From IMG/VR virus record IMGVR_UViG_3300023174_000046, positions 1 through 64,000 of that record: 64,000 nucleotides of DNA; one strand, written 5' to 3'. Shown piece by piece: positions 1 through 64,000 of this stretch. A model generated the notes under the pieces. It ran no database searches, had not been told where the DNA came from, and saw only the letters and a list, made by a program, of their open reading frames with translations. The position numbers and the translations under genes were made by a program. Each line of letters starts with the position of its first letter. Within the stretch, counting starts at the first letter, position 1.

Positions 1-27
1 TACCCAACAATCACATATACTACTGGT

Positions 28-348
28 ATGATGAATAAAGAAATTACTTACGAGATGTACGATGATAATGCAGGTGAGTGGCGTCAAGTAACTGAGCCCG
101 CTGTAGGTGGTATCAAGTGGCAGAAGCGTGAATCATTGGGTGGTGAGACACAGTCTGCCTACTACGATCACTCCTTCTACAAAGTGCCCTTCTATGGACC
201 TTACGATCAGGGTCGTATCCACAGAGCGCTCAACAGGTTATATCCTGCTCGCTTCAACAAGTTCGGTGGCTATTCAACGGTGAGTGCTGTTGAAAAGCTT
301 GATGATCAACATATTAAGGTAGAGATGTGCTACCACATAGGAGACTAA
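28..348 (+). CDS. hypothetical early protein
   Basis: 106-aa ORF; TATACT 6 nt upstream of ATG; first of a co-oriented early gene run. Confidence 0.75.
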   Translation: MMNKEITYEMYDDNAGEWRQVTEPAVGGIKWQKRESLGGETQSAYYDHSFYKVPFYGPYDQGRIHRALNRLYPARFNKFGGYSTVSAVEKLDDQHIKVEMCYHIGD

Positions 349-349
349 C

Positions 350-568
350 ATGACAAGTAAGCTAAGAGCATTCGAAGACACCGTATTATCCGTGCGAGAA
401 CCTAGGGAGCTTAAGGGATCGCTCATTTGTTCTATACAGGACAGTGATATACCCATCATAGATAAACGTAAGCTCATCATAGCCATTGATAGGTGTAACA
501 CTATCAACGACTTACAGCGCTTGTTCTACAACGCTTTACTCAAGTTTGAAGGCATGGGAGTCATCTAA
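350..568 (+). CDS. hypothetical early protein
   Basis: 72-aa ORF, AGGAG upstream, abuts previous gene. Confidence 0.7.
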   Translation: MTSKLRAFEDTVLSVREPRELKGSLICSIQDSDIPIIDKRKLIIAIDRCNTINDLQRLFYNALLKFEGMGVI

Positions 569-669
569 TGGATAAGTTTATACAGTTCATATTGAACGTG
601 TTAGCTAACCTCATAGCATTAGCTATCTATGCTAGCATCACATATTTCATTTGGAAGGCCATTTGGTAG
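568..669 (+). CDS. 33-aa single-pass membrane peptide (not in ORF track)
   Basis: MDKFIQFILNVLANLIALAIYASITYFIWKAIW; ATG overlaps TAA of previous gene (TAATG). Confidence 0.6.
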   Translation: MDKFIQFILNVLANLIALAIYASITYFIWKAIW

Positions 670-697
670 TTGCTTTAAACCCAACTTCCCGTATAAT
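670..697 (+). promoter_or_regulatory. sigma70-type early promoter, leaderless
   Basis: TTGCTT-N16-TATAAT-N6-ATG(704). Confidence 0.7.
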
Positions 698-703
698 AGT
701 AGT

Positions 704-937
704 ATGATGAATGAAGTAGCAGCAACAAGTGAAGAGACCACCGCGTACGCCTTAGGGTCTACGATTGGTACTCTTCTTAACTTAAAGCGAATGGTCGAGC
801 AGAACATGACCGACTATTCCAATAACCTAGAAGGTATGCGTGGGTTGCATCCCATGTGGTCTAAGAGTGAGTTGATGGATCAGTTTGATCGAGCCATCAA
901 TAAGCTCAATACCATTACATACCCTTACAAATATTAA
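704..937 (+). CDS. hypothetical early protein (start moved to ATG 704)
   Basis: in frame with track ORF 629..937; ATGATGAAT start shared with genes at 28 and 2124. Confidence 0.7.
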   Translation: MMNEVAATSEETTAYALGSTIGTLLNLKRMVEQNMTDYSNNLEGMRGLHPMWSKSELMDQFDRAINKLNTITYPYKY

Positions 938-950
938 AGGAGATACAATT

Positions 951-1208
951 ATGAGTACAACAGAAGAGACAACAGGCCATGAAGCACCCTACAACGCTGA
1001 CCTGCATTGCAAGAAGATTGCATGGATGGTTAAGCACAGTCCTGACTGGGACTATGAGACACAAACCCTTGAACAGTATCTGGAGACCGTACCTGAGTAT
1101 CCCACTGATGAACAGGTCAAGGACTTCAATCATCTGTACGTGGCACCTTTCGTGCCTTTTAAGAAAGAGATCCCATTCAAAGGAGATGAAGTAAATGAAG
1201 CATCGTAA
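951..1208 (+). CDS. hypothetical protein
   Basis: AAGGAGA SD 7 nt before ATG 951. Confidence 0.65.
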   Translation: MSTTEETTGHEAPYNADLHCKKIAWMVKHSPDWDYETQTLEQYLETVPEYPTDEQVKDFNHLYVAPFVPFKKEIPFKGDEVNEAS

Positions 1209-1398
1209 TCACTTTGATCAAAACGGAGACCTACGAGACATCTTTGCAGCACTTGCCATGCAGAGCTTAATGAACCAAGGCACACCTGTACCCAAGTGGG
1301 TGGCAGCACAAGCATACCGATACGCTGACGCTATGCTTGATGTAAGAGATGAAGTCAGCCATAATGATAACAACAAGGAGACATTGATCAATGAGTAA
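1195..1398 (+). CDS. small conserved phage protein (LRDxFAAxAMQ...AYxxADAML family)
   Basis: LRDIFAALAMQ and AYRYADAMLDVR motifs typical of a widespread phage family; AAGGAG SD. Confidence 0.75.
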   Translation: MKHRNHFDQNGDLRDIFAALAMQSLMNQGTPVPKWVAAQAYRYADAMLDVRDEVSHNDNNKETLINE

Positions 1399-2080
1399 CA
1401 CAACTAACATCACAGGAGAGGTGACCAATCACCTGGTAACAGCATTTGAATTCTTTAACAAGGCATTGGGTACAAATTTAGATACCCCAGTCTTTACCCT
1501 GATCCCCAACCGTGGTCGTCAAAGCTACTATGGATGGTATTGGCAGGGACGATGGAAGGATGGTAAGAAGACTCTACCTGAGATTAATATTACCGCTGAT
1601 ACATTGAAGCGCTCGGTAGAGGACATCTGTGAGACTATCATCCACGAGATGGTGCATTACAAGAACAACGTACTGGACATTGTAGATTGTAATGCTAACC
1701 AATACCACAACAAAGCGTTTAAAAAGCGTGCAGAAGAGTTTGGCTTGAAGGTAGAGAAGGTTAAGAACAAAGGCTATGCTCGTACCGCTTTGGATGAGAA
1801 AGCATCTGAGTTGGTTAAGAAGTACAAGAAGACGGTACTCAAGTCAGAGAAGAATCCCTTCCATGCATACAGGGTAACCGAGGAGCGTATTAGCATTGTG
1901 AAGAAGAATGGCAAGCGCTTCATTGCCATTGATGCTACATTGGCTGAACAAGCCGAGGATCAATATGATGGTGGTACATTGCGTGAGCTAGTGGAGCACC
2001 TGCTACAGAGTTATGTGTCAGAGGGCATGGTGCTACCACATGGTAGTGATGCCCGTCACCCTGTAGACGAGATCGCCTAA
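1391..2080 (+). CDS. SprT-like zinc metalloprotease domain protein
   Basis: HEMVH (HExxH) followed by YHNKAFKKRAEEFGL. Confidence 0.8.
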   Translation: MSNTTNITGEVTNHLVTAFEFFNKALGTNLDTPVFTLIPNRGRQSYYGWYWQGRWKDGKKTLPEINITADTLKRSVEDICETIIHEMVHYKNNVLDIVDCNANQYHNKAFKKRAEEFGLKVEKVKNKGYARTALDEKASELVKKYKKTVLKSEKNPFHAYRVTEERISIVKKNGKRFIAIDATLAEQAEDQYDGGTLRELVEHLLQSYVSEGMVLPHGSDARHPVDEIA

Positions 2081-2088
2081 CATTGATA

Positions 2089-2117
2089 TTGACTGCACGT
2101 TACTAACCATATACAAT
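2089..2117 (+). promoter_or_regulatory. sigma70-type early promoter, leaderless
   Basis: TTGACT-N17-TACAAT-N6-ATG(2124). Confidence 0.7.
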
Positions 2118-2123
2118 AGGAGT

Positions 2124-2420
2124 ATGATGAATGCAACGAATGATTACAAGACAATACCTTCTGTCTTTAAGAAGAAGGGCTTTACTTATACACAACTCAA
2201 GCGTGAAGGTAACAGGGCCATCTTCCAACAGACCAGAGAAGGATCTAGTTTAAACAACTATGAGGTGGTGAAGATTGGAAAGCATAATGGCTACTTGATG
2301 GGTGGGGTGATGATTGAGCCAGCTGAGACCTATCCAGGAAGTTCGTTGTGGGGTATTACAGGATGGACTTGTACGAGTATTGATGATGCGATGAAGAGGT
2401 ATGATGACCTTGTCAGCTGA
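2124..2420 (+). CDS. hypothetical early protein
   Basis: 98-aa ORF directly after promoter. Confidence 0.75.
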   Translation: MMNATNDYKTIPSVFKKKGFTYTQLKREGNRAIFQQTREGSSLNNYEVVKIGKHNGYLMGGVMIEPAETYPGSSLWGITGWTCTSIDDAMKRYDDLVS

Positions 2421-2565
2421 ACAATACTTCGAGACCAGACGTAAAGAGATAGACAAGTATGTGGAAGGTGAGCATGCATGGTTTGGTTGCACAGATACAA
2501 CATGGCCTAACCTATCTGCATACCCTAATGCTGCACCTTGGTACCTAAACAATGACAACAATTAA
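2401..2565 (+). CDS. 54-aa hypothetical protein (not in ORF track)
   Basis: MMTLSAEQYFETRRKEIDKYVEGEHAWFGC...; overlaps both neighbours in operon fashion. Confidence 0.5.
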   Translation: MMTLSAEQYFETRRKEIDKYVEGEHAWFGCTDTTWPNLSAYPNAAPWYLNNDNN

Positions 2566-2725
2566 GATGCTATTGATAGTAATTGTATCGGCTGTGTTAC
2601 TTGTAAGCATACTCATGTGCACATGGCAGTTGTTCTGGTATGTATTGGAGATGGCCATTCAACATCCATTGCCTGTTCTGATTGTATCGGCCATGCTTCT
2701 GTACTGCATGCATTGTTTGAAATAA
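2552..2725 (+). CDS. 57-aa membrane protein with two hydrophobic segments (not in ORF track)
   Basis: MTTIKMLLIVIVSAVLLVSILMCTWQLFWYVLEMAIQHPLPVLIVSAMLLYCMHCLK. Confidence 0.55.
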   Translation: MTTIKMLLIVIVSAVLLVSILMCTWQLFWYVLEMAIQHPLPVLIVSAMLLYCMHCLK

Positions 2726-2896
2726 GAGGTGGTGTTTTAAAAATGCACGGTTGTTCTAGAAACACAGTGTGTTCTATAGAATGCCGTTAATAGATAACAA
2801 GCACGGGAATTTGCATATACAGAGGTTTTGGGAACATGTTTCTATAGGTGCATGCTAAAATTTTTTTGCAAAATTTTTGTGAATTCCTATAAGGGC

Positions 2897-2924
2897 TTGC
2901 ATCTGTTAACGTTCCCCGTATAAT
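2897..2924 (+). promoter_or_regulatory. sigma70-type promoter, leaderless
   Basis: TTGCAT-N16-TATAAT-N7-ATG(2932). Confidence 0.7.
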
Positions 2925-2931
2925 AGTACAT

Positions 2932-3087
2932 ATGGCAAACATAATCAGACATGCAAATAACCATGGCAACAAGACCCTGGCCCGTCAGTTCCGCGAGGCT
3001 ACCATTCGTCCTATTAAGTCTATAGGAGCACGGCACAAACCTGCATATCGTGCGCAACGGTCCGATTTTGGCAAGAAGCGCACATGA
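2932..3087 (+). CDS. 51-aa highly basic protein (not in ORF track)
   Basis: MANIIRHANNHGNKTLARQFREATIRPIKSIGARHKPAYRAQRSDFGKKRT; own promoter; ATGA overlap with next ORF. Confidence 0.65.
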   Translation: MANIIRHANNHGNKTLARQFREATIRPIKSIGARHKPAYRAQRSDFGKKRT

Positions 3088-3356
3088 AAACCTGGGTTGT
3101 TACTGTATGTACTGTTGCAACAGTGTTACTAGCATTTAACATATGGTCTTACTATAGAATGGATACAAGTAAATCTAACATGTCTTACTCTCATACTGAT
3201 GTTACTAATAAAACTGTGATTACTGTGATGCATAGCAATACCCATGCATTAATGCATAGTAATACTGTACATGGTAGTGATAATCATCCCCATCTATGCG
3301 ACGAAGAACCCTATTACTTTGGCATCACCACTGGACACAGTTGGAAAAGCCGGTAA
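3084..3356 (+). CDS. putative membrane-anchored protein
   Basis: N-terminal hydrophobic helix; low-complexity His/Thr-rich remainder. Confidence 0.45.
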   Translation: MKTWVVTVCTVATVLLAFNIWSYYRMDTSKSNMSYSHTDVTNKTVITVMHSNTHALMHSNTVHGSDNHPHLCDEEPYYFGITTGHSWKSR

Positions 3357-3440
3357 TACTGTAGATACTGTAGGTTATTGTAGAAAATTTGCAGGCCGAG
3401 CCGGCCGAACAAATGGTGGGGTGGATTCTTAAATATTGGC

Positions 3441-3914
3441 ATGATTGTGCCTGCTCAAAACCTGTTATCTCCCTTTGCCTCACGCAACAAGCTGCCTCGT
3501 AATTTTGTTCTGTCTGATGCCAATTATTACTGTCCTGCGCAGACCATGGTGGATAATCTGATTGTGCCTGCCTACAAATGGTGGATGCGATCTCTCAAAT
3601 GGACCAATTGGACTCACAAGTGGGATTGTGATAACTTCGCTGATGCTTTTAAACTGTTTGCTTGTGGCTATCATGCACAGAACACACAAGATGATGCAGA
3701 GGGTATATCCATTGGGGTGATTAACTACATGGCCAATTCTAGGGCGGAGGATGGACTCAAGGGCGGCCATGCCATCAACATCATCTACACTGATGCAGGC
3801 AAGGACGACCATGGAGAAGATATTGTACAGCCTTTGTTTTTTGAGCCGCAGACCGGTGGTTACTACAATCTTTCTGAAGAAGAGTTCCATAGCATTTGGA
3901 CTGTGTACATTTAG
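3441..3914 (+). CDS. papain/transglutaminase-like cysteine protease domain protein (agglutinin C-terminal-like)
   Basis: WDCDNFA, GHAIN and FFEPQTG motifs; TAAATA 5 nt upstream. Confidence 0.65.
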   Translation: MIVPAQNLLSPFASRNKLPRNFVLSDANYYCPAQTMVDNLIVPAYKWWMRSLKWTNWTHKWDCDNFADAFKLFACGYHAQNTQDDAEGISIGVINYMANSRAEDGLKGGHAINIIYTDAGKDDHGEDIVQPLFFEPQTGGYYNLSEEEFHSIWTVYI

Positions 3915-3947
3915 TTGCTATTGCCATTTGCACCAGTAAATAGCTAC

Positions 3948-4151
3948 ATGAAATTAGTCATTGAAACAGTTATTAAGACGGTGGATAACAGAGAACTTGA
4001 AACCTTCTCCACGCTCATTGATTCTGCTGATATTCAGAAGATCATCAACAAGCAGGGTGTTGCAGCTGCCAACAAAGCTATTGAGAGTTTCTCCAATACC
4101 TATCACAAGCAGTTCAACAAGAAGCTTTCTGCCTCTCTGAACAAGCTATAA
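3948..4151 (+). CDS. hypothetical protein
   Basis: TAAATA-N5-ATG 3948, in frame with track ORF. Confidence 0.6.
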   Translation: MKLVIETVIKTVDNRELETFSTLIDSADIQKIINKQGVAAANKAIESFSNTYHKQFNKKLSASLNKL

Positions 4152-4182
4152 TATATTGTAGTTTTTGGCCATAAATAATATT

Positions 4183-4332
4183 ATGGCCACACGCAAGGGT
4201 AAGAAGACATCATGTCTGTCCAAGACAGAGTGTGAAACCATATTGTTCAAATTGGATGCTCAGAAGACCAGCAAATACTATGCAGATGTGCTCAAGCAGT
4301 TAGAGAAGCTCAATTCAAAACGCAACAAATAA
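4183..4332 (+). CDS. 49-aa basic protein (not in ORF track)
   Basis: MATRKGKKTSCLSKTECETILFKLDAQK...; TAAATA-N5-ATG. Confidence 0.55.
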   Translation: MATRKGKKTSCLSKTECETILFKLDAQKTSKYYADVLKQLEKLNSKRNK

Positions 4333-4342
4333 TTTTGCAATT

Positions 4343-7300
4343 TTATATGCCCCACTTGCTGGACAAGTACAAGGTGGCAGTAGTTAATTCCTCTGGTGTC
4401 AGCAGTCTATCATATGCAACAAATTCACCCATAACACCATTATGGTAATACGGTGTACTCAGAACAAATCTGCGTCCAATGCCAGCTTTTGCAGCATCTG
4501 TAGCATTTATATTGCCCGCAGTTTGAAATGCTGGATCATAACCGGCAGTGATGTTGTTGAAGAACAATGACACTGTGCCTGCCACTGGTGGCAATGTGGT
4601 GCTGCGTGCACCTGCATAATCAATGGCAGCTGTGAAGATGCCTGGTGCAAGGAAATTTTTCTCTGTGGCTGTGTCCAGTGACAGTGGTGCACCACCGTCA
4701 TTTGTATCTGAATCAAGTCTTCTGCCACCGGCAGAGAAGTATACACCACGGTCATTTAATACGGGGCTTATGGGTGCAGGGTTGGACATGAACTTGATTC
4801 TGGAGCTCAATGTGTTGCCTGGGGGTGGCACAGCGTTTGCAAAAATAGTTTCAGCACTAAGAGTTGTGAAACCAACATTAGGATTACCAAATTGTGAAAC
4901 AGAGATGAGTGTAATGCCAGACGATCCATTGGAGAAGGTGAGAGCATTGCCTGTGCCAGTGAGAGCAGTAGAATTTGCAGATGTAAATTTAATATATTTT
5001 CTATCGCGATAGCTTGACAACACTGGCCTGTTGCTGCTAATGTTTTGTGAGAAATCTCTTTTGTTTGAAGTTTTGTCACGCCAAGTTGAAACTGGTGTAT
5101 TTAATGTGCAAGGATTGCCAGTAGAATCTATTACTGTTGCACTGTTATCTGAATCCAACCATATGGCTGGATCAGGAGGCATGGCAGGTGCAGAGTCTTC
5201 AACATTAACAAGCCATGATGAGTTTGCAAGTGGTGCAATCACACACAATGTGACATACCAGGTGTCCAGGCCAGATGGCAGTGTGTATGCATTTGATAGA
5301 TTGAAGAAGAAATCCTCACCTACAGCTGGTCCAACTACCACGCTGTACCCTAGTGCAGTGAGTGCAGCATTGTATGCAGAATTGCCTCTGAATCCTGTGT
5401 CTAATAATGCCTTCTTATTTCTGTTGTCATACCAAATGTACCTGTCAGGAATGTCAAAATTATCAAATGAGAAAGTGATTTTATTTGGTATGGGACTGCC
5501 TGTGTTTATGGGTATTTCAAATATGCCCTGTTCACCCAGTATTGTGATGGGGCTGAATGCATCTTGTGGCGTCACAGTGGGTGTGGGTGTCATGGTGGGT
5601 GTGGGGGTGGGTGATAGGCCAGATGTTTGTGTCACCGTGGGTGTCACAGTAGGCGTCACTGTGGGTGTTGCAGTGCGTGTCACAGTAGGTGTCACAGTGG
5701 GTGTGGGGGTGATTGTAGGTGTCAGGGTGATGGTGGGAGTCACAGTAGGTGTCACAGTGGGTGTGGGTGTGGGTGTCGGGGTGATTGTGGGTGGTAATAG
5801 AGTACCCCACTTGCTGGCCAGATAGAAATTAACTGCATACAATTCTGCAGGTGTGAGTATTCTTTCATATGCTATGAACTCACCAATGACACCATTGTGA
5901 TAAGCGGCATCTGCAACAAATCTGCGTCCAATGCCAGCTCTGGCTGCATTGGTAGGTGAGGTGTTGCCAGCAGTTTGAAAAGCAGGATCTGATCCTGCAG
6001 CATTACCGTTGAAGAATATGTTCACATTGGCAGCGGCATAATTAATGGTAGTTGTTATCACACCTGGCGCGCTAAGATTCTTCACAGTGGCAGTGGATAT
6101 ATCCAATGGTGCACCTTGATCGTTTGCATCAGAATCCAACCTTCTACCACCAGCTGCAAAATAGAACCCTTCATCAGCACCAGTTTGCACACGCGATGGG
6201 TTGGTCATCAATCTGACTCTGGTACTAGCACCACCACCTGGTGATGGTCTGGTATTTGCAAAGATAGTTTCAGCCGCTGTGGCGCCAAGCACGTTTGGAT
6301 TGCCAAATTGTGCAACACTTGCCAATGTGATGCCTGCAACATTATTGGAGAAGGTGAGAGAATTAGCATTGCCAAGTAGAGCAGTGGCATTTGCAGCATT
6401 GAATTTGATGTATTTGTTATTGTTGTAACTGGACAGCACAGGTCTAGCACTGCTGGTAGGTTGTTCAAAGTGTCTGTTGTTTATGGTTAAGTCCCGCCAT
6501 GTGGCCACAGGTGTATTGAGTGCACAAGGGTTGCCAGATGCATCCAGCACGCTGGCACTGTTGCTTGAATCCAGCCATATGGCTGGGTTGCGAGGTATGC
6601 CGCTAAATAACACGGAGTCTTCAACATTAACAAGCCATGATGAGTTTGCAAGTGGTGCAATCACACACAATGTGACATACCAGGTGTCCAGATTGGACGG
6701 CAATGTGTATATGTTTGATAGGTTGAGAAAGGACTCTTGACCTGTAGTTGGTCCCACCACTGCATCATAACCCAATGCATTGAGTGCAGCATTGTATGCA
6801 GAATTGCCTCTGAATCCTGTATCATACAATACTCTTTTGTTTCTGTTATCATACCAAATGTACCTGTCAGGCACATCATAATTATCGAACGAGAAAGTAA
6901 TTATATTTGGTATGGGGCTTCCCGTGTTTACGGGTATTTCAAATATGCCTTGATTGCCAAATATTGTAATGGGACTGAATGCATCTTGTGGCGTCACAGT
7001 GGGTGTTACTGTTGGTGTGTGAGTCACAGTTGGTGTCACTGTTGTAGTTGGTGTAACTGTTACAGTTGGTGTTACTGTTGGCGTCGGTGTTGGTTGATAA
7101 TAGATGTTATTTAATTTAAAATTCCAAGTACTATATTCCAATGGTGAAATTACACATAACTTCACGAAAGTTGTAACAGTGCTTGGTTTGTAGAATGTGA
7201 ATGAAGTTGTTTGTGCATTAGTTGTAACATTAGGATAACCGAGTGCATTAAGAGCAGAATTATAAGAAGAGCTTCCCATGAAACCTGTGTCAAATAATAT

Positions 7301-8440
7301 TGTTGCATTGTCTCTTATTGCAATATATCGATCAGGTATTTCAAAGGATTCAAGTGTTACATCAACCCATGCTTGGTTAGTTGTCTGTGTATCGATGAGG
7401 TATTTGTATATACCAGTTGCACCTTCAATCTGTGTTGCAGGTGGGTAGGTTACAATTTGTGGTAATGTTACTGTTGGTGTAACAGTGGGTGTTACTGTGG
7501 GTGTGAGAGTTACAGTTGGTGTGACCGTTGCAGTTGGCGTAACAGTAGCTGTTGGTGTGACCGTTGCTGTGGGTGTAACAGTAGTTGTAGGTGTAACTGT
7601 AGATGTTACTGTGGGTGTTACTGTTGGGGTAACAGTCGGTGTGACTGTTGCAGTAGGCGTTACTGTTGGCGTGACTGTTGGGGTAACTGTTGGGGTAACT
7701 GTTGGAGTCACTGTTGGAGTCACTGTTGCTGTGGGTGTAACAGTAGATGTTGGTGTTACCGTTGGTGTAACAGTATTCGTTGGCGTGAGAGAAATGGTTG
7801 GTGTAACAGTTGGTGTAATAGAAGGTGTGAGCGAGACAGTAGGTGTTGGTGTTGCTGTTACCAGGTTAATGCCTGCAGCATCATAACCACCACGATCCTT
7901 TACAACAACGTTAAGTTCTGCATTCGCTGTAAACGGTGGTAGTATGAGCGAAAGTTTATTATCGCTGTATATATCGTAATTAATAAATTGATAGCCTGAG
8001 AACGTAGGGAATGAGGTTGAAAGACTTGCAGTGTTCGTAAAATCAGTGATTTCTACAAAGTTGCTGAGATAGTCAGTCAAGACGACACCACTTGAAATTT
8101 TATCAAAAAACGACCCACTCAAATAAACACCATTTGTAAAATAAAATCTGTAACCTAATAATGTAAGGTCTGCTTCTGTGCCGAGGGGCAATGTATATGC
8201 ATCTAGTGTTGTACCGGTGTAATAAACATTCGTTATATAGAGTGGTGCGCCAGATAAAAGAATAGGTGCTTCTGTATTCGAAGTAAGGGATGTAAAGTTA
8301 ACAGTAAGAGTGGAGAGATTATTGAAAAACGTTTGACTAACTGAAACATTTGTTACTGGTATGGGTGCACCTGATATCCGCACACTTTCGGTATTACTAT
8401 TATTATTAGTAATGATTTTATAAGTAGAACTGCGTTTCAC
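4343..8440 (-). CDS. large virion surface/fibre protein with Pro-Thr linkers and duplicated ConA/LamG-like modules
   Basis: three (PT/VT)n linkers; two copies of PAIWLDS...TWRD...RP...GEFxAY...SKWG module; TAAATA upstream of GTG. Confidence 0.75.
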   Translation of the reverse strand: MKRSSTYKIITNNNSNTESVRISGAPIPVTNVSVSQTFFNNLSTLTVNFTSLTSNTEAPILLSGAPLYITNVYYTGTTLDAYTLPLGTEADLTLLGYRFYFTNGVYLSGSFFDKISSGVVLTDYLSNFVEITDFTNTASLSTSFPTFSGYQFINYDIYSDNKLSLILPPFTANAELNVVVKDRGGYDAAGINLVTATPTPTVSLTPSITPTVTPTISLTPTNTVTPTVTPTSTVTPTATVTPTVTPTVTPTVTPTVTPTVTPTATVTPTVTPTVTPTVTSTVTPTTTVTPTATVTPTATVTPTATVTPTVTLTPTVTPTVTPTVTLPQIVTYPPATQIEGATGIYKYLIDTQTTNQAWVDVTLESFEIPDRYIAIRDNATILFDTGFMGSSSYNSALNALGYPNVTTNAQTTSFTFYKPSTVTTFVKLCVISPLEYSTWNFKLNNIYYQPTPTPTVTPTVTVTPTTTVTPTVTHTPTVTPTVTPQDAFSPITIFGNQGIFEIPVNTGSPIPNIITFSFDNYDVPDRYIWYDNRNKRVLYDTGFRGNSAYNAALNALGYDAVVGPTTGQESFLNLSNIYTLPSNLDTWYVTLCVIAPLANSSWLVNVEDSVLFSGIPRNPAIWLDSSNSASVLDASGNPCALNTPVATWRDLTINNRHFEQPTSSARPVLSSYNNNKYIKFNAANATALLGNANSLTFSNNVAGITLASVAQFGNPNVLGATAAETIFANTRPSPGGGASTRVRLMTNPSRVQTGADEGFYFAAGGRRLDSDANDQGAPLDISTATVKNLSAPGVITTTINYAAANVNIFFNGNAAGSDPAFQTAGNTSPTNAARAGIGRRFVADAAYHNGVIGEFIAYERILTPAELYAVNFYLASKWGTLLPPTITPTPTPTPTVTPTVTPTITLTPTITPTPTVTPTVTRTATPTVTPTVTPTVTQTSGLSPTPTPTMTPTPTVTPQDAFSPITILGEQGIFEIPINTGSPIPNKITFSFDNFDIPDRYIWYDNRNKKALLDTGFRGNSAYNAALTALGYSVVVGPAVGEDFFFNLSNAYTLPSGLDTWYVTLCVIAPLANSSWLVNVEDSAPAMPPDPAIWLDSDNSATVIDSTGNPCTLNTPVSTWRDKTSNKRDFSQNISSNRPVLSSYRDRKYIKFTSANSTALTGTGNALTFSNGSSGITLISVSQFGNPNVGFTTLSAETIFANAVPPPGNTLSSRIKFMSNPAPISPVLNDRGVYFSAGGRRLDSDTNDGGAPLSLDTATEKNFLAPGIFTAAIDYAGARSTTLPPVAGTVSLFFNNITAGYDPAFQTAGNINATDAAKAGIGRRFVLSTPYYHNGVMGEFVAYDRLLTPEELTTATLYLSSKWGI
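5193..6691. repeat. internal duplication with a 77-bp perfect direct repeat (5193-5269 = 6615-6691)
   Basis: gagtcttcaacattaacaagccatgatgag...caggtgtccag identical in both copies, 1422 bp apart. Confidence 0.85.
7465..7860. repeat. degenerate tandem repeat encoding TPTV/TPTA
   Basis: repeated gttggtgt(a/g)ac(a/t)gt-like units; similar tracts at about 5575-5790 and 6990-7095. Confidence 0.85.
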
Positions 8441-8490
8441 TTGTTATTATTTAACGGAAAAAACAAATATTATCTAATAAGAATGCCTGT

Positions 8491-8925
8491 TTAACTGTAT
8501 GTTTTAAGTATTAAGTCAACTGCGTTAGAAGCAACTGGCATATCCTGTATTTCACTATAATCACCATAAGGGTCGTTATGATCTGCTTTTGTTGTTATGA
8601 TGGTGTTTTTTGGACACGTCTCAATTATTAAATTAAGCAGCAATTTAGATGCTGCATTTGTTTTGGATCTTTCAAGTAAATCTTTAACATTTTCTGTATT
8701 GAATTTACCCTTCAAGGCTTGTATGGGGTTAGTATATTTTAGAAATATTTCTATTGGTAAAAAGATGAGCGTGGTTTCAGCGCAGTCTCTTATTACTCTT
8801 GCTGCACCTTGCTTAATGATTGTAATTCCTGTTTCAGGATTTGTGAAAGCTTTTTGCGCTGGTCCATATAATTTTGCTTTAGGTTCCAACGAATTTTCAA
8901 GTATGATGGTTTCAATATTTGTCAT
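8491..8925 (-). CDS. hypothetical protein
   Basis: 144-aa ORF. Confidence 0.65.
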   Translation of the reverse strand: MTNIETIILENSLEPKAKLYGPAQKAFTNPETGITIIKQGAARVIRDCAETTLIFLPIEIFLKYTNPIQALKGKFNTENVKDLLERSKTNAASKLLLNLIIETCPKNTIITTKADHNDPYGDYSEIQDMPVASNAVDLILKTYS

Positions 8926-8947
8926 TTTTTGTCTAAATACTTATAGG

Positions 8948-9259
8948 GTGAATCTCATCATTAATGCAGATTTATCAAACCCACCGACAAGCAAGTTATC
9001 TTTTCGGGAGCTAACCTTTTACGCACATGAATTCTGTAATTATTCTGTTATTCTGGAAACAGACAACAACAAAGACATCTACTACAAATACCTCAAAGGA
9101 TGGCCAATGGAGTTTATTGAAGACATCTTACCGGTAGGTGAAGAGGATGGCTTGCGTATTGATATTGAATCAAACTACGCACCTACAGTTCTTGTAGACA
9201 GAATTACATCAAGTAATCTTGTCTATTTATTGGAGTGTATAGGTTTTAGGCTTTTTTAG
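8948..9259 (+). CDS. hypothetical protein (start moved to GTG 8948)
   Basis: TAAATA 8934-8939 upstream; the upstream part of the track ORF is a shadow of 8491..8925. Confidence 0.6.
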   Translation: MNLIINADLSNPPTSKLSFRELTFYAHEFCNYSVILETDNNKDIYYKYLKGWPMEFIEDILPVGEEDGLRIDIESNYAPTVLVDRITSSNLVYLLECIGFRLF

Positions 9260-9443
9260 CTTTGCGTGCATTACGGACTTCCGTAATGTTCTTACGCTCT
9301 GCTTTGCAGACGTCTGCAATGGCCTTGAGGCCTTTGCGAAGTCTTGAGGAAGCAGCATTCTGTTCCTTGACAAAGAACTTTTCGCAATCTGCGGTTAAAG
9401 CTGCGGCCAACTGTGTGATAGTTTCAATGAAGTTTGTTTGCAT
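9246..9443 (-). CDS. histone H1-like (Hc1-family) DNA-binding protein
   Basis: D-x-EKF-xx-K-x-QNAASSRLRKGL...K..RK pattern and basic tail typical of Hc1-like proteins. Confidence 0.7.
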   Translation of the reverse strand: MQTNFIETITQLAAALTADCEKFFVKEQNAASSRLRKGLKAIADVCKAERKNITEVRNARKAKKA

Positions 9444-9471
9444 ACGTTAATTTATACGATTCTATTATATT

Positions 9472-9585
9472 TCAACTGGGTTTTTCAACACCGGGTATAT
9501 TGCCTTTGTATTTTGGAAATTCTTTGAGTTTCTTTTTTTGCTTTTTACTTTTAACTTTTTTTGCCATATACTGTTTAAAATTCAC
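9472..9585 (-). CDS. 37-aa Lys-rich protein (not in ORF track)
   Basis: MNFKQYMAKKVKSKKQKKKLKEFPKYKGNIPGVEKPS; TAAATA-N5-GTG. Confidence 0.5.
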   Translation of the reverse strand: MNFKQYMAKKVKSKKQKKKLKEFPKYKGNIPGVEKPS

Positions 9586-9649
9586 AAATATATTTATCAA
9601 ATAAAAGAAAAATGCTTGAATATAACATAAAATCACTTAATATATGAAT

Positions 9650-9711
9650 GTTGGTGGTTCGTGTAAGTGTTGTGTAAATTAACCCCTATGTGAAAGCATA
9701 GGGGTTTTTTT
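9650..9711 (+). ncRNA. candidate small RNA
   Basis: TTGAAT-N16-TAATAT promoter (9616-9643), about 30 nt G/U-rich segment, then intrinsic terminator. Confidence 0.4.
9681..9711 (+). terminator. rho-independent terminator
   Basis: aacccctatgt-gaaa-gcataggggtt followed by a T run. Confidence 0.85.
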
Positions 9712-9735
9712 ATGTTTTCTTTATAAATAATATAA

Positions 9736-10794
9736 ATGCCTATCAAAAAATACGTTAGCCTTGAGTCCAAACTCAATGAGGTTTTGAAATTGTCTAATAC
9801 AAGAGTGCTGTTTGTAAGAGAAGACGCTACTGTTTTGATTCAAAAAGATCAAGCAAAAAACGTGGACGAATTTAGAGTACCAGATGCTACAGCAGATAAA
9901 TTAAAAAAAGAAATACGTGATTCTACATATGAAGGTCAAATACAGACCTTTCTTGCAAGTAAAAATTACACCGCAAAAGCTTTTCAAGGCAAAGGATTCA
10001 ATTTACTATTAGCAACAATTTTTGAAAGCAGTGATGAAGATCTCAAAAAATTTGTTGAATTTATTGATTCAAATAATGATTTAAAATTTGCCGAACACCC
10101 TGCTGATAATGTTGCAACATTGGCTCGTAGCAAAGGATTACCAGACACATTAATAAACAATTTATCCAACCTAAATGAATTGAGAGATGCAGGTGGCAAT
10201 AGCGTTGGTCCAGGCGAAATTTTATTCGCAATTGTGTTTAGCGATATTTTAAACAGTGTTACTGGTGGTGACTTGCAGTATGGTGACAAGAAGGTTGAAG
10301 TAAAAAAGAACGGTGGACATTTTGGACAGCAAGCAGGTCGCGGTGGAATGAAGTTGCTTAAGACTCTTTTTGTGGAGCCTTTCATACGTAACCCTGACAA
10401 ATTAAAGCAAATTGATAAGAGTTTAAATATTAGATTGGGTGATATTTTACTTGCTAGCTATAGAGCTGTTGATAACAAACAAGAGTTTGTTAATTTTGCA
10501 ATCAAGACATTAAACAGCATTTATGCAAATAATGCTCCGCTAGCTGAAAAATACTTTAATGAAGAGTTGTTTCGTTCTGGTGATGCAAAGCAAATAACTA
10601 ACGCGTTATTAAAACTAAACACAGATGGTTATCTGAAGAGCGATTTTGTAATGTTCATTGATAAGAACTATAACTATGTTGTTTCAACAAAAGAAGATTT
10701 AATTAAACCGGACGGCTACATTGATGCAGGCAAAGTTAAAACAATGGGCAATTTTACAATCAATGATCTGTATCCCAAGATCGGTATAAAATGA
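9736..10794 (+). CDS. PD-(D/E)xK nuclease-fold protein
   Basis: GPGEILF...GDL...KKVEVK motif; TATAAATA upstream. Confidence 0.55.
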   Translation: MPIKKYVSLESKLNEVLKLSNTRVLFVREDATVLIQKDQAKNVDEFRVPDATADKLKKEIRDSTYEGQIQTFLASKNYTAKAFQGKGFNLLLATIFESSDEDLKKFVEFIDSNNDLKFAEHPADNVATLARSKGLPDTLINNLSNLNELRDAGGNSVGPGEILFAIVFSDILNSVTGGDLQYGDKKVEVKKNGGHFGQQAGRGGMKLLKTLFVEPFIRNPDKLKQIDKSLNIRLGDILLASYRAVDNKQEFVNFAIKTLNSIYANNAPLAEKYFNEELFRSGDAKQITNALLKLNTDGYLKSDFVMFIDKNYNYVVSTKEDLIKPDGYIDAGKVKTMGNFTINDLYPKIGIK

Positions 10795-11885
10795 TTACCT
10801 TTAAGAATTTTATTATTGTACAGGAGGGCGGTGCTGGTGGTCACATGGCTCATCCTTTTGATTTACCTTCCGTAAACAGAGGCAATGATTTGTTAAATTT
10901 TTTTAAAAGAGCTTTAATCAGCTTGAAGCAAAAGAAAGGCAGCGTAAAGTTTGATGGGCTCAATACAAGTATCAAGCTAGTTCGAACTGAAGATAGTAAG
11001 TTTCGTTTTGCATTAGACAGAGGAAGCAACAAGGAGATAGACATACAAGGCATTACTGTTGATAATATTGATCAGAGATTTGATTCTTCTACAGGCGGTG
11101 GACAGAAAATGATTGAGGTTGGTAAATTCTTACTTCCTATCCTTGATAGTGCAATCGATTTAATAATGCCGGAATTAAAGAAATTAAAAATGACATCAAA
11201 CAGCAATAGATTTCTCAATACAGAGTATATTACTGGTACCACAAATGTTACACAATACGATCGCAACATGATAGTGTTCCATGGTATTAAAGAATTTTAT
11301 CTTGCTAAAAGTCCCAAGCTGGCTCGTATAGGGAGAGTCTCGCGTGAGACAGCGTATGATGGTGCAGCATTAGATACATTAATTGCTAAACTCAAACCTG
11401 TGTTTCATCAGCATAGTTTTGAGGTCTTTGGTCCTACTCGAGTTGATCTCGCACAAACAGCAGATTTTACTGAAGCTCTCAATCAACCCATCACAGTTGT
11501 TTATGCAGCTAATAACAGCGTTACACAACCATTATCCACTTGGCTCAAAAAAGCAGTAAACCCGCGCAATGCACAAATAGTTAATGTTGCTGGCAAAAAA
11601 GTACCTGCAATGACAAAGAGCAATTACATGTATGTTATGGCAGGTAACCCCATTGATGCTATAACAACAGATCCCAAATCACAAAAATTAATTGTTGATG
11701 GAGCAATTTTGTATCATGCAACAAGAGTACTCGGCAATAGCGTATTGCAAGGGTTAGGATCCTCGGCTGGTGAACTCACCAAGCATGAAGGTGTTGTTTT
11801 AAGAGATCCAAAAATATCTTCTAACCCGGTTAAGATAACTGGTGAGTTTATTGTTAAGGGCATGGAGAGTTCTTTTCGCAAATGA
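10791..11885 (+). CDS. T4-like conserved protein with polynucleotide-ligase-like motifs (DUF6267-like)
   Basis: GGHMAHPFD; SVKFDG (KxDG motif I), HEGVVLR (motif IV-like), PVKI (motif V-like). Confidence 0.6.
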   Translation: MITFKNFIIVQEGGAGGHMAHPFDLPSVNRGNDLLNFFKRALISLKQKKGSVKFDGLNTSIKLVRTEDSKFRFALDRGSNKEIDIQGITVDNIDQRFDSSTGGGQKMIEVGKFLLPILDSAIDLIMPELKKLKMTSNSNRFLNTEYITGTTNVTQYDRNMIVFHGIKEFYLAKSPKLARIGRVSRETAYDGAALDTLIAKLKPVFHQHSFEVFGPTRVDLAQTADFTEALNQPITVVYAANNSVTQPLSTWLKKAVNPRNAQIVNVAGKKVPAMTKSNYMYVMAGNPIDAITTDPKSQKLIVDGAILYHATRVLGNSVLQGLGSSAGELTKHEGVVLRDPKISSNPVKITGEFIVKGMESSFRK

Positions 11886-12082
11886 AACCTTTTAAAAAAT
11901 TTATTGAAGATACGGCCAGCTTGAATCACACAACAACCAAGCAAGTTAGTTACAGATATACACCAAAAGAAGATGCACACAGCACAGGTAATATTGAAGC
12001 TAATATTGTTGGTACAGAATCAGAAGAAAACATTAAAAAGAAGAAAAAAATAAAAGATTTAAAGTCAAAGAAACCGGTATAA
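11882..12082 (+). CDS. small basic putative internal head protein
   Basis: N-terminus MKPFKKFIE resembles the T4 capsid-targeting sequence. Confidence 0.55.
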   Translation: MKPFKKFIEDTASLNHTTTKQVSYRYTPKEDAHSTGNIEANIVGTESEENIKKKKKIKDLKSKKPV

Positions 12083-12091
12083 ATACTGGTA

Positions 12092-13738
12092 ATGGACTCT
12101 TTAAATTTACTGCTTGAAAAGACTGTAGCGGTACCCGCAGTCCACAGCTTACAAGAAAAAAATATCTTATATGTGAACAGGATAGATAACCTCTTTGTTC
12201 CAAATGTTGAAATGGAGAAGCCTTTACTTTCAATAACAGTTAATGGTGTTGAAAAAATATTTGAAAATATTGGAACAGTAAACGCCCCTGCAATCAACCT
12301 TACAGTGTCATGTGGCAGCAAAGCAGTGAATCTTGCCGTGCAGGTTAAGATGGGTCATAGAAAATTAGAATTAAGTCGCAAGTCTCTTCATTTAGTTGAT
12401 GAAAATTATAATGTAAATGAAATTATTCATAAGAAAAAAGAAGTTAAAAAAACATTTTCACAAGAAGACATTAAAGCAGCATTTAGAGAGAAAAAACCAA
12501 CAATTGGTATTGTTGCAGAAAAAAATCTTAAAAATAGCGCAAGAAGAGAAATACCCGAAATTGTTAATCTTAAAATTAATCCTATCAAACTTAATCCAAT
12601 TATTATTAATAATACAGATTCAAGTGATTATGTAAAAGAAACATATGTTGATGTAGCTGTTGATCCTGTTGATAAAAATAGTTTCTATGACCCAGAGTAT
12701 ATCGTTAACGAAGCGCTTAATGCAGAGAAACCTGCAAGCTGGTACATACGCCCTTTACTTGAAACACCTAGAGATATTAATTTTGTTGAAATATTTAAAA
12801 AAGAACTTTTATTAAAAGAATGCTTGAAGAATAGAATTGCTTTAAGAGTAGAAGCATTAAAGCAGATTTTTACAAAGAAAAACCACGTGAGTATTTTTGT
12901 AGATACAAAAAACAATATTTTAGAAATTAAAAACGACAATAACAACCCAGTTTTATTTTCTTATAAAGGTCAATTAGTCGGTTACCCTGTAGTAGAGGGA
13001 GTTAATGTTGCTGTTGTTACAGAGCAGCTAACTGGTGTTGTACTTAATAATAGAGAAAAAATTAATCTCATAAAACAACTGATTAGCTCAGAAGATGGCT
13101 CAGTTTTAGAAGAAGATACACTCTCTACATATTCTTCATCATTGCTTAATTTTCCGCTCCCAACTCAAGAGATGTATTTTAGTGCCCCTTCTATTACCAA
13201 GAGGTACAATTATACAGTAAATTCAAAGCAAAGAAATATTGAAATCGTTGATGTTATGACAGGTAATGTCGAGCATATCGAATTGGCAGCAAACGAATCA
13301 TTTTCATATACTCCATTTTTCCAGGGTGATAATTTAATTGTTAATACTATAGAGCTAAAAGACTATTCTGATGCTGTAGCTCAAGTTGGTTATGTGTATA
13401 AAACAAGAAAGTATATGGGACCGTCTTTTAGGGAAGTACAGGAAAACACCACAACTCGAATTGAGCAGTATAATTATATTCTTGAGGATGTAAAGAAGAG
13501 AGAAGAAGAATTATTAACACATCAACATGGTGTTGGAGATGGGGCCCGGTCTGGTGATTCTGATAATCCTAATTTTAATGCGTACCCGCTATTAGCACTA
13601 ATTAATGATAGTACAACTTACTTAAAATTAATTGCTCCGCCTCTTACAACACCTATTACACGAATATTACCTGTACAAGATGCGGCAGACGCTAATACAT
13701 TGAATCCCCCACATAATCCATTTCAGATAACAGCATAG
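12092..13738 (+). CDS. hypothetical late protein
   Basis: 548-aa ORF, TATAAATA-N6-ATG. Confidence 0.75.
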   Translation: MDSLNLLLEKTVAVPAVHSLQEKNILYVNRIDNLFVPNVEMEKPLLSITVNGVEKIFENIGTVNAPAINLTVSCGSKAVNLAVQVKMGHRKLELSRKSLHLVDENYNVNEIIHKKKEVKKTFSQEDIKAAFREKKPTIGIVAEKNLKNSARREIPEIVNLKINPIKLNPIIINNTDSSDYVKETYVDVAVDPVDKNSFYDPEYIVNEALNAEKPASWYIRPLLETPRDINFVEIFKKELLLKECLKNRIALRVEALKQIFTKKNHVSIFVDTKNNILEIKNDNNNPVLFSYKGQLVGYPVVEGVNVAVVTEQLTGVVLNNREKINLIKQLISSEDGSVLEEDTLSTYSSSLLNFPLPTQEMYFSAPSITKRYNYTVNSKQRNIEIVDVMTGNVEHIELAANESFSYTPFFQGDNLIVNTIELKDYSDAVAQVGYVYKTRKYMGPSFREVQENTTTRIEQYNYILEDVKKREEELLTHQHGVGDGARSGDSDNPNFNAYPLLALINDSTTYLKLIAPPLTTPITRILPVQDAADANTLNPPHNPFQITA

Positions 13739-13770
13739 AGATCTACACAATAAAACAATAAATAACCTAT

Positions 13771-15648
13771 ATGGCATGGATTAATTTTACCGATTTTACA
13801 GGCAATTCTGCCACATTTCCAGGTGATTATCTCGTTGGCTATATTGGCGTTCAAGAGCAAAAATACCCTGTTGTTGCATTAAAAAATGGGTTAAGCGCCG
13901 GTTTATTTACTGCGCAAAACCTCCTTGTTACTGAAAACACCACAATTCGTGGCAACCTATCCGTCTTAGGCTCACAGAGTGTTTTTGAAACCATTGTTTC
14001 AGTTACATCAGCATTGAGTGTTGTTAACACTGGTACAGGACCTGCATTAACAGTTAAACAAACAGGTACTGAACCTATTGCACTTTTCTTAGATGACAAC
14101 AACAACACATTTCGCATAGATGATAATTTCAAAGTTAGTTTTTTTAACAGTCAAGCTACTGGCACATATTCCGTTGCCGAAGGTAACAACACAGTAGCTA
14201 TAGGTACTGCCAGCCATGCAGAAGGCGTCATCACCACAGCTTCAGGCAACTACAGCCATGCAGAAGGCAATAGTACCGCCACTGGCCGTCGCAATAACTA
14301 TATCGCGTACTCTTCAGGAAGCAAAACATTCACTTTTGCTCCTACCATATCAGCTAATTTTGCATATGTTGTACCTGGTACCACATTGCGTGGGTTTGAC
14401 AATGGAGGTGAAGGGTTTGATGCAAAGTATTTTACTATCACGGTGGCCAGCAGAAGTACCATCACAGGGGCCATTGTGGCCACTGCAGATGCTATTGGTT
14501 GGGATTCAAACAATAACGGATTTTTGATTGACAATTCAGGTACATACGGTCATGCTGAAGGCAGCAACAATGTTGCATCTGGTATGGGCAGTCATGTAGA
14601 AAATGGTGGTAATGTAGCTTCAGGTGAGTGGAGCCATGCAGAAGGCGTTGGCACCATAGCTTCAGGCAATACATCACATGCAGAAGGCGCTGGAACAATA
14701 GCTCGTGGTGCATATTCACATGCTGCAGGTGGTAGTGCAGAAGCAGCACACGACAGAACTTGGATATGGAAAGGATCAACAAATGCCAGTTACCTATCCA
14801 CTACCAGAACTGATCAGTTTGTAGTGAGCGCAGCAGGTGGTCTTTTCTTGAACAATGCAGTAGGCATAAACACTGACAGCATTGACAATGCTTTGACAGT
14901 TGTAGGTAACATTTCTGGTAACAGTGGCTTGTCAGTCAATACACTTACAGGTAGAAACATTTCGCTCGTTCATAACCCTGCTAATGATGGTGTGAATTCA
15001 TACATACAGCTAGGTGAATTTACAACTGGTAGTACCACTGCATCTGCATTTTCAGGATTTAGATTTGAATATAATGAGGCTACCAATTTTTTAACTCTAA
15101 GCAGCATAATTGGCAATACAATTACAAATGTGTTGAATGTGGAACCAAATAGAAGTGTTACACCTTACACTGCTACCTTTACACCCTTCACCTCTGGCGG
15201 CGTTGGCATAGGTCCAGGTGGCACAATATTCTTTCCCCCTGCACTGTCTGGTACCATACCCAGCAGTGAATTGTCATCCAGGTTGCTAAACAACCGAGGA
15301 ACAATTGAAGGTGTGTTGTTTTTTGCCAATGATGGTGCATTTAATCTAAAGCAATACACACTGGAATTTGCAAAAGATGCAGCATTCACTGTGCAAAAAA
15401 CACCCATATATCTTAAAACTTCTGGTGAAACAGGCTCTTCAATCGTGAGACCAGTGAATGGTGCTTTTGTCAATGACCGCATTGTAATGCCTGCTGCAAA
15501 TGCTACTCAACCATGGGGTGCCAGCGGCACATTGATTCAATACCCATATGTGGCTGGTGATTCCATATACTACAGAATTGGCTTTGTGTATCCAACTGCA
15601 TTTGAATGCATGGGATTGTCTGCAGGGTACATCAGAATTATACCTTAA
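13771..15648 (+). CDS. tail fibre with YadA-head-like SHAEG repeats
   Basis: multiple (A/S)SGxxSHAEG repeats; TAAATA-N6-ATG. Confidence 0.75.
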   Translation: MAWINFTDFTGNSATFPGDYLVGYIGVQEQKYPVVALKNGLSAGLFTAQNLLVTENTTIRGNLSVLGSQSVFETIVSVTSALSVVNTGTGPALTVKQTGTEPIALFLDDNNNTFRIDDNFKVSFFNSQATGTYSVAEGNNTVAIGTASHAEGVITTASGNYSHAEGNSTATGRRNNYIAYSSGSKTFTFAPTISANFAYVVPGTTLRGFDNGGEGFDAKYFTITVASRSTITGAIVATADAIGWDSNNNGFLIDNSGTYGHAEGSNNVASGMGSHVENGGNVASGEWSHAEGVGTIASGNTSHAEGAGTIARGAYSHAAGGSAEAAHDRTWIWKGSTNASYLSTTRTDQFVVSAAGGLFLNNAVGINTDSIDNALTVVGNISGNSGLSVNTLTGRNISLVHNPANDGVNSYIQLGEFTTGSTTASAFSGFRFEYNEATNFLTLSSIIGNTITNVLNVEPNRSVTPYTATFTPFTSGGVGIGPGGTIFFPPALSGTIPSSELSSRLLNNRGTIEGVLFFANDGAFNLKQYTLEFAKDAAFTVQKTPIYLKTSGETGSSIVRPVNGAFVNDRIVMPAANATQPWGASGTLIQYPYVAGDSIYYRIGFVYPTAFECMGLSAGYIRIIP

Positions 15649-15685
15649 CTCTTGAACTTTACATCTCTTGGTTTATCATAAAATG

Positions 15686-16126
15686 GTGAAACATTTTATA
15701 ACTTGGGATATATTTGATGGCTATATTGATCAACTCTCGCAAAAAATAAAAGAAAATATAGACACCGCAGATTACGATATTGTTGGTATCTCACGAGGTG
15801 GTTTGATTCTTGCTGCAGCACTTGGCTATGCATTAAAAATAAAAAATGTTTATAGTGTTGGTGTAAGAAGCTATTCAAATAATGACGTTCAAGATGAAAT
15901 AGAGGTGTATCAGCATCTGAATCTTGGAAATTTAAAGCGTAATTTATTAGTAGTTGACGATGTATCGGATACAGGCAATACATTTTTATATCTACAGAAA
16001 CTGTTGTCAGATAAAGAATTTATAACTGTAAGTCTTGCTGTGAAGGATAAAACAAAGTGTGTTTCCGATTACAGTGCATTGCGACTAAATTCTGATATTT
16101 GGATAGTATTTCCGTGGGATAAGTAG
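15686..16126 (+). CDS. type I purine phosphoribosyltransferase (Gpt/Hpt-like)
   Basis: GISRGG, LVVDDVSDTGNT PRPP loop, WIVFPW; start ATG 15683 or GTG 15686 after TTGAAC-N16-TATCAT. Confidence 0.85.
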   Translation: MKHFITWDIFDGYIDQLSQKIKENIDTADYDIVGISRGGLILAAALGYALKIKNVYSVGVRSYSNNDVQDEIEVYQHLNLGNLKRNLLVVDDVSDTGNTFLYLQKLLSDKEFITVSLAVKDKTKCVSDYSALRLNSDIWIVFPWDK

Positions 16127-16249
16127 TTCATTATCAAGCATATAAAAGTGCTTGACGCATGTGGAAGTTCCTTTATAATAGATTAAATATTAATGAAGCA
16201 ATTTCTTCCGTTATCTTTATCTTTTTAAGTTAAAAAGTTTTTACCCTCT

Positions 16250-16813
16250 ATGAAAATAACAACAAAAATAAAAAAACTAAACACTATGTTGATTTGCTTA
16301 TTTGTAACAACAGTGCCAATAAGCTATTCTACATTTAATGAAAAACAAAAGTTAAGTATTAAAGATATCAAGACTGAGCTAAAATCAGCCAAACCATCTG
16401 TTGAGAAGCAAATTGCCAAAACAATTAATATCAAGAATGATGGTATTACATACAAAAATGAGTTTGTACCCAAGACAAATAGCTTCAAAGTAATGACAGT
16501 TAGACTTACAGTATATTGGGCCAATGGTGGTAATACAGACAGCGATAGCAGAAAGTGTCGAAGCTCTACCGGTTACACGTTAAAACAAGGCGATTCAATT
16601 GCAGTGGATCCAAAGATTATACCATATGAGAAAGATGTTATCATACCAAATGTGGGCTTAGTTAAAGCAGTAGATACAGGCACTGATGTTGTAAGAAAGA
16701 AAGCATCTGGTGGTAAGATGCCTGTTATTGATGTGTTTTTTATTAATAAAAAAGATGCTGAACATTTCGCAAACAATTACCCAAAAGTAGTTAAGGTAGC
16801 TGTTTTAAACTAA
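16250..16813 (+). CDS. 3D-domain (MltA-like lytic transglycosylase) protein
   Basis: IAVDPKIIPY, KAVDTG, IDVFF (three Asp); N-terminal hydrophobic segment. Confidence 0.8.
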   Translation: MKITTKIKKLNTMLICLFVTTVPISYSTFNEKQKLSIKDIKTELKSAKPSVEKQIAKTINIKNDGITYKNEFVPKTNSFKVMTVRLTVYWANGGNTDSDSRKCRSSTGYTLKQGDSIAVDPKIIPYEKDVIIPNVGLVKAVDTGTDVVRKKASGGKMPVIDVFFINKKDAEHFANNYPKVVKVAVLN

Positions 16814-16821
16814 ATAATTAG

Positions 16822-17388
16822 GTGCGATTTGACGATACAGTAAAGAGTATATTAGAAGGTGCTGAGCTACCACCACCACCACCTGCTATAATTCAAAAAG
16901 CACCCGCTAATTCGCTTAGCTACCAAGAGATTTACGAGATTATTAAAGATCACGAAGGTTATAGACATCAAGTATATAAAGATACTGTTGGCAAGCCAAC
17001 TATTGGTATTGGGTTCAATTTAACGCGACCTGATGCACGTGCGTTAATCAAGCAAATAGGTGCAGATTATAGTAAGATCATAACAGGCAAGCAGATGCTT
17101 GATGATAAACAAATCAATACATTGTTTGAATTATCATTAAGAACAGCTTATAAAGATGCAGAAAAATTTATGCCCGATCTCTACAATCAACCCAGAAACG
17201 TTAAACTTGCGTTAATTGATTTAGCTTTTAATCTTGGTTATGAGCGGTTGAGCAAATTTAAGAATACAAAAGCACACTTACTCGCCGGAGACTATAATAA
17301 AGCTGCAAATGAGCTTATGAATAGCAAATGGGCAGGTCAAGTGAAGAGAAGAGCATCTAATCTTGCTAAGCTATTAGTTACTGCTTAG
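16822..17388 (+). CDS. GH24 (T4-type) lysozyme
   Basis: HEGYR..VYKDTVGKPTIGIGFNL (E-D-T triad), AFNLG, SKWAGQV..RA. Confidence 0.9.
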   Translation: MRFDDTVKSILEGAELPPPPPAIIQKAPANSLSYQEIYEIIKDHEGYRHQVYKDTVGKPTIGIGFNLTRPDARALIKQIGADYSKIITGKQMLDDKQINTLFELSLRTAYKDAEKFMPDLYNQPRNVKLALIDLAFNLGYERLSKFKNTKAHLLAGDYNKAANELMNSKWAGQVKRRASNLAKLLVTA

Positions 17389-17611
17389 TTTTTGTTTTTT
17401 TCTTTTTTCGGAGCGTATCTTTTGGAAATCTTAGGACTGCTGTTTTGTCTGTAGCTGGAAAAGTTTTACTTGGATCAACTTGTGTCATGCCAATATCAGT
17501 TCCCCGTACTGCATTTTTTGTAGGGTAGTAGAGCGTGTCTGTACTTACTGGATAATAAGGAAATTTTTCCAAAAGACTACTGACAAGATCGTCAAACTTT
17601 TTTGATTTCAT
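17378..17611 (-). CDS. small putative internal head protein
   Basis: MKSKKFDDLVSSLLE N-terminus, basic C-terminus. Confidence 0.6.
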   Translation of the reverse strand: MKSKKFDDLVSSLLEKFPYYPVSTDTLYYPTKNAVRGTDIGMTQVDPSKTFPATDKTAVLRFPKDTLRKKKKTKTKQ

Positions 17612-18761
17612 CTTTTAATTGATTTACTTCTTGTTTGAGCTCTTTAATACAATTGATCAGTAGTGGAATTATCTTATCATAATTTACACCTAGGAACCCG
17701 TCTGTTCTTAATGATGTTGCTTCGGGAATTACCTTCTGTACATCTTGTGCAATCACCCCTACATCATGTACATTGTCTTTCTTCCAATCAAATTCTACCC
17801 CGCGAAGTGTATCTATCTTTGTGAGTGAATCTTTTATTTCTTCAATATTTGTTTTCGCGCGTTCATCAGAAGTGTAGAAAGCAATAATATCACCTTGTAC
17901 TCGTAATAGCTGTGAAACATCACAATTGCCATATATTGTTGTGCTGCGCTTCAATTGAATACTAGTAGGGATGGTTGTATCAATAATGTCGGTATCATAA
18001 CCAATATTAATTATCGATGGGGTACCCAGGGTAATTGAACCTGTAATACCGTTGGTAGGGTTAATCAAGCCAATGCCACCACCAGATGATACTATTGTTG
18101 AGAAATCAATTGGACCGAGAACACCACTATACCTGCCAAGCACCTGACCGTTGCCGACAAAAATTTGTTCAATAGGAGCATTAAAATTATTTGTATTGCC
18201 TAAAATTGTAAATGGTGATATGGACCCAAGATAGCTAATAGGCACAGAGCCTGGCTTTAATCGCACTTGATTGTTATCAATATCGATTGTACTGTTATCA
18301 GGGTTAACACGAATACTTGTACCTGCACCACCAACCAACCCATTGCCAACATTACTCGAATTAATATGAACAGGCATTATACCGTAATTTTTAACCTGCA
18401 ATGCTGATGATGTATTGAATTCTACAGTACTGTTATCAACTTTAACTACAAAATCTATCTCAGCCCATCCACTTTGTAAGGCACCATTTGTACCTGTTAG
18501 GAAGTACATGAGGTTGCTATAATCGTCATAAAGGAAATCGCCTGTCTCAGCCCCTGAAAGTAAATTAAAATTTAAAGTAGCAAAATTTCTTATTCCGTAG
18601 TTTTTTGCACCAACGGAGATGCCACCCACAGTAGTGCCATCACCAACATATAAGCGTTGTGTGTCGGTGTACCAACCAGGTTCACCCGCATTTAATATAA
18701 CAGTTTTTGCTGTTTGTCTAAGTCCGCGTCTAAAAACTAGCTTTGTGATCTGATTGGCCAT
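17592..18761 (-). CDS. tail fibre with Mtd_N-like N-terminus and C-terminal S74 intramolecular chaperone
   Basis: GEPGWYTDTQRLYVGDGTT; TSDERAKTNI...GVIAQDV...VNYDKIIPLLINCIKEL. Confidence 0.85.
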   Translation of the reverse strand: MANQITKLVFRRGLRQTAKTVILNAGEPGWYTDTQRLYVGDGTTVGGISVGAKNYGIRNFATLNFNLLSGAETGDFLYDDYSNLMYFLTGTNGALQSGWAEIDFVVKVDNSTVEFNTSSALQVKNYGIMPVHINSSNVGNGLVGGAGTSIRVNPDNSTIDIDNNQVRLKPGSVPISYLGSISPFTILGNTNNFNAPIEQIFVGNGQVLGRYSGVLGPIDFSTIVSSGGGIGLINPTNGITGSITLGTPSIINIGYDTDIIDTTIPTSIQLKRSTTIYGNCDVSQLLRVQGDIIAFYTSDERAKTNIEEIKDSLTKIDTLRGVEFDWKKDNVHDVGVIAQDVQKVIPEATSLRTDGFLGVNYDKIIPLLINCIKELKQEVNQLKDEIKKV

Positions 18762-18830
18762 AGTATTATTTATCTAAACCCCAGCTTTGCAATTTGCATA
18801 ATAATATTTATAATGTATTATTAAAAATGC

Positions 18831-19169
18831 ATGAAAACTATACCTGTTACTTGTGTTATATCTGGAAAAAAAAATCTATTCAATATTGAGTATTTCAATA
18901 GTAAAGCTGTTAAATTTAACGGTAAAGACAATCTTCTCAAGTATTACATAACCTCGGATGTAAAGAAGTTGGTTGAAAAAGGTCTAAATGTTGCGGAGAT
19001 TCGTAAGATACTAGGGTCTTCTTCAGACATAGATGTGGATATTACATATTATAGCGATATCAAAAAACATAATAATATTGAAAATAGAATAAATAATTTC
19101 GTGCCTCTTTCAGTGTTTTCATGCTTTGAGACAGATGAAGAGGTAAAGAAATTTTTAAGCCTTATATGA
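18831..19169 (+). CDS. hypothetical protein
   Basis: 112-aa ORF after sigma70-like promoter. Confidence 0.65.
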   Translation: MKTIPVTCVISGKKNLFNIEYFNSKAVKFNGKDNLLKYYITSDVKKLVEKGLNVAEIRKILGSSSDIDVDITYYSDIKKHNNIENRINNFVPLSVFSCFETDEEVKKFLSLI

Positions 19170-19399
19170 CCAAAATTAAACAATATCTTGCTGTATTAGA
19201 TAGCGCTACAAAGCTGGCTATTATTGATGCAGAGAGCGGTATCAAGATCAATTACATTAATGTAGGTTATAATATTGTAAATGGCCCAATTATTACAGGT
19301 GATAGATGCACTATTATTATGCAAAAAACAGGCGGCACTAAGTTTGGTAGAATCTATAAATTGCCGTCCGGAGCATTACAGAATCAATTCCAGATATAA
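19166..19399 (+). CDS. hypothetical protein
   Basis: ATGA overlap with previous gene. Confidence 0.65.
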   Translation: MTKIKQYLAVLDSATKLAIIDAESGIKINYINVGYNIVNGPIITGDRCTIIMQKTGGTKFGRIYKLPSGALQNQFQI

Positions 19400-19410
19400 T
19401 AAATAAATAT

Positions 19411-19815
19411 GTGGATAATATTCAGGGTTCTATAGATCCCCTTCGAAACGATATAAGAAGGATCGAGATGGAGGTAAACGAGTTATACAAAACAGTTTAC
19501 AAAGGTAACGGTACCCCATCGCTTATTTCACAAGCTCTAAGCTTAGAAGGCAGAATTAAGAGTGTAGAAAATAATTTAAATCAAAAGCTTGACAGCATGC
19601 ATAAGGAGATGAACCTACAGTTAATAAACATAACTTCAGTCGTGAACGAAAAATTTACAAATTTATCACATCAAATTACTAATGAATTTGAGCATAAAAA
19701 AATTAAAATGGAAGGGTCGTGGAAGATAAAAGTAGCAATTATTTCTTCTGTGTGCGCCTTGTTGGCGTCTTTCCTACCAGCAGTGTTAAGTTTTTTATCA
19801 AAACTGCCTAGATAA
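19411..19815 (+). CDS. coiled-coil protein with C-terminal membrane anchor
   Basis: heptad-rich body, C-terminal VAIISSVCALLASFLPAVLSFL. Confidence 0.65.
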   Translation: MDNIQGSIDPLRNDIRRIEMEVNELYKTVYKGNGTPSLISQALSLEGRIKSVENNLNQKLDSMHKEMNLQLINITSVVNEKFTNLSHQITNEFEHKKIKMEGSWKIKVAIISSVCALLASFLPAVLSFLSKLPR

Positions 19816-19852
19816 CCTGTTGATATATCTTATCCGTAACTATAATAGGGTT

Positions 19853-20413
19853 ATGGTAAATGTACTTGAAAGTGCGAGCAAAGCTTTATCGATAGATAAA
19901 TTTGTTGCTCTGGATAAAGTTGATACCGGTTCTTTGTTTTATGGTATCATACTCCGGAGCGAGTTCGATATCGAGCGTATTGACATAAACAAAAAATATT
20001 TACCTAAACAATTTTATGCTATTGCTAAAACCGAAAAAGATTATGGCATAGTTTATCTATATGGATCTTTTTTAAAAATTAAAAACAAATATAAAGACCT
20101 TCTTACTAATTTAGATTCTTTTTATCATTTGCCGAAAACTCATACAGAAGCAAATTACAAAAAAATACTTTCTATTTATGGCTTGAGTTGTGATGAAACA
20201 TATAGATTTTTTTCGCAAGGAATTTATCCGATGGATTCGGAATGTAGAGAAAATATTTTTCATGAAAAAATTAACTTTAATGACTATTTTAAAGGTAATA
20301 GTGAATATCCTTTTTTTCTCACCATTGTTTCACCGGTTATTTTTTATTTTTCGAACGTAGAACAAAATATTTTAGATTTTAAAAATTATCTTCAGTCAAA
20401 CACAAGACTGTAA
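19853..20413 (+). CDS. hypothetical protein
   Basis: TATAAT-N6-ATG 19853, in frame with track ORF. Confidence 0.65.
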   Translation: MVNVLESASKALSIDKFVALDKVDTGSLFYGIILRSEFDIERIDINKKYLPKQFYAIAKTEKDYGIVYLYGSFLKIKNKYKDLLTNLDSFYHLPKTHTEANYKKILSIYGLSCDETYRFFSQGIYPMDSECRENIFHEKINFNDYFKGNSEYPFFLTIVSPVIFYFSNVEQNILDFKNYLQSNTRL

Positions 20414-20440
20414 GCTTACATCTATTAAATACTTTATTAT

Positions 20441-22693
20441 ATGAAAGTAGTAAAACGTGATGGGTCTCTTGCAAATTTTGACATAGAAAAAATTAATAAA
20501 GTAATAAGTTGGGCGGTAGAAGATATTCAAGGGGTAAGTCTTTCGGAAGTTGAGATCAACGCAAAATTAAATTTAATTGAAAATATTCCTACAAAAGAAA
20601 TTCATAAAGTATTAATTGAATCAGCTGCAAACTTAATTTCGCTCGACAAACCAAACTACCAATATGTTGCAAGCCGACTTTTGAACTATAGTTTAAGAAA
20701 AGATGTTTGGGGCGGCAGACATGCTCCAAGATTACTCGATGTTATCAAGAATGGGATCAAGAATAAGATCTATGACGCTGTCATTCTCGAGAAATATACT
20801 GAAGAAGAGTTAAACAAAATTGGTGAGCATATTGATCACGACAGAGATTTTATATTTACGTATGCGGGTATTAAGCAGCTTTGTGACAAGTATCTTATTA
20901 AAAATAGAGTTACAGATGTAATTTACGAGACACCACAATTTGCATACATTTTAATCGCAGCATATTCTTTTATTAATTATTCAAAAGATATTAGACTCGA
21001 ATATGTGAGACGTTTTTACAATGCTATATCAAAGCATAAAATAAATCTACCTACACCAATTATGGCTGGTGTTCGAACTAATTCGCGAAGTTATGCTAGC
21101 TGTTGTTTGATTGGTGTTGATGATAATAAGGAGTCTATCACTGCATCTGGAACGGCTATTTCTATTGCTACAGCAAGTCGTTGTGGCATTGGCATTGATG
21201 TATCTAGAATCCGTGCCATTGGTGCACCGGTTAAAAACGGTGAAGTAGTTCATACAGGTGTTATCCCATTCTTGAAAATTTACGAGGCATCTGTTAAAGC
21301 GTGGCAACAGAACGGACTTCGAGGTGGTTCTGCTACTACGAATGTTCAGTGGTGGCATTATGAAATAGAGGATATTGTTGTTCTTAAGAACAACGCAGGG
21401 ACCGATGATAATAGAGTGAGAAAACTTGATTACACAGTAGGTATGTCGAAGTTATTCTACGATAGAGTTATTAGGAATGAGAATGTAACGCTTTTTAGTC
21501 CTCATGAAGTACCGCATCTATTTGAAGCATGGGGCACTTCAAAATTTAACAAGGTATATGAAGAGTGTGAGAATGATAGGAAAATAAAGATGAAGAAGCG
21601 AGTATCGGCTCGTAAATTGTTTTCACTTATTGTTAAGGAGCGCGTAGAGACAGGCCGAATCTATATTCTTAATGTTGATAGTGCAAATGATCATGGTGCC
21701 TGGTTAGATAAGGTTACAATGAGTAATCTTTGTACTGAAGTAATTCACCCCACAGTCCCTTTGAAAGATTTCCATGATTCAGAAGCTGAGATTGGCATGT
21801 GTATTCTCTCTGCTATTAATATGCTAGAGATTAAAGACTGGAAAGACCTAGAAAAAACATGTGACCTTATAGTTCGCTTCCTCGACGAGATTATTGATGT
21901 CCAAGATTACTTTAATAAAGCGGCAGAAAACTTTGCTAAGAAGCGTAGAAGTCTTGGCATTGGTATCACCAATCTAGCTGCATTTTTAGCAAAGAACGAA
22001 GTCTCGTATAATTCAAAAGCTGCGCTTAGTTTGCTCGATGAATGGATGGAATATTTTCAATACTATCTCTTGAAGTCTAGCTTAAATCTCGCAAAAGAAA
22101 AAGGTAAATGTGAGAAATTTGATTGCACAAAATACTCGAAGGGTATTTTGCCTATTGATACATATAAAGATAAAGTTGATGAGCTTGTCAAGCGTAAGCT
22201 TGCTCTTGACTGGGAGAGCTTAAGAGAAGAGATAAAAAAGCATGGACTCAGACACTCTACATTGTCGAGTTGTATGCCTTGTGAATCAAGCTCTGTTATA
22301 CAATCATCTACAAACGGTGTTGAGCCTATTAGATCATTAATAACATATAAAACATCTAAAATGGGTAAACTACCTGTGCTTGTCCCTGGCGCTGGTAAAT
22401 ATAGCAGTTATTATGAATTAGCATATAACTTTCAAGATAATACAGGAATTATTAATGTTAATGCTGTTATTCAGAAATATATTGATATGGCTATCTCGAC
22501 CAATCTTTATTATAACTATAGCCATTACCCGAATAACATTTTACCGGATAGTAAAGTAATGAAAGAGTTAATGTACGCATATAGTGTTGGGTTGATTAGT
22601 CTCTATTATAATAATACAGATGATGGTGATAAAGAACAATCGATGACTAAGGAGAAAGAGATGGATTGTTCTAGTGGAGCCTGCAAGTTATAA
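20441..22693 (+). CDS. nrdA: class Ia ribonucleotide reductase alpha subunit
   Basis: ATP-cone VVKRDG, PTPIMAG, ASCCL, SNLCTE, C-terminal CSSGAC. Confidence 0.97.
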   Translation: MKVVKRDGSLANFDIEKINKVISWAVEDIQGVSLSEVEINAKLNLIENIPTKEIHKVLIESAANLISLDKPNYQYVASRLLNYSLRKDVWGGRHAPRLLDVIKNGIKNKIYDAVILEKYTEEELNKIGEHIDHDRDFIFTYAGIKQLCDKYLIKNRVTDVIYETPQFAYILIAAYSFINYSKDIRLEYVRRFYNAISKHKINLPTPIMAGVRTNSRSYASCCLIGVDDNKESITASGTAISIATASRCGIGIDVSRIRAIGAPVKNGEVVHTGVIPFLKIYEASVKAWQQNGLRGGSATTNVQWWHYEIEDIVVLKNNAGTDDNRVRKLDYTVGMSKLFYDRVIRNENVTLFSPHEVPHLFEAWGTSKFNKVYEECENDRKIKMKKRVSARKLFSLIVKERVETGRIYILNVDSANDHGAWLDKVTMSNLCTEVIHPTVPLKDFHDSEAEIGMCILSAINMLEIKDWKDLEKTCDLIVRFLDEIIDVQDYFNKAAENFAKKRRSLGIGITNLAAFLAKNEVSYNSKAALSLLDEWMEYFQYYLLKSSLNLAKEKGKCEKFDCTKYSKGILPIDTYKDKVDELVKRKLALDWESLREEIKKHGLRHSTLSSCMPCESSSVIQSSTNGVEPIRSLITYKTSKMGKLPVLVPGAGKYSSYYELAYNFQDNTGIINVNAVIQKYIDMAISTNLYYNYSHYPNNILPDSKVMKELMYAYSVGLISLYYNNTDDGDKEQSMTKEKEMDCSSGACKL

Positions 22694-22709
22694 ATATATA
22701 ATATACCCT

Positions 22710-23774
22710 ATGAAATCTGTTCTTAATATTAAGAATATAGACCATACCAAACAGCCGTTGTTTTTTGGTGAGGATCTAAATTTACAGCGTTATGATAAAT
22801 TTAAGTATCCAGTCTTTTTTGAATTATTTAAAAAACAAGAAGAATTTTTTTGGTGGCCACACGAAATAAGCCTTCAGAAAGACAGAAGTGATTATAAAGA
22901 GCTCACAAAAGAAGAGCGTTTTGTTTTTGATACTAATCTAAGATTTCAAACGCTTGGTGATAGTATGCTATCAAGATCAATTCACTCTTTGAGAGAGTAC
23001 GTGACAAATCCTGAACTTGAAATTTGCATGAATACCTGGGCAAGATTTGAAGGCATTCACAGTTATTCGTACTCATATCTTCTTAATAATGTACACCCGG
23101 ATGCATCAGGATTTTTTGATAGTATAATGGAGGATAAAGAGATTGTAAGCAGAGCTGAATTTATTAGAGGGCGATTTGATAAAATTTTAGGCAGCGACGA
23201 GAAAAAGGACTTAAAAGAAAAAGTATTTGATTGTATACTCTCTATAAACTGTATGGAAGGGTTAATATTTTATGTTTCCTTTGCGTGTTCTTTTTATTTC
23301 GGATACAGAGGTAAAATGGAAGGCAATTCTAAGATTATTAAGTTTATTCAAAGAGATGAAGCGCTGCATTTTGCAATTACTCAAAATTTAATTAAGACTC
23401 TTCGTGATGATGATAGGGAAGGGTTTACTACATTAGTAAAGAAAAGTGAAGACAAGATATATGCATTTTATGAGCAAGCTGCAAAGAATGAGATAGAATG
23501 GGCTCAGTACTTGTTCAGTAAAGGGTCTCTGCTCGGGCTAAATGCTGATGTACTCGGTGGGTATGCGCGGTGGTTATGCGACACGAGACTTCGTTCGCTT
23601 GGTTATAAGAAAATCTTTAATGAGAAGAGCAATCCAATTGCAGGTTGGTTAGATAGTTATTTAGATAGTAGCAAAGTTCAGGTTGCTCCCCAAGAGACAG
23701 AAATTAGTGCTTATAAGATTGGTGCACGTGATACAAACTTATCTGAAGATACATTTGAAGATATTAAGCTATAA
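22710..23774 (+). CDS. nrdB: class Ia ribonucleotide reductase beta subunit
   Basis: FFWWPHE, D...EGIHSYSY (Tyr radical), EG, RDEALH, VAPQETEI. Confidence 0.97.
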   Translation: MKSVLNIKNIDHTKQPLFFGEDLNLQRYDKFKYPVFFELFKKQEEFFWWPHEISLQKDRSDYKELTKEERFVFDTNLRFQTLGDSMLSRSIHSLREYVTNPELEICMNTWARFEGIHSYSYSYLLNNVHPDASGFFDSIMEDKEIVSRAEFIRGRFDKILGSDEKKDLKEKVFDCILSINCMEGLIFYVSFACSFYFGYRGKMEGNSKIIKFIQRDEALHFAITQNLIKTLRDDDREGFTTLVKKSEDKIYAFYEQAAKNEIEWAQYLFSKGSLLGLNADVLGGYARWLCDTRLRSLGYKKIFNEKSNPIAGWLDSYLDSSKVQVAPQETEISAYKIGARDTNLSEDTFEDIKL

Positions 23775-24010
23775 TGTTTTATAATTATTTTCTCAAGACG
23801 TTAACTGAAGAAGAGTATAGCGTACTGTATCTTATCGCTTTCAACGCAATTGTAAGGGCTAGCAATTATGAGCCCGGACCTGAAGCAGTTCCAATGCTAC
23901 GGGTTAACGAAACACTCAAACAAATTGACAAGCTCAAAAAGAAAGCAACAGAAGAGGGGTCGCTTATTCTGGAATCATTAATAAAAAAAATTCAGGAATA
24001 CAATGCCTAG
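23774..24010 (+). CDS. hypothetical protein
   Basis: TAATG coupling to nrdB. Confidence 0.65.
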   Translation: MFYNYFLKTLTEEEYSVLYLIAFNAIVRASNYEPGPEAVPMLRVNETLKQIDKLKKKATEEGSLILESLIKKIQEYNA

Positions 24011-24413
24011 TCAATTAAAATTGGATCAAAAGTATCTTGACATAGCTAAAAGCTGGAGCGAGCTTAGTAAAGCCAAGAGAATGAAGGTTGGGTGTATTAT
24101 TGTTAGAGACAATCAAATCATCAGTGATGGTTACAACGGTACACCCAGTGGGTTTGATAATAGTTGTGAAGATGAAGAATTTCTCACAAAACCAGAAGTA
24201 CTGCATGCTGAGAGCAATGCACTTATGAAGCTGGCTGTAGGTACACAGTCAAGTAAAAATGCTACTGTGTATATTACACTATCACCATGCTTTGAATGTT
24301 CTAAGTTAATTATTCAAGCTCAAGTCAAAAGAGTAGTTTTTTCAGAATTGTATCGTCTAAATTCAGGCATTAAGCTTTTGAGAAAAGCGGGCATTGCTGT
24401 GGATCAAATATAA
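24003..24413 (+). CDS. dCMP deaminase
   Basis: GYNGTPSG, HAESNA, PCFEC. Confidence 0.93.
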   Translation: MPSQLKLDQKYLDIAKSWSELSKAKRMKVGCIIVRDNQIISDGYNGTPSGFDNSCEDEEFLTKPEVLHAESNALMKLAVGTQSSKNATVYITLSPCFECSKLIIQAQVKRVVFSELYRLNSGIKLLRKAGIAVDQI

Positions 24414-24421
24414 ATAAAGAT

Positions 24422-24784
24422 ATGATAAGTGTTATCTCGCCACTTTTGAGAATACAGAATCAACTCCGTATTTTTCATTGGCAAACAACTAGCTACGCTG
24501 AGCACAAGGCTTTTGGCAAAGCATATGAAAATCTAGATGGGTTAATTGATAGTTTTGTAGAAGCTTTTTTTGGTAAGTATGGCAGAAACAAAGCAAAGTT
24601 GTCGTATAGTATTGAGCTTAAGAACTATGAAGGTGATGCCATTTCTTTTATAGATAATAGTTATGATTTTTTAAGAAATTTTAATTCTGAATTTAGCCCT
24701 GAAAGTGATTCTGAATTACTTAATATTCGCGATGAGATGCTCTCAGAGCTCGATACGCTCAAATATTTATTGACCTTAAAATAA
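24422..24784 (+). CDS. ferritin/Dps-like four-helix protein (DUF5856-like)
   Basis: IFHWQT.SYAEHKAF..YE.L..LID.FVE...LKYLLTL. Confidence 0.75.
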   Translation: MISVISPLLRIQNQLRIFHWQTTSYAEHKAFGKAYENLDGLIDSFVEAFFGKYGRNKAKLSYSIELKNYEGDAISFIDNSYDFLRNFNSEFSPESDSELLNIRDEMLSELDTLKYLLTLK

Positions 24785-25053
24785 TGACACACGAACAATT
24801 ATTAAAAATTGTTAAAACATTTCCTGAGGATTACTCACCTTGGGGCAATTTAGACCGCTTTAAGAACGAGGATGTATACTACCCAGACTGTTCTTGTGGT
24901 TGCAAGCATTTTAAACCGTTGGCGGGTAAATTAGGATGTGATTGGGGTGTTTGTGGTAACCCTGAGAGCCATCGATGCGGTCTTCTTACCTTTGAGCATC
25001 AAGGTTGTCGGGAATTTGTAGTTGATGATTCGCCAGAAGCCCCTACAATATAA
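24784..25053 (+). CDS. Cys-rich metal-binding protein (DUF3027-like)
   Basis: CSCGC...PLAG.LG.DWGVC.N..S...G....EHQGC. Confidence 0.7.
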   Translation: MTHEQLLKIVKTFPEDYSPWGNLDRFKNEDVYYPDCSCGCKHFKPLAGKLGCDWGVCGNPESHRCGLLTFEHQGCREFVVDDSPEAPTI

Positions 25054-25058
25054 CTCAA

Positions 25059-25130
25059 GCCGGAGTAGCTCAGAGGTAGAGCAGCGGTTTTGTAAACCGC
25101 TGGTCGTCGGTTCGATTCCGACCTTCGGCT
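25059..25130 (+). tRNA. tRNA-Thr(TGT)
   Basis: cloverleaf; gcggt-TT TGT AA-accgc; GGTTCGATTCC. Confidence 0.93.
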
Positions 25131-25139
25131 CGTAAAAAA

Positions 25140-25757
25140 ATGAACTATCTTGAAACACACTGTGTATTGAAGTTAAACAAAAATTGGCAACCGTTTATTA
25201 TTGATACAGGTATTGAAGCTTTGGTTAACCTGTTCAAAGGTACAGTTAAAGCAGTGAACATTGAATATGATAAAGACGGTAACCCCAATAATTTTGAACC
25301 CATGGAATGGAGCAAATGGATTAAACTGCCTGTTACAAGTGAGCATTTTTCTGTGAATACTGTAAAAGGTAAGATTCGAGTTCCGAGTGTTGTTGTTTGT
25401 GAGAACTACAACAAAATACCTGTTAAAAAGAAGAAACTTAGCAAACAAACTCTTTTTGAACGCGATAGAGGCATATGTCAGTATTCAGGCAAGAAGCTTA
25501 CATACAGAACTGCTACTATTGATCATGTTATGCCTAAATCTAAAGGTGGTGCTCATGCATGGGAAAATGTAGTATTAGCACACCATGAAGTGAATCATAA
25601 GAAGGGCAACTTGACTCTTGAAGAAGCAGGTCTCAAGTTACTCAAGAAACCTTTTGAACCAAGACCAGTACCCACACCGTTTCTTATTAAAAACGAAAGA
25701 AAAATTAAAGATTGGAACTATTTTTTAGTGTCCAATTCTAATGTGGTGCTAGAATAA
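25140..25757 (+). CDS. HNH endonuclease (McrA-like)
   Basis: LFERDRGICQY, TIDHVMPKSKGG..WEN.V....VNHKKGN. Confidence 0.9.
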   Translation: MNYLETHCVLKLNKNWQPFIIDTGIEALVNLFKGTVKAVNIEYDKDGNPNNFEPMEWSKWIKLPVTSEHFSVNTVKGKIRVPSVVVCENYNKIPVKKKKLSKQTLFERDRGICQYSGKKLTYRTATIDHVMPKSKGGAHAWENVVLAHHEVNHKKGNLTLEEAGLKLLKKPFEPRPVPTPFLIKNERKIKDWNYFLVSNSNVVLE

Positions 25758-25765
25758 ATAATTTA

Positions 25766-26023
25766 ATGGCTATACAATTTGTAACTGTAGATAATATACA
25801 GACTAGAATAATGCAGTCTTTTGTTAATTTAACAAAAGCAGAACCCACAAAATACCCCGCTTTATCTACTATTCAAGTATCAACACCTGAAAATTTACAA
25901 CCTTTTCCAGTTGGTAATACTAATGTACCGCCATTGACAGTTGTTCAAATTTACGATCAATTTGCATTCAGAGTTGCAAGTCTTTCTGCTGGTAGCCTTC
26001 AATCGGTGTTATTAGGCGCTTAA
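25766..26023 (+). CDS. hypothetical late protein
   Basis: TAAATA-N5-ATG. Confidence 0.6.
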   Translation: MAIQFVTVDNIQTRIMQSFVNLTKAEPTKYPALSTIQVSTPENLQPFPVGNTNVPPLTVVQIYDQFAFRVASLSAGSLQSVLLGA

Positions 26024-26028
26024 TACAA

Positions 26029-26079
26029 TTGCATTATTCTTAATATCTTTTAATATACTTGACGTGTAGTTCTTTATCA
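26029..26079 (+). promoter_or_regulatory. tRNA operon promoter plus boxA-like element
   Basis: TTGCAT-N16-TAATAT; AGTTCTTTATCA at 26068-26079. Confidence 0.6.
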
Positions 26080-26084
26080 TTTTA

Positions 26085-26155
26085 GCGGTATTAGTTTAGT
26101 GGTAGAACTGGTGCTTGCCAAGCATCGAGTGACAGTTCGATTCTGTCATACCGCA
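26085..26155 (+). tRNA. tRNA-Gly(GCC)
   Basis: gcggtat/ataccgc acceptor; ggtgc-TT GCC AA-gcatc. Confidence 0.9.
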
Positions 26156-26158
26156 GTG

Positions 26159-26246
26159 GGACAGGTGGCAGAGTTGGTCTATTGCATCTGACTTGAAATC
26201 AGAAGTACCAGCAATGGTACCGTGGGTTCGAATCCTACCCTGTCCG
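26159..26246 (+). tRNA. tRNA-Ser(TGA)
   Basis: tctga-CT TGA AA-tcaga; long variable arm. Confidence 0.93.
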
Positions 26247-26254
26247 AGTTTTTA

Positions 26255-26328
26255 GGTCTGTTAGCTCAATTGGTCAGAGCACCGCCCTGTCACGGCGGGG
26301 GTTGTGGGTTCGAGCCCCATACGGACCG
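26255..26328 (+). tRNA. tRNA-Asp(GTC)
   Basis: ccgcc-CT GTC AC-ggcgg. Confidence 0.93.
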
Positions 26329-26331
26329 TTT

Positions 26332-26404
26332 TGCCAGGTGGTGCAATTGGTAGCACAGCAGACTTTGGATCTGCGTGTTCTAGGTTCGAGTCCTAGCCTG
26401 GCAG
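26332..26404 (+). tRNA. tRNA-Gln(TTG)
   Basis: gcaga-CT TTG GA-tctgc. Confidence 0.92.
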
Positions 26405-26447
26405 TTTTTTCTTGTTATTGTAAGAAGTTCTTGTATAATTATACAAT

Positions 26448-26522
26448 AGGCGATTAGCTCAGTGGTAGAGCTTCTCCTTTACACGGAGGGGGTCGGGGGT
26501 TCGAATCCCTCATCGCCTACCA
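26448..26522 (+). tRNA. tRNA-Val(TAC)
   Basis: tctcc-TT TAC AC-ggagg; encoded CCA; own TTGTTA-N16-TATAAT promoter. Confidence 0.93.
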
Positions 26523-26533
26523 TTTTTTTTATT

Positions 26534-26605
26534 GGCCTTGTCGTCTAAGGGTTAGGATAAGCGACTTTCACTCGCTTGATACGGGTTCGAATCCCGTCGG
26601 GGCTA
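26534..26605 (+). tRNA. tRNA-Glu(TTC)
   Basis: agcga-CT TTC AC-tcgct; acceptor stem has three G-U pairs. Confidence 0.88.
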
Positions 26606-26824
26606 TTATTTCTTAGTTTTTAGCTCTTCAACTGGAGTTCTAAGTTCACCAATTTGTTTGAAGTTCAATTCACGCCCATTTGTATCACAGACTGCTTGTC
26701 CATCTACATACCCAATCATGCGATTTCCTTGTTGAACTGGCATTACTCTCTTATCACCAAGATAGCGGTAGCGATGAATACAATTTTTATGACCCGGTTT
26801 AGATGATACTTTAGCAGCTCCCAT
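26606..26824 (-). CDS. hypothetical protein antisense within the tRNA cluster
   Basis: ORF fills the gap between tRNA-Glu and tRNA-Asn. Confidence 0.55.
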   Translation of the reverse strand: MGAAKVSSKPGHKNCIHRYRYLGDKRVMPVQQGNRMIGYVDGQAVCDTNGRELNFKQIGELRTPVEELKTKK

Positions 26825-26896
26825 ATACAATATATATTTGTAATAATTTAAATTCCACTTGAAATGTTTAATAAATCCTATATCATTGTAAATAAT

Positions 26897-26971
26897 TGCT
26901 CGGTAGCTCAGCGGTAGAGCGGTGCACTGTTAATGCATTGGTCGTAGGTTCGATCCCTACTCGAGCAGCCA
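26897..26971 (+). tRNA. tRNA-Asn(GTT)
   Basis: gtgca-CT GTT AA-tgcat; encoded CCA. Confidence 0.93.
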
Positions 26972-26976
26972 ATTTT

Positions 26977-27429
26977 TTAACTGGTTATATAGGGTTTGTT
27001 TTTAAGATCTAAAACATAATCACTACAAATACCTAGACAATCTGAAATAACGTGAGGGTACTTTTCAGGCAACACATCAATGCTTTGTTTAATTTTATCT
27101 TCGCTTGGAAAAGCCCATATATAGTTTTTACTTGTTAGTGTTAACTTGTCTTGTTCATGCCAGAAATAGTGTATATCTTTATTCTGTAACTCAACCACAG
27201 CTTGAGTGTTTTTGCAGTGAACCCAAAGCCGTCCTCTTCTCTCATATAACCAATTGTAGTTTATTATGTATTGAGGGTAATCGTGTCCTAGGAACCATTG
27301 TGCCTCTTTAAACCATAAATCTATTTCAGCATCAAAACCTAAACTTAGTGCACTATCAATATAGTTGGGAGAATTTTCCTGAGCAACATTTACCCCGTTA
27401 ATATTGCCTCTATGTGATATTACTATCAT
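26977..27429 (-). CDS. GDPD/PLC-like phosphodiesterase domain protein
   Basis: ISHRGN...ENSP.YI..AL..GFDAEIDLW...LGHD...WVHCKN. Confidence 0.75.
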   Translation of the reverse strand: MIVISHRGNINGVNVAQENSPNYIDSALSLGFDAEIDLWFKEAQWFLGHDYPQYIINYNWLYERRGRLWVHCKNTQAVVELQNKDIHYFWHEQDKLTLTSKNYIWAFPSEDKIKQSIDVLPEKYPHVISDCLGICSDYVLDLKNKPYITS

Positions 27430-28118
27430 TTTTTATAAAAATCAGCTTCTGATATATATGAACCATAATATTTATCCCAAAGATATTTGTGGTAATTTTC
27501 ATTAAGATTGCTTGTGCTTATCTCTTGTAAATTAGATGGAGTTACAAACATCCACTTTAAACTATCATTTGATCGATATGAAAAGAAATCTTGCACCGTA
27601 CTGTTATATTTTTTATCAAAAATATTTTTTAGATTTATCATTCCATCATAATTATATACCCAGTCTTTACTTTCCCATATAGAAATTAAAAAATCAACAT
27701 CACCATACATAAACAGATCACCAATTAAATGGTTTAAATTTGTTTGAGCTGTAATTAGACATTTCTTATTTTCTTTATTAATTATATTTTCACAATATTC
27801 AAATATATTATCATGTGACGAGAATGAGTCTAAGCGCATTTTTAGAATATTTTTTGCACCTAATTCTTTTGCGAGAATTAAACTATTTCTTACACATACA
27901 GGGTGACCAAAACCTATTTCAGAGGGCATAAACGGATACCACAGTATCCTATCAGCTTTTATAGAATCTTTAATACTATCAATACCGTGTCCAGCAACGA
28001 TAACTGTTAAATCACTATATTTTTGTTTAAAGTAGTCTACAACAAAATTAAAGATATTAACTTTGTCTTTCTCAGATTCATCTCTAACAAAACAATGACT
28101 TAATATCAGGTATTTCAT
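27426..28118 (-). CDS. putative glycosyltransferase-like protein
   Basis: operon context; KMRLD and IGDLFMYG motifs. Confidence 0.45.
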   Translation of the reverse strand: MKYLILSHCFVRDESEKDKVNIFNFVVDYFKQKYSDLTVIVAGHGIDSIKDSIKADRILWYPFMPSEIGFGHPVCVRNSLILAKELGAKNILKMRLDSFSSHDNIFEYCENIINKENKKCLITAQTNLNHLIGDLFMYGDVDFLISIWESKDWVYNYDGMINLKNIFDKKYNSTVQDFFSYRSNDSLKWMFVTPSNLQEISTSNLNENYHKYLWDKYYGSYISEADFYKK

Positions 28119-28689
28119 AGTTAAATAATTCAAAATCTTTTTTATAAAAATCTATAATAATTTCTAACGACAACGGTGTAAACCATTTTTTTAAATTCTT
28201 ATCTGTATTAGTTTGCCTCATGCGCATAGTATAGTCCAATTTCAAATCCAATTTTTCATTTATTTTTTGACAAGATTCGTTAAAGTTTTCATATCTATAT
28301 ATACAGTCAGCGATGCATGCATCATTTTCATAAAAAAAGCTATATTGGGGTACAAAATGAATTTCTGCGCATAAAGAAGTTTTATTGAAATTTAAACAAA
28401 ATAATTCAATATCTGAAAACTGCAAAGCTTCTTTTGACCATGTTATAATATGCCCGGGATCTGTTATAGCATCAACATATGTAGAAATAAATCTATCTAA
28501 TGGATTTCTTGTAAAGCCAAATTTAAAATAATCTTTATGTGTTTTTGTCTCAGGAATTTTCGAAAGTGGTGCGTGGTAAATATTTGGTAACTGCCCTAGT
28601 GTGGAATGATCTAGCTGCGTCATTATTGTAGTTGAACCAGTTTTTGGAACAGAAGTGAATATAAATTTTTTGTCGTGATTAACAATCAT
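28084..28689 (-). CDS. sulfotransferase family 2 protein
   Basis: PKTGSTT 5'-PSB loop, RNPLDRFIS 3'-PB motif, HFVPQ, YKKDFELFNY. Confidence 0.85.
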   Translation of the reverse strand: MIVNHDKKFIFTSVPKTGSTTIMTQLDHSTLGQLPNIYHAPLSKIPETKTHKDYFKFGFTRNPLDRFISTYVDAITDPGHIITWSKEALQFSDIELFCLNFNKTSLCAEIHFVPQYSFFYENDACIADCIYRYENFNESCQKINEKLDLKLDYTMRMRQTNTDKNLKKWFTPLSLEIIIDFYKKDFELFNYEIPDIKSLFC

Positions 28690-29834
28690 ATATCAGAGAT
28701 ACGTGTATAATGTCTACCACCATCAAACTTATTGTTAGTAATTATCTCTATATATTTCTTAAATTGTTCTTTGCTTAAGTTCTTAGAAGGGAAAGAAAAG
28801 AAATTGCAGCAATTGTGCTTGATTGCATACTCACAAGAATAGTCATCGTACACAAGGCATGATCTTATGCCTTCTACTTTATTGGCACAAATATTAACTC
28901 CTTGCCCGGTTCTACAAAACGCAAGAACTAGATCAACATTTTTTTTAAGCAGTTGCTTGGCTGATTCTTTGACGTATATATTGTAATCACAATCTTTGCC
29001 TGAGAATGTTCCGTAATCAATATAATCAATCTTATATTCATTCAACAACTCTATTGCGAGTTCCTTAGCCTCATAACCAGAATGATCAGAGCATAAACCT
29101 ATACGCAATGTATCATACAATACATTTTTTTCATAGAATTCTAATTCTAACGGTGTTCCTAATACATAGAATTTATCTGTTAAGATTGCATTAACCTTTA
29201 AATTATTTTTTATGTAGTGATTATAAATAGGACATATATAATATTCATTTTTTACTGTTTCTTTATTTTCAATCATTATTGATGCATACTTAAAAAACAA
29301 TTCTGGTTTTTTAAAGAAATATAAACCTGCTGCAGCGTTATCGCTTATAACTTCTTTTTCTTTTGTTTCAACAACAAATCCATCTTCACCCAACCTTGCA
29401 TAGCTATGATCGGGGCTATTCGCTTTAAAGGTAAGCAGTGATGCATCGTATTTAATAAACAAGTCTAGATCAAAATTTGGCGCAAAAGTAACATCCGGAG
29501 TATAGACAACAAGCGGCAGGGCGTTGTCAATATATTCACGAGAATACAAACAAGTACATAATGCACCGCCTGTTAATTCATTTAATTCTATAATCGTTAT
29601 ATTATTGCCAAATTTTTTCTTTAAAAAACTATCGATTGAAAAATTTAAAACGTGTTGCTTCTGAACAATAAAAATTATATTTGCGTCACTCAAGTTAAAG
29701 GGTGTCAATGCATGCTCTAATATTGTCTTCTTATTACAAGGTATCATTGGCTTGGGCATCAAATAACCTGCTTCTTTAAAGCGGTTTGCAGAGCCAGCTA
29801 TAGGTAATACTAAGTTATATTTTTTTGAGCTCAT
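28686..29834 (-). CDS. sugar-phosphate nucleotidyltransferase fused to RpiB/LacAB isomerase
   Basis: N: PIAGSANRF..GY..PKP, EKEVISD.A.AGLY; C: SDHSGY, CRTGQG.NI.ANKV.GIR, HN.CN, FDGGRH..RI. Confidence 0.85.
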   Translation of the reverse strand: MSSKKYNLVLPIAGSANRFKEAGYLMPKPMIPCNKKTILEHALTPFNLSDANIIFIVQKQHVLNFSIDSFLKKKFGNNITIIELNELTGGALCTCLYSREYIDNALPLVVYTPDVTFAPNFDLDLFIKYDASLLTFKANSPDHSYARLGEDGFVVETKEKEVISDNAAAGLYFFKKPELFFKYASIMIENKETVKNEYYICPIYNHYIKNNLKVNAILTDKFYVLGTPLELEFYEKNVLYDTLRIGLCSDHSGYEAKELAIELLNEYKIDYIDYGTFSGKDCDYNIYVKESAKQLLKKNVDLVLAFCRTGQGVNICANKVEGIRSCLVYDDYSCEYAIKHNCCNFFSFPSKNLSKEQFKKYIEIITNNKFDGGRHYTRISDI

Positions 29835-30483
29835 ATGTTATTAAATCGTGTGACGGCTTTATTGATTTATGCACATTTAGTTTATTTTCAATTAAATTAC
29901 ATAAAACGTATGCTGCAAATTTATCACCCAACCCTAATACATTCACATTATCAACAATCTCAGCATTAAAATCGGTAGAACCATCTCTTGTGTAAAGAGT
30001 GCTGCCCGTCTTCTTATGCAGAATTATGTTTGGGATTTTTCTTGATAATTCCTCCATACTAATAAAACAATCTTCATCAGAAATAAACAACAAATCTATC
30101 TTGTTTAAGAATTCAGAAGTTCCATCTAGATGTCTACCATTACAAACATCTGCGGTAACGAAACCGTTTAAATTTTCAATAAACGAGATATCTTCTAATT
30201 CATTAATATACATTATATGATGTATTGAAGAAGACTGCACTATAGCGGGTGAGCTATAGAGATTGAGACATGATTTGCTAGTTCTCTTTGATTCCTTTTG
30301 ATTTATCATTACAAGGGATTCACCTATTGCAGTAGGTTGTAAAGAAATTTTGAGGTGAGGTTTATATTCTTTTATGCTCTTCCACACATTACCCATGCAA
30401 CCGACCGAAGTCGTATTTTCAAAACCGTTAAATATGTTATCGAAGCTCAGATGGCCGTAGAGAGAGATATCAAAACTTTTCAT
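29815..30483 (-). CDS. PfkB-family carbohydrate kinase
   Basis: GCMGNV and C-terminal NVLGLGDKFAA anion-hole motif. Confidence 0.75.
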   Translation of the reverse strand: MKSFDISLYGHLSFDNIFNGFENTTSVGCMGNVWKSIKEYKPHLKISLQPTAIGESLVMINQKESKRTSKSCLNLYSSPAIVQSSSIHHIMYINELEDISFIENLNGFVTADVCNGRHLDGTSEFLNKIDLLFISDEDCFISMEELSRKIPNIILHKKTGSTLYTRDGSTDFNAEIVDNVNVLGLGDKFAAYVLCNLIENKLNVHKSIKPSHDLITYELKKI

Positions 30484-31000
30484 GTTGATCTATTGCGTAT
30501 ATGTTTTCTATGCTGTAGTTAGAAATAAGATCTCTCTCTAATAACCATTCGTACAGTTCTAATACACAATTGTCACCTCCTTTATTCTTTAAAACGTGGG
30601 AAATTTTTTTAATTTCTTTTGGAGCATCGCTCGGGCAAAAAGCATATTTTACTTTTTTCATAATTTCTAAATCAAACGTATCATCTCCCATAAACACTGC
30701 TTCATCTGATAAGCAATTATATTTTTCTAATAATGTATGCAAAAACTCACTCTTGCACATACCCCGGGTATAATAAAAAGGTATATTTCTATTTTTAGCT
30801 ATAGCCTCATTTATCTTGTTATCTCCTGATAAAAAAACAACTTCAATATTTACAGATTTAAATTTTTTAATAGCAGTAAAGTCTTTATCGCAGAATGTTT
30901 TGTACGCTGCAGTGCCGCTGCTGTCGTAGTATTTTTTACCATCTGTTAAAATACCATCTACATCTAATATTATTAATTTTATCAAAATATTATTCTCCAA
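30470..31000 (-). CDS. KdsC-like HAD phosphatase
   Basis: LDVDGILTDG, FMGDDTFD, PSDA, GG..CVLE. Confidence 0.85.
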   Translation of the reverse strand: MENNILIKLIILDVDGILTDGKKYYDSSGTAAYKTFCDKDFTAIKKFKSVNIEVVFLSGDNKINEAIAKNRNIPFYYTRGMCKSEFLHTLLEKYNCLSDEAVFMGDDTFDLEIMKKVKYAFCPSDAPKEIKKISHVLKNKGGDNCVLELYEWLLERDLISNYSIENIYAIDQHEKF

Positions 31001-31609
31001 TTATCTTATCAAATTAACATCTACATCTACACGTTCTTCACTTATACTGTTTGTTGTGCAATGATGTTTTAATAAAGTCTCGGGATGAAAAATTATATTA
31101 TTATCGATATAATCATTTATTCTTAGGTATATCTCTGATATTTTATCCATGGTTTTTGAGTCAGAAAACCAGAATTGGTCACAATACCCGCCAAGATAAT
31201 CTTTTTCTCTGTTGCCAATCAATACAATAGCATTATTCGTTGTTCTCAATTTGACCTTATTTGTAAATGTACAATCTGGTCTCAATCTCACTACTACATC
31301 AAAATCTTCACCAGTTTCAACTTCATAATCGCGTTTCAATTGAACACATTTGTAAACTTTATACATCCACTTTAAAATATTTGTTATGTTAGGGTTAGTT
31401 CCGCTCGATTTTGCTGTAAATTTTGCAAGTTTATTTTTGTAAAGATCAAGCTCTGGTACATACAAGGATCTCTCTGCAATAAGCCCTGGTAAAGGAACAT
31501 CTGTTACAGTAAATATCTTATGATCGCAGTCAAATAAATTTGAAATTATGTTATCTTTGTTCTGTTCCCAGGTTCTTGTTTGGCCTGAAATACATATAGC
31601 AACTTTCAT
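31001..31609 (-). CDS. putative glycosyltransferase (MKxAxCxSGQxR family)
   Basis: VAICISGQTR, FDVVVRLRPD, CDQFW, HPETLL. Confidence 0.6.
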   Translation of the reverse strand: MKVAICISGQTRTWEQNKDNIISNLFDCDHKIFTVTDVPLPGLIAERSLYVPELDLYKNKLAKFTAKSSGTNPNITNILKWMYKVYKCVQLKRDYEVETGEDFDVVVRLRPDCTFTNKVKLRTTNNAIVLIGNREKDYLGGYCDQFWFSDSKTMDKISEIYLRINDYIDNNIIFHPETLLKHHCTTNSISEERVDVDVNLIR

Positions 31610-31629
31610 ACAACATTATATTACAGGAG

Positions 31630-31673
31630 TTGATTAGTTTTTCAACCATAATATAATATGTAGTTCTTTTACA
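31630..31673 (+). promoter_or_regulatory. tRNA operon promoter plus boxA-like element
   Basis: TTGATT-N16-TATAAT; AGTTCTTTTACA at 31662-31673. Confidence 0.65.
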
Positions 31674-31680
31674 TTTTATT

Positions 31681-31754
31681 CGGGCATTAGCACAGCCTGG
31701 TAGTGCACTTGCTTTGGGAGCAAGATGTCGCAGGTTCAAATCCTGCATGCCCGA
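31681..31754 (+). tRNA. tRNA-Pro(TGG)
   Basis: cttgc-TT TGG GA-gcaag. Confidence 0.93.
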
Positions 31755-31761
31755 AGTTTTT

Positions 31762-31839
31762 TGTTGGGTGGACGTTTTAGCGTTTTCCCTGTCCTTTAAA
31801 ACAACTGAAGAGAGAAACGCGACAAGTTGTTTACCAGCA
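31762..31839 (+). ncRNA. unannotated structured RNA (three-way junction with kissing loops)
   Basis: P1 tgttgg/ccagca, P2 ggac/gtcc, P3 aaacaact/agttgttt, loop-loop gcgtttt/gaaacgc. Confidence 0.5.
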
Positions 31840-31841
31840 TT

Positions 31842-31924
31842 GGGTAGATACCGAAGTGGCCAAACGGGGGAGACTGTAAATCTCTTGGCTTACGCCTTCA
31901 GTGGTTCGAATCCACTTCTGCCCA
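31842..31924 (+). tRNA. tRNA-Tyr(GTA)
   Basis: ggaga-CT GTA AA-tctct; long variable arm. Confidence 0.93.
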
Positions 31925-31930
31925 AATTTC

Positions 31931-32014
31931 CGTCGCATGGCGAAATGGCAGACGCGCTAGCCTTAGGAGCTAGTACCGCAAGGTGTGTAGGTTCAAGTCC
32001 TACTGTGACGACCA
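31931..32014 (+). tRNA. tRNA-Leu(TAG)
   Basis: ctagc-CT TAG GA-gctag; variable arm; encoded CCA. Confidence 0.92.
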
Positions 32015-32021
32015 TTATAAT

Positions 32022-32094
32022 GGGGGTGTAGCTCATCTGGTAGAGCGGGACCTTTGCAAGGTCTAGGTAGCGGGTTCGAGTCCTGTCACCTCCA
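32022..32094 (+). tRNA. tRNA-Ala(TGC)
   Basis: GGGGGTG/CACCTCC with G3-U70; TT TGC AA loop. Confidence 0.93.
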
Positions 32095-32130
32095 TGTTAT
32101 TAAAGTAAGATCCAAGGACTAAGTAATTAT

Positions 32131-32403
32131 ATGCCTAGTCTACGCAACTGTGTTACTATAAAAGCTATACTGTATATTGGAATTGCTTCACTCACAACAT
32201 TGATGTCGGATTTAGGCGACTTCAAGTCTTTTGAAGAAATTAACCCGGTTAAAGCTACCTTGTTTGGTATTAATTTCATTCTGCAAGGTTTAATTGCCTG
32301 GAGAGCATTCTTGGATCAATCTGTGGGCCGTGCTCGTATTGATGCAGCCATGAAGAAGAAAGAGGAAAAACAGTTGGAACTAATAGTTGAAGGTCCTAAA
32401 TAA
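32131..32403 (+). CDS. putative holin
   Basis: two TM segments, charged C-terminus, heads the lysis cluster. Confidence 0.55.
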   Translation: MPSLRNCVTIKAILYIGIASLTTLMSDLGDFKSFEEINPVKATLFGINFILQGLIAWRAFLDQSVGRARIDAAMKKKEEKQLELIVEGPK

Positions 32404-32407
32404 TTGC

Positions 32408-32857
32408 ATGAAAACTATTCTTCCTTTTATTCTTATTCCTTTGCTTGTTGCAGGCTGTGCAACAACTGGTACCGATGGTAAAATTGATCCAGCACAAACA
32501 GTGGAAAATGCTCTGCCCTACATTGCACCAGCAGTTACTTTAACTTGCACTGTTGTTCTGGATCAAGCATTGAGTGAAAGTGATCGCATTGAAAAAGCAA
32601 AAATGATTAACAACGTTGCAACAATTGTGGAGAGTTTGACACGTGGTGCAACACCCACACCTGATCAACTGCAAAAAGCACTCACTGATTATCTTCCTGT
32701 GGAAAAGACACATTGGTCAAAATACGTTGTAGCCATCAAAGATTTGTATGCTACACAGTTTAATAAAGTTGGTGGTAACGGCAAGCTCGCAGTGGATGTT
32801 CTCAATGCAATCGCCAAAGGTTGCAAAGATGCAACTGAAAGCTACGTTAATAACTAA
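32408..32857 (+). CDS. lipoprotein
   Basis: MKTILPFILIPLLVAG-C lipobox; TAAATA-N5-ATG. Confidence 0.7.
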   Translation: MKTILPFILIPLLVAGCATTGTDGKIDPAQTVENALPYIAPAVTLTCTVVLDQALSESDRIEKAKMINNVATIVESLTRGATPTPDQLQKALTDYLPVEKTHWSKYVVAIKDLYATQFNKVGGNGKLAVDVLNAIAKGCKDATESYVNN

Positions 32858-33057
32858 TGCCTGCAGGAATCTTACAAGCACTATTAAGCGCCATTTCTGG
32901 GATCTTTGGAGCTATCAATAATGTGTTTGGAGCAAAGAACACCCCTGAAATGAAAAAAGCTCAAGAACAACAAAAAGAAGTTGACTTTAACAATGAAGTA
33001 GAAAAAGCAATAAAAGGTAAAGATGTTAAAAAAATTCGCGATATTCTCTCTGAGTAG
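32857..33057 (+). CDS. putative i-spanin-like membrane protein
   Basis: N-terminal hydrophobic helix then charged helix; overlaps the next lipoprotein gene. Confidence 0.5.
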   Translation: MPAGILQALLSAISGIFGAINNVFGAKNTPEMKKAQEQQKEVDFNNEVEKAIKGKDVKKIRDILSE

Positions 33058-33442
33058 TTTTTTATTATGCTCGTGTACCACAGTTACACCCAACAAAGTG
33101 ACAGATGAAATAGCTTCTTATGATGCCACAACACCCAATGGATATGATATACAAAACTCTGGCTTTATTGGCTTTACTGATGATGGGCGGGGTCTTATTA
33201 CTCAGTTTGGTCTTCTCCGGTACAACACCCTCATCAAAGCGTATAAGATAAGATTCAAGTCATTCAAAGGTGTAGAACTAAACGAAAACGATGGCATAAC
33301 AGAGTACACTGATAAACGCAACAACAAGCTTTATATCATGGATCAACAGCACTTGGTGTATTACGCCATTCTGAACAGCTGGCGCAAAGATGGCAAAGAA
33401 CCAGATTCCATCTGGGACAAGGCCAAAGACCTGGTCAAATAA
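33023..33442 (+). CDS. lipoprotein, putative o-spanin-like
   Basis: MLKKFAIFSLSSFLLCS-C lipobox. Confidence 0.6.
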   Translation: MLKKFAIFSLSSFLLCSCTTVTPNKVTDEIASYDATTPNGYDIQNSGFIGFTDDGRGLITQFGLLRYNTLIKAYKIRFKSFKGVELNENDGITEYTDKRNNKLYIMDQQHLVYYAILNSWRKDGKEPDSIWDKAKDLVK

Positions 33443-33443
33443 C

Positions 33444-33608
33444 ATGATGAGAACTGTTGCAGTTGTATTTGCAAGCGTCATGTTAACCAGTTGCTCTCCT
33501 GTGCAACAACCTGCACCATACCAAACCAAGTACCCAGATGCACCCACCATGCAGAGTGCTGCAGATGCCAATACCAAGACATTCAACGAACATTCATTTG
33601 ATAGATAA
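33444..33608 (+). CDS. small Pro-rich lipoprotein
   Basis: MMRTVAVVFASVMLTS-CSPVQQPAPY. Confidence 0.55.
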   Translation: MMRTVAVVFASVMLTSCSPVQQPAPYQTKYPDAPTMQSAADANTKTFNEHSFDR

Positions 33609-33613
33609 TTATT

Positions 33614-34105
33614 ATGAATCAAAACGATTTTCAAAAATCTATGAAGTTTGTATTGGATGCAGAAGGTGGTTACACCAACGACCCAGCTGATCCAGGTGGT
33701 GAGACCAATTATGGCATTGACAAGAGAAGTCATGCAGATGTGGATATCAAAGCATTAACTGTGGAACAAGCCACAGACATATATTTCACTGAGTATTGGG
33801 TTCGGTTCAATTGTGAACAATTTGCATGGCCCCTTAATTGTGTTTATTTTGACAGCTGTGTGAACACTGGCAACAAACAAAGCAACAAATTCTTGCAACG
33901 AGCAGTGGGCACTGAGGCTGATGGTGTGTTGGGACCCAAAACATTGGGTGCCATTAACAGCAAGCGCGCAGACACAGTTGCCAATGCTACCATTGATCAA
34001 CGCCAACGATTTTATGAAACATTGGCACAGAACAAGCCTGCGCTCAAAAAGTTTCTCAAGGGCTGGACCAACAGAAACAACAATCTTAGAAAATTTATTG
34101 CTTAG
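33614..34105 (+). CDS. GH108 endolysin with C-terminal peptidoglycan-binding domain
   Basis: EGGY.NDP.DPGGETNYGI; DGVLGPKT; KFLKGW.NR. Confidence 0.9.
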   Translation: MNQNDFQKSMKFVLDAEGGYTNDPADPGGETNYGIDKRSHADVDIKALTVEQATDIYFTEYWVRFNCEQFAWPLNCVYFDSCVNTGNKQSNKFLQRAVGTEADGVLGPKTLGAINSKRADTVANATIDQRQRFYETLAQNKPALKKFLKGWTNRNNNLRKFIA

Positions 34106-34110
34106 AGGTT

Positions 34111-34965
34111 TTAGTAAATACCTATTGTCATGGCTGTCCACAAATCTAATTTAGTTGAACTATCCAATCTTTGCACACACATGGTTAAAGTCTTTCCATT
34201 TGCAGTCAATGGTATGTTGCTCAATGTAGTTTCAGCTTCAGAGTTTTTACCAATCACAATGCCGCTGTGTCTTTTTGTTCCACCTGTAAAGCCGTTGGGA
34301 GTATTGCTTCCAAATGCATCTGTGTAGAATCGGTATTCAGCATCTGCATTTACAGAAGAAAAAGCTGGTACGGTGCCTGTTATTGTTGCATCCTCATACC
34401 ACACATACCCTATAGTGCTTGAATTAGCATTGTTATTGCCCAGTTCATATTCTAATATTTTCACAGTTTGTGATGCAGTACTTTTGGCCCTTATTGTAAT
34501 CATAGGAATTAAATTGTCAGACATGGTCCAACCACGGTGAGTAAAAATACCAAAATTATGAAATGTATAAATTTCAGGCACTTGTTCTAATACAGTCACA
34601 TTTCCTGATACTGGTGTTGTGCCCCATGGCAACACTCTCAAAGCACCCACTTCAATGCCATTGACTGTGGCCACACGTATCACATTGCCATACACATCTG
34701 TACCTGTGGAATGATCCACAAGCCCCACATCACCAATGTTCACATTGCTAGCAGATAAAATTAATTGTATGTCTTGTGGGTTTGTAATGTATGTCATTAC
34801 AGCTGTCTTGGGATACACATCAACTGAGCTAACTGGTGGTGCAGAATCTCTGTAGCTGTAACGGGTTACAGAGACTGCAGGGTATCGTGTATCATTGTCA
34901 AACTGTACAAATTTCTGGTATTCAACTTGTTCTTGTTGACCGAATACATTAAAATTATAAGACAT
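34111..34965 (-). CDS. hypothetical, probably structural protein
   Basis: 284 aa, beta-rich composition; TAAATA upstream. Confidence 0.65.
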   Translation of the reverse strand: MSYNFNVFGQQEQVEYQKFVQFDNDTRYPAVSVTRYSYRDSAPPVSSVDVYPKTAVMTYITNPQDIQLILSASNVNIGDVGLVDHSTGTDVYGNVIRVATVNGIEVGALRVLPWGTTPVSGNVTVLEQVPEIYTFHNFGIFTHRGWTMSDNLIPMITIRAKSTASQTVKILEYELGNNNANSSTIGYVWYEDATITGTVPAFSSVNADAEYRFYTDAFGSNTPNGFTGGTKRHSGIVIGKNSEAETTLSNIPLTANGKTLTMCVQRLDSSTKLDLWTAMTIGIY

Positions 34966-34985
34966 AGTATTATGAATATTTAAGG

Positions 34986-35030
34986 TTGCATGTAGTAATA
35001 TTGCCTATATACTAATAGTGTTCTTTAACA
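34986..35030 (+). promoter_or_regulatory. tmRNA promoter plus boxA
   Basis: TTGCAT-N16-TATACT; TGTTCTTTAACA at 35019-35030. Confidence 0.7.
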
Positions 35031-35035
35031 ACGAT

Positions 35036-35439
35036 GGGGGTGAATGGAATCGATTGAATGGTAGATTTCATGAGTGCAAGTACCGGGGCATGCCGGTTAC
35101 CAATAGCAATCATATTAAATGCCGAAGATAACTTCGACATGGCTATGAGTCTTGAAGAGGCTGACGCAATTCTTGCAACAGCAGGCTTCGTGGATTCAGA
35201 AGCTGAACTCGAACTAGTTTAGTTCGATCGTTCTACTGTAGAGTGAAGCTTGTAAAGTAGAGCGTGTTACTGGCTTTCGTATGGTCTGGGTTTTAACAAT
35301 TAATAGATCATACGTACAAAATTGTTATCAGTAAGGGCTTTTTGCTTAGTTTAATCCTTATGAAAATTCAACTAAAATAAACTTGTAGTGCTTATGAGAG
35401 AAGCTTTTCAAGACCTGGGTTCAAATCCCAGCACCTCCA
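35036..35439 (+). ncRNA. ssrA: tmRNA
   Basis: 5' GGGGGTGAATGGAATCGA; 3' GACCTGGGTTCAAATCCCAGCACCTCCA; Ala-type G3-U acceptor; tag frame 35121-35222. Confidence 0.9.
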
Positions 35440-35468
35440 TTTTTTATAAAAAAAGATTAAATAATAAT

Positions 35469-35651
35469 GTGGGTAGTTTAACAGTAAGCTTGACAGGTTC
35501 GTGCTTGTATCAGCGCTTTCATGAAGAACGCAATCGTATTTTAGAGAACAAATGGTACATGTCTGAACGTGAAGGCAAAGATGTTGGTTTTGAGAGAGCT
35601 TTACTGGATTGGGTTTTTAATCACAGAGACAAGTGGATAAAAGGAAAGTAA
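35469..35651 (+). CDS. small DUF4032-like protein of Verrucomicrobiota type
   Basis: S.LY..F..ER..IL..KWYMSE.EG.DVGFERALLDW...HR.KW; TAAATA-N5-GTG. Confidence 0.75.
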   Translation: MGSLTVSLTGSCLYQRFHEERNRILENKWYMSEREGKDVGFERALLDWVFNHRDKWIKGK

Positions 35652-38105
35652 TTATTTCTTTGTGTTAATTGTAGGTTGTGGTGCAACTCTGTTACCCGAT
35701 TCATTATTCAAGTCCATTGCAATGGTTCTTACTGCATCATTATCTCTTTTCAACGTTAATGGTAGATTCTTAAACGTGTGACTATGACCATACACAATGA
35801 CGCTATCTGGATCTGGAATTTGACCTGCAGTAGTAGTGGTAAATACCGGTGCAGGGTTACCACCCGCTTGACCTGTCATAGAAGCACACACAGGTAGATC
35901 TTTAGTCGCAAAAACTTCAACTGTCCCACCTTGTGGATCAACACCTGTACCAACTAAAGTACCTGTAGGTACATACCCAATTATTGCACCTGTAACTAAT
36001 GCATTATAACCGATAATTTTTGGTAACGCATTATTTGTTTGACCGGTAACAATTGTGCGGTTTGTTTCTTGAATTTCAGTAGGTGCAGTAATATGATTAA
36101 CAGTTAGTTCACCTTCTATGTGTGCACCACCACCCACAACCATGTTACGAGCGACCCCTAAATTACTATCAATAACAACTTGCTGATTGTAGCGTTGCTT
36201 GATATTAACAATATCAGCAATTAATTGTAATTTTTGACCGCCATCAATACACACTTCATTTTCACTGGCTATATTAACTTGCTGACCTGCAATGTTTGTA
36301 ATAGTGCCACTTACATTTACCGGTCCATAACTCTTGAAGTTTATACCACCAGCACCCACCATTAAATTGTATCTGTTACCAATTGTTTGTGTGTAAGTAC
36401 CGCCTGGGAGATCATCCACGTGCACATATTCAACTACCGGGCTTGGTTGCTGGCAGTTGAAAACACCTTGTGGGTGAACAATGACAGCATTAACACTAAT
36501 TTTACCAACCTTATCAATTCTTGTTGAAGGTAAATCATTAATATCCATACCAATTGTTTCAATTTTATTTTTTGTAATATTGATAATTTCGCTACCACCC
36601 ACACCCATTTGCTTCTCCAGATTTGTAAAATTGTCCATGTTATCAGAAATGTATTTTGCTATTTGCTGCTTACGAGGGTCTTCAAGAAAATCACCATCTT
36701 GTGAGCTAGGGCTCAATCCTGAGCCTTTGCATGCTGGGCATGTTTGACCGAAAATTGTTCCAACACCGGGAAATTTGCCACTAGTGGCAGGTATGCCTAT
36801 ACCAAAAGGTATAACTGCAGGGAGCCCCATGTTTGACCATGGTGAATTGATAAGAGAAGTTGTTTCACCAGTACCTGCATAAACAAAGATGTTATTAATT
36901 TTCCAATAAAAATCTTGACTGTCTGCGCAAACTGGACATGCAGCGTTTTTACCGCTTTTTGATTGAAAGGGTGATGTGAGATTTATGAACCCTTTTTTAA
37001 GAGCAGTTGTTCTTTTTGTTTCAAATAATTGCTTGAGATCAGCTAGGCCGCGTAACAGCTCTTTGTATTGTAAATGTGGTGTGTAGTTTAAATTGCCTAT
37101 TTTTCTGTATAAATCACCTCTTATAACATTATCATAATCTCTACCTACGTAAAGATTTTTAAAGCCATTAACAGTTAGGAACTGGTCTTGCATAACCAAC
37201 TTTTGGTCTGATTGAGTTGCAAGTTCTATATTTGTAAAATTATTAAATTCTTTAAATGAACCGGAGAAGTGAGTCATTTTTAGTGACTCACGGTTATCTG
37301 TATTGATAAACTCTAGTGTGCCGCCTTTTTGATTTATAACGTATTTGTTCCGGTAAGTATCAACATTTATATCAAATACATCTTTTCCAGATAGAGAATA
37401 ATTTTCATAATAACCAGGATAGTCTTGACCTGGTGAACTATCACCAACATTATCTAAACTATCATATATGCCTTTCCAATCTTCTTTGCCGTACGCAACA
37501 GCAAAATAAACTGGATGCATAATATCACCATCAGTAAAAAAGACATAGACGTGTGAACCAACGTTGGGCACACCAAACGTACCCTTGGCTCGATTTGAAT
37601 AGCTATTGGGTACATAATTATAGCTATATTTGTTTGTTATGTTTGTATTGTACTTTGCAGGGTCATTAAATGCATCGTTTAGCTTGTATTCAACAGACTC
37701 ATAAACATTTGCTGGCTTCTCTCCAATGTTATCAATATTCTGATTACCGACATCAGTATTTTTTTCTCGTGTTGGTTCGAAAGTGCTTAATCTTGCAGTA
37801 TCAGAAATAGATCCTACAGTTTTAAAGAAATTAAATCTACCACTTGCAGCTTCACCACTCACAGGAGCCGCACATTCAGCCCATGGTAATTGGAGCTTCA
37901 AATCCTCCAATATTGTATTCATGCTGCTATTAATATTGTCACCTAGGAACTTGAATTTTTTATCGTTCAGTGTATCAACCCAGCCGCGATAAGTTGTAGG
38001 CATTAAATGCGGTACCCATACTTTAACGCGTCCTCTTTTCTGTGGATCGTTATTCTGAACTACCATTCCCATGTAGTTGCCGTAGAATTTCTGTCTTTTA
38101 GCCAT
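35652..38105 (-). CDS. gp5/VgrG-like baseplate hub-spike protein
   Basis: Y.G.VV.N.DP.K.GRVKV OB-fold, LPWA, P.VGS.V.VFF..GD...PVY; beta-helix repeats; C-terminal HSH. Confidence 0.85.
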   Translation of the reverse strand: MAKRQKFYGNYMGMVVQNNDPQKRGRVKVWVPHLMPTTYRGWVDTLNDKKFKFLGDNINSSMNTILEDLKLQLPWAECAAPVSGEAASGRFNFFKTVGSISDTARLSTFEPTREKNTDVGNQNIDNIGEKPANVYESVEYKLNDAFNDPAKYNTNITNKYSYNYVPNSYSNRAKGTFGVPNVGSHVYVFFTDGDIMHPVYFAVAYGKEDWKGIYDSLDNVGDSSPGQDYPGYYENYSLSGKDVFDINVDTYRNKYVINQKGGTLEFINTDNRESLKMTHFSGSFKEFNNFTNIELATQSDQKLVMQDQFLTVNGFKNLYVGRDYDNVIRGDLYRKIGNLNYTPHLQYKELLRGLADLKQLFETKRTTALKKGFINLTSPFQSKSGKNAACPVCADSQDFYWKINNIFVYAGTGETTSLINSPWSNMGLPAVIPFGIGIPATSGKFPGVGTIFGQTCPACKGSGLSPSSQDGDFLEDPRKQQIAKYISDNMDNFTNLEKQMGVGGSEIINITKNKIETIGMDINDLPSTRIDKVGKISVNAVIVHPQGVFNCQQPSPVVEYVHVDDLPGGTYTQTIGNRYNLMVGAGGINFKSYGPVNVSGTITNIAGQQVNIASENEVCIDGGQKLQLIADIVNIKQRYNQQVVIDSNLGVARNMVVGGGAHIEGELTVNHITAPTEIQETNRTIVTGQTNNALPKIIGYNALVTGAIIGYVPTGTLVGTGVDPQGGTVEVFATKDLPVCASMTGQAGGNPAPVFTTTTAGQIPDPDSVIVYGHSHTFKNLPLTLKRDNDAVRTIAMDLNNESGNRVAPQPTINTKK

Positions 38106-38132
38106 TGAATTATTAATATTTAATAATATAAT
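38105..38132 (+). promoter_or_regulatory. sigma70-type leaderless promoter of the deazaguanine operon
   Basis: TTGAAT-N16-TATAAT-N6-ATG(38139). Confidence 0.7.
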
Positions 38133-38138
38133 TTATAT

Positions 38139-38951
38139 ATGCTAATGAAAGTATCACACGAGTCTCCTGTATCTATACTTGATCTTTCTAAAGAATATAA
38201 CGATTTTGATTACTGTCTTGTACATCTTCTAGATCAGTATCCTTTATATAAAGATTTCTTTAAATCCGCTAGACAAATTTATAATAGAGAAGTATTACTT
38301 GACAATTCTATTTTTGAATTGGGCAAGGCTTTTGATGGCCATGAGTTCTGGGTAAAGGCTAAAGAAATTATGCCAAATATGTTTATTGTACCAGATGTAC
38401 TTGAGGATACAAAAGGTACAATAGAAAGCTTTAAAGCTTTTGAAGAATCCACAAGTGATATCAAGAGTAGCTTTCTTACAAAAGCCATTGGTGCAGTACA
38501 GGGTAAAAATTGGCACGAGCTAAGAGAATGTTACAAATTTATGGCAGATAATGCCGATATGATTGCCATAAGCTTCGACTTTAGTTACTATCAAGTTACA
38601 GGTGAAGGCACAACGCATTTAGAAAAATGGTGCTCTGGTCGTCAAAGGTTTATTTTGGATTTAATAAATACCGGTGTATGGAATTGGAGCAAGCCACATC
38701 ACTTACTTGGCTGCTCTCTAGCAAAGGAATTTAGGTATTATGTTGATAGAGATATTCACAATATTGTTAGTTGTGATACCAGCAATCCCGTTGTTGCTGC
38801 TATACATGGATTAAAATACGATGCAGATTATGGTTTGCAATCCAAGCCTTCAACAAAGTTAGCTGATTTAATTGAGCATAATTTTACTGATGATCAGCTT
38901 GAACTTGTAAAATATAACACTACAATGTTCAAGAAGATTATTCGCAGATGA
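38139..38951 (+). CDS. dpdA: TGT-fold 7-deazaguanine transglycosylase, DpdA3-like
   Basis: LDNSIFELG, VPDV, AVQG, HHLLGC, SCDTS match TGT-barrel motifs; no Zn-binding motif; next to formyltransferase and queF. Confidence 0.7.
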   Translation: MLMKVSHESPVSILDLSKEYNDFDYCLVHLLDQYPLYKDFFKSARQIYNREVLLDNSIFELGKAFDGHEFWVKAKEIMPNMFIVPDVLEDTKGTIESFKAFEESTSDIKSSFLTKAIGAVQGKNWHELRECYKFMADNADMIAISFDFSYYQVTGEGTTHLEKWCSGRQRFILDLINTGVWNWSKPHHLLGCSLAKEFRYYVDRDIHNIVSCDTSNPVVAAIHGLKYDADYGLQSKPSTKLADLIEHNFTDDQLELVKYNTTMFKKIIRR

Positions 38952-39517
38952 GACCTTGGGTAACATTTTTTTCACAAACCGGTACCGAGATATACGATCT
39001 CAGTAATATTATCAATACATACCCAGATTGTATTGCTACAAATAAACAAGATCATAAAACTACTAATATAGGGTTACGGGCAGTAACTGAATTTAGATCA
39101 CAAAAACTTAATGAAAACATTTGGGTTCAATTGCCACAAAAGCCAACAGTAAGTGATTATGAAAATGCTTTGAAAAATTATAATAAACCTGTTGTAACGT
39201 TACATGGATACTTGAGAATTATTCCAAAAGAAATTTGCGAGAAATATGAAATATACAATCTACATCCAGGTCTTATTAATAAATTTCCAGCATTAAAAGG
39301 TTTTAATCCGCAGGAAAGAGCTTTTGCAGGAGGCTATAGGTTAGCAGGATGTGTAATACACAGAGTAACGCCTGGAGTAGATGAAGGTGAAATATTAATG
39401 AGCCAAGGTGTGAGTATTGAAGGCATGAATCTTGATGGTGTTTATGGTGCTTTACGAGACACTGCACTTGATCTCTGGAAAAGCTTCTTTACATCGTATA
39501 ATATACTAAAACGTTAA
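38948..39517 (+). CDS. dpdN: PurN-like formyltransferase, DpdN-like
   Basis: LHGYLRII, YNLHPG, G.VIH.V..GVDEGEI (N/H/D catalytic set). Confidence 0.75.
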   Translation: MRPWVTFFSQTGTEIYDLSNIINTYPDCIATNKQDHKTTNIGLRAVTEFRSQKLNENIWVQLPQKPTVSDYENALKNYNKPVVTLHGYLRIIPKEICEKYEIYNLHPGLINKFPALKGFNPQERAFAGGYRLAGCVIHRVTPGVDEGEILMSQGVSIEGMNLDGVYGALRDTALDLWKSFFTSYNILKR

Positions 39518-39518
39518 T

Positions 39519-40478
39519 ATGGATATTTCGTTGCATTACGAGAACGTATTTCTCAAGCCTAACTTTAATACTGTACAAACAAGATCACAAATAGACACAG
39601 AAGTTATGTTTTGTGGCAAGACATTCATGCTGCCTGTGATACCTGCAAATATGAAATGCTGTGTTGATAGTGATGTTTGTAAGCTTTTAGATTCTAAGCA
39701 ATGCTTTTATATCATGCATAGATTTGATGAAGACATACAAAATTTTGTACGATATGCAAATTTACAAAATTTTAATACTGTATCCATCAGTGTAGGTATA
39801 CAGCAAAAAGATAGAAACCTTGTAACTGCTATTGGTCAAAGCTTGATGCGAGTAGATTTTATTACAATTGACGTTGCACATGGACATCATTCAAAAGTTG
39901 CAGATCAAATTAAACACATTAAACAAACATTGCCTGGCACAAAAGTTATAGCAGGTAATATCGCTACGTTCGAAGGTGTTGAATATCTGCATAGAGCTGG
40001 TGCTGATGCAGTTAAAGTTGGTATTGGTGGTGGTTATGCGTGTACTACAAAAGATAAGACAGGATTTACTTTTCCTATGTTTAGCTGTATTATAGAGTGT
40101 GCAAAGGACAGAGATGTGCCTATTATTGCAGATGGCGGTGTTCGTAGCAACGGTGATATTGCTAAAGCACTAGTAGCAGGTGCAAAGATGGTGATGTGTG
40201 GTTCTATTTTTGCAGCATGCTCAGATAGTCCTGCACCTGCTGTAAAAGATGCTTCTGGTAGACGATACAAACAATACTACGGGTCTGCTAGTATACACAA
40301 TAAACTTGATAAGAAAAATATTGAGGGTACTATGAAGCTTATGGATACAGATTCGTTTACTTACGAAGAAAAATTGCAAGAAATAAAACAAGACTTACAA
40401 AGTGCAATTAGTTATGCAGGTGGTTGCAATCTTGGTATATTAAATTTAAATAGAGTGGCCTACGGGGTAAGATTATGA
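39519..40478 (+). CDS. guaC: GMP reductase
   Basis: PANM, MHRF, TIDVAHGH, KVGIGGG..CTT, IADGG...GDIAKA; no CBS domains. Confidence 0.88.
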   Translation: MDISLHYENVFLKPNFNTVQTRSQIDTEVMFCGKTFMLPVIPANMKCCVDSDVCKLLDSKQCFYIMHRFDEDIQNFVRYANLQNFNTVSISVGIQQKDRNLVTAIGQSLMRVDFITIDVAHGHHSKVADQIKHIKQTLPGTKVIAGNIATFEGVEYLHRAGADAVKVGIGGGYACTTKDKTGFTFPMFSCIIECAKDRDVPIIADGGVRSNGDIAKALVAGAKMVMCGSIFAACSDSPAPAVKDASGRRYKQYYGSASIHNKLDKKNIEGTMKLMDTDSFTYEEKLQEIKQDLQSAISYAGGCNLGILNLNRVAYGVRL

Positions 40479-40822
40479 ACAAAGAAGATGTAATAAAATA
40501 TGTTGAAAAGAACTTCCCTGTAACATGCAAGGAATTTCAAAGAATTCAAGCCGAACTATATGAGACTTTTTGTAAGAAGCAATTTGATTACGGTCCAGGT
40601 AATATTTCCCTTGGTTCAGACTTAGTTAAAGAAGAAGATAAATTTGCAGCTGTATCTGCTATTGTTGTTAGATTAAACGATAAAATTCAACGACTAATTA
40701 ATTTGGTACTGAAAAAGAAAGCAATGAATTCTGTCAATGAACCAGTTATGGATGCTTTTAGAGACTCTGCTGTGTATTGTGTTATAGCTGAAATAGTTAA
40801 CAACAATAAATGGGGTAAATAA
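40475..40822 (+). CDS. nucleotide-modification-associated all-alpha (DUF1599/MazG-like) protein
   Basis: KK..DYG..N, VRLNDK..RL.NL, E...D.F.D.AVY.VIA. Confidence 0.7.
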   Translation: MNKEDVIKYVEKNFPVTCKEFQRIQAELYETFCKKQFDYGPGNISLGSDLVKEEDKFAAVSAIVVRLNDKIQRLINLVLKKKAMNSVNEPVMDAFRDSAVYCVIAEIVNNNKWGK

Positions 40823-40862
40823 TTGTAGTTGATTACATCTTTAAAATATATTATAATATATA

Positions 40863-41030
40863 ATGTTTAAAAAACTTTTACCTAATTTCTTAACACGTGA
40901 CAAAGAGATAGTAGTTAAATTCAAAGAAATTGAAGAAGAGAATAAAATTCTTCTCGAAGAGATCAGACAGTTGAAGAAGCTTCTTTATGATATAGAATTA
41001 GATTTTGCTGCAAGAGTAAAAAACAAATGA
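40863..41030 (+). CDS. 55-aa coiled-coil protein (not in ORF track)
   Basis: MFKKLLPNFLTRDKEIVVKFKEIEEENKILLEEIRQLKKLL...; TTGATT-N17-TATAAT; ATGA overlap with next gene. Confidence 0.6.
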   Translation: MFKKLLPNFLTRDKEIVVKFKEIEEENKILLEEIRQLKKLLYDIELDFAARVKNK

Positions 41031-41614
41031 TCTTATCGTTTACTGGTCCACAAAGTTCAGGTAAGACTACTCTTCTAAAGAAGTGTAAAGAGTATTATGG
41101 TTCGAAGTTATGTTATATTGATGAAGTTACTAGACTAATTAAACGTTGGCATAATTGTGATATAAATGAAGAAGGTGCAAGTGATGTTACGCAGACATTA
41201 ATTCTAAATAAAGAATTTGAGAATTTGTTTTATAATTACAAAGGATTTGGATTTCAAGGCATATTGCATGATCGTTGCTTGATGGATGGCATGGTTTATA
41301 CAAGTTATTTTGCTGGTAGTAGACTAAATGATTTTCCTGTATCTAATAGCTTAGGTTTGTTATACTATACAAATTATATTAAAAAGTATGATCATATCTT
41401 TTATCCAAGTCCTCATGATGTTCCGCTGGTTGATGATGGTGAGAGAAGCATTAATAAAGAATTTAGGGATGCTATTATTGATAAGTATGAAAATTTTTGG
41501 CTAAAAGATGAGAGATTGAAAGATAAAGTTACTATTTTAAGAGGGACTGTTGACGAGCGAATGGAACAGATTAAGTCAAAGATATGTCAGTTGATGCCAA
41601 GCCTTTCTGTTTAG
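41027..41614 (+). CDS. P-loop nucleotide kinase-like (AAA_28/NadR-type) protein
   Basis: GPQSSGKTT, E..R, DRC..D..VY, DDGER. Confidence 0.8.
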   Translation: MILSFTGPQSSGKTTLLKKCKEYYGSKLCYIDEVTRLIKRWHNCDINEEGASDVTQTLILNKEFENLFYNYKGFGFQGILHDRCLMDGMVYTSYFAGSRLNDFPVSNSLGLLYYTNYIKKYDHIFYPSPHDVPLVDDGERSINKEFRDAIIDKYENFWLKDERLKDKVTILRGTVDERMEQIKSKICQLMPSLSV

Positions 41615-42903
41615 CTCCTTGGGCAGGCATTCACGCACTACCAGATGGGTTGGTGTACCCATGTTGCATGTCTACATTCGATCCCGAAAATTCGTTCGGT
41701 GATCTCAATAAAAATACAATTGAAGATATTTTAAATTCAGAAAAAGCAAAGCAATTTAGATGCAAGATGATGGCAAATAAGCCGGATGAGAGAGCTTGTA
41801 GTCATTGCATAAGTGAAGAAAAAACAGGAACAAAAAGTTTCCGTAATCACTGGAATACTAAGTATGAACATACTCTTCCTTTTGTTAAAGAAACAGATAA
41901 AGATGGTTATTATCGATTTAAAAATTTTCCATATATTGATATAAGACTATCAAGCTTGTGTAATTTTAAATGTAGAATGTGTCATAGTGGCTTGAGCTCT
42001 GCTTGGTTATTAGAAGACATAAAGTATGAATCAAATTATCAAAATTCTTTTAATCTTAAAACCGGTGTTATTGAGATACCACAAAAAGAAAAACTTATTA
42101 AATTTATTATTGATAGGATTGAGCATGTGGAGGAGATTGAGTTTGCAGGTGGTGAACCTTTTCTAATAGCAGATTATTTTACTCTAATTAAAGAATTTAA
42201 AAGAGCAAAAAATTTTAACGTTAGGATAAGATTTCATACAAATGCATCTTCTTTGTATTGTAAGGGTGAATATATACCAAACTTGCTCAAGGAGTTTAAA
42301 AATGTTTTTATAATGTTGAGTATTGACGGTTACAGTGAAGTTAATGACTACATGAGAAAAGGTAGTGTATATAATAAAATTGTTACAAATATAACTTTAC
42401 TTAAACAAATAGTACCACAAGCATTCTTGAGATTGGTACCGACAATTAGCATACCAACTGTATATAGTGTGCCTTTCTTGTATGTAGATTTCTTACGCAA
42501 AGGTTTAATTCGGCATGAGGATATTGCATGCAGACCTCTTTACGGGCCTGAATATCTTAACATACAGACACTACCATTAGAAGATAAATTAAAAATTTTA
42601 AAGTTCTATAATTACTTTATTGATAACATAACAGCTAAACTTCTACAACACTTTCCAGATGAAAGCGTCACATATGTTAAGCAAGAATTTTCATCAATTA
42701 TGAATTTCATGTTGCTTAAAAATCAAATTGTGCAATTTAATAGCAATAGGTTTAAGGAGAGTATTAAGCGGCTTGATATTCGACGAGACGAAAGTTACGA
42801 AGATATTTCACCAGAAACTGCTCATCTTTTATCAGGCAGTGTTTCAATATACAATCTAGATAACAAATATAATGAGTTGAAGACTTTCATAGATAGCATA
42901 TAA
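41584..42903 (+). CDS. radical SAM protein with N-terminal SPASM/twitch domain
   Basis: FCLAPW...PCC...CSHC; CNFKCRMC; GGEPF; SIDG. Confidence 0.88.
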   Translation: MSVDAKPFCLAPWAGIHALPDGLVYPCCMSTFDPENSFGDLNKNTIEDILNSEKAKQFRCKMMANKPDERACSHCISEEKTGTKSFRNHWNTKYEHTLPFVKETDKDGYYRFKNFPYIDIRLSSLCNFKCRMCHSGLSSAWLLEDIKYESNYQNSFNLKTGVIEIPQKEKLIKFIIDRIEHVEEIEFAGGEPFLIADYFTLIKEFKRAKNFNVRIRFHTNASSLYCKGEYIPNLLKEFKNVFIMLSIDGYSEVNDYMRKGSVYNKIVTNITLLKQIVPQAFLRLVPTISIPTVYSVPFLYVDFLRKGLIRHEDIACRPLYGPEYLNIQTLPLEDKLKILKFYNYFIDNITAKLLQHFPDESVTYVKQEFSSIMNFMLLKNQIVQFNSNRFKESIKRLDIRRDESYEDISPETAHLLSGSVSIYNLDNKYNELKTFIDSI

Positions 42904-42912
42904 TATTGTACA

Positions 42913-43833
42913 ATGAATACAGAATTAGATAATAGTAATATTTCAAAGCATTTAGGCAAAATTACCGGGTACAAGTGTACATATGATCCTTCACTTCTGG
43001 TTCGCGAGCCAAGACAAAATAATAGAAAGCATTTGAAAATTTCTGATGAAAATCCGCCTTTCTGTGGCTATGATGTTTGGAATGCTTATGAAGTGTCTTG
43101 CTTGACTCAAGAGGGCATGCCCATTGCTGCTATTGCTAAAGTTGTTTACCCTGCTACTAACAAATATATTGTTGAATCAAAGTCCATTAAACTGTACATG
43201 AATTCGTTTAATATGGAGACATATCAAGGCAATATTATTAGTGTACTGCAGCAGCTTGAAGCTGTAATGGAGAATGATCTTTCTAAATTGCTTGAAACTG
43301 AAGTTAGAGTATGTGTCAGGCTTACTAAGGCCATTGATGATGCAATGTATTACCCAGCATTGTTTCCTTCTGCGTTGTATCCAACGCTTGAGAATAATAT
43401 TGATGTAACGACTATTAAATCGCGTGGCTACAAAGAAGATCCTAAATTACTTGGTTGGTTGGAAGGTGACAGTAGCAAAGTGCAGCGCTTTCATTCAGCT
43501 CTATTAAAGAGTAATTGCAGGGTCACATCTCAACCGGACTGGGGGGATGTTTATATTCATTACAAAGGACCTTATGAACTCAATCAAACATCTCTATTGC
43601 AGTACATTGTTTCGTTTAGAGATGAATGTCATTTTCATGAAGAGATTTGTGAAACGATTTACAAGCGTCTTTATGATTTGACCAAGCCTGAAGAACTGAT
43701 GGTATCTTGCTTATATGTAAGACGGGGTGGTATTGATATTAATCCTATTAGAGCTAATAGTCAGGAACTACTCAAGCAGAACGGTGCCATGTGGGACAAG
43801 TGGAAGTACTTTACTAAGACAGTAAGACAGTAA
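42913..43833 (+). CDS. queF: NADPH-dependent preQ0 reductase (two-domain QueF)
   Basis: DVWNAYEVS, VESKSIKLY.NSF, LLKSNC.VT.QPDWG, FHEEICE, RRGGIDINP.R. Confidence 0.93.
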   Translation: MNTELDNSNISKHLGKITGYKCTYDPSLLVREPRQNNRKHLKISDENPPFCGYDVWNAYEVSCLTQEGMPIAAIAKVVYPATNKYIVESKSIKLYMNSFNMETYQGNIISVLQQLEAVMENDLSKLLETEVRVCVRLTKAIDDAMYYPALFPSALYPTLENNIDVTTIKSRGYKEDPKLLGWLEGDSSKVQRFHSALLKSNCRVTSQPDWGDVYIHYKGPYELNQTSLLQYIVSFRDECHFHEEICETIYKRLYDLTKPEELMVSCLYVRRGGIDINPIRANSQELLKQNGAMWDKWKYFTKTVRQ

Positions 43834-44226
43834 TTAGCCGTTAAGATTCCAGAGTCTGCGAGCTTCTGGGCTTACGCTATTAAAACCGTTATTAACCAAT
43901 GTCTGTGCTGCTGTACCTGTTGCGCAAGTAAAGATTGAGCTTGATCTATCTGCTCTTTGTAGTGCAAATTGCGCACCATTATAGGCTTTGTCAACTCTAA
44001 AAGATGTATTAACACCATCAAGAGAACCAGAAAGAACAGCATATGTACTTGTTAAGCTACCGGTAGCAGCTTGAAATAACAATGATTGTGCGGTGCTGCC
44101 CAAAGTAATTAGGTTAACCCCAAGAAAACTACCTGCAGCATCAAAAGCCGACTTGGATAGATTTAAAGATGTTGGGTTTGAAGCAGCTGGATCTGCAACT
44201 TGATATGAAAATGATATTGATGCCAT
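43834..44226 (-). CDS. putative head decoration/structural protein
   Basis: Ala/Ser/Thr-rich, downstream of gp23, TAAATA-N6-ATG 44226. Confidence 0.55.
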   Translation of the reverse strand: MASISFSYQVADPAASNPTSLNLSKSAFDAAGSFLGVNLITLGSTAQSLLFQAATGSLTSTYAVLSGSLDGVNTSFRVDKAYNGAQFALQRADRSSSIFTCATGTAAQTLVNNGFNSVSPEARRLWNLNG

Positions 44227-44261
44227 ATAATTATTTATTCTGCTATAGTTTATTTTTTTGC

Positions 44262-44294
44262 AAAAAAAAGGGCCCCGCAAGAGGCCCTTTTTTA
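44262..44294 (-). terminator. intrinsic terminator after gp23 (bidirectional shape)
   Basis: A8-gggcc...ggccc-T7. Confidence 0.85.
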
Positions 44295-44354
44295 ACTATC
44301 CTAGGACGTACTAGGTGAAATGTTTTTCTTTCTACAACTCTATCACTTCCAATT

Positions 44355-45851
44355 TTAGAAGTAGACTGATTGTGTTCCAGGGGTAAAGGCAACGCCTAGA
44401 CCCGAGATGATGATAACGTGGTAGTACAAGTTAGCACCAAATATATTGTCGACTACACCGTAGCGGGTCATGAGACCAACACGAGGAGCGAAATCATTTG
44501 GACCAATTGTACGCTGTACCATAACAGGGATGTATGGGCAGTAGATAATACCGGTATCATAAAACTCTGGACCCTTGTAGCCCAATAGGGCGTACTCGAG
44601 AGGAGTTTGACGAGAACCAGATTGAAACTGTGCCTCAGTACGTGTGTCACGATACACATTAAAACGTCCACCAAGTGAACCTACCTTAGCTACGCCTACT
44701 GGTTGTGTGTTTACATTACCCTGTACAGGTACCCACTGGAATTCAGGGAGCATCTCAAGGATAGCGCAAACGCGAGGTGTTGCAACAACAAAGTTGGCTG
44801 CACCACGACGATTACGAACAGCAATACGGTTAGCTTCGATAATTAGTCTCTGATAGAAATCGCGATTACGTTCAACGAGCCAACGACCGTCTGCTGAAGC
44901 TGGGCTCCAAACAGAGTAGCCGGTGCCTGCGCCAGCGTTTAGAGCAACCTGGATCATGCGGATGATCATTTCACGATCGATTTCTGCCTGTAGCTCATAG
45001 CTCATAGCATTTGTCAATTCAGTGTCAATGTCAATACCGTTCATGTTCTTAAGATCTTGCTCCAATTCTACTGACCAGCGAGCGCCTAGTCTACGTGTAC
45101 CGGCTTCAACTGCTGTCTTCTCGAAGGAAACTACGACCTGAGGGATTGCTCCTGTCAATTCGTAATCCTTGAGAATACGTGCTACACCTGCATCTGATCC
45201 GAGGATCGAGAAAGCAGAGTTACCGGACAAGCCGGCAGATGATGTACCAGTGAAACGTGTATCTAGGAACTGATAACCCAATTCTTGACCGTCTGTACCT
45301 GCAGCGGTAGGACCGCCGTAGTTTGTACCTACAGTTGTACCGGTAGCTGATGGTTGACCATCAACACCGTTACCAAGGGCTTCGTTATCGTAACGATAGC
45401 GCAAAGCAAATGCCAAACCAACTGGGCCTGACATTGGCTGAACGCCAACGATTTCATTAGAAATAAGTTCTGGGAACGTTCTACGAATCATCGGAATCAA
45501 GATCTTTGGAAGACGATAATCACCTGCTGCATAGGTATCAGTACCAGGAGTACCAGCTGGGTTATTAACCCAATTGGATGTCTGGAATGTACCTAGAGAA
45601 CCACCGGCATTGCCAGCGGCATTTGAACCGGCCTGATCAGGATATGAAGGGTTATAATTAGGCCCTGCTTCCCTCAAGCACCATTGTTCTTGGTTTTCCA
45701 AGAGAATGGCTGTGTTCAAACGGGTATGATCATCTTCGATTGCTGCAACATTCTTGGAAGAGTAATCCAATACTGGACTCCACTTTTCAAGAAGAGCTGC
45801 GGCTCTTGATTCGTCAATATATGACTGCGAAGGACGAACAACTTTTTTCAT
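44355..45851 (-). CDS. gp23: major capsid protein (T4 gp23 family)
   Basis: KWSPVL, AILLENQ, GVQPM.GP.GL.FALR, WSVELEQDL, E.DRE, YCPYIP, TRYG. Confidence 0.97.
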   Translation of the reverse strand: MKKVVRPSQSYIDESRAAALLEKWSPVLDYSSKNVAAIEDDHTRLNTAILLENQEQWCLREAGPNYNPSYPDQAGSNAAGNAGGSLGTFQTSNWVNNPAGTPGTDTYAAGDYRLPKILIPMIRRTFPELISNEIVGVQPMSGPVGLAFALRYRYDNEALGNGVDGQPSATGTTVGTNYGGPTAAGTDGQELGYQFLDTRFTGTSSAGLSGNSAFSILGSDAGVARILKDYELTGAIPQVVVSFEKTAVEAGTRRLGARWSVELEQDLKNMNGIDIDTELTNAMSYELQAEIDREMIIRMIQVALNAGAGTGYSVWSPASADGRWLVERNRDFYQRLIIEANRIAVRNRRGAANFVVATPRVCAILEMLPEFQWVPVQGNVNTQPVGVAKVGSLGGRFNVYRDTRTEAQFQSGSRQTPLEYALLGYKGPEFYDTGIIYCPYIPVMVQRTIGPNDFAPRVGLMTRYGVVDNIFGANLYYHVIIISGLGVAFTPGTQSVYF

Positions 45852-45928
45852 AATATGAATAAATTTCTCCGTAACATAGTCGACCGTTTTTTCCTATTAA
45901 GGCTTAAGCCTCAACGAAACTGCAAAAA

Positions 45929-46816
45929 TTAGTATTTGCTGAGCTCTTTGAGGTAGTATTTGGATGAATCATCATCGGCAGGTAGATTTGTATTCTCACC
46001 TATTAATTGTTCTTCAATAATAGGACGATCTACCTGAGATGAAGATGAATCTTCAACTGCTTCAGTGGCTAGAGTTTCGAGCCGTTCTGTCTCAGACTTT
46101 TCAAACATTTTAACAGTGTAGTCAAAGTTTTCTTTTACAAACTCAGGATTTTTTCCTTCAAAAAGTCTAACTACTTGTTCGACTTTCTTAGGATCCATGT
46201 CCTTTGTCTTTTCAGCAAAAAGATTTTTCGATTCAATCTCTTTGAGCTTTGACTTCAATGCTGCATTCTCTGAGAGAACAGCTTCAAGCTTTTTATTAGC
46301 TTCATTAATTTGATTCTTACCATCAATTACAGCATCGCGAATAGAATTATTTGCGAGAGCCTCGTCAACGGCGAGAGTCTTTTTGATACCTTCAAGAACG
46401 GCGACTGCGCGCTTGTTCTTTACTGCTTCATTGATTGATGCAGCTGGGATTGCTTCATCAATATAAAGTTCAAGATAATTTGATATATTTTCAACCAAAT
46501 TATTTTTGAAATTCTTTGCATCATTGTTTGACATGCCTTCATATCTCTCAATAACATTCTTAAGCTTGTTGGTATGATCAGCAACAACTGCTTCGTAAAC
46601 TTTATTCAACTTTGCTGTATGATCTGTGTCAATAGCAGAAACAAGCTTCTCGAGCTTGTTTGAATAATCTTCATCTTGCTCAATTAGAGCTTTTTCAACG
46701 TGAAGCTTAACCTTGGTGTTGACAGCTTCATTAAAAATGTTCTGCAGTTCATTAAGAGTCTCCTCAGAGAGGATATCTTTGGTTGCTTCTTTTAATACGT
46801 CTTTTACTTCTTTCAT
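45929..46816 (-). CDS. gp22: prohead core scaffold (gp22-like)
   Basis: acidic coiled coil with LVENISNYLE, between gp21 and gp23. Confidence 0.85.
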   Translation of the reverse strand: MKEVKDVLKEATKDILSEETLNELQNIFNEAVNTKVKLHVEKALIEQDEDYSNKLEKLVSAIDTDHTAKLNKVYEAVVADHTNKLKNVIERYEGMSNNDAKNFKNNLVENISNYLELYIDEAIPAASINEAVKNKRAVAVLEGIKKTLAVDEALANNSIRDAVIDGKNQINEANKKLEAVLSENAALKSKLKEIESKNLFAEKTKDMDPKKVEQVVRLFEGKNPEFVKENFDYTVKMFEKSETERLETLATEAVEDSSSSQVDRPIIEEQLIGENTNLPADDDSSKYYLKELSKY

Positions 46817-46822
46817 AAATTC

Positions 46823-46975
46823 TTATTTTACAACCTCTGAGATTTTTTGTTTAATCTTCTCTTCGATTGCGTTCTTTAAATATTTATTGGCCGCGGCAAA
46901 ATTTTTCTCAGAAATTGCTTGAATAAATTGACTAATTTCAAGCTTGATGTCGTTCTTGGCTAAATCTTTCTGCAT
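46823..46975 (-). CDS. small prohead core protein (gp67/gp68-like; not in ORF track)
   Basis: MQKDLAKNDIKLEISQFIQAISEKNFAAANKYLKNAIEEKIKQKISEVVK; TAAATA upstream. Confidence 0.6.
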   Translation of the reverse strand: MQKDLAKNDIKLEISQFIQAISEKNFAAANKYLKNAIEEKIKQKISEVVK

Positions 46976-46983
46976 AAAAATAT

Positions 46984-47658
46984 TTATCCTACGAGAGTCA
47001 TTTTTTTGAAGAAATTTGATATTTGTTCCTTCAGATATGACTCCACATCCACTTTGGGTAGTTTGTTTAGTTTGTTAGAGAACGTTTCATATACTTCAGC
47101 ATACTTGCCATCTGCTTCCAGAACAAACTGTTTGGATTCAAGAATACCATTGACAAAAGCCTTGGGAAACGATGGATCTGCAACACAATCAATTGCGACT
47201 AAACGCATTTCTGTAACACGTTGCACACCACTATCTTGTTCTTCTAATTTGCCAAGAGCACGTGATGACATGCCAACTTTAACACCATCATTCACAAGAG
47301 AACGCACAATCATTCCCATGGGTGTGGTTAAAACTTTTGACTTGCCGTAAAATACATTACCATCTTGTCTGAGTTCAGTGACAAGGTGGCATGCTCTCTC
47401 CAGATCAACATCAGCAGTTGTTGGGTGATTCAATTCTCCCATTGCACGGTTATTCTTAATAAGCTCGTTACTGTAACGGGTTACTTCACGTGCCATCTCA
47501 TTTACATCATATACTCTGTTGTTTTTATTAACACCTTCTGCCATCATGTATGGGCCGTTAATATACAGGGTAGCAGGTCCTTTGGAATTTTTCTCCTCTA
47601 AAACATACTCAAATTGTTCTTCAGGAGCAGGTTTTTCTACCAATAGTTTTAGAGCCAT
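46984..47658 (-). CDS. gp21: prohead protease (T4 gp21 family)
   Basis: N.N.RVY, GELNHP, TPMG, GMSSRALG, D.VADPS.P.AFV.GILE. Confidence 0.95.
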   Translation of the reverse strand: MALKLLVEKPAPEEQFEYVLEEKNSKGPATLYINGPYMMAEGVNKNNRVYDVNEMAREVTRYSNELIKNNRAMGELNHPTTADVDLERACHLVTELRQDGNVFYGKSKVLTTPMGMIVRSLVNDGVKVGMSSRALGKLEEQDSGVQRVTEMRLVAIDCVADPSFPKAFVNGILESKQFVLEADGKYAEVYETFSNKLNKLPKVDVESYLKEQISNFFKKMTLVG

Positions 47659-47696
47659 AATATTATTTATACTTTTATCGGTATAATTTTAGTGTG

Positions 47697-48449
47697 TTAT
47701 GTGTACAAAATACCTGAAACAATCGCTTTACCACTTAGAGAAGTCATATTGCCAGTGCCTATTGCATATGCTGTTTCCACGCGCAAATACAACGTTGATG
47801 ATGCTGCAGTAGTAGATTGTCGACTTACCGTTGTTTGCGGCCGGGCATATTGATTGACGGCACTCGGAGTGCTGGCTAGAGAGAAAGGTGTAACTGAACC
47901 ACACATTTGATTGGCAAGAGCTGTCGCACTGTTTGAATTGTAAACTCGATAAGCAGGCACCGTATCACCAGTATTAAATGCGCCGGTAATTGCATCAATT
48001 GTAAAAATAAGATCATTCATTACAAATCGCGCGCCAGCGGGTGTAGTGCCAATATTAGTGTATGTTGCTGCTGCTGCCAAATAATTTATAGTGTCACTTA
48101 CAAATATTATTGGTCTAGGCACTGATAAGCTAAGAGCGGGATTTGCTGCTACACCATCACCGTCACTTACTGAAACACCATTAGATGCAGTTATTGTGCG
48201 TGCTGCTACTGTGCCTGCTGCAGTTCTAGTTATGAGACCGTTTGTACCAAGATTGTGCAGTGCTAGTGCTTGACCGGATAAAGCTATAGAGGGGCTAGTG
48301 GCCACACCGTCACCGTTAGTTACTGCGACACCAGTGCCGCTTGATATGGTTCTGCCCGCTACTGTGCCAGCGCCAGTTCTAGTTATGATACCGTTTGTGC
48401 CTAGATTGTGTAATGCTAACGCTTGACCTGTTAATGATATTTGACCCAT
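47697..48449 (-). CDS. fibre-like protein with two ~51-aa repeats
   Basis: GQALALHNLGTNG.ITRT.AGTVA.RTI...GV.V..GDGVA..P twice. Confidence 0.65.
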   Translation of the reverse strand: MGQISLTGQALALHNLGTNGIITRTGAGTVAGRTISSGTGVAVTNGDGVATSPSIALSGQALALHNLGTNGLITRTAAGTVAARTITASNGVSVSDGDGVAANPALSLSVPRPIIFVSDTINYLAAAATYTNIGTTPAGARFVMNDLIFTIDAITGAFNTGDTVPAYRVYNSNSATALANQMCGSVTPFSLASTPSAVNQYARPQTTVSRQSTTAASSTLYLRVETAYAIGTGNMTSLSGKAIVSGILYT

Positions 48450-48464
48450 ATAGTTATTTATCTA

Positions 48465-50093
48465 TTATATGATTCTATCAATAAAGTATTTTGGTAATCT
48501 ATCTTTGTGTGTTTTTATAACGTCGACTATATTTCCGTCCAGAATATATGTCACAGAATAATCGTTCTTACTTCTTGTGGCTCTTCCTGTTGCTTGAACC
48601 ATGGCATTTAACATCTTATCAATGTACCAGTTCTTATCCAATTCAAACAACTTCTTAACTCTCTTGGAAGATAATGGTAGGTATGGTAATTTAACTATAA
48701 TTTGAAATCTTGCTAATTCATCCTTAAGATCTATGCCAAAAGATAGTGATGGTGACACAAGAACAGTAGGTTTACTGCTTGAGGAATGCTCTTTGAGAAT
48801 ATCTTCATTTTTTGAAGCAAGCTCTCGAAAGAGAAATCTTTCCCCATTCAATCTGGTCTTTATATATTCTGTGATCTCCATGGTGTGGGTATGTATAACG
48901 CCTTTTGCATCTTTATGGAAATCACAAATTTGCTTAATCTTATTAACTATTTCCGGCAATTCTGTTTTTATAGTTTTATAGTTTAACTTGTTTTTAGATG
49001 TTACATATATGGGTGACTTGGATGATTCAAAAGTAGAGTCAACTTCCACATACTCGTAATCTTTTATACCTAGCGTTTTTGCAAAATTCTTGTGATCAAT
49101 AATTGTAGCGGACATTAATAAAATATTTTCACCATAATCAAAAATATATTTTGACAATTTATCTACCTTTAATGGTGTAAATGATGCGCGTTGCGAATCT
49201 TTCTCTACAACAAATTCACACTCATCCCATAATGATTCGATAATTACTAAGTTGTTGTAAAGGTTTTTCAAATAACGAATTTTAATTTTATCTATTGGTG
49301 ATAAATTAGTAATTTTTTTTGTTTGTCTATTTTGTAAAGTGTTTATTATCTCGCTAAGATGAAAAATGAGATCATACAGCCACACACGAACCTTTTGTGT
49401 ACTATCTGTAACAAGCGGTACAACACTTACATCATAATTCTTTAATTTATCATATTCTATAAATGCAGAAAATCGTCTTACTAGCTCGTCTTCTAATTCA
49501 GATGCCTCATCACATATAATAAAGTTTTTTCTTTTTACATGATCCGGGAGCGACAAAAACATTTTATAATTTAAAATAGAAAATTTATCTGTAAGTGCAG
49601 TATTTCTTGCGGTATAATACGGGCATATATTCTTTGACCAACAATCTTCTTTAAGCTTATTGACCAACACACATGGGGCTGATTCTACATCAAAATTTGT
49701 ATCGACTTGACACTGATAGTTTGTCTTGCCTTTCAAAAGTTTACCATCTTCAAAAAGCTTCACATATTGATCTTGTAAAGATTTTGTTATAGTAAGTGTG
49801 AAGGTTCCAAAAGCTGGCTCTTTTCTTGCATCAGCTTCATGTGTATAATTGCCACTATAATCTTGTCTAAATGCATCGTAACTGTTAATTAAATTAACAT
49901 ATGCAGATGTAGGCGGTGAACTTAAGTTGGCTAATGTTTTGCCGAGAAAGCTTTTTCCAGTACCTGTAGGTGCACAACAAATTACAAATTTTTTTCCTCT
50001 CGCAAAAGCTTTCTCAACACCATTAATGAGCTGTATCTGGCTCTTGCTTGGTGTGTAGTCTTGAGGGAAATATGAAACTAGTTTCTTCTGCAC
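48465..50093 (-). CDS. DinG/XPD-family SF2 helicase
   Basis: APTGTGKS, LKGKTNYQC and further Cys, DEA, MSAT, GIDL, K.PY, Q..GR..RS..D. Confidence 0.9.
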   Translation of the reverse strand: MQKKLVSYFPQDYTPSKSQIQLINGVEKAFARGKKFVICCAPTGTGKSFLGKTLANLSSPPTSAYVNLINSYDAFRQDYSGNYTHEADARKEPAFGTFTLTITKSLQDQYVKLFEDGKLLKGKTNYQCQVDTNFDVESAPCVLVNKLKEDCWSKNICPYYTARNTALTDKFSILNYKMFLSLPDHVKRKNFIICDEASELEDELVRRFSAFIEYDKLKNYDVSVVPLVTDSTQKVRVWLYDLIFHLSEIINTLQNRQTKKITNLSPIDKIKIRYLKNLYNNLVIIESLWDECEFVVEKDSQRASFTPLKVDKLSKYIFDYGENILLMSATIIDHKNFAKTLGIKDYEYVEVDSTFESSKSPIYVTSKNKLNYKTIKTELPEIVNKIKQICDFHKDAKGVIHTHTMEITEYIKTRLNGERFLFRELASKNEDILKEHSSSSKPTVLVSPSLSFGIDLKDELARFQIIVKLPYLPLSSKRVKKLFELDKNWYIDKMLNAMVQATGRATRSKNDYSVTYILDGNIVDVIKTHKDRLPKYFIDRII

Positions 50094-50106
50094 GTACTAA
50101 TTGTAG

Positions 50107-50445
50107 TTATAAGAACTCAATGATCAAGGTATTATCGTAAAATTTTGAAAATTTCTGTCTCTTTAACAGCTTAATAATAGTTTCCAACTCTTTGTCTTTT
50201 TTTGTGAGTGTGCTATTCGTGTAGTCAAAAAATAGTTTATTCTCTTCAAATCTATATGTATAGGGGTAAGGTATTTCAATATACTTGTATGCATTGTGTC
50301 CTACACAGAGTTTAAAATGAAGATAGAATTCTTTGAACGAAAAGAGTATTAGCTTTCCCTCTCTCAATGTCTTGTTATTAACCCTAAATCTAAGATTTTT
50401 TTGAAAGATTGAAGAGACGTCTTTTTCTAAATTTAAAATGCTCAT
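50107..50445 (-). CDS. hypothetical protein
   Basis: 112-aa ORF in operon. Confidence 0.65.
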   Translation of the reverse strand: MSILNLEKDVSSIFQKNLRFRVNNKTLREGKLILFSFKEFYLHFKLCVGHNAYKYIEIPYPYTYRFEENKLFFDYTNSTLTKKDKELETIIKLLKRQKFSKFYDNTLIIEFL

Positions 50446-50822
50446 GTGTTCATAAATGTTTCTTTTTCGGCAACAGACATAAAACGTAATTTTTCGTTAA
50501 AATATTTCCAAAACTCATCATTAGCGACAGGAATTGTTTTTATGAGCTCACAGCTTTCCATGTTAATACATCGAAAATCTTGCATAAAAATATCCCATGT
50601 TATGATAATATTTTTATTTGTTGGGTTAAATTTTGGACTTCTTTTGGGTTGCTTGTAGTTTAATAAAATTTTACCGTTCACACTGCTAAGAAGAATAACA
50701 CTGTTTGTGCATAGCATTCTACGAGTAAGCGATTCACCGGCTACAGGTCGCTTTCTAGAAAACTTTACTTCACAGACATTATTTTCTAGAAGATTTTTTA
50801 ACGATCCTAGGGCTACTTTCAT
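50442..50822 (-). CDS. SH3/Sm-like (WYL_2/DUF2693-like) protein
   Basis: CEVKF..K....RRMLCT...WDI...DFR.IN. Confidence 0.6.
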   Translation of the reverse strand: MKVALGSLKNLLENNVCEVKFSRKRPVAGESLTRRMLCTNSVILLSSVNGKILLNYKQPKRSPKFNPTNKNIIITWDIFMQDFRCINMESCELIKTIPVANDEFWKYFNEKLRFMSVAEKETFMNT

Positions 50823-51231
50823 TGTCCTCGCGTGTAGAGCAAATACCGAATATACGTTGTTCGTTAATAAAGATACCTTTATTAATTTTGCCGTAACCAT
50901 CTACATCGATATTTGAAATAGGCACACCCATATTATTCGGAAAACAAATTACATCGCCTGGCTTTGCATATCTTACACTTGGTCCTGCAAGAACAACTCT
51001 ACCCAATCGCCATGCTTTTGTCTCGGCATTTACTGGTACCAGGATACCATTTCGAACAATCTCTTTGCCGTTATCTGATTCATCAATAAAGATAGCGAGA
51101 ATAACATCATCGAGAACTTGCTTGAGATTGTGACCCAAAAACACTGAATCAAACGTATTTTTAGGTAGATCAGCAAAATCAATTAAACTCTTTGGAACTG
51201 GTCCGAGTGCGTCTACAGATATTTTTGACAT
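50779..51231 (-). CDS. GroES-like co-chaperonin (gp31 analogue)
   Basis: LDDVIL, GILVP, GRVVLAGP.V...KPGD.I.F, I.E..I. Confidence 0.8.
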   Translation of the reverse strand: MSKISVDALGPVPKSLIDFADLPKNTFDSVFLGHNLKQVLDDVILAIFIDESDNGKEIVRNGILVPVNAETKAWRLGRVVLAGPSVRYAKPGDVICFPNNMGVPISNIDVDGYGKINKGIFINEQRIFGICSTREDNESSPRIVKKSSRK

Positions 51232-51575
51232 ATGATATAATGATTTATCTCTCTTTTAGAGAGTTCAAGGTTTTGAGCTAACATAGTTAACTCTTTATTT
51301 TCTTCCTCTTCCTTTGTATTTTTCTTTTTAACGTAGTCTATTTTCTTAAAATTGTATTTAGGGAGAAAATTTTTTAAAAAATAAAAATGTTCTTGTTTTG
51401 AAAAATTAGTAAAACGGTTTGTAGTGATGTTAATAATATTAGCTAACTCTTTATTATAAAAAGAGCACCATCGATTTATCATAAACGGTGTATAAGAATT
51501 GTTATTATCGTGATTTATCTCTCTACTTTTCTTTGAATAAAGAATGGAGTTGAGAAAGTCAAAAATTGTATCCAT
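51213..51575 (-). CDS. gp62: clamp loader small subunit (gp62-like)
   Basis: FDFLNSI..K, Y.PFMINR..S, H..FL...LPK. Confidence 0.8.
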   Translation of the reverse strand: MDTIFDFLNSILYSKKSREINHDNNNSYTPFMINRWCSFYNKELANIINITTNRFTNFSKQEHFYFLKNFLPKYNFKKIDYVKKKNTKEEEENKELTMLAQNLELSKREINHYIICQKYL

Positions 51576-52159
51576 TAACTAATAACTTTAGTTGTAGCAA
51601 TAAAGATATCGTCGTTAAGATTATAAAACAGATTAATAATTTCTGCCATGAAGTTATTGGCTTGCTCGTCGGTAAGATTTGTTGAGTAAGCAAAAGCGGG
51701 TGCCTTCTTACCTGCTGCAATATTAATACCGGTATGACCAAGCGCAACATTATTCTTTGTGTATGTGATGCTTACGCTACATTTACCTTTTGGTTGTGCA
51801 ATACCACCTTGTGTATGTTCTTTATGCACAATTAAATCGTCGCCTTTCATTTCAATAGGAGCTTTGAGATATTGTGTAGAGAGAATATTAGCAATCTGAG
51901 TATTTAAAAGTCTTTGATAAGCTACAGCACCAAACGCATCAAGGTTAGGAATTTCCCAAAGAAAATTAATTGCATCATCACTGTAGATATAATCTGCATT
52001 GAGAATATCCTCACTATCAATCATACCTTCTGCTTCAACTTTCATGGGCGATCTGAATGCAATGATATTACCGATCGGTAATGTTTTTTCTCGGAAAAAC
52101 TTATATGCAAATCGTGAATGCAGCAATGACCCGTCGTATATTTTTTGATTAATAATCAT
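51575..52159 (-). CDS. DUF366 family protein (biotin/lipoate-ligase-like fold)
   Basis: YDGS.L...FAY, M.D.ED, I.S.D...F..EIP, QRL, GDDL, K.SVSI, H.GINI; TTGATA-N16-TATTAT-N6-ATG. Confidence 0.7.
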   Translation of the reverse strand: MIINQKIYDGSLLHSRFAYKFFREKTLPIGNIIAFRSPMKVEAEGMIDSEDILNADYIYSDDAINFLWEIPNLDAFGAVAYQRLLNTQIANILSTQYLKAPIEMKGDDLIVHKEHTQGGIAQPKGKCSVSITYTKNNVALGHTGINIAAGKKAPAFAYSTNLTDEQANNFMAEIINLFYNLNDDIFIATTKVIS

Positions 52160-52189
52160 TAGCTTATAATACTATCTCAAACTTGAATA

Positions 52190-53185
52190 TCAACTCTTTT
52201 CTATTTGCGATTTAATCCAAGAATAAGTCTTTTTTAACCCTTCTGCGAGAGGGTAATTTGGCTGCCAATTTAACTTTTCGCCAATTAATTTATTGCAAGA
52301 ATTTCTGCCCCTTACACCAGTAGGACCATCTAATTTATAATTTTTTGTAATTTTCTTGTTTTCAATGGAGCATGCTAAATCAACTAATTGGTTAATTGTC
52401 ACGCGCTCTTCTGAGCCAATATTGACTGGTCCGAGAAAGTTTGATTCCATCAACCGACGGATACCTTCAACACATTCATCTATATATAGAAATGATCTGG
52501 TCTGCTCACCGTCACCCCAAATTTCAATATCACCAGTTGATTCTAAGACTTTGCGACAAATTGCAGCAGGCGCTTTCTCCTTGCCACCCTTCCATGTTCC
52601 TTGAGGACCAAAAATATTATGAAAGCGTGCAATACGCACATCAATGTTATAATTTCTGTTGTAAGCAAGGTAAAGCCGTTCGCTAAAGAGTTTTTCCCAC
52701 CCATATTCGCTGTCGGGGTTTGCTGGGTAGGCGCTGCTTTCCTCACAATTGGGATTATTTGGATCAAGTTGATTGTGTTCAGGATACATGCAAGCGCTAC
52801 TGCTATAAAATATTTTCTTTAAACCCACATCAACAGCTTCATCTAGAACGTTTAAATTAATTGTTGCAGAATTATGCATCACATCAGCATCATGTGCACC
52901 AGTAAAGATGTAACCTGCTCCGCCCATATCTGCTGCAAGCTGATACACTTCATCAAACGATGTATGGTGCGTGTGCGTGTAATAGTGCCAAGATTTATCC
53001 ATTGCTTTGCGTACGTTGTCACGCTCTCTTAAATCCAAAATAAAGAATTGATCTGCTTGTGTGGAAGAATATTCAGGATATTTTAAATCTACACCACGTA
53101 CAAAATATCCCTCGCTTTTTAATCTTGTAACTAAATGGTTACCAATAAAACCACCTGCGCCTAAAACTAATGCACTTTTTTTCAT
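52190..53185 (-). CDS. NAD-dependent sugar epimerase, GDP-mannose 3,5-epimerase-like
   Basis: GAGGFIG, LAADMGGAG, SSACMYP, YGWEK, GGKEKAPAA.CRK, GVRGRNS. Confidence 0.9.
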   Translation of the reverse strand: MKKSALVLGAGGFIGNHLVTRLKSEGYFVRGVDLKYPEYSSTQADQFFILDLRERDNVRKAMDKSWHYYTHTHHTSFDEVYQLAADMGGAGYIFTGAHDADVMHNSATINLNVLDEAVDVGLKKIFYSSSACMYPEHNQLDPNNPNCEESSAYPANPDSEYGWEKLFSERLYLAYNRNYNIDVRIARFHNIFGPQGTWKGGKEKAPAAICRKVLESTGDIEIWGDGEQTRSFLYIDECVEGIRRLMESNFLGPVNIGSEERVTINQLVDLACSIENKKITKNYKLDGPTGVRGRNSCNKLIGEKLNWQPNYPLAEGLKKTYSWIKSQIEKS

Positions 53186-53772
53186 ATTTTTGTTATTAAG
53201 GAGATTTCTTTATTACCGTCATGGTTTGAGATGTGAGCCTTCTTTTTAATGTTGTATTTTTTTAACGGAAAGAAGTCACATGAGAGTGGTCTGCTACGCA
53301 ATGGCATGTCTTGCCAATCGTCCTTCTGATCGCAACTATTGGTTATAAGAATGTAGTTAAAATTAGCAATAGCACGATCTAGAAAATAAACAATTTCGTC
53401 ACATAACCAATGCTGTATTACATCTTTTAGTAAAAGTAAATCACCTGTATAGTTAAAAAAGTTTTCAATTTGCTCAATATATTCAAAGCGAATATTAGGT
53501 GCACTGTAAGTTGAATTGTGGTGGTCGATCAAGCTCTTTACACAGTCGATGCCTAGATAATTTACACTGGACCAGTCAATAAGGCGTGAAAACTGCCAAT
53601 CACCACACCCATAATCAGTTACAGTTTTAATATTATTTTTTTGTATAAAATCTGTAATAAATTTTCTATAACCTACAGTATGTTCTGGATAAGAGCCAGA
53701 ACCTGAACCATTCCACTCGTTTGTGTCGTAAATCCTTGTAAAATGGTTAATATGTGATTTGTGATCGAGCAT
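53182..53772 (-). CDS. class I SAM-dependent methyltransferase
   Basis: SGSGS, DYGCGD, YLGID, KDVIQH. Confidence 0.85.
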   Translation of the reverse strand: MLDHKSHINHFTRIYDTNEWNGSGSGSYPEHTVGYRKFITDFIQKNNIKTVTDYGCGDWQFSRLIDWSSVNYLGIDCVKSLIDHHNSTYSAPNIRFEYIEQIENFFNYTGDLLLLKDVIQHWLCDEIVYFLDRAIANFNYILITNSCDQKDDWQDMPLRSRPLSCDFFPLKKYNIKKKAHISNHDGNKEISLITKI

Positions 53773-53798
53773 TATGATATGTTATAATATATTTGTTA

Positions 53799-54593
53799 TT
53801 AATCAATAGATATTAAATTGGCGTAATAATTGAACATGGCCTTTTCTCTTGAGTTTTTAATTAAAGTGTCGTATTTTGTTTCTAAAAACTCTTCTGTTAT
53901 TTCTTCAAAAGAATTTACAAACAAAATAGGCAGGTCAGTAAAATAATCTAAAGCGGTGTGATTCTCTACTATAGGAATCACATTTAAATATATTGCTTCC
54001 CAAATTCGATGACAGTCAATACTGTTGCCTGGTGGCGACACAACATACTTATATGCTTTAAGCTTAGTAAGATAATCTTTATATTGATGAATTTCTGTAT
54101 CTATATTAATAAATGTCTTAGTTTTTAAAATATTGAGAATATTTTGTCGCTTAAGCAGGTTAGTTGAAATATTAAAATTACTATAAACGAGTTTTGTTTT
54201 TTTAATAGGTGTATTGATCACATCTAATAAAGCATTCTTGTCACCGTGCGGCCACTTCTCATTAGCTATGCCGATGGGTATTGGTTGCAATTTATCGTGC
54301 TTAATGTGGCAATTCATGGCATGCCATTTAATGAGGTTATTGCTGTTTAAGATGTTTAGGTATTCTTCTGTAATCCAAAGATCGGAATTATGTGTAATAA
54401 GTTTAAAGGTATAGTCAATTCGGGGTAGTACTTTTTCGGCAAAAATTTTTAACCAATCTGTATATAAAAATATAATTTTGGGTTTGTTTGCAAGATTTAC
54501 AAGCGGCTTGCTCTCATCTATATATTCTGAAGCTAGAGCTTTAAAACTATTACCTGATATAATATCTTCTATACTGATAGGTGTTACTAACAT
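53799..54593 (-). CDS. exostosin/GT47-like glycosyltransferase
   Basis: THNSD, PIPIG, SPPGN.IDCHR.WEA.YL..IPI. Confidence 0.75.
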   Translation of the reverse strand: MLVTPISIEDIISGNSFKALASEYIDESKPLVNLANKPKIIFLYTDWLKIFAEKVLPRIDYTFKLITHNSDLWITEEYLNILNSNNLIKWHAMNCHIKHDKLQPIPIGIANEKWPHGDKNALLDVINTPIKKTKLVYSNFNISTNLLKRQNILNILKTKTFINIDTEIHQYKDYLTKLKAYKYVVSPPGNSIDCHRIWEAIYLNVIPIVENHTALDYFTDLPILFVNSFEEITEEFLETKYDTLIKNSREKAMFNYYANLISID

Positions 54594-55459
54594 AGTGCGT
54601 CAAGTTTTTTACAATGTACATGAAGATTCATAATAGGTATATGTGTATTATTATATACAATATAGGGCGTTTCTTCAACCTTAACATCAATTTTTTTATC
54701 CTGAATAGCAGCCCCTATGTAGTGATGTCTACCGGTCCAGCCTCTATCGTGTCCGTTATTCGTTCCACCAAGATATTGGCCATATGATGCACCATCAAAC
54801 AATACGTTTAACTTATCAAAATTATCACTACCAACACCTTCCGGTAAAATAGGTAAGTAATCCATAATGCCTTTTGTGTGTGTGTATACCAAGTCAATAA
54901 TTATCATTTCTGATAAATGGTCATATGGTGTAAACTGTTTAACAAAATTTTCACCTTTCATAATAAGTTGTTTTGTTTTTTCAATAAATTTTTTATAATG
55001 ATCTAAGCTGTTACAAAAAACAAATCCTGCAGAGCTACAATATGGTCCTACTCGAGTAAAGTATATTGAAGGGGGGAGCACTTCTAATACGCTTAAATCT
55101 GAATATATAAGGTTATCATATTCAAGATGTACAAACTTGTTTATATTATTTTCTTCACAATACAGATAAACAGCATAGAGTCGAATTAGTGTCAATAACC
55201 AAAACGGGTCGTTGCAGAAAGAAGGAAAATGCTGCTTACATAAGTAATAAAATTCATTTATTTTTTCATGACTAGATTCACTAATATTTTCGTTGGTTAA
55301 AACAATGGATTTTTGTTGTAAAAATCTTTCACTTTGTGCAAAACTATATTTTGCATATTCAGGTAAATCTGAAAATGTAAAGGTCGATAATTTAAGGTCG
55401 CTTGAAAATTTAAATTTATCTGGACTTAAATGTACGTAAATTGCTTTTAAATTTTCCAT
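54587..55459 (-). CDS. putative glycosyltransferase
   Basis: FW..T..R, HLEYDNLIY, FDGA.YGQYLGG, NLHVHCK. Confidence 0.6.
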   Translation of the reverse strand: MENLKAIYVHLSPDKFKFSSDLKLSTFTFSDLPEYAKYSFAQSERFLQQKSIVLTNENISESSHEKINEFYYLCKQHFPSFCNDPFWLLTLIRLYAVYLYCEENNINKFVHLEYDNLIYSDLSVLEVLPPSIYFTRVGPYCSSAGFVFCNSLDHYKKFIEKTKQLIMKGENFVKQFTPYDHLSEMIIIDLVYTHTKGIMDYLPILPEGVGSDNFDKLNVLFDGASYGQYLGGTNNGHDRGWTGRHHYIGAAIQDKKIDVKVEETPYIVYNNTHIPIMNLHVHCKKLDALC

Positions 55460-57090
55460 GAATGTATCGATAATATTGATTTATCAGTTTTAAGGGCTCT
55501 CTCAATAGTTGCAACAACATCGTTTTCAGACCAATTTTGTCCTTGATTTAAATCTCTGCCTTCATTCATTTGACTCAATGGTTCAAATGTATACAGGCCA
55601 GGATAATACTGATTAACAATATTAGCATAGGTTTCATATTCAGAGAAATGAAATACCTGATTCATGCTAGGCCCGATATCCTTTAGAAGTAGTTCAGGAG
55701 TACTGTAGCCGGTACTATCAAGAAACGATTGAATAATATTTTTATTAAAGAGACCTAAATCACCAATACCTGTATGATTTAAAGATTTTTTAAGATTAAA
55801 ATGTCTTCTATTAAAGAGAAAGTACGGAAAGTGATTTTGCTTCCACCCGTAATACCAGACTGGCTTGTTTTCCTTGAACAGGGGTAATTGTTTTAAAATA
55901 ATTGTATCACAATCTAAAGCAAAATAATATTGAGAATGACTCTTAAAGAAAAGTTTTAAAAATTGTTGATAAGTCCAATTAGGTCTAAATCCTATAAAGC
56001 TTTTATCCGTTAAATTTACAACATCTAAATCATTGATATATTCAATGCCTTGAATCTTACTATTAATCTTATGTGGTGAACACACAAAAACATTTTTTGG
56101 TGCTAAGTGTTTTAAGGCATATTCATAAACATACTTTAATTTTATCTCATCTTTTTCAATTAAAGGTATAAACAAATCATAGTCAGTATTTGTATCCACC
56201 GGTAATGGTGTAAATGGTTTACATTTTACAGGTGTATTAAAAATTCTAAAATGCTTCTTTTCAATCTCTTCTTCGTTTGGAAAAGGCTGGTACCACTTGC
56301 AGCCATTGATAACGGGTCTCTTCATGGGTACATTTTGTACGTAGGAAAACCAAAGATGGCCGACAAGTAAATTACGCTTGAATACATCTTCATTATAATA
56401 ATTTTCAATATGGCCTTGTGTTGAAGTGCTTCCGTGCTCAATATGAAAACAAACAGGTGGAAGTTTGTTAACAAATTTAGTATTTACAAGTATTGCTAGC
56501 ATTGTAGCCGAATATGTATCCCAATACATACGTCCGAGAACTAGATCTTCAAAGTGGTTTCTTATTTGTAACCAGATATCTTTTTTAATAAGAAAAGCAT
56601 CAAAGCCATGCACAGAATAAGATTCTAATTTTGGAATATCATCCAACGATTCAATGTCGTAAATGTGCATGCGACTGATGGCATATGCATCCGAGCCATC
56701 TATTTCTTTTAAGAATCTGTTCGAAAGAATAATATCATTATTTAAAAAAAGAAAATAATCACAATCAGTACTAGCTAATACATCAAATATTTCTTTAACA
56801 GAAGGTAGTTCCTTTTTATTGCTATCTATTTCTTCTTTTCTAATAATATATTCATTGGTTAAACCATCATGTTGAAAATAATCATGGATGAGTTCATTAG
56901 AACGAACAGTTAAATTGTTGAGTGTTGTGAAATGATCATACTTAATATTTTCATTTGTAAAACAAACATTATATAAATCAATATTAGTATTCTTATTTTT
57001 AATTTTAACTAAACTATCAATACAAAATTTCTCTCTTTTTTCTAGAGAGTCATAAGTTTTAAACCCGTTTATACCAATTGCAATTTTCAT
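55447..57090 (-). CDS. two-domain putative glycosyltransferase (GT-A-like plus DUF6492-like)
   Basis: FLNNDII, GFDAF, YWD; W.YQQFLKL, LDCDT, FSEYETY. Confidence 0.65.
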   Translation of the reverse strand: MKIAIGINGFKTYDSLEKREKFCIDSLVKIKNKNTNIDLYNVCFTNENIKYDHFTTLNNLTVRSNELIHDYFQHDGLTNEYIIRKEEIDSNKKELPSVKEIFDVLASTDCDYFLFLNNDIILSNRFLKEIDGSDAYAISRMHIYDIESLDDIPKLESYSVHGFDAFLIKKDIWLQIRNHFEDLVLGRMYWDTYSATMLAILVNTKFVNKLPPVCFHIEHGSTSTQGHIENYYNEDVFKRNLLVGHLWFSYVQNVPMKRPVINGCKWYQPFPNEEEIEKKHFRIFNTPVKCKPFTPLPVDTNTDYDLFIPLIEKDEIKLKYVYEYALKHLAPKNVFVCSPHKINSKIQGIEYINDLDVVNLTDKSFIGFRPNWTYQQFLKLFFKSHSQYYFALDCDTIILKQLPLFKENKPVWYYGWKQNHFPYFLFNRRHFNLKKSLNHTGIGDLGLFNKNIIQSFLDSTGYSTPELLLKDIGPSMNQVFHFSEYETYANIVNQYYPGLYTFEPLSQMNEGRDLNQGQNWSENDVVATIERALKTDKSILSIHSWKI

Positions 57091-57869
57091 GGCTTTATTT
57101 GTTTTAAGAAGCTAACAACTTCTTGCTTTGTTTTGTTTGGTATCTGTGTTACAGCAACATTATGTTTTTTTATAAAAAATTCCCACTCTTTATGTATTTT
57201 CTGGGTACGAGAACCATCAGGATTATCTGGTGCGTCAATGCGACTGCTCGTCTCGGGGTTATTCATGATATAATTATCCGAATTTGTTAAATCTGCAAAC
57301 CACCAGAACGGTGCAGCATAATCCCCGCGGATGGACTCCCTGTACGTGAGATCAACATCCCATGCAAATCTGTAGCTTGTATCATACAGACCGTTCTTAC
57401 TGTAACACGATGCATGATGATATGTAAATTCGTTGCACATATTTGGATAAAATGAAATGCTTGCGTCCTTATTATACTGTACAGTTAATTTGGGGGTTCG
57501 TTTTTCAGGAGTACCAGATTCCCAGGATGTGCTTACAAATGAAAAGTACTTTAACCCGCTTGCTTTGGACGCATCTATATATTTGTAAAATATATCTTTA
57601 TCCTTAATAACCATATCATCTTCAATAATAAAAATGTGATCGCATTTTTTTTCTAAAAGAAAATTAATACAATCATTTCTGCATACACTTGGATATCTGT
57701 TTTTACGGTGCTGGATCCAATCTGAATCATATTTCTTAGAATATTCTTTACCACCATTTACTGTTACGAATTCATCAATTACATCTCGTGGCAAAGAGCT
57801 GTACAATGCATCATAATAATGCTCTGTATTGTATGTGGTAATTCCTACGCCAATTTTTTCTGTACTCAT
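57087..57869 (-). CDS. GT2 glycosyltransferase
   Basis: GVGITTYN, IFIIEDD, GLYD; paralog of next gene. Confidence 0.8.
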   Translation of the reverse strand: MSTEKIGVGITTYNTEHYYDALYSSLPRDVIDEFVTVNGGKEYSKKYDSDWIQHRKNRYPSVCRNDCINFLLEKKCDHIFIIEDDMVIKDKDIFYKYIDASKASGLKYFSFVSTSWESGTPEKRTPKLTVQYNKDASISFYPNMCNEFTYHHASCYSKNGLYDTSYRFAWDVDLTYRESIRGDYAAPFWWFADLTNSDNYIMNNPETSSRIDAPDNPDGSRTQKIHKEWEFFIKKHNVAVTQIPNKTKQEVVSFLKQIKP

Positions 57870-58630
57870 AATGATTTAAAATATTCAATGACCTTTTCAA
57901 GGCCATCATAACTCTGGCTAGGGTTTGTAACATCAACGTTATGTTTTTGCTTAAATCTCTCTACACCTTTTCTAAAATTTTCCACCCAATTACCTTTTCT
58001 TATAGTAGATTTATCGTGATGGTAGTCTTGATCAACAATGTATTGATTGCTATTCTCTAGGTCAATAAACCATCGAAAGGGCGGGTGATATTTGTGGTTT
58101 ATAGCAATCATTGTATGATCGACATGTTCCATAGCATTAATATACTCTTCATCTAGTAATCCGATCTCTTCAAAAACTGATCTATGATAGTAACTACATG
58201 CACCGTATACATTGAAGTATAGTGCAACTCTCTGGCCTCTTATTTCAAAAATTTTACGAGGATTAGGTGTGTTATTTTGTTTGTTGTCTTGACCGTGTAA
58301 ACAGTAGTTGAAATGCTTCACTTTAGTTTTTTTGCTAGCTTCTATGTATGCTTCAAATGCATTCTGAAGAAAAATAACATCATCTTCAACAAGGAAGATA
58401 TGTTCACAGCCTCTCTCTAAGAGAAATTTTATTGCTTTATTCTTTGACTTGCCAACACCTTGATTTACTTCATTATTAATAATATTCATCCCAGACTGTT
58501 CAATTCTCTGAATCCCGTCATTTATAATAACCAATTCATCATACCAGTCCTTATTGAGACTTTTAATACATTTCTTAAGAAAAGCAGGCCGATCACAGGT
58601 TACAATGCCTACACCTATTTTCTCTTTCAT
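57866..58630 (-). CDS. GT2 glycosyltransferase
   Basis: VTCDRP, INDG, N.GV...KN, LVEDD, IGLLDE, EHVD. Confidence 0.85.
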   Translation of the reverse strand: MKEKIGVGIVTCDRPAFLKKCIKSLNKDWYDELVIINDGIQRIEQSGMNIINNEVNQGVGKSKNKAIKFLLERGCEHIFLVEDDVIFLQNAFEAYIEASKKTKVKHFNYCLHGQDNKQNNTPNPRKIFEIRGQRVALYFNVYGACSYYHRSVFEEIGLLDEEYINAMEHVDHTMIAINHKYHPPFRWFIDLENSNQYIVDQDYHHDKSTIRKGNWVENFRKGVERFKQKHNVDVTNPSQSYDGLEKVIEYFKSL

Positions 58631-58637
58631 CTTTGAT

Positions 58638-58665
58638 ATTATATATTAAATAATTGAAATGTCAA
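58638..58665 (-). promoter_or_regulatory. consensus sigma70 promoter with a divergent late promoter nested in its spacer
   Basis: minus strand TTGACA-N16-TATAAT-N7-ATG(58630); plus strand TAAATA 58647-58652, 6 nt before ATG 58659. Confidence 0.75.
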
Positions 58666-59384
58666 ACGATAGTAATTATATCAATATATCGGATCTACCG
58701 GTAATACCAGAAATCGCGCCTGGTGATTATTTTGTTGTAAAGACGCCGCAAGGTCAAGCACTTATAGATTTTGTCGATCTTCCGTTTACAGCTGTATCGG
58801 GCAATAATGTTACTATTTTTGGATCACTTTCTTCTGATTCCTTAACAGTTTCAACTGCAGTTTCAGCAGGATCAGCATATATTACACAATTGTATGTTAA
58901 TGGTGCATCAGGTATAACCATAACTGGCAATTATAACACATTTGACATACGCTCCGGTGTCATAGTTGATATTGGCAATACAACATCTGATTATATTGTT
59001 TCGTTGAGTGCAGAAACAGACACAAAATTAAATGCAGTTTCTGCTGCAGTGCCTCTAATATTTACAGATAGTGGAATTATATATGTTGCTGCTTCAAATT
59101 CTGCGCCTTCCTATTCTGAGGTTGTTATTGGAAATAATAATGTACCGCAAAATTTGTTTATACAGCCCAGTGATATTAACGTGCAATATCTTTTTAATAC
59201 AGAATTAAATAGCTTCCTCACAACAAATTATCTTTCCTCAATACCCATGATATTTGTTGAAGAAAATGTCAGTAATAGTTATGTAAATAGCAACAGCAAG
59301 GTGCAATTTAGAGCTGTCTTTAGACCACCGCTCAAGGCTGGTGCAAGAATAGCCTGGAATATAACAAAAGTATATTATAGTTAA
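58659..59384 (+). CDS. putative structural protein
   Basis: INISDLP N-terminus typical of fibre/baseplate proteins; late promoter. Confidence 0.6.
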   Translation: MSNDSNYINISDLPVIPEIAPGDYFVVKTPQGQALIDFVDLPFTAVSGNNVTIFGSLSSDSLTVSTAVSAGSAYITQLYVNGASGITITGNYNTFDIRSGVIVDIGNTTSDYIVSLSAETDTKLNAVSAAVPLIFTDSGIIYVAASNSAPSYSEVVIGNNNVPQNLFIQPSDINVQYLFNTELNSFLTTNYLSSIPMIFVEENVSNSYVNSNSKVQFRAVFRPPLKAGARIAWNITKVYYS

Positions 59385-60127
59385 TGGACACTGTAGTTAC
59401 ATCATTACTGTCGTCAGATTTATTTCTTGTTGAAACACCAAACTATACCGGTGCAATAAGTGCACAGGACATCAACTACATTTCAACTCAATTTCCAAAA
59501 ATTTATTCTGTTATTGGTTCATATTCTATCAATGCAAAAAACGTTACAAGCGAAACACTGACTGTTAGCAGCATAACACCTTTTACAGCAAAAACTGCTA
59601 CGCTAACAGGTAATTTTAATACTTTTATTTTGAGCTCCGGCTTGATTCTTTCTGCATATAATACAGTTAGCTCCGAGATAACAGCTTTTAGCGCTACCTT
59701 TACAACAAACTTAAGTATACTCTCTGCATCCGTGTTTAATGTATTTTTTGAATCTGGCACAGCGAGACTCTCACAATATATACATATCAAAAATACCAAT
59801 GGAGCTACTGAATTAATTCTCACGGGCAGTAAAATTGCACCAACAGGACTTACAATAGGTGCACAAAATATACAATTAAAAGTTATGTTTGATGGGTTTA
59901 CAGATATTGAGTCTAATGTTACATATCTCACATACAATACGAGCTTTCCGTTTATAAATCTAAAGGATTTTGATTACTCTCTTACCAATGCTTTCGACGG
60001 TCGACCTGATGATGATGGTAATGATTATGTAGACCCAACAACACGGAAAGTAGTTATACCGGTGGCAATCTCAAATATGCCTGGTAACGATATTTTGCTT
60101 ACCTGGAAAGTACAGAAATTCTATTAA
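59384..60127 (+). CDS. putative structural protein, paralog of upstream gene
   Basis: shared D.F.V.TP, TGN.NTF...SG, F.(D/E)SG, W...K.Y. Confidence 0.6.
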   Translation: MDTVVTSLLSSDLFLVETPNYTGAISAQDINYISTQFPKIYSVIGSYSINAKNVTSETLTVSSITPFTAKTATLTGNFNTFILSSGLILSAYNTVSSEITAFSATFTTNLSILSASVFNVFFESGTARLSQYIHIKNTNGATELILTGSKIAPTGLTIGAQNIQLKVMFDGFTDIESNVTYLTYNTSFPFINLKDFDYSLTNAFDGRPDDDGNDYVDPTTRKVVIPVAISNMPGNDILLTWKVQKFY

Positions 60128-60342
60128 TTATTTTTTGAGTGGAAGTGTAAAGCTTTAGAAATTTTATCTAAAATAATTTTTGGACTATGACCTTCCCCGA
60201 GAAGTCTGTTGAATTCAAGCTTAAAAGCTTTTATGAATTCATTTGATAGCTGCAGGTTGCGCGGATAAAAAAGGCGCCTCTTAAATGTAATGGAGCCGTA
60301 GCCTTCAAGTAATGACTTGAACTTTTTATTAAAATTACTCAC
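60124..60342 (-). CDS. small putative internal head protein
   Basis: MSNFNKKFKSLLE N-terminus; TAAATA upstream. Confidence 0.55.
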   Translation of the reverse strand: MSNFNKKFKSLLEGYGSITFKRRLFYPRNLQLSNEFIKAFKLEFNRLLGEGHSPKIILDKISKALHFHSKNN

Positions 60343-60350
60343 ATATATAT

Positions 60351-61097
60351 TTATCTATCTGGTAAGATTAGATTATTATATAATGACTTTTCAAATTTCT
60401 CTTTTTCAGCGATCTGCTCTTGTGTTTTAAGTAGATCTTCTACTTGTGTAGACGTCTGCAAATCACTTATTACACTTTGTTCTTCACCAATAAGATCACC
60501 ATCCACATTCAAATAATATCTTACTAACTGAATTCTTTCTTCTGGTTTGCCAAATATTTCCACAATACCAGGGGAATCATCTTTTGGAAAAAAAGTAGAA
60601 ACACCTGTTTTTTGAATTTGATGCACAATTGTTTTGAAGATATTATCAATTTCTTTGATATAAGACTCATCTACTTCACGCTTATCATCACTAACAACAG
60701 GTACCGGAGCAACACGTGTAATGGGTGTGAAGAAAATAATATCTAAATAACGCATCGACTCACGGACGAGTGGTAAACATTTTTCAATGAATTTGTCATC
60801 AAATTTATCAGGAGTTTTAGTATTGCCCCAAAGAGAATAAACAATATTATCAAGCGGGCAACGGTCAAATATGACTTTATTGCCTTTATCACAATTTTTT
60901 TGCATATCTTCAATCATGCAATTGAGAATCTTCCATTGCAAATCCTTGGTAGTCTCCTTGCTATGACGAGCCTTCTCTTCTTTTATTGCTTTTCTGTAGC
61001 TTGATTCAACCAATCTATATGTTGGCCATTCCTTAAGAAAGTCATTTGTAAATGTTGTCTTACCTTGACATGCAGATCCAGAAACAGCAATTCTCAT
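60351..61097 (-). CDS. P-loop nucleotide kinase-like (AAA_28) protein
   Basis: GSACQGKTT, DRCPLD..VY; downstream of queE. Confidence 0.8.
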   Translation of the reverse strand: MRIAVSGSACQGKTTFTNDFLKEWPTYRLVESSYRKAIKEEKARHSKETTKDLQWKILNCMIEDMQKNCDKGNKVIFDRCPLDNIVYSLWGNTKTPDKFDDKFIEKCLPLVRESMRYLDIIFFTPITRVAPVPVVSDDKREVDESYIKEIDNIFKTIVHQIQKTGVSTFFPKDDSPGIVEIFGKPEERIQLVRYYLNVDGDLIGEEQSVISDLQTSTQVEDLLKTQEQIAEKEKFEKSLYNNLILPDR

Positions 61098-61098
61098 A

Positions 61099-61848
61099 TT
61101 ATACTTTAAGAGCTTTATCCCAGATTACAAGCTGCAAGCGTGGGCTAAAATTAAACATATGTTTCTTGCACAACTCTGCAACCATTGGTGCTTTTTCAGC
61201 TAATTCAGCTCTACTGCCGCAGCAAGGCATCAACCATACACGGTTTTTCGGTACATTAATATCCGGATTGTGTATATATTTCTCGAGAATTTCATCCACA
61301 TCAGCTTCATTACTAACAACAAATTTAAACCCTGAACCATTCTCCGCATGCCACTTTAAAACAGCTGGCTTGTATCTCTTTTCAACAGGATCCCCGTTAT
61401 TAGCCAATTTTGGTGATGTAGTGAATGTTGCTTTAAATTCGTTACCCCACGCTTCATCAGGAAGAATTGTTGCGTTAGTTTCAAAATCAATAACAGGTAC
61501 ATAACCAAAGCGCTCTGCATATGCACGCACAAGCTTAAGCAATTGTTTTTGCTGTATGAGTGGTTCACCACCAGTAATCTTCCATATTGCACCATCATGC
61601 AGCTTACAATTGTAAGCATTCTGAGCCATAAATTCAAAAATTTCGTCAAATGTCATTCTGTTCTTTACAGACCAACTGACAAAACTATCACAACCATGAG
61701 GTGCATCTGCTGATTTGAATCCTTGACATGTTAAGTTACACATTGAAAGACGCATAAAAACAGAAGGTATACCTGCATATTCACCTTCTCCTTCTACAGT
61801 ATAAAAGATTTTATCATCACTTAAAAAGATTGTATTTTCGTTATCCAT
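61099..61848 (-). CDS. queE: 7-carboxy-7-deazaguanine synthase
   Basis: FYTVEGEG...G.PSVF.R...CNL.C...CDS, ITGGEP, ETN.T, SPKL, KFVV, RLQ...W. Confidence 0.92.
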   Translation of the reverse strand: MDNENTIFLSDDKIFYTVEGEGEYAGIPSVFMRLSMCNLTCQGFKSADAPHGCDSFVSWSVKNRMTFDEIFEFMAQNAYNCKLHDGAIWKITGGEPLIQQKQLLKLVRAYAERFGYVPVIDFETNATILPDEAWGNEFKATFTTSPKLANNGDPVEKRYKPAVLKWHAENGSGFKFVVSNEADVDEILEKYIHNPDINVPKNRVWLMPCCGSRAELAEKAPMVAELCKKHMFNFSPRLQLVIWDKALKV

Positions 61849-61898
61849 TTCAATATTATATCATACTTCTTGCAGAAATAAAGCATAAATAATTATAG

Positions 61899-62642
61899 AT
61901 GTCGAAAAAAGACAGACAGCTTAAAAAAGCTGCAAAACAGGCAAAAGACGAAAACGGAATCATTAAAAACGATATCTTTCTTAATTTTAAGATTGATCAG
62001 AAGTTTCATTTTAATGAACATCATAAGAGTTTTGTAGATAAAGGCCTAGCGGACGAATCACACATACTATTTTGCGACGGTCCTGCAGGATCTGCAAAAA
62101 CATACTGTGCAGTGTATGTGGCACTAACGCTTTTAAAAGAAAAGAAGATAGATGAAATTGTTTATATCCGTAGCATAGTAGAGTCTGCTACCAGAAAATT
62201 GGGTAGTTTGCCAGGTGAAGCTGATGAAAAATTTAAACCATGGAGCATACCGTTAGTAGAGAAATGTGATGAGCTTGTTGGCAAACAAATAACAAATATG
62301 CTGTTTGACAGTGATTATCTTAAATGTACACCAGTAAATTTTCTAAGAGGATCAACATTCTCAAACAGTGTGGTAATAGTTGATGAAGCTCAAAATCTCG
62401 AACATAGTGAGCTTGTGACAATATTAACAAGATATGGTAAAAACTGTAAATTGTTTGTAATTGGAGATTCTTTACAATCTGATATTCAGAAATCAGGTTT
62501 TGAGAAGATAATGAAAGCTTTTGATACCAATGAAAGTGGTAATAATGGTATTCATGCCTTTCATCTAACAGAAGAAGATATCACACGCAGTAAATTGCTC
62601 AAGTTTATTGTTAAAGTAATTGCAAATATCAAGTCAAAATAA
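61899..62642 (+). CDS. phoH: PhoH-family protein
   Basis: GPAGSAKT, LG.LPG...EK, FLRG.TF, DEAQN, GD..QSD. Confidence 0.92.
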   Translation: MSKKDRQLKKAAKQAKDENGIIKNDIFLNFKIDQKFHFNEHHKSFVDKGLADESHILFCDGPAGSAKTYCAVYVALTLLKEKKIDEIVYIRSIVESATRKLGSLPGEADEKFKPWSIPLVEKCDELVGKQITNMLFDSDYLKCTPVNFLRGSTFSNSVVIVDEAQNLEHSELVTILTRYGKNCKLFVIGDSLQSDIQKSGFEKIMKAFDTNESGNNGIHAFHLTEEDITRSKLLKFIVKVIANIKSK

Positions 62643-62840
62643 TTATTCGAGCTGTTTTAGCTCTTCAAGTGCCTTGCGAATATTTTCTCGCGCCTCTGTA
62701 CTGTAGCCAGTTTGTTGATTATTGATATTTAATATTGGTGTTGTAAGAGGTTTTTTTCCACCATCAACAATTTCACTCATTTTGCCAAAAACATCCGATT
62801 TTAATTTTTGTAGAACTGGATCTTTCTCTTTATGTACCAT
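62643..62840 (-). CDS. hypothetical protein
   Basis: 65-aa ORF abutting queD. Confidence 0.55.
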   Translation of the reverse strand: MVHKEKDPVLQKLKSDVFGKMSEIVDGGKKPLTTPILNINNQQTGYSTEARENIRKALEELKQLE

Positions 62841-63482
62841 TTAAACACTCCAAGATGTACCTGCAAAAGGATTGCTCATGCCTTTGGTAACTTTGGTACC
62901 AAGAGGTGCACCCATCTCAACGTTAATGCCTGCATTAACTACATTTACCTGCTCAAGTGATGGTTGTAATGTTGTTGCAATTGTATTGTTTGTAACCACA
63001 TGCTTATCAGAAGCATATGGGTTATGATCCGGTACATGTTGATAGCCTGAACTAACAATTGCAGAATTTTTATCATGCTCCCATACTTCAACCCTACTAA
63101 CCCAACATCTATTATTAGTTATGCCTCTTACATGCGCATCAGCTACATCATAACACCAGTCTGCTGTTCTCTCAATACCAACACCTTTGTCCATAACTCT
63201 TAGATCTGCAGCACCTAAGGTGTGTAAATTTTTAAAATGATCTAGCAAAGGATCATCAGCTGAAATGCATAATGTATGATCAAATTGATTTTCTAAGACT
63301 TGCTTAAGTTCCTTTAAACCACCAAAATCTACAACCCAGTTCTTTTCATCTAGATAATTACATTCAAACCAAAATTTTGCTATCAACCTGTATCCATGGA
63401 TATATTTGCAATGGCTGTCTGCTTTCCACTGTCTAAATGCACAACTTCCTAATTCAATTATCTTTGTACTTTCGTATTTCAT
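62841..63482 (-). CDS. queD: 6-carboxy-5,6,7,8-tetrahydropterin synthase
   Basis: SHC..IHGY, VVDFG.LK, FDH, G.E, V.V.E...NSA; TTGATT-N16-TATAAT-N6-ATG. Confidence 0.9.
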   Translation of the reverse strand: MKYESTKIIELGSCAFRQWKADSHCKYIHGYRLIAKFWFECNYLDEKNWVVDFGGLKELKQVLENQFDHTLCISADDPLLDHFKNLHTLGAADLRVMDKGVGIERTADWCYDVADAHVRGITNNRCWVSRVEVWEHDKNSAIVSSGYQHVPDHNPYASDKHVVTNNTIATTLQPSLEQVNVVNAGINVEMGAPLGTKVTKGMSNPFAGTSWSV

Positions 63483-63574
63483 GCTCTTATTATAACTACA
63501 CTTTTATATGAATCAACTCTCAACATACCAACTCTTTATATTACTGTATTATTATAACCGAATTCCAAAAAAAA

Positions 63575-63757
63575 TCAACTGTGTTTTTTAATAATTCTTA
63601 CGACTGCAGCTTCGAACGACTCTTTGACATTAATGTGAAGTGCTGTAACCTGTCTTTTAGCTTTCTCTTTGGACATCGGTTTTTTTGAAAATGTACGATT
63701 AGTCTTTTTATTGACGACCTTAAACCCACTACCACTTTTGCGTATTGAATAAGGCAT
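63575..63757 (-). CDS. small basic phage protein
   Basis: MPYSIRK.G.G.KV..K.T...FSK...KEKA..Q..AL. Confidence 0.6.
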   Translation of the reverse strand: MPYSIRKSGSGFKVVNKKTNRTFSKKPMSKEKAKRQVTALHINVKESFEAAVVRIIKKHS

Positions 63758-63761
63758 ATCT

Positions 63762-64000
63762 CTATTTGATTCTTTGAGCATTTTGTTGCATTGTATTTAT
63801 TTGCTTCTGAAGCTGCTGTATTTGCTGCACAAGCTGTTGATTGGCAGGTTGTTGACTCAATTGATTTGTAAGGTTTTGTAGTTTGTCCTGCTGTGTCTTT
63901 ACTTGCACAGCTGGCAGACCTACTGCACGTGGTATGCTACCAATTTGTTGTTGCAAACGATATGGATCGCCACCTGCTGCAGCTTTTAGGGACTGACCAA
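63762..64000 (-). CDS. Gln-rich protein, C-terminal part (runs off the window)
   Basis: open frame to the window edge, Q-rich. Confidence 0.55.
   Translation of the reverse strand, partial: GQSLKAAAGGDPYRLQQQIGSIPRAVGLPAVQVKTQQDKLQNLTNQLSQQPANQQLVQQIQQLQKQINTMQQNAQRIK

What the first reader, a model, noticed from the sequence alone, without database searches (positions are those of the whole stretch)
670..63516. Early/middle genes appear leaderless, driven by sigma70 promoters with a fixed 16-bp spacer
Seen repeatedly: TTG(A/C)NN-N16-TANNAT-N6/7-start with no room for an SD. Examples are genes starting at 704, 2932, 15686 and 38139 on + and 50093, 52159, 53772, 58630 and 63482 on -. The tRNA and tmRNA promoters (26029, 31630, 34986) also have 16-bp spacers. 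The 17-bp spacer optimal in E. coli is the minority (2089, 40829). Inference: transcription starts at or next to the start codon, and the host RNA polymerase, or a phage-modified one, prefers 16 bp. Three early genes even share the start ATGATGAAT. The rule also corrects several start calls.
Basis: partly seen in the sequence, partly recalled or inferred. Interest (0 to 1): 0.6.

Follow-up and report, generated by a model that had tools for sequence, protein, structure and literature searches.

The report
Phage genes that start without leaders
In this 217-kb T4-like freshwater phage and its relatives, promoters sit so close to the start codons that about 40% of genes, early and late alike, should be made as messenger RNAs with no leader and no ribosome-binding site, which matters for calling gene starts in phages from metagenomes and for how such phages get translated.

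Summary
All 11 cited gene starts and all 5 cited promoter coordinates have the stated layout. Genome-wide, TTG-N19-TANNNT-N6-ATG (16-bp spacer) occurs 25 times against 5.5±1.6 in shuffles. The 17-bp form gives 11 against 5.7, and a control with 12 nt before the ATG is at background.

About 60 of about 308 genes carry a sigma70-type promoter ending 5-8 nt before the start codon. Anchored on the -10 box, TTG lies at spacer 16 in 27 cases, 17 in 6 and 15 in 5. The spacer is preferred, not fixed.

The T4-type late box (A)TAAATA lies 5-6 nt before the start of about 65 more genes, and a gp55 late sigma is encoded. Three tRNA genes also have almost no leader.

The layout is conserved in about 60 relatives whose flanks have diverged, often with GTG as the start codon. 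The cyanophage P-SSM2 lacks it. Pelagiphage HTVC008M has only some late-type cases.

No RNA data exist, so the transcription start sites are inferred from promoter geometry. The host is unknown.

This is a new variant of a known kind: leaderless expression as in Actinobacteria, Deinococcus-Thermus and, from memory, Thermus phage phiYS40.

The parts
670..706 (+). sigma70-type promoter TTGCTT-N16-TATAAT-N6 and start ATG 704 (ATGATGAAT). An in-frame ATG at 629 lies upstream of the predicted transcript.
2089..2126 (+). promoter TTGACT-N17-TACAAT-N6 and start ATG 2124 (ATGATGAAT)
2897..2934 (+). promoter TTGCAT-N16-TATAAT-N7 and start ATG 2932
15652..15688 (+). promoter TTGAAC-N16-TATCAT-N6 and start GTG 15686. 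The in-frame ATG at 15683 is only 3 nt after the -10 box.
19820..19855 (+). promoter TTGATA-N15-TATAAT-N6 and start ATG 19853, heading the ribonucleotide reductase operon
25022..25059 (+). promoter TTGATG-N16-TACAAT, 9 nt before the 5' end of tRNA-Thr (near-leaderless tRNA)
26029..26056 (+). promoter TTGCAT-N16-TAATAT of the tRNA cluster that begins at 26085
26859..26897 (+). promoter TTGAAA-N16-TATCAT, 10 nt before tRNA-Asn
31607..31645 (-). promoter TTGAAA-N16-TAATAT-N8 and start ATG 31609, heading the minus-strand operon that runs to 26977
31630..31657 (+). promoter TTGATT-N16-TATAAT of the tRNA cluster that begins at 31680
34986..35013 (+). promoter TTGCAT-N16-TATACT of the tmRNA gene (35036-35442)
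38105..38141 (+). promoter TTGAAT-N16-TATAAT-N6 and start ATG 38139. The PHROG profile aligns from residue 3.
40829..40865 (+). promoter TTGATT-N17-TATAAT-N5 and start ATG 40863
42877..42915 (+). promoter TTGAAG-N16-TATAAT-N8 and start ATG 42913 (QueF)
50091..50127 (-). promoter TTGATC-N16-TACAAT-N6 and start GTG 50093 (helicase). The -10 box and the GTG/ATG start are kept in about 60 relatives.
52157..52193 (-). promoter TTGATA-N16-TATTAT-N6 and start ATG 52159
53770..53806 (-). promoter TTGATT-N16-TAACAT-N6 and start ATG 53772
58628..58665 (-). promoter TTGACA-N16-TATAAT-N7 (12 of 12 matches) and start ATG 58630 (glycosyltransferase; profile aligns from residue 1)
63480..63516 (-). promoter TTGATT-N16-TATAAT-N6 and start ATG 63482 (QueD-like)
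9718..9738 (+). late-type box TATAAATA-N6 and start ATG 9736. This is one of 20 such late-type starts in the window. The others are at 3441, 3948, 4183, 8440(-), 12092, 13771, 16822, 18761(-), 20441, 24422, 25766, 32408, 44226(-), 46975(-), 47658(-), 48449(-), 58659, 60342(-) and 61899.
47656..47672 (-). late-type box TATAAATA-N5 and start ATG 47658 of the head maturation protease
48447..48465 (-). late-type box ATAAATA-N5 and start ATG 48449, placed just after the helicase stop codon. TAAATA-N4-7-GTG/ATG is kept at this junction in 33 of 35 distinct relatives.

Best explanation
The contig is a complete T4-like jumbo phage from lake water. It uses the host RNA polymerase and encodes none of its own.

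Early and middle transcription units are read from host sigma70-type promoters: -35 TTGAnn, a spacer that is mostly 16 bp, and -10 TATAAT. The -10 box ends 6 nt (range 5-8) before the start codon. By the fixed geometry of bacterial promoters, transcription should therefore begin on the A of ATG or the G of GTG.

Late units are read from T4-type late promoters: (A)TAAATA with no -35 box, recognised by the phage gp55 sigma. These sit 5-6 nt before the start codon, which gives the same result.

The first gene of most units would therefore be a leaderless mRNA, translated from a 5'-terminal AUG or GUG without a Shine-Dalgarno site. This is inferred, not shown. Downstream genes mostly overlap or abut the gene before them and have A-rich, G-poor upstream regions. 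Only a small minority have a clear SD.

Shown here: the motifs, their spacing, their enrichment, their link to gene class, and their conservation. Inferred: the transcription start sites, the mode of translation initiation, and the role of the host.
For: Enrichment and spacing:
- The layout is enriched at spacer 16 and at 6 nt before ATG, and not at control distances.
- 60 sigma70-type and 65 late-type promoter-adjacent starts were found among about 308 genes of my own rough gene model.
- An SD core is present in 0 of 60 and 2 of 65 of these, against 4.8% of all ATGs.

Gene class:
- Sigma70-type promoters precede DNA polymerase, DnaB-like helicase, SSB, primase, and sugar and queuosine-pathway enzymes.
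- Late-type promoters precede head protease, virion proteins, head-tail adaptor and tail fibre genes.
- gp55 is present. The late class has no -35 signal. No RNA polymerase gene was found.

Promoter rather than ribosome site:
- Promoters of the same form, with a 16-bp spacer, drive 6 untranslated RNA genes, so the motif is a promoter and not a ribosome site.

Conservation:
- The helicase start is kept across relatives, with synonymous changes from codon 2 on.
- The late junction after the helicase is kept in 33 of 35 distinct relatives.
- Five related genomes show the same counts against reversed controls.

Known rule:
- A -10 box 6-8 nt before a start is the accepted signature of leaderless genes (PMC6028130, PMC3160421, PMC12340547).
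Against: - No transcription start site has been observed. Only DNA runs hold this phage.
- My gene model is home-made, and 11 of the 60 starts were chosen by the rule itself.
- At the loosest threshold, about 2% of ordinary ATGs also pass, so a few of the 60 are chance matches.
- The generic promoter scan of 44-64 kb is only mildly above shuffles: 107 against 83±9.
- At least one strong promoter (63578-63551) has no start codon behind it.
- 5'-terminal GUG is a poor start in E. coli (my own knowledge). Several conserved starts are GTG, so the host must differ from E. coli.
Confidence: 0.8

Rival explanations
1. The AT-rich boxes next to the start codons (TATAAT-like and TAAATA) are translation signals on leadered mRNAs, like the A-rich non-SD sites of Bacteroidetes. 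On this reading they are not promoters, and transcripts start further upstream.
For: - The non-leaderless genes also have A-rich, G-poor upstream regions and almost no SD.
- 26 of the 65 late-type boxes sit in gaps of only 1-15 nt between co-directional genes.
- The phage encodes a bS21-like protein. Phage bS21 has been proposed to tune initiation in Bacteroidetes hosts (PMC9723584).
Against: - A TTG exactly 16 bp upstream (27 of 72 anchors, against 0-6 at other spacings) has no role in translation.
- The same motif precedes tRNA and tmRNA genes.
- TAAATA is the T4 late box, and gp55 is present.
- In P-SSM2 the same box lies 21-29 nt upstream of the start.
- In relatives L064 and L074 the box moves upstream and an AGGAGG appears between it and the start, as expected of a promoter.
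- ATAAATA is depleted genome-wide: 85 observed against 131 expected.
Confidence: 0.08
2. The pattern is a by-product of AT-rich intergenic sequence together with start codons chosen to fit the rule.
For: - The genome is 36% GC.
- Loose consensus scans give many chance hits.
- 11 of the 60 starts were moved by the rule.
Against: - Annotation-free counts are 4-5 times the shuffle mean only at spacer 16 with 6 nt, and at TAAATA with 5 nt. Control distances are at background.
- 49 of the 60 starts are the first start codon of the ORF.
- The layout is conserved in diverged relatives.
- It is absent from the equally AT-rich P-SSM2 and, for the sigma70 class, from HTVC008M.
Confidence: 0.03
3. Transcripts do start at the boxes, but 1-3 nt before the start codon in many cases (distances of 7-8 nt). 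Many messages would then have very short leaders rather than none, and initiation might need a phage factor such as bS21.
For: - 15 of the 60 sigma70-type cases have 7-8 nt after the -10 box.
- Late boxes occur at 6-9 nt in 28 cases.
- Seven genes begin ATGATG, which would tolerate a shifted start. A second-codon ATG occurs in 6 of 60 against 4 of 248.
Against: - The mode is sharp at 6 nt (35 of 60) and at 5 nt (37 of 67 late-type starts).
- Leaders of 5 nt or less behave as leaderless by the usual definition.
Confidence: 0.09

Closest known systems
Leaderless ('TA-led', GeneMarkS-2 group C) genes of Actinobacteria and Deinococcus-Thermus (PMC3160421, PMC6028130, PMC12340547)
   Same: A TANNNT -10 box lies 6-8 nt before the start codon, with no SD, on the first genes of operons. 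An optional -35 box strengthens the promoter.
   Different: - Here it is a phage genome of 36% GC.
- A clear -35 TTGA box sits at 16 rather than 17 bp.
- Internal genes mostly lack SD, whereas group C genomes use SD for them.
- A second promoter class, specific to the phage, has the same layout.
Thermus phage phiYS40 (Sevostyanova et al. 2007, J Mol Biol 366:420; cited in PMC12340547). I could not read the paper, so its content is from my memory.
   Same: A large phage that relies on host RNA polymerase. As I recall, most of its middle and late transcripts are leaderless.
   Different: - phiYS40 is not T4-like and has no gp55-type late promoters.
- Its host phylum is known to use leaderless mRNAs, whereas here the host is unknown.
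- Here the early class is leaderless too.
T4-type late promoters (TATAAATA, gp55/gp33/gp45; PMC2988020) as used in T4-like cyanophages such as P-SSM2
   Same: - The same box at the -10 position, with no -35 box.
- A gp55 homologue is encoded.
- The box stands in front of structural genes.
   Different: In P-SSM2 the box lies 21-29 nt before the ATG and never at 5-6 nt. Here it lies 5-6 nt before the start, which leaves no leader.
Pelagibacter phage HTVC008M (T4-like, encodes bS21)
   Same: ATAAATA-N5-ATG occurs at 9 of 45 ATAAATA sites, and a bS21 gene is present.
   Different: - Its sigma70-type promoters prefer a 17-bp spacer (30 strict hits against 9 at 16 bp) and are not next to start codons.
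- Many of its genes have AAGGAG sites.
Single leaderless phage genes: lambda cI from PRM (PMC10491246)
   Same: An mRNA with a 5'-terminal AUG transcribed from a sigma70 promoter.
   Different: That is one regulatory gene in a genome otherwise led by SD sites. Here the layout is the default for transcription units.

Membership tests
Leaderless (TA-led) bacterial-type gene starts | -10 box (TANNNT) ending 6-8 nt before the start codon, more often than chance | tested here: met
   the mode is 6 nt; 25 observed against 5.5±1.6 in shuffles.
Leaderless (TA-led) bacterial-type gene starts | No Shine-Dalgarno sequence between the promoter and the start | tested here: met
   0 of 60 and 2 of 65 have an SD 4-mer core at -18..-4.
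Leaderless (TA-led) bacterial-type gene starts | Primary 5' end of the mRNA at the start codon (leader of 5 nt or less) | not testable with these tools
   no RNA run holds the sequence.
Leaderless (TA-led) bacterial-type gene starts | The promoter-adjacent codon is the true start of the protein | tested here: met
   - 49 of 60 are the first start codon of the ORF.
- PHROG profiles align from residues 1-3 for 38139, 58630, 63482 and the head protease.
- Codons 2-5 of the helicase are kept with synonymous changes.
This evidence is indirect. There is no proteomics.
sigma70-type -35/-10 promoters | TTGACA-like and TATAAT-like hexamers 17±1 bp apart | tested here: met
   both hexamers are present. 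The spacer mode is 16 (27 of 38 within spacers 15-17), not 17.
sigma70-type -35/-10 promoters | Acts in transcription independently of translation | tested here: met
   six tRNA or tmRNA genes are preceded by the same motif, all with 16-bp spacers. This is a positional inference only.
T4-type late promoters | TATAAATA-like box with no conserved -35 element | tested here: met
   the consensus is aATAAATAaT, with flat composition and no TTG peak upstream.
T4-type late promoters | Phage encodes the late sigma gp55 | tested here: met
   phrog_234 at E 1e-24; tblastn to annotated late sigma factors; the gene lies next to gp47/gp46-like genes. gp33 and gp45 were not identified.
T4-type late promoters | Stands in front of late (virion) genes | tested here: met
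   head protease, virion structural proteins, head-tail adaptor, tail fibre. Many of the late-class proteins have no family match.
T4-type late promoters | Usual layout with a leader that carries a ribosome site, as in P-SSM2 | tested here: not met
   5-6 nt here against 21-29 nt in P-SSM2. The box belongs to the family, but its placement is a variant.

The most novel reading that the evidence does not exclude
A whole lineage of T4-like freshwater phages has moved nearly every transcription unit onto zero-length leaders: early, middle and late units, and even some tRNAs. The lineage keeps 5'-terminal GUG starts. It may pair this with a phage bS21 and an odd tmRNA, so that remodelled host ribosomes favour leaderless or SD-less phage messages over host messages. 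On this reading the layout is a translation-takeover strategy rather than a passive copy of host habits.
Probability: 0.2. Interest if true: 0.8.

Novelty: new variant of a known kind. Interest (0 to 1): 0.55.

Why it matters
- **Gene calling.** Gene finders that expect an SD will misplace starts in this abundant family of lake phages. Three sigma70-type starts in the window and 11 genome-wide move under the rule.
- **Host prediction.** The layout is a sequence-only handle. The host should have a primary sigma that reads TTGA-N16-TATAAT and ribosomes that accept 5'-AUG and 5'-GUG. That argues against Bacteroidetes, whose sigma reads TAnnTTTG and where only 5.5% of mRNAs are leaderless (PMC9723704).
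- **T4 late promoters.** The gp55 late promoter, studied for decades in T4, can be fused directly to the start codon. Some cases of this are also visible in pelagiphage HTVC008M.
- **A testable question.** Does a phage gain selective translation by making its messages leaderless while carrying its own bS21?

Tried and rejected
- **Direct RNA evidence.** The one run search found 20 DNA holders, all lake or freshwater metagenomes, and no RNA run. I did not use read laying, because contigs cannot show 5' ends.
- **Close cultured relatives.** No DNA match, and no match to the 817-aa protein, in the phage collection. gp23 is only 34% identical to that of T4-like cyanophages.
- **Host.**
  - Two scans of the genome collection, with a helicase alignment and a bS21 alignment, found nothing.
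  - The bS21 word search and the Atlas search gave only viral clusters.
  - The exact-protein look-up gave only two metagenome contigs.
  - No WhiB and no T9SS sorting domain were found.
  - The Verrucomicrobiota idea could not be tested. One paper search on it gave nothing useful.
- **Phage RNA polymerase.** None found. The T7-type search had no positive control.
- **Shared box in RNA-gene leaders.** The TRGTTCTTTW box is not significant by count alone: 2 observed against 1.35 expected.
- **phiYS40 paper.** It could not be read.
- **Supplement of PMC6028130.** It is not held.


Full report
**What the sequence is**

The window is the first 64 kb of a single 217,413-bp contig of 35.7% GC. The contig is an IMG/VR record that CheckV rates as 100% complete. 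It comes from a JGI lake metagenome.

It carries these genes:
- a T4 gp23 major capsid protein, a T4-type scaffold protein and a head protease;
- ribonucleotide reductase, queuosine-pathway genes and a DEAD-type helicase;
- family B DNA polymerase, DnaB-like helicase, SSB and primase;
- 16 tRNA genes and a tmRNA gene.

The closest isolated phages are T4-like cyanophages, at only about 34% gp23 identity. Only freshwater and lake DNA runs hold the sequence.

**Check of the observation**

I tested enrichment in three ways.

1. *Without any annotation.*
   - TTG[AC]NN-Nx-TA[TC]AAT is at background for x = 13-15 and 18-21. It gives 30 against 8.8±2.5 at x = 16, and 20 against 9.2±3.4 at x = 17.
   - The distance from the -10 box to the next ATG peaks at 6 nt.
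   - The full pattern with spacer 16 and 6 nt occurs 25 times against 5.5±1.6. A control with 12 nt gives 7 against 5.8.
2. *With a home-made gene model of about 308 genes.*
   - 60 genes have TTGNNN-N15-18-TANNNT ending 4-9 nt before a start.
   - The spacers are 16 bp in 36 cases, 17 in 11, 15 in 9 and 18 in 4. The distance is 6 nt in 35 cases.
   - For promoters matching at least 9 of 12 positions, the distance to the first ATG is 5-8 nt in 44 cases. It is about 0-3 cases per position from 10 to 116 nt. So few strong promoters of this type in the genome lie further than 8 nt from the ORF's first ATG.
3. *Anchored on a good -10 box 5-8 nt before a start (72 anchors).* TTG lies at spacer 16 in 27 cases, 17 in 6 and 15 in 5. 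It lies at 0-6 at every other spacing from 10 to 25.

The generic scan tool is only mildly above shuffles (107 against 83±9). Its best hits are the cited promoters.

The late genes have the same layout, with a different promoter.
- (A)TAAATA, the core of the T4 late box, lies 5 nt (37 cases) or 6 nt (14 cases) before called starts, 67 cases in all.
- TAAATA-N5-ATG occurs 38 times against 8.8±3.1. The N11 control gives 7 against 8.3.
- ATAAATA is depleted overall: 85 observed against 131 expected. Of the 85 copies, 34 lie 5-6 nt before an ATG.
- This class shows no -35 signal.
- The phage encodes a gp55-type late sigma at 75107-75646, next to gp47/gp46-like genes.

The classes follow gene function.
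- Sigma70-type promoters precede DNA polymerase (GTG start), replicative helicase, SSB, primase, sugar enzymes, QueF and QueD.
- Late boxes precede head protease, virion proteins, head-tail adaptor and tail fibre genes.

Together, about 125 of about 308 genes (41%) begin directly behind a promoter box. Of the other 183 genes, 84 overlap or abut the gene before them.

**Shine-Dalgarno use is marginal**

An SD 4-mer core at -18..-4 is found in:
- 0 of 60 sigma70-type starts;
- 2 of 65 late-type starts;
- 25 of 183 other genes;
- 4.8% of all ATGs.

The G fraction upstream of non-leaderless genes is 0.09-0.21. Clear SD sites do exist, for example before the genes at 350, 1195 and 1391 in the GC-richer first 4 kb.

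**Why these are promoters and not ribosome sites**

- The same TTGNNN-N16-TANNNT motif precedes six RNA genes: tRNA-Thr, Gly, Asn and Pro and the tmRNA in the window, and tRNA-Ile outside it. For tRNA-Thr, Asn and Ile, the -10 box ends only 9-10 nt before the mature 5' end.
- In two relatives, the late box moves upstream and an AGGAGG appears between it and the start.
- No RNA polymerase gene was found, and gp55 is the only sigma-like hit. The early promoters must therefore be read by the host holoenzyme.

**Conservation**

A helicase search returned 80 IMG/VR loci at 58-99% identity.
- In about 60 distinct upstream regions, a TATAAT-like box sits 6-7 nt before the start. The start is GTG in most and ATG in some.
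- The flanks and even the -35 box differ between relatives. Codons 2-5 vary synonymously.
- At the junction after the helicase, TAAATA-N4-7-GTG/ATG is kept in 33 of 35 distinct relatives.

In five large related records:
- ATAAATA-N5-ATG occurs 11-21 times each, against 0-2 for the reversed pattern;
- the 16-bp sigma70 pattern with 6 nt before the start gives 34 hits against 0;
- the 17-bp pattern gives 8 against 0.

**Controls**

- In Prochlorococcus phage P-SSM2, ATAAATA lies 21-29 nt before starts and never at 5-6 nt.
- Pelagibacter phage HTVC008M has ATAAATA-N5-ATG at 9 of 45 sites. Its sigma70-type promoters favour 17 bp and are not next to starts, and many of its genes have AAGGAG.

The full layout is therefore specific to this lineage. 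The late-type part of it is shared in part with a pelagiphage.

**Mechanism**

By established promoter geometry, +1 falls about 7 nt after the -10 hexamer. For T4 late promoters it falls about one helical turn after the TATA box (PMC2988020). Here that position is the A or G of the start codon, with T at -1 in about half of the cases. A -10 box 6-8 nt before the start is the accepted signature of leaderless genes (PMC3160421, PMC6028130, PMC12340547).

Translation from a 5'-terminal AUG or GUG is inferred. The conserved GTG starts imply a host unlike E. coli in this respect (my own knowledge).

**The host remains unknown**

- The promoter type argues against Bacteroidetes, which use a TAnnTTTG box and have 5.5% leaderless mRNAs (PMC9723704).
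- T4-like morphology argues against monoderm Actinobacteria (my own knowledge; a weak argument).
- Nothing I could run bears on Verrucomicrobiota.

**Verdict**

No transcription start site has been measured.

This is a new variant of known leaderless expression: a T4-like phage family in which both the host-type and the gp55-type promoters are fused to start codons.

Noticed in passing
window 25022-25059, 26859-26897; G000 about 190550-190587: tRNA-Thr, tRNA-Asn and tRNA-Ile have 16-bp-spacer promoters whose -10 box ends 9-10 nt before the mature 5' end. Their primary transcripts would have almost no 5' leader for RNase P to remove.
   Followed up: partly
window 26067-26076, 31661-31670, about 35019-35028: The leaders of the tRNA-Gly cluster, the tRNA-Pro cluster and the tmRNA share a (T)RGTTCTTTW box 7-10 nt before the mature 5' end. 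The count alone is not significant (2 against 1.35 expected).
   Followed up: partly
window 35036-35442 (tag frame 35121-35222): The one-piece tmRNA scores 91 bits in Rfam, but ARAGORN does not call it. The only open frame in its message part would give a 33-residue tag that ends ELELV rather than the usual ALAA.
   Followed up: partly
G000 89399-89602 (L081:1456-1656): A bS21-like ribosomal protein gene of 67 aa that ends KWKFY. It lies among replication genes, not head genes. Its nearest relatives are all viral.
   Followed up: partly
window 28, 704, 2124; G000 202623, 204768, 205449, 207435: Seven small early genes begin ATGATGAA, preceded by GT or GG. They are not detectable paralogues. 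A second-codon ATG is enriched behind sigma70-type promoters (6 of 60 against 4 of 248). It may serve as a fail-safe for a shifted transcription start.
   Followed up: partly
window 63551-63578 (-): A second strong promoter (TTGATT-N16-TATAAT) lies 62 nt upstream of the leaderless one for the QueD-like gene. No start codon follows it. It is either a tandem promoter that gives a leadered transcript or the promoter of a small RNA.
   Followed up: no
L064 and L074, just after the helicase stop: Two relatives replace TAAATA-N5-GTG with TAAATA...AGGAGG-N7-ATT. This is a leadered form with an SD site and apparently an ATT start codon.
   Followed up: no
window 1-4000: This stretch is 43% GC against 32-44% (mostly 33-37%) for the rest of the window. 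It holds small genes, the strongest early promoters (which share the spacer AACCCAACTTCC with relatives) and the few clear SD sites. The promoter of the gene at 28 is cut off by the end of the contig.
   Followed up: partly
window 38139-43833 and 62841-63482: QueF, a QueD-like protein, a radical-SAM/SPASM protein and a GMP-reductase-like enzyme suggest that the phage makes a 7-deazaguanine base, perhaps to modify its DNA.
   Followed up: no
HTVC008M (L084-L086): The cultured pelagiphage HTVC008M has its late box 5 nt before the ATG of at least nine genes. I did not find this described in the papers I searched.
   Followed up: partly

What the first reader, a model, noticed from the sequence alone, without database searches (positions are those of the whole stretch)
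26977..31609. AT-rich sugar-nucleotide island splitting the tRNA array, with a nucleotidyltransferase-RpiB fusion
Seen: seven overlapping or abutting antisense genes between tRNA-Asn and tRNA-Pro: GT-like, KdsC-like phosphatase, PfkB kinase, NTP-transferase fused to an RpiB/LacAB isomerase, sulfotransferase, GT-like and GDPD-like. Inference: isomerase, kinase, phosphatase and nucleotidyltransferase are the same four steps as NDP-heptose synthesis (GmhA/HldE/GmhB) but built from different families. This suggests an undescribed route to an activated sugar (pentulose or similar) that is transferred and sulfated on virion proteins, the host surface or the modified DNA base.
Basis: partly seen in the sequence, partly recalled or inferred. 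Interest (0 to 1): 0.62.

Follow-up and report, generated by a model that had tools for sequence, protein, structure and literature searches.

The report
Phage sugar-activation cassette with NTase–RpiB fusion
A freshwater T4-like phage carries a compact seven-gene cassette, shared with many aquatic phages, that most likely turns a host pentose-phosphate intermediate into a nucleotide-activated sugar and uses it to build a sulfated glycan. The logic is known, but the enzymes, including a nucleotidyltransferase–RpiB isomerase fusion, are a new and untested set.

Summary
Seven tightly packed minus-strand genes (26977-31609) lie between tRNA-Asn and tRNA-Pro:
- a DUF7796 GT-like protein
- a KdsC-type HAD phosphatase
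- a minimal ribokinase-fold kinase
- an NTase–RpiB fusion
- a Sulfotransfer_2 enzyme
- a WavE-like GT-A protein
- a 150-aa mini-GDPD

The island is only mildly AT-rich (30.7% GC against 35.7%, 3rd percentile).

The phosphatase–kinase–fusion triad, usually with the GDPD-like and DUF7796 genes, is a portable module. It occurs in cyanophages Bellamy and SynMITS9220M01, and the fusion has 852 relatives (E<=1e-5) in aquatic metagenomes. A motif scan found no fusion in 185,579 prokaryote species genomes.

The best reading is ketose-P → aldose-P (RpiB) → aldose-1,ω-bisphosphate (kinase) → aldose-1-P (phosphatase) → NDP-sugar (NTase). The sugar is probably ribose. GT transfer and sulfation follow.

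This logic is already characterised twice: in NDP-heptose synthesis, and in the Ru5P → UDP-arabinofuranose route of RB69/HY126-type phages. The enzymes here are not orthologous to either.

The sugar, the nucleotide and the acceptor are unknown. A target on C5-modified cytosine in DNA is unlikely, because no ThyA-family gene was found.

Verdict: a new variant of a known kind, of moderate interest.

The parts
31001..31609 (-). o7: DUF7796-family protein, candidate glycosyltransferase and first gene of the cassette
   Evidence: Pfam DUF7796 E 1.2e-3 and phrog_13607 E 1e-13. ESM Atlas structure TM 0.88 to viral clusters named 'capsular polysaccharide biosynthesis' and 'glycosyltransferase family'. 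Homologues sit next to the cassette in L004, L007, L009, L011-L013, L015 and L021-L024, and in Bellamy gene 208. No PDB sequence relative was found.
30470..31000 (-). o6: KdsC/YrbI-type HAD-IIIA phosphatase, proposed to remove the terminal (ω) phosphate
   Evidence: TIGR01670 E 1.3e-26 (93 bits, cut-off 107) and the KDN-9-P phosphatase family E 7e-24. PDB 2p9j E 3e-20 and KdsC 1j8d E 2e-17. HAD motifs DxDGxxTD and GDDxxD are visible in the translation.
29815..30483 (-). o5: minimal (222 aa) ribokinase/PfkB-fold kinase, proposed anomeric kinase
   Evidence: Invariant GxxGN and NxxGxGD motifs in 20 homologues. AF2 model pLDDT 92.7. Foldseek top hits are ribokinase 1vm7 at E 1e-12, nucleoside kinase, ketohexokinase and fructokinase. 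Sequence-only hits are weak.
29127..29834 (-). o4 N-terminal domain (aa 1 to about 236): sugar-1-phosphate nucleotidyltransferase
   Evidence: Domain profile against PDB: 4evw E 1.3e-34, then ST0452, RmlA and GalU at 1e-5 to 1e-4. Invariant LPxAGxAxRF, PKP, D114, EKE and GTP motifs.
28686..29108 (-). o4 C-terminal domain (aa 243-382): RpiB/LacAB-family sugar-phosphate isomerase
   Evidence: PF02502 E 3e-32. TIGR00689 scores 99 bits, above its cut-off of 88. PDB T. maritima RpiB 1o1x E 7e-19. D250, H251, C307, H340, N341, R374 and R378 are invariant in 19 fusions.
28084..28689 (-). o3: PAPS-type carbohydrate sulfotransferase
   Evidence: PF03567 E 7e-18 (66 bits, cut-off 22) and phrog_3347. The PKTGST and RNPxxR motifs are visible in the translation. 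It lies directly downstream of the fusion in L021-L026 as well.
27426..28133 (-). o2: WavE-like / GT-A-fold putative glycosyltransferase
   Evidence: No Pfam or PHROG hit. ESM Atlas structure TM 0.75 to a bacterial WavE (PF07507) cluster and 0.67 and 0.58 to GT2 clusters. Homologues follow the sulfotransferase in L021, L022 and L024.
26977..27429 (-). o1: 150-aa minimal GDPD/PLC-like phosphodiesterase, role unknown; it tracks the NTase family
   Evidence: Invariant HRG, EN, ExD and HD motifs. AF2 pLDDT 82. VIA-align: 1o1z Z 11.0, 140 aa, rmsd 3.1, and the top 22 hits are all GDPD/PLD. phrog_34507 E 1e-29. Present in 17 of 50,697 phage records, all of which also carry the NTase family.
26897..26971 (+). 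tRNA-Asn, left boundary of the island
   Evidence: ARAGORN.
31680..31755 (+). tRNA-Pro, right boundary of the island
   Evidence: ARAGORN.
52190..58630 (-). Second glycan cluster, probably functionally linked: NAD epimerase/dehydratase, an RXYLT1_C/GT47-like GT, GT2 and unknowns
   Evidence: Pfam. Homologues of the window genes at 55447, 57866 and 60351 lie directly upstream of the cassette in L022.

Best explanation
The island is a portable, operon-like glycan cassette of aquatic T4-like myoviruses. Its core is a self-contained supply line for a nucleotide sugar.

Proposed steps:
1. The RpiB domain of o4 isomerises a host ketose phosphate to the aldose ω-phosphate. The substrate is most likely ribulose-5-P, giving ribose-5-P. 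Allulose-6-P giving allose-6-P is the second choice.
2. The mini-ribokinase o5 phosphorylates the anomeric hydroxyl, giving an aldose-1,ω-bisphosphate.
3. The KdsC-type HAD o6 removes the ω-phosphate.
4. The NTase domain of o4 condenses the aldose-1-P with an NTP.
5. The GT-like proteins o7 and o2 transfer the sugar to a glycan acceptor. GTs of the 52-58 kb cluster may take part.
6. o3 sulfates the product using host PAPS.

The acceptor is most likely host envelope polysaccharide or virion protein. The mini-GDPD o1 works with the NTase on a phosphodiester. It may clear a cyclic or side product of the NDP-sugar, or make or trim a sugar-phosphate linkage.

What is shown: the folds, families and catalytic motifs, the fusion, the synteny and the co-occurrence. 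What is inferred: the order of steps, the identity of the sugar and nucleotide, the acceptor, and the role of o1.
For: - Families and intact catalytic residues for all four activities.
- The NTase domain groups with sugar-1-phosphate NTases (4evw, RmlA, GalU, ST0452) and not with CMP-ulosonate or HIGH-type enzymes.
- The RpiB domain is closest to Cys-type bacterial RpiB, with every catalytic and phosphate-binding residue invariant.
- A HAD gene and then a kinase-sized ORF lie immediately upstream of the fusion wherever flank is available. This holds in Bellamy, SynMITS9220M01, 12 IMG/VR loci, L021-L026 and L034. The kinase itself is detected by similarity in all of these except L003.
- In S-CAM9 and B23 the same NTase family is fused to a beta-PGM-like HAD_2 domain instead of RpiB, and no o5-like kinase was detected nearby. 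The upstream genes therefore behave as an exchangeable module that supplies sugar-1-P.
- The same chemical logic has been demonstrated for Ru5P → UDP-Araf in T4-like phages (PMC13326640) and, from established knowledge, for NDP-heptose.
- The cassette is always embedded among GTs, methyltransferases, epimerases and sulfotransferases.
Against: - No biochemistry exists for any member.
- The kinase's regiochemistry cannot be read from sequence. Its best structural matches phosphorylate primary hydroxyls (ribokinase, fructokinase).
- Characterised KdsC-family phosphatases act on ulosonate phosphates, not on sugar bisphosphates.
- NDP-ribose is not a known glycosyl donor. Known ribofuranosylation uses PRPP (own knowledge).
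- The scheme gives no necessary role to o1, which is the NTase's most faithful partner.
- R5P is already abundant in cells, so the need for an RpiB is not obvious.
Confidence: 0.5

Rival explanations
1. Phospho-alcohol or phosphodiester decoration, on the Lic1 or teichoic-acid model. The NTase activates an ω-phosphate compound (a pentose-5-P, pentulose-5-P, alditol-P or similar) as a CDP-type donor. o5 acts as an ordinary ribokinase-like kinase that makes the ω-phosphate. The GDPD-like o1 supplies the alcohol from a phosphodiester, or transfers or trims the phospho-group. The product is a phosphodiester-linked, sulfated surface decoration.
For: - o1 co-occurs with the NTase family in 17 of 17 cultured-phage records, including those that lack RpiB and an o5-like kinase.
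- o5's best fold matches are primary-hydroxyl kinases.
- JGI labelled fragments of the NTase domain 'choline kinase', a LicC/LicA-type annotation.
- From own knowledge, H. influenzae uses GlpQ (a GDPD), LicA, LicC and LicD in exactly this way.
- RXYLT1_C-like GTs are nearby.
Against: - The NTase profile is closest to anomeric sugar-1-P enzymes.
- It does not explain a dedicated phosphatase placed between kinase and NTase in every locus.
- No reductase for an alditol route lies in the island.
Confidence: 0.2
2. The activated sugar is used to hypermodify the phage's DNA, as UDP-arabinose is in RB69, DLP3 and HY126. In this genome the acceptor might instead be a 7-deazaguanine base.
For: - The analogous pentose route in T4-like phages serves DNA modification (PMC13326640).
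- The window carries QueF-, QueE- and QueD-like genes.
Against: - No ThyA-family or ThyX gene and no RB69 gp48 homologue, even at E 10.
- No similarity to RB69 gp51, gp52, gp53 or gp55 beyond superfamily level.
- The cassette travels with sulfotransferase, fucosyltransferase-like GTs, methyltransferases, aminotransferase and carbamoyltransferase, which are typical of polysaccharide clusters.
- It also occurs in cultured cyanomyoviruses. To my knowledge these are not reported to have glycosylated DNA.
Confidence: 0.08
3. A Kdo- or ulosonic-acid-type pathway. The RpiB-like domain makes the aldose-5-P precursor, o6 is a true KdsC-type ulosonate-phosphate phosphatase, and the NTase makes the CMP-ulosonate.
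For: - o6 is closest to the KdsC and KDN-9-P phosphatases.
- Some relatives carry CTP_transf_3 and aldolase genes nearby.
Against: - No KdsA/DAHP-synthase-type or NeuB-type condensing enzyme in the genome. These genome scans are insensitive to divergent genes.
- The NTase is not of the CTP_transf_3 type.
- The kinase would have no role.
- RpiB chemistry gives ribose-5-P, not arabinose-5-P.
Confidence: 0.07
4. A central-carbon auxiliary function. RpiB, kinase and phosphatase re-route the host pentose-phosphate pool (R5P or ribose-1,5-bisphosphate) toward nucleotide synthesis, and the glycan genes are merely neighbours.
For: - T4-like cyanophages commonly carry PPP genes such as transaldolase and zwf next to these clusters.
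- The best NCBIfam hit of o5 is a ribose-1-phosphate kinase, but weakly (E 5e-4).
Against: - RpiB is covalently fused to a sugar-1-P NTase in all of the 120 best-scoring relatives listed.
- Synteny with GTs and a sulfotransferase is constant.
Confidence: 0.05

Closest known systems
Phage UDP-D-arabinofuranose pathway of RB69, DLP3 and HY126 (A5P isomerase, bifunctional AfhE NTase-kinase, AfhF HAD phosphatase; PMC13326640)
   Same: It occurs in T4-like phages and starts from ribulose-5-P. It uses the same steps: isomerase, then anomeric kinase giving a pentose-1,5-bisphosphate, then a HAD 5-phosphatase, then a sugar-1-P NTase. One step is fused to the NTase.
   Different: - The isomerase here is RpiB-type, not SIS/KdsD-type, so the expected product is ribose rather than arabinose.
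- The kinase is ribokinase-fold, not APH/choline-kinase-like.
- The NTase is fused to the isomerase, not to the kinase.
- The HAD belongs to the KdsC subfamily.
- There is no detectable sequence relationship (hhalign probability about 1%, blastp E 0.8).
- No 5-hydroxycytosine synthase is present.
- The neighbours are polysaccharide-type genes and a sulfotransferase.
NDP-heptose biosynthesis (GmhA, HldE or HldA/HldC, GmhB; or GmhA, HddA, GmhB, HddC)
   Same: The four-step logic is identical. The kinase fold (PfkB in HldE/HldA), the HAD phosphatase and, in the GDP branch, the PF00483-type NTase are the same superfamilies (established knowledge).
   Different: The isomerase family differs: RpiB here, SIS there, and no SIS_2 was found in the genome. 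RpiB stereochemistry (erythro C3/C4) does not fit sedoheptulose-7-P, which is inference. The phosphatase is KdsC-type rather than GmhB-type. None of the enzymes reaches an equivalog score.
LPS/glycan auxiliary gene clusters of cyanomyoviruses and pelagimyophages (PMC7029224; PMC7824862)
   Same: They share the genomic setting: hypervariable islands of T4-like aquatic phages with GTs, epimerases, PfkB kinases and NTases. These are proposed to remodel the host surface.
   Different: Those papers describe the class in general terms (rfaE-type HIGH NTases, cupin isomerases). Term searches of both papers found no mention of RpiB or of the other module components searched for, so neither describes the NTase–RpiB fusion or the KdsC/mini-kinase/mini-GDPD module.
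PDB 4evw, Vibrio cholerae RC9 'nucleoside-diphosphate-sugar pyrophosphorylase' (structural genomics)
   Same: It is the closest solved relative of the NTase domain (profile E 1e-34).
   Different: It is a stand-alone 255-aa protein with no RpiB domain. To my knowledge its substrate is uncharacterised.

Membership tests
RpiB/LacA/LacB sugar-phosphate isomerase family (PF02502, TIGR00689) | Profile score above the curated cut-off | tested here: met
   PF02502 scores 112 bits (cut-off 24.7). TIGR00689 scores 99 bits (cut-off 88.3).
RpiB/LacA/LacB sugar-phosphate isomerase family (PF02502, TIGR00689) | Catalytic Asp-His, Cys-x-Thr/Ser and His-Asn, and the two phosphate-binding Arg residues of Cys-type RpiB | tested here: met
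   D250, H251, C307, H340, N341, R374 and R378 are invariant in 19 fusions. Position 309 is Thr or Ser. The alignment to 1o1x supports this.
Ribose-5-phosphate isomerase B proper (TIGR01120 equivalog) | Equivalog-level score | tested here: not met
   86 bits against a cut-off of 138.65. The substrate is therefore not established.
Sugar-1-phosphate nucleotidyltransferases (PF00483 and relatives) | Profile match, the G-x-G-x-R-type N-terminal loop, and the EKP-like and GTP motifs | tested here: met
   PF00483 scores 23 bits (cut-off 21.2). The domain profile matches 4evw at E 1e-34 and RmlA/GalU at about 1e-4. The motifs are invariant.
Ribokinase/PfkB superfamily | Pfam PfkB score above cut-off | tested here: not met
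   hmmscan gave no PF00294 hit, only Phos_pyr_kin at E 0.03. The genome scan found none either.
Ribokinase/PfkB superfamily | Ribokinase fold with the GG-x-x-N sugar loop and the G-A-G-D anion hole and catalytic Asp | tested here: met
   The motifs are invariant in 20 sequences. The AF2 model has pLDDT 92.7, and Foldseek gives 412 PDB matches at E<=1e-3, led by ribokinase-family kinases.
KdsC/YrbI phosphatase subfamily (TIGR01670) | Subfamily score above cut-off, and HAD motifs I-IV | tested here: inconclusive
   93.4 bits against a cut-off of 106.95. The KdsC and KDN-9-P equivalogs score far below their cut-offs. The HAD motifs are present, and the closest PDB chains are KdsC-type.
Glycerophosphodiester phosphodiesterase (GDPD) | Pfam GDPD profile match and a full (beta/alpha)8 barrel of about 220-250 aa | tested here: not met
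   There is no Pfam or NCBIfam hit, and the protein is only 150 aa. The profile against PDB gives GDPD 7e0v at only E 0.095.
Glycerophosphodiester phosphodiesterase (GDPD) | GDPD-like fold with the catalytic His-Arg, Glu, Glu/Asp and His-Asp residues | tested here: met
   The top 22 VIA-align hits are GDPD/PLD enzymes at Z 8.2-11.0, and the next barrels score 6.6 or less. H6, R7, E18, E35, D37, H49 and D50 are invariant.
Sulfotransfer_2 (PF03567) | Profile score above cut-off, and the PAPS 5'-PSB and 3'-PB motifs | tested here: met
   66 bits against a cut-off of 22. The PKTGST and RNPxxR motifs were read from the translation.
NDP-heptose pathway (GmhA/HldE/GmhB) | SIS-type sedoheptulose-7-P isomerase GmhA | tested here: not met
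   No SIS_2 was found in the 217-kb genome. The only isomerase in the cassette is RpiB-type.
NDP-heptose pathway (GmhA/HldE/GmhB) | Equivalog-level matches to HldE, GmhB or HddC | tested here: not met
   None appears among the NCBIfam hits of o4, o5 or o6.
Phage UDP-arabinofuranose (Afh) pathway | Homology to the AfhE-type NTase-kinase and the AfhF-type HAD (RB69 gp52/53 and gp51) | tested here: not met
   hhalign gives probability 1.1% for the NTase and 0.2% for the kinase. blastp gives E 0.8 for the HAD. tblastn of RB69 genes against the genome gives E 0.18 or worse.
Phage UDP-arabinofuranose (Afh) pathway | Linked 5-hydroxy-dCMP synthase (a ThyA homologue) that provides the DNA acceptor | tested here: not met
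   PF00303 is absent. RB69 gp48 gives no hit at E 10.
CMP-Kdo / CMP-ulosonate pathway | KdsA- or NeuB-type condensing enzyme, and a CTP_transf_3 synthetase | tested here: not met
   PF00793 and PF03102 are absent from the genome. The NTase is not of the CTP_transf_3 type.
Sequential action of the four enzymes | Each product is the next enzyme's substrate | not testable with these tools
   Only synteny, the fusion and the module exchange support it.

The most novel reading that the evidence does not exclude
The cassette makes a nucleotide sugar that is not currently known as a biological glycosyl donor, NDP-D-ribofuranose or another rare erythro-configured aldose such as D-allose. It does so through a virus-restricted NTase–RpiB enzyme. 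The mini-GDPD is needed to handle the intrinsically labile cis-2-OH sugar-1-phosphodiester, for example by opening a 1,2-cyclic phosphate by-product. The sugar ends up in a sulfated glycan that aquatic T4-like phages place on their virions or on the infected cell. That would be a widespread but unseen layer of phage glycobiology.
Probability: 0.2. Interest if true: 0.78.

Novelty: new variant of a known kind. Interest (0 to 1): 0.52.

Why it matters
The module is abundant. The fusion has 852 relatives at E<=1e-5 in aquatic metagenomes, and it occurs in culturable Synechococcus phages, yet no member has been assayed.

If the route works as proposed, it would be a third, independently assembled version of the 'isomerase, 1-kinase, ω-phosphatase, NTase' strategy. 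It could reveal a new nucleotide pentose or hexose.

It would also give a handle on what the large 'LPS-like' islands of cyanophages and related freshwater and marine myoviruses actually build. The open question is whether that is superinfection exclusion through host-surface remodelling or glycosylated and sulfated virions.

Because Bellamy and SynMITS9220M01 are cultured, the question can be tested directly.

Tried and rejected
- **Near-identity DNA search in phages.** It matched only tRNA-Pro.
- **Literature searches.** RpiB + nucleotidyltransferase + phage, and cyanophage + ribose 5-phosphate isomerase + nucleotidyltransferase, each returned 0 papers. The sulfotransferase / virion glycosylation search gave nothing relevant. 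The primary HY126 AfhE/AfhF paper is not in the library.
- **Sequence-only PDB searches.** The search for o5 was uninformative, and the o5 profile was weak (E 0.014), so the fold was needed. The o7 profile found no PDB relative.
- **Motif scan of 185,579 prokaryote species genomes.** It returned only two stand-alone RpiB genes. It used two motifs and is not exhaustive.
- **Search of 'relatives'.** This is not available for a virus record.
- **Own-genome Pfam scans.** They missed o5 with PF00294 and o4 with PF00483. They are therefore insensitive to divergent genes. I treat the negative results for SIS_2, APS kinase, ThyA, ThyX, KdsA and NeuB as 'no canonical copy'. The ThyA result was backed by tblastn with RB69 gp48.
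- **NTase-domain word search.** It gave only 20 hits, mostly fragments.
- **Promoter and terminator scan.** It found no more sites than shuffled sequence gives.
- **Rejected readings.** I rejected heptose, because of RpiB stereochemistry and the absence of SIS. I rejected RB69-type DNA arabinosylation. I rejected the idea that the tRNA location matters, because relatives carry the cassette without tRNAs.

Full report
**1. What is there**

The window is the first 64 kb of a complete 217,413-bp virus record. The genome is a T4-like myovirus.
- Its major head protein is about 34% identical to those of cyanomyoviruses.
- It carries RNR, a baseplate hub-like protein and a helicase.
- Near-complete copies of the island occur in lake and freshwater metagenomes. 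Setting aside the two possible source samples, four runs from two studies hold 64-93% of its sampled words.

Between tRNA-Asn (26897-26971) and tRNA-Pro (31680-31755), both on the plus strand, lie seven minus-strand ORFs that overlap or abut. In the direction of transcription they are as follows.

| Gene | Coordinates | Identity | Evidence |
|---|---|---|---|
| o7 | 31001-31609 | DUF7796, GT-like | Pfam E 1.2e-3; Atlas structure TM 0.88 to viral 'capsular polysaccharide' and 'glycosyltransferase' clusters |
| o6 | 30470-31000 | KdsC/YrbI-type HAD | TIGR01670 E 1e-26; PDB KdsC E 2e-17 |
| o5 | 29815-30483 | 222-aa ribokinase-fold kinase | see below |
| o4 | 28686-29834 | NTase + RpiB fusion | |
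| o3 | 28084-28689 | Sulfotransfer_2 | E 7e-18 |
| o2 | 27426-28133 | WavE-like GT-A | Atlas TM 0.75 |
| o1 | 26977-27429 | mini-GDPD | see below |

- **o5.** Sequence searches barely see it. Its 20-member family keeps the GxxGN loop and the GAGD catalytic motif. A confident AF2 model (pLDDT 92.7) matches ribokinase, nucleoside kinase, ketohexokinase and fructokinase at Foldseek E 1e-12 to 1e-10.
- **o1.** It has no Pfam hit. It keeps the HRG, EN, ExD and HD catalytic residues. Its model aligns to 22 GDPD/PLD enzymes at Z 8-11, against 6.6 or less for other barrels.
- **Composition.** Island GC is 0.307 against a genome GC of 0.357. That is the 3rd percentile of equal-sized windows, and two regions elsewhere are lower. 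It is mildly AT-rich and not an outlier.

**2. It is a portable module, not a one-off**

- tblastn finds the whole fusion in Synechococcus phages Bellamy and SynMITS9220M01 at 45-46% identity. In both, a 178-aa phosphatase and a 223-aa o5 homologue lie directly upstream.
- Thirteen IMG/VR contigs carry the fusion. Twelve of them show the order o1-like, KdsC, kinase, fusion. The thirteenth, L003, is cut short upstream and shows only a KdsC fragment and the fusion.
- Closer relatives, about 70% identical in the fusion, keep the cassette. L024-L026 have the window's seven-gene layout: the called genes match in size, order and sulfotransferase placement, and homology of all seven was confirmed for L024. 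They lie beside gp32. L021-L023 have o7, o6, o5, o4, o3 and o2, preceded by GT47/RXYLT1-like, Nucleotid_trans, FUT8-like and, in L021 and L023, epimerase genes.
- None of the thirteen related loci scanned contains a tRNA. The position inside the tRNA array is therefore a feature of this genome, consistent with a mobile cassette.
- In L022, homologues of window genes at 55-61 kb lie directly upstream of the cassette. The window's second glycan cluster (52190-58630: epimerase, RXYLT1_C-like GT, GT2) is therefore probably part of the same system.
- On a 244-kb contig the triad sits inside a glycan cluster of more than 21 kb, with GT1, GT2, a methyltransferase, a carbamoyltransferase, UDP-glucose dehydrogenase and others.
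- The fusion has 852 relatives at E<=1e-5. The 120 best-scoring are all of near-fusion length (353-393 aa), and all come from metagenomes or viromes.
- A motif scan of 185,579 prokaryote species genomes found no fusion. The scan is suggestive, not exhaustive.

**3. Catalytic competence**

- **RpiB domain.** In 19 diverse fusions the residues D250, H251, C307, H340, N341, R374 and R378 are invariant, and position 309 is Thr or Ser. These correspond to the catalytic and phosphate-binding set of Cys-type RpiB, judged from the alignment to 1o1x and from my own knowledge of E. coli RpiB.
- **RpiB family level.** The domain scores above the RpiB/LacAB family cut-off but below the RpiB equivalog cut-off.
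- **NTase domain.** It keeps the N-terminal AG-x-A-x-R loop, PKP, D114, EKE and GTP motifs. By profile it is closest to 4evw (E 1e-34) and then to the sugar-1-phosphate enzymes ST0452, RmlA and GalU.
- **o6 and o3.** o6 has the HAD motifs. o3 has both PAPS-binding motifs.
- **Membrane association.** None of the seven proteins has a TM-like hydrophobic segment. The maximum 19-residue Kyte-Doolittle mean is 1.3 or less.

**4. Mechanism**

The most economical scheme that uses the four core activities has four steps.
1. A ketose phosphate is isomerised to an aldose ω-phosphate by the RpiB domain.
2. o5 phosphorylates the anomeric position, giving an aldose-1,ω-bisphosphate.
3. o6 removes the ω-phosphate, giving an aldose-1-P.
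4. The NTase domain condenses the aldose-1-P with an NTP, giving the NDP-sugar.

RpiB chemistry acts on erythro-configured ketoses. Ribulose-5-P giving ribose-5-P is therefore the leading candidate, and allulose-6-P giving allose-6-P is second. Sedoheptulose-7-P does not fit. This reasoning is inference.

Independent support that the upstream genes supply sugar-1-P comes from S-CAM9 and B23. There the same NTase family (35-39% identity) is fused to a beta-phosphoglucomutase-like HAD_2 domain instead. No o5-like kinase is detected nearby, and there is no RpiB in the fusion.

Downstream, o7 is the GT-like gene most consistently next to the module. o2 and o3 follow the fusion in the closest relatives. 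No canonical APS kinase was found in the genome scan, so PAPS would come from the host.

The acceptor is not determined.

**5. The GDPD-like gene**

Among 50,697 phage records, o1 homologues occur in 17, all Synechococcus myoviruses. Every one of these also carries the NTase family, and every record with an NTase match of 34% identity or more carries o1. This includes the HAD_2–NTase phages, where o1 lies immediately downstream of the NTase or close to it.

o1 therefore partners the NTase and not RpiB. Its role is unexplained by the simple scheme. Two possibilities, both inferred:
- It handles a cyclic or phosphodiester by-product of a labile NDP-sugar.
- It makes or trims a sugar-phosphate linkage.

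This observation is the main support for the rival 'phospho-alcohol / phosphodiester decoration' model.

**6. Comparison with known systems**

- **NDP-heptose synthesis.** The logic is the same. However, the HldE kinase (PfkB fold), GmhB (HAD) and HddC (PF00483) are the same superfamilies as here. Only the isomerase family differs, and no SIS_2 was found.
- **Phage UDP-arabinofuranose route.** More pertinent is a 2026 NAR paper (PMC13326640). It describes how T4-like phages RB69 and DLP3, and HY126 as cited there, convert ribulose-5-P to UDP-D-arabinofuranose. The steps are an SIS arabinose-5-P isomerase, a bifunctional NTase-kinase (AfhE) acting through arabinose-1,5-bisphosphate, and a HAD phosphatase (AfhF). 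The sugar is used to glycosylate 5-hydroxycytosine in DNA.
- **Relationship to that route.** The cassette here is analogous but not orthologous.
  - hhalign probability is about 1% for the NTase and 0.2% for the kinase, and blastp gives E 0.8 for the HAD.
  - RB69 genes find nothing in this genome better than E 0.18.
  - The genome lacks any ThyA-family gene.
  - A C5-pyrimidine DNA target is therefore unlikely.
- **General literature.** Reviews of cyanophage, pelagimyophage and jumbo-phage genomes already describe LPS-like sugar clusters with PfkB kinases and NTases. Term searches of those two papers found no mention of RpiB or of the other module components searched for, so this fusion or module is not described there.

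**7. Verdict**

The pathway logic is plausible and is now strengthened by synteny, by the module exchange and by a characterised phage analogue. It is not an unprecedented kind of route. The product, the nucleotide, the acceptor and the order of steps all remain inferred.
- I class it as a new variant of a known kind. It is abundant, apparently virus-restricted, biochemically untouched and testable in cultured cyanophages.
- Caveat on negative results: the own-genome family scans missed the divergent o4 and o5 domains. Negative genome scans mean only 'no canonical copy'.

Noticed in passing
window 42913-43833 (+), 61099-61848 (-), 62841-63482 (-): QueF-like (TIGR03138 E 2e-77), QueE-like (E 6e-13) and QueD-like (E 7e-9) genes. 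I did not look for a DpdA-type transglycosylase.
   Followed up: partly
window 41584-42903 (+) and 39519-40478 (+): A twitch-domain radical SAM protein (NF033640 E 9e-90, above cut-off) and a GMP reductase-like gene (E 1e-98) lie just upstream of the QueF-like gene.
   Followed up: no
window 52190-58630 (-): A second glycan cluster: an NAD epimerase/dehydratase, an RXYLT1_C/GT47-like GT, a GT2 and several unknown ORFs of 260-547 aa. In relative L022, homologues of the 55-61 kb genes (w55447, the GT2 and AAA_28) are contiguous with the cassette.
   Followed up: partly
L019 5350-6735 (S-CAM9) and L020 5350-6723 (B23): The same NTase family is fused to an N-terminal HAD_2 (beta-PGM-like) domain instead of a C-terminal RpiB. 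The o1-like mini-GDPD lies just downstream.
   Followed up: partly
L001 9223-10797, 11932-12830 and 14061-15077 (Bellamy genes 209, 211-212 and 215): Bellamy also carries a tandem double NTase (NTP_transf_3/IspD-like), an 'aldolase', a small gene that RefSeq names 'phosphoheptose isomerase' (the same label RB69's HAD phosphatase gp51 bears), and a GHMP kinase. These suggest further sugar-activation routes in the same island.
   Followed up: no
L001, L002, L019 and L020 (Bellamy, SynMITS9220M01, S-CAM9, B23): In four cultured cyanomyoviruses the glycan island begins within a few kb downstream of a tRNA or tRNA array. The metagenomic relatives examined (L004-L024) have no tRNA nearby. This may simply reflect a shared hyperplastic region.
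   Followed up: partly
L014 8001-9148: The fusion homologue is split into two tblastn segments (aa 1-189 and 194-382) in different frames. This is a frameshift or an assembly error in that contig.
   Followed up: no
L007 2915-4012 and 13598-15421: In the L004-L015 group the whole glycan island, about 9.6 kb with GT11- and GT10-type fucosyltransferase-like genes, a methyltransferase, an epimerase and a DegT aminotransferase, is inserted between the gp47 (Mre11-like) and gp46 (Rad50-like) genes.
   Followed up: partly
window 4343-8440 (-): A 1365-aa ORF that matches a virion structural protein family (phrog_10356 E 1e-21), in a region of higher GC (0.42-0.47).
   Followed up: no

What the first reader, a model, noticed from the sequence alone, without database searches (positions are those of the whole stretch)
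31762..31839. Unannotated tRNA-sized kissing-loop RNA inside the tRNA array
Seen: the other spacers in this operon are 6-7 nt, but the Pro-Tyr spacer is 87 nt and can fold almost completely. It has a closing stem tgttgg(31762-67)/ccagca(31834-39), hairpin ggac(31770-73)/gtcc(31791-94) and hairpin aaacaact(31799-806)/agttgttt(31825-32), and the two loops are complementary (gcgtttt 31780-86 / gaaacgc 31814-20). It has no anticodon arm or TTC T-loop. Inference: a stable ncRNA released by tRNA processing, such as a tRNA mimic, a decoy for anticodon nucleases, or a ribozyme/aptamer. T4 also carries non-tRNA stable RNAs in its tRNA cluster.
Basis: partly seen in the sequence, partly recalled or inferred. 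Interest (0 to 1): 0.7.

Follow-up and report, generated by a model that had tools for sequence, protein, structure and literature searches.

The report
Phage copy of CyVA-1 RNA
The long spacer between two tRNA genes of this freshwater T4-like phage holds a real structured small RNA, but it is a divergent copy of a described orphan RNA of cyanobacteria (the CyVA-1 motif, function unknown), here occupying a tRNA slot.

Summary
The element is not new. A low-threshold Rfam scan matches 31761-31840 (+) end to end to CyVA-1 RNA (RF02965): 37.4 bits, E about 1e-7, 4 bits under the gathering score.

The element fills one tRNA slot: 6 nt after tRNA-Pro and 1-2 nt before tRNA-Tyr. It lies behind one promoter-like site, with no terminator-like site in the scanned 31400-32500. 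It recurs in several independent lake metagenome assemblies. One strain carries five changes, all in the spacer, and none breaks a pair.

It is not a degenerate tRNA and does not resemble T4 rnaC or rnaD. I found no copy in related phages, three cyanophage genomes or IMG/VR. There is no RNA evidence for it.

Most likely it is co-transcribed with the tRNAs and cut out by tRNA-processing enzymes as a stable, trans-acting RNA of about 80 nt. That is inferred. Its function is unknown, as for the whole family.

The parts
31630..31657 (+). Promoter-like site TTGATT-16-TATAAT, about 22 nt upstream of tRNA-Pro
   Evidence: 10 of 12 consensus matches. The same upstream block precedes tRNA-Ala in the relatives with 87% hub identity (80% column identity). 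This is a consensus match only; function is not shown.
31680..31755 (+). tRNA-Pro (UGG), first gene of the operon
   Evidence: ARAGORN; Rfam tRNA 69 bits.
31756..31761 (+). 6-nt leader (GUUUUU) between tRNA-Pro and P1
   Evidence: Its length is like the other inter-tRNA spacers (5 and 6 nt).
31761..31840 (+). CyVA-1-like RNA element, whole match
   Evidence: Rfam RF02965: 37.4 bits against a gathering score of 41.4, E 1.5e-7 and 7e-8, model positions 1-77 of 77. The next best hit in the 217-kb genome is 14 bits.
31762..31767 (+). P1, 5' strand (pairs with 31834-31839)
   Evidence: The family P1 is 94.9% paired, and all 6 pairs change on both sides. The strain variant 31764 U>C turns a U.G pair into C-G.
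31770..31773 (+). P2, 5' strand (pairs with 31791-31794)
   Evidence: The family P2 is 96% paired, and all 4 pairs change on both sides.
31774..31790 (+). Loop L2 carrying the conserved motif GUUUUAGCGUU (family consensus GUUUUaCCGUU)
   Evidence: cmscan alignment; alignments A1 and A3.
31780..31786 (+). Loop-loop (kissing) helix, L2 strand GCGUUUU, pairs with 31814-31820 GAAACGC
   Evidence: In the family the core CGUU/ARCG is paired in 27-30 of 30 sequences; pair 26-69 is UG 15, CG 8, UA 7 and never unpaired. The helix reaches 7-8 bp in one cyanobacterial subgroup.
31799..31806 (+). P3, 5' strand (pairs with 31825-31832)
   Evidence: The family P3 is 92.6% paired, and all 8 pairs change on both sides.
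31807..31824 (+). Loop L3, GAAGAGAGAAACGCGACA (family consensus GAAGGAGAaCGACGUCA)
   Evidence: One extra A interrupts the family's AAGGAG. The natural variant 31822 A>U gives ...GUCA as in the consensus.
31842..31925 (+). tRNA-Tyr (GUA); its 5' end lies 1-2 nt after P1
31931..32014 (+). tRNA-Leu (UAG)
32021..32095 (+). tRNA-Ala (UGC), the only tRNA of this operon present in the closest relatives

Best explanation
The Pro-Tyr spacer encodes a divergent, phage-borne homologue of the CyVA-1 RNA motif. This is a three-way junction of about 79 nt. A 6-bp closing stem P1 carries two hairpins, P2 and P3, and their large conserved loops pair with each other.

The element sits in a tRNA slot of a four-tRNA operon behind one promoter-like site. 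No promoter-like or terminator-like site lies inside the spacer. It is therefore most likely transcribed with the tRNAs. RNase P cleavage at the 5' end of tRNA-Tyr would define its 3' end. 3' maturation of tRNA-Pro, with trimming back to P1, would define its 5' end. The compact pseudoknotted fold would protect what remains, a stable RNA of about 80 nt.

It then presumably acts in trans through its invariant loop nucleotides, on whatever partner the cyanobacterial CyVA-1 RNAs bind.

Shown here: the fold, the homology, the slot-like placement, and recurrence in natural populations. Inferred: co-transcription, excision, stability and trans action. Unknown: the partner and the biological role.
For: Homology. 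RF02965 matches 31761-31840 over the full model at 37.4 bits, E 1.5e-7 and 7e-8 in the 217-kb genome, where the next hit is 14 bits. Fourteen control genomes give nothing at E<=0.001. Of the eight cyanobacterial matches between 29 and 42 bits, four lie next to a stronger copy and the rest are full-length matches to the model.

Fold. All 18 stem pairs of the family change on both sides and are 93-96% paired. The covariation score is 0.644 against 0.249 in shuffles and at most 0.13 when partners are slid. The window keeps all three helices with different letters. The loop-loop core is kept across the family.

Placement. The element lies 6 nt after tRNA-Pro and 1-2 nt before tRNA-Tyr. The other spacers are 5 and 6 nt. 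There is a promoter-like site at 31630-57 and no terminator-like site in the scanned 31400-32500, which includes the spacer.

Reality in nature. The element is identical or nearly so in ENA, JGI and Logan assemblies of several lake samples. The X7 strain has 5 changes in 31758-31822 and none in tRNA-Pro or the covered start of tRNA-Tyr. None breaks a pair, one turns U.G into C-G, and one moves L3 towards the family consensus. The chance of 5 out of 5 pair-keeping substitutions is about 0.04.

Precedent. T4 places rnaD and rnaC in its tRNA cluster with 1-nt and 6-nt spacers.
Against: The score is 4 bits under Rfam's gathering score. A model built from one cyanobacterial subgroup alone gives the window only 14.5 bits, E 0.45, although it also gives bona fide members of another subgroup only 18-45 bits.

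Folding energy is not better than shuffles, z = -1.38. The loop complementarity is explained by composition.

No RNA contig covers the element in four lake metatranscriptomes, so neither expression nor ends are shown.

The closest phage relatives lack the element (87% hub identity), and a 47% relative has no match in its 22-kb locus. It is therefore dispensable for the lineage.

In 10 of the cyanobacterial copies, scanned over 8-kb loci, no tRNA is nearby, so tRNA-linked processing is not a general property of the family. The L3 motif AAGGAG of the family is interrupted here.
Confidence: 0.7

Rival explanations
1. Chance-folding filler. The 85 nt are a scar left by recombination between tRNA cassettes, and the resemblance to CyVA-1 is accidental.
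For: Energy z-score is only -1.38. Loop complementarity is compositional. The score is under the gathering threshold. The array is visibly modular: close relatives have only tRNA-Ala behind the same promoter, and other strains carry other cassettes. No RNA evidence exists.
Against: E is about 1e-7 over the full model, 23 bits above the next hit in the genome. The match fills the slot exactly. Both conserved loop motifs are present. The strain variants spare every pair.
Confidence: 0.1
2. A cis-acting part of the precursor. The fold only guides or times processing of the flanking tRNAs, for example as an entry site or roadblock for RNases, and has no life of its own.
For: It is embedded in the operon with tRNA-like spacing. 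The relatives manage without it.
Against: In cyanobacteria the same motif occurs with no tRNA within 8-kb loci and with conserved loop sequences. That argues for a function carried by the RNA itself. The other junctions of the operon need no such element.
Confidence: 0.12
3. A decayed tRNA gene, or an armless tRNA-like molecule.
For: It has tRNA size, sits in a tRNA slot and has a closing stem. Its layout recalls a tRNA without the anticodon arm: 2-nt J1/2, a 4-bp P2, a 4-nt J2/3, and loops that touch like D and T loops (inference).
Against: ARAGORN finds nothing down to a 30% threshold; only the permissive metazoan-mitochondrial mode calls anything. Rfam's tRNA, tmRNA, mascRNA and viral tRNA-like models do not match at E<=10. 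There is no T-loop or anticodon arm, and the positive match is to another family.
Confidence: 0.04
4. A homologue of the T4 stable RNAs rnaC or rnaD.
For: The phage is T4-like: its Gp23-type capsid protein matches PF07068 at 1e-92. T4 has stable RNAs in the same kind of position.
Against: T4 rnaC and rnaD are 139 and 119 nt long and give no RF02965 match at E<=10. The window element matches CyVA-1 instead.
Confidence: 0.03

Closest known systems
CyVA-1 RNA motif (Rfam RF02965; Weinberg et al. 2017, Nucleic Acids Res 45:10811, PMC5737381; the paper gives an average length of 78 nt)
   Same: Same length class. Same three helices in the same order, with the same junction lengths to within 1 nt. 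The L2 motif GUUUUA.CGUU and the L3 elements GAAG, GAGA and CG..CA are present. The same loop-loop contact is centred on CGUU/A(A/G)CG.
   Different: It scores 37.4 bits against a gathering score of 41.4. One extra A breaks the family's AAGGAG in L3. The kissing helix is 7 bp, against 4 bp in the commonest cyanobacterial type. It sits inside a phage tRNA operon, whereas 10 cyanobacterial copies scanned over 8-kb loci have no tRNA nearby. It is a single module, whereas 20 of 30 cyanobacterial copies are followed 15-20 nt later by a second, related module of about 95 nt. The phage shows no cyanophage marker genes.
Phage T4 stable RNAs rnaC (species 1) and rnaD (species 2)
   Same: They are non-tRNA RNAs placed in a tRNA gene cluster of a T4-type phage, separated from neighbours by 1-6 nt, and annotated as small stable RNAs. 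Their function is unknown (from my own knowledge).
   Different: They are 139 and 119 nt rather than 79 nt. They lie at the end of the cluster rather than between two tRNAs. No sequence or structure similarity is detectable with the CyVA-1 model.
tRNA-like processing modules such as mascRNA and bacterial YrlA (recalled from the literature, not tested beyond Rfam)
   Same: The idea is the same: a compact, non-decoding fold cut out by tRNA-processing enzymes. The layout recalls a tRNA without an anticodon arm (inference).
   Different: No match to any tRNA-like Rfam family at E<=10. There is 1 nt between P3 and P1 here and 2 nt in the family, where a tRNA stacks the T stem directly on the acceptor stem. 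Cleavage by RNase P is untested.

Membership tests
CyVA-1 RNA (RF02965) | Covariance-model score at or above Rfam's gathering score (41.4 bits) | tested here: not met
   37.4 bits; E 1.5e-7 and 7e-8; full model 1-77. Cyanobacterial matches go down to 40.3-41.5 bits.
CyVA-1 RNA (RF02965) | A 6-bp closing stem P1 enclosing hairpin P2 (4 bp, loop of about 16 nt) and hairpin P3 (8 bp, loop of about 17 nt) | tested here: met
   6, 4 and 8 standard pairs with loops of 17 and 18 nt. The helices covary in the family.
CyVA-1 RNA (RF02965) | Conserved L2 sequence GUUUUaCCGUU | tested here: met
   The window has GUUUUAGCGUU, one change (C to G) at a position that varies in the family.
CyVA-1 RNA (RF02965) | Conserved L3 sequence GAAGGAGAaCGACGUCA | tested here: inconclusive
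   The window has GAAGAGAGAAACGCGACA. GAAG, GAGA, CG and the final CA are present, but one inserted A breaks AAGGAG and the CG register is shifted. The natural 31822U variant restores GUCA.
CyVA-1 RNA (RF02965) | Pairing between L2 and L3. This was derived here; I could not check whether the published model annotates it. | tested here: met
   7 bp in the window. The family core is paired in 27-30 of 30 sequences, with C-G, U-G and U-A at one pair, and the helix is 7-8 bp in one subgroup.
CyVA-1 RNA (RF02965) | Occurrence in cyanobacteria or their viruses | not testable with these tools
   The host is unknown. The phage comes from freshwater lakes. Its capsid protein is closest to cyanomyoviruses, but at only 34% identity. 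No psbA, hli, talC or ferredoxin was found.
tRNA (RF00005) | Cloverleaf with anticodon arm and T-loop | tested here: not met
   ARAGORN finds none at thresholds down to 30%. There is no RF00005 match at E<=10 in 31745-31850.
T4 rnaC / rnaD stable RNAs | Placement in a phage tRNA cluster with tRNA-like spacers | tested here: met
   T4: tRNA-Arg, 1 nt, rnaD, 6 nt, rnaC. Window: Pro, 6 nt, element, 1-2 nt, Tyr.
T4 rnaC / rnaD stable RNAs | Sequence or structure similarity | tested here: not met
   No RF02965 match in T4 rnaC or rnaD at E<=10. Their sizes are 139 and 119 nt.

The most novel reading that the evidence does not exclude
CyVA-1 modules are substrates of the tRNA-processing machinery. 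On this reading, the closing stem, the two hairpins and the kissing loops imitate the acceptor stem, T arm and elbow of a tRNA that lacks its anticodon arm. A phage has captured one module into a tRNA operon to have it made and matured for free. It would then use the RNA during infection to engage or titrate the host partner of the cellular CyVA-1 RNA. This would give an orphan cyanobacterial RNA its first biochemical handle. It would also suggest that this unassigned freshwater T4-like phage infects a host that uses this RNA.
Probability: 0.15. Interest if true: 0.7.

Novelty: new variant of a known kind. Interest (0 to 1): 0.42.

Why it matters
CyVA-1 is one of many bioinformatically defined bacterial RNAs with no known function. 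A diverged copy that keeps the helices and loop motifs across a large evolutionary distance shows which features are under selection.

Its place in a phage tRNA slot suggests a concrete, testable maturation route through RNase P and the 3' tRNA processing enzymes. It also suggests a role that is useful to a virus.

For annotation, it shows that sub-threshold Rfam hits inside unusually long tRNA spacers deserve a look. The side observation that most cyanobacterial copies are the first half of a two-module RNA suggests the family model is incomplete.

Beyond that, the finding is a new instance and context of a known motif, not a new class.

Tried and rejected
**Pattern scans of IMG/VR**
- I scanned for the window's own loops, for canonical loops and for L3 alone. 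Every hit was a chance match on inspection.

**Search for relatives through neighbouring proteins**
- The upstream 202-aa protein found no relative in IMG/VR.
- The hub protein found relatives at 87%, 96% and 45-47% identity. None of those I could search has the element. The 96% contig is too short to reach the array.
- Records sharing the tRNA-Pro 3' half have no CyVA-1.

**Cultured phages**
- Three cyanophage genomes (S-IOM18, S-TIM5, S-RIM8) have no RF02965 match.
- BLAST of two cyanobacterial CyVA-1 copies against 50,697 phage records gave only chance matches inside genes.

**Models**
- Model R1, built on the MAFFT alignment with an automatic structure, captured only P3 and was discarded.
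- Model R2, built from one subgroup, is too narrow: the window scores 14.5 bits.

**Readings rejected**
- Degenerate tRNA.
- Homology to T4 rnaC or rnaD.
- A promoter or terminator inside the spacer.
- Function on the minus strand: its fold has z = 0.07.
- Loop L3 as a Shine-Dalgarno mimic. The family's AAGGAG is broken in the phage copy, so this cannot be the shared function.
- A phage homologue of the cyanobacterial neighbour membrane protein: none found.

**Other spacers**
- The other long spacers of the window's first tRNA array hold a promoter-like stretch and a small ORF, with no further RNA family match.

Full report
**Setting**

The window is the first 64 kb of a 217,413-bp virus record that CheckV rates 100% complete. 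The record is JGI contig Ga0214921_10000052.

The phage is T4-like. Its Gp23-type major capsid protein matches PF07068 at 1e-92. It is distant from cultured phages: the best hits are cyanomyoviruses at only 34% amino-acid identity. It occurs in freshwater and lake metagenomes. GC content is 35.7%, and I found no psbA, hli, talC or ferredoxin. The host is unknown.

ARAGORN finds 12 tRNA genes in the window, in two arrays plus a lone tRNA-Thr. Rfam also finds a tmRNA.

**The observation**

The operon reads as follows:

| Feature | Coordinates |
|---|---|
| tRNA-Pro | 31680-31755 |
| spacer, 85 nt | 31756-31840 |
| tRNA-Tyr | 31841/2-31925 |
| spacer, 5 nt | 31926-31930 |
| tRNA-Leu | 31931-32014 |
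| spacer, 6 nt | 32015-32020 |
| tRNA-Ala | 32021-32095 |

The window sequence alone is not statistically remarkable.
- The MFE is -20.8 kcal/mol with z = -1.38.
- The MFE fold is an alternative long hairpin.
- The loop-loop duplex is no better than shuffled loops of the same composition, p = 0.43.
- The minus strand does not fold, z = 0.07.

**What it is**

The default Rfam scan at gathering thresholds reported only tRNAs and the tmRNA. A permissive scan of 31745-31850 gave one strong match: RF02965, CyVA-1 RNA. It covers 31761-31840 (+) and model positions 1-77 of 77, at 37.4 bits against a gathering score of 41.4, with E 1.5e-7.

In the whole 217-kb genome this is the only hit of note, with E 7e-8; the next reaches 14 bits. 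Fourteen control genomes gave nothing at E<=0.001.

The conserved loop letters line up:

| Loop | Family consensus | Window |
|---|---|---|
| L2 | GUUUUaCCGUU | GUUUUAGCGUU |
| L3 | GAAGGAGAaCGACGUCA | GAAGAGAGAAACGCGACA |

CyVA-1 was described by Weinberg et al. 2017 (PMC5737381). The paper gives an average length of 78 nt. One later paper calls it a regulatory sRNA detected in halite cyanobacteria. Its function is unknown. The supplement that describes the motif was not available to me.

**Testing the fold with real family members**

A pattern scan of one genome per species found 10 cyanobacterial loci that score 76-89 bits. A sample of 151 cyanobacterial genomes had the motif in 16.

I aligned 31 cyanobacterial copies and the window to a structure-based model and counted pairs.
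- P1 is 94.9% paired, P2 96% and P3 92.6%.
- Every one of the 18 stem pairs changes on both sides.
- The covariation score is 0.644, against 0.249 for shuffles and at most 0.13 for slid partners.

Four core pairs, (C/U)G(U/C)U with A(G/A)CG, are paired in 27-30 of 30 sequences. One of them shows U-G, C-G and U-A and is never unpaired. In one subgroup the helix is 7-8 bp long. At the flanking pair, that subgroup has C-G where the window has G-C.

The three helices and the loop-loop contact are therefore real features of a known RNA family, and the window copy has them all.

A model built from a single subgroup gives the window only 14.5 bits. It also gives true members of another subgroup only 18-45 bits. 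The window is therefore a distant member, not an outlier of a different kind.

**What it is not**

- It is not a tRNA or pseudo-tRNA. ARAGORN finds nothing down to a 30% threshold. No tRNA or tRNA-like family matches at E<=10.
- It is not related to T4 rnaC or rnaD. Those do lie in T4's tRNA cluster with 1-nt and 6-nt spacers, but they do not match CyVA-1.
- It contains no promoter-like or terminator-like site.

**Is it real in nature?**

The same array with the element occurs identically or nearly so in ENA, JGI and Logan assemblies from several lake samples.

Three haplotypes of the element exist:
1. The window type.
2. A type with 31822 A>U, which turns ...GACA into the family's ...GUCA. 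It was seen in ERZ28574659 (loci L118 and L125), in run X7 and in a contig fragment of run X4.
3. The X7 type, which carries five changes:
   - 31758 U>C, in the leader.
   - 31764 U>C, in P1, turning U.G into C-G.
   - 31787 C>A, in the variable part of L2.
   - 31798 A>G, in J2/3.
   - 31822 A>U, in L3.

In the X7 contig, tRNA-Pro and the start of tRNA-Tyr carry no change. None of the five changes breaks a pair. By enumeration, only 52% of single substitutions in the spacer would spare all pairs, so five out of five has a chance of about 0.04. This support is modest but goes in the right direction.

**Relatives and origin**

The closest phage relatives, with 87% identity in the 817-aa baseplate hub, have the homologous promoter block followed directly by tRNA-Ala. 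Pro, the element, Tyr and Leu therefore form a block of about 340 nt that is present here and absent there.

A relative at 47% identity has a different array that includes a tmRNA, an HNH-like ORF and a 150-nt Pro-Ala spacer. It has no CyVA-1 match.

Contigs from lake metatranscriptomes show still other arrangements. One reads Pro, 93 other letters, Leu, Ala with near-identical flanks. Another reads Tyr, 93 letters, Pro, 96 letters, Leu. One Logan contig diverges right after tRNA-Pro. The array is modular, and the element travels as one cassette among tRNA cassettes.

I found no other viral copy.
- Five pattern scans of IMG/VR gave only chance hits (checked).
- Three cyanophage genomes have no match.
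- BLAST against 50,697 phage records found nothing real.

**How it most likely works**

The element starts 6 nt after the 3' end of tRNA-Pro and ends 1-2 nt before the 5' end of tRNA-Tyr. That is the same spacing as between the tRNAs themselves. One promoter-like site lies about 22 nt upstream of tRNA-Pro, at 31630-31657, with 10 of 12 consensus matches. No terminator-like site lies in the scanned 31400-32500, which covers the whole operon.

The simplest reading is co-transcription and excision by the enzymes that mature the neighbours. RNase P at tRNA-Tyr would make the element's 3' end. The 3' processing of tRNA-Pro would free its 5' side. The closed, pseudoknotted fold would resist exonucleases. 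This is what established knowledge of T4 tRNA-cluster processing would predict, but it is inference here. No RNA contig covers the element in the four metatranscriptomes I could examine.

In 10 cyanobacterial copies, scanned over 8-kb loci, no tRNA is nearby. The loop sequences are almost invariant. This points to a function carried by the RNA itself, acting in trans through those loops, rather than a mere processing aid. The partner is unknown.

The family's L3 contains AAGGAG, which resembles a Shine-Dalgarno sequence. The phage copy interrupts it, so anti-SD binding cannot be the shared function.

**Comparison and novelty**

The element works like, and is most probably homologous to, CyVA-1. 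It fails Rfam's curated threshold by 4 bits and differs from cyanobacterial copies in three ways:
- It lies in a phage tRNA operon.
- It is a single module, whereas 20 of 30 cyanobacterial copies are followed 15-20 nt downstream by a second, related module of about 95 nt.
- Its L3 differs.

I therefore rate it a new variant of a known kind. Interest is moderate. It is a useful clue for an orphan RNA and an annotation gap, not a new class.

**Limits**

- There is no expression or end-mapping data.
- The host is unknown.
- I found no second phage lineage with the element, so covariation within phages could not be tested.
- The published description of the motif, including any pseudoknot annotation and the basis of "virus-associated", could not be read.

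Noticed in passing
window 35036-35442 (+): The phage carries a tmRNA gene (Rfam RF00023, 91 bits). ARAGORN misses it at default settings. At a relaxed threshold it predicts an unusually long, acidic 33-aa tag, AEDNFDMAMSLEEADAILATAGFVDSEAELELV, without the usual ...LAA end. Relatives L104 and L109 also carry tmRNAs. In L109 the tmRNA lies inside the tRNA array and has the tag AEYDYSFEDEEVAIAA.
   Followed up: partly
cyanobacterial loci L072-L101, 15-20 nt downstream of each CyVA-1 (e.g. L073:1595-1690): In 20 of 30 cyanobacterial loci the Rfam-defined CyVA-1 is followed by a second, related module of about 95 nt. Its L2 motif is AGUUUUUGUCGC and its L3 holds an extra hairpin. It scores only 29-31 bits. 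The family model may describe only the first half of a two-module RNA.
   Followed up: partly
e.g. L079:671-1372 (+), L075:699-1388, L090:706-1407: In 13 of 26 cyanobacterial loci a conserved multi-pass membrane protein of about 230 aa ends 95-300 nt upstream of CyVA-1 on the same strand. It has no Pfam or NCBIfam family and appears only in cyanobacteria in the ESM Atlas. Three other loci have a cation-efflux transporter in that place. There is no homologue in the phage.
   Followed up: partly
window 31618-32095; L002:14925-15145; Logan contigs of runs X15, X16 and X4: The tRNA operon is modular. Relatives with the same promoter have only tRNA-Ala. Other lake strains have Pro, 93 nt, Leu, Ala, or Tyr, 93 nt, Pro, 96 nt, Leu. 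One contig (L117) switches to a protein-coding gene right after tRNA-Pro. I could not read the 93-96-nt inserts.
   Followed up: partly
window 31870 and 31884 (tRNA-Tyr anticodon stem): One assembly (ERZ3460575, fetched as loci L116 and L126) flips the G-C pair 31870-31884 to C-G, a textbook compensatory change. Other strains show G>A together with C>T at the same pair.
   Followed up: yes
window 32131-34105 (+): Directly downstream of the tRNA operon lies a probable lysis cassette. It holds a 90-aa protein (probable membrane protein, judged by eye from the sequence), a lipoprotein-signal protein at 32387-32857, two small ORFs and a Glyco_hydro_108 + PG_binding_3 endolysin at about 33614-34105.
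   Followed up: no
window 27426-31609 (-): Upstream of the operon, on the other strand, lies a sugar-modification cluster. It holds a sulfotransferase, a nucleotidyltransferase-RpiB fusion, a HAD hydrolase and a protein with a weak DUF7796 match.
   Followed up: no
L109:15355-15504 and 15583-16110 (- strand): A distant relative has a 150-nt spacer between tRNA-Pro and tRNA-Ala with no Rfam match. It also has a cysteine- and histidine-rich ORF between tRNA-Gln and tRNA-Pro that is probably an HNH homing endonuclease, judged by eye.
   Followed up: no
window 41584-42903 (+): A radical SAM / SPASM-domain protein is encoded near the capsid gene.
   Followed up: no
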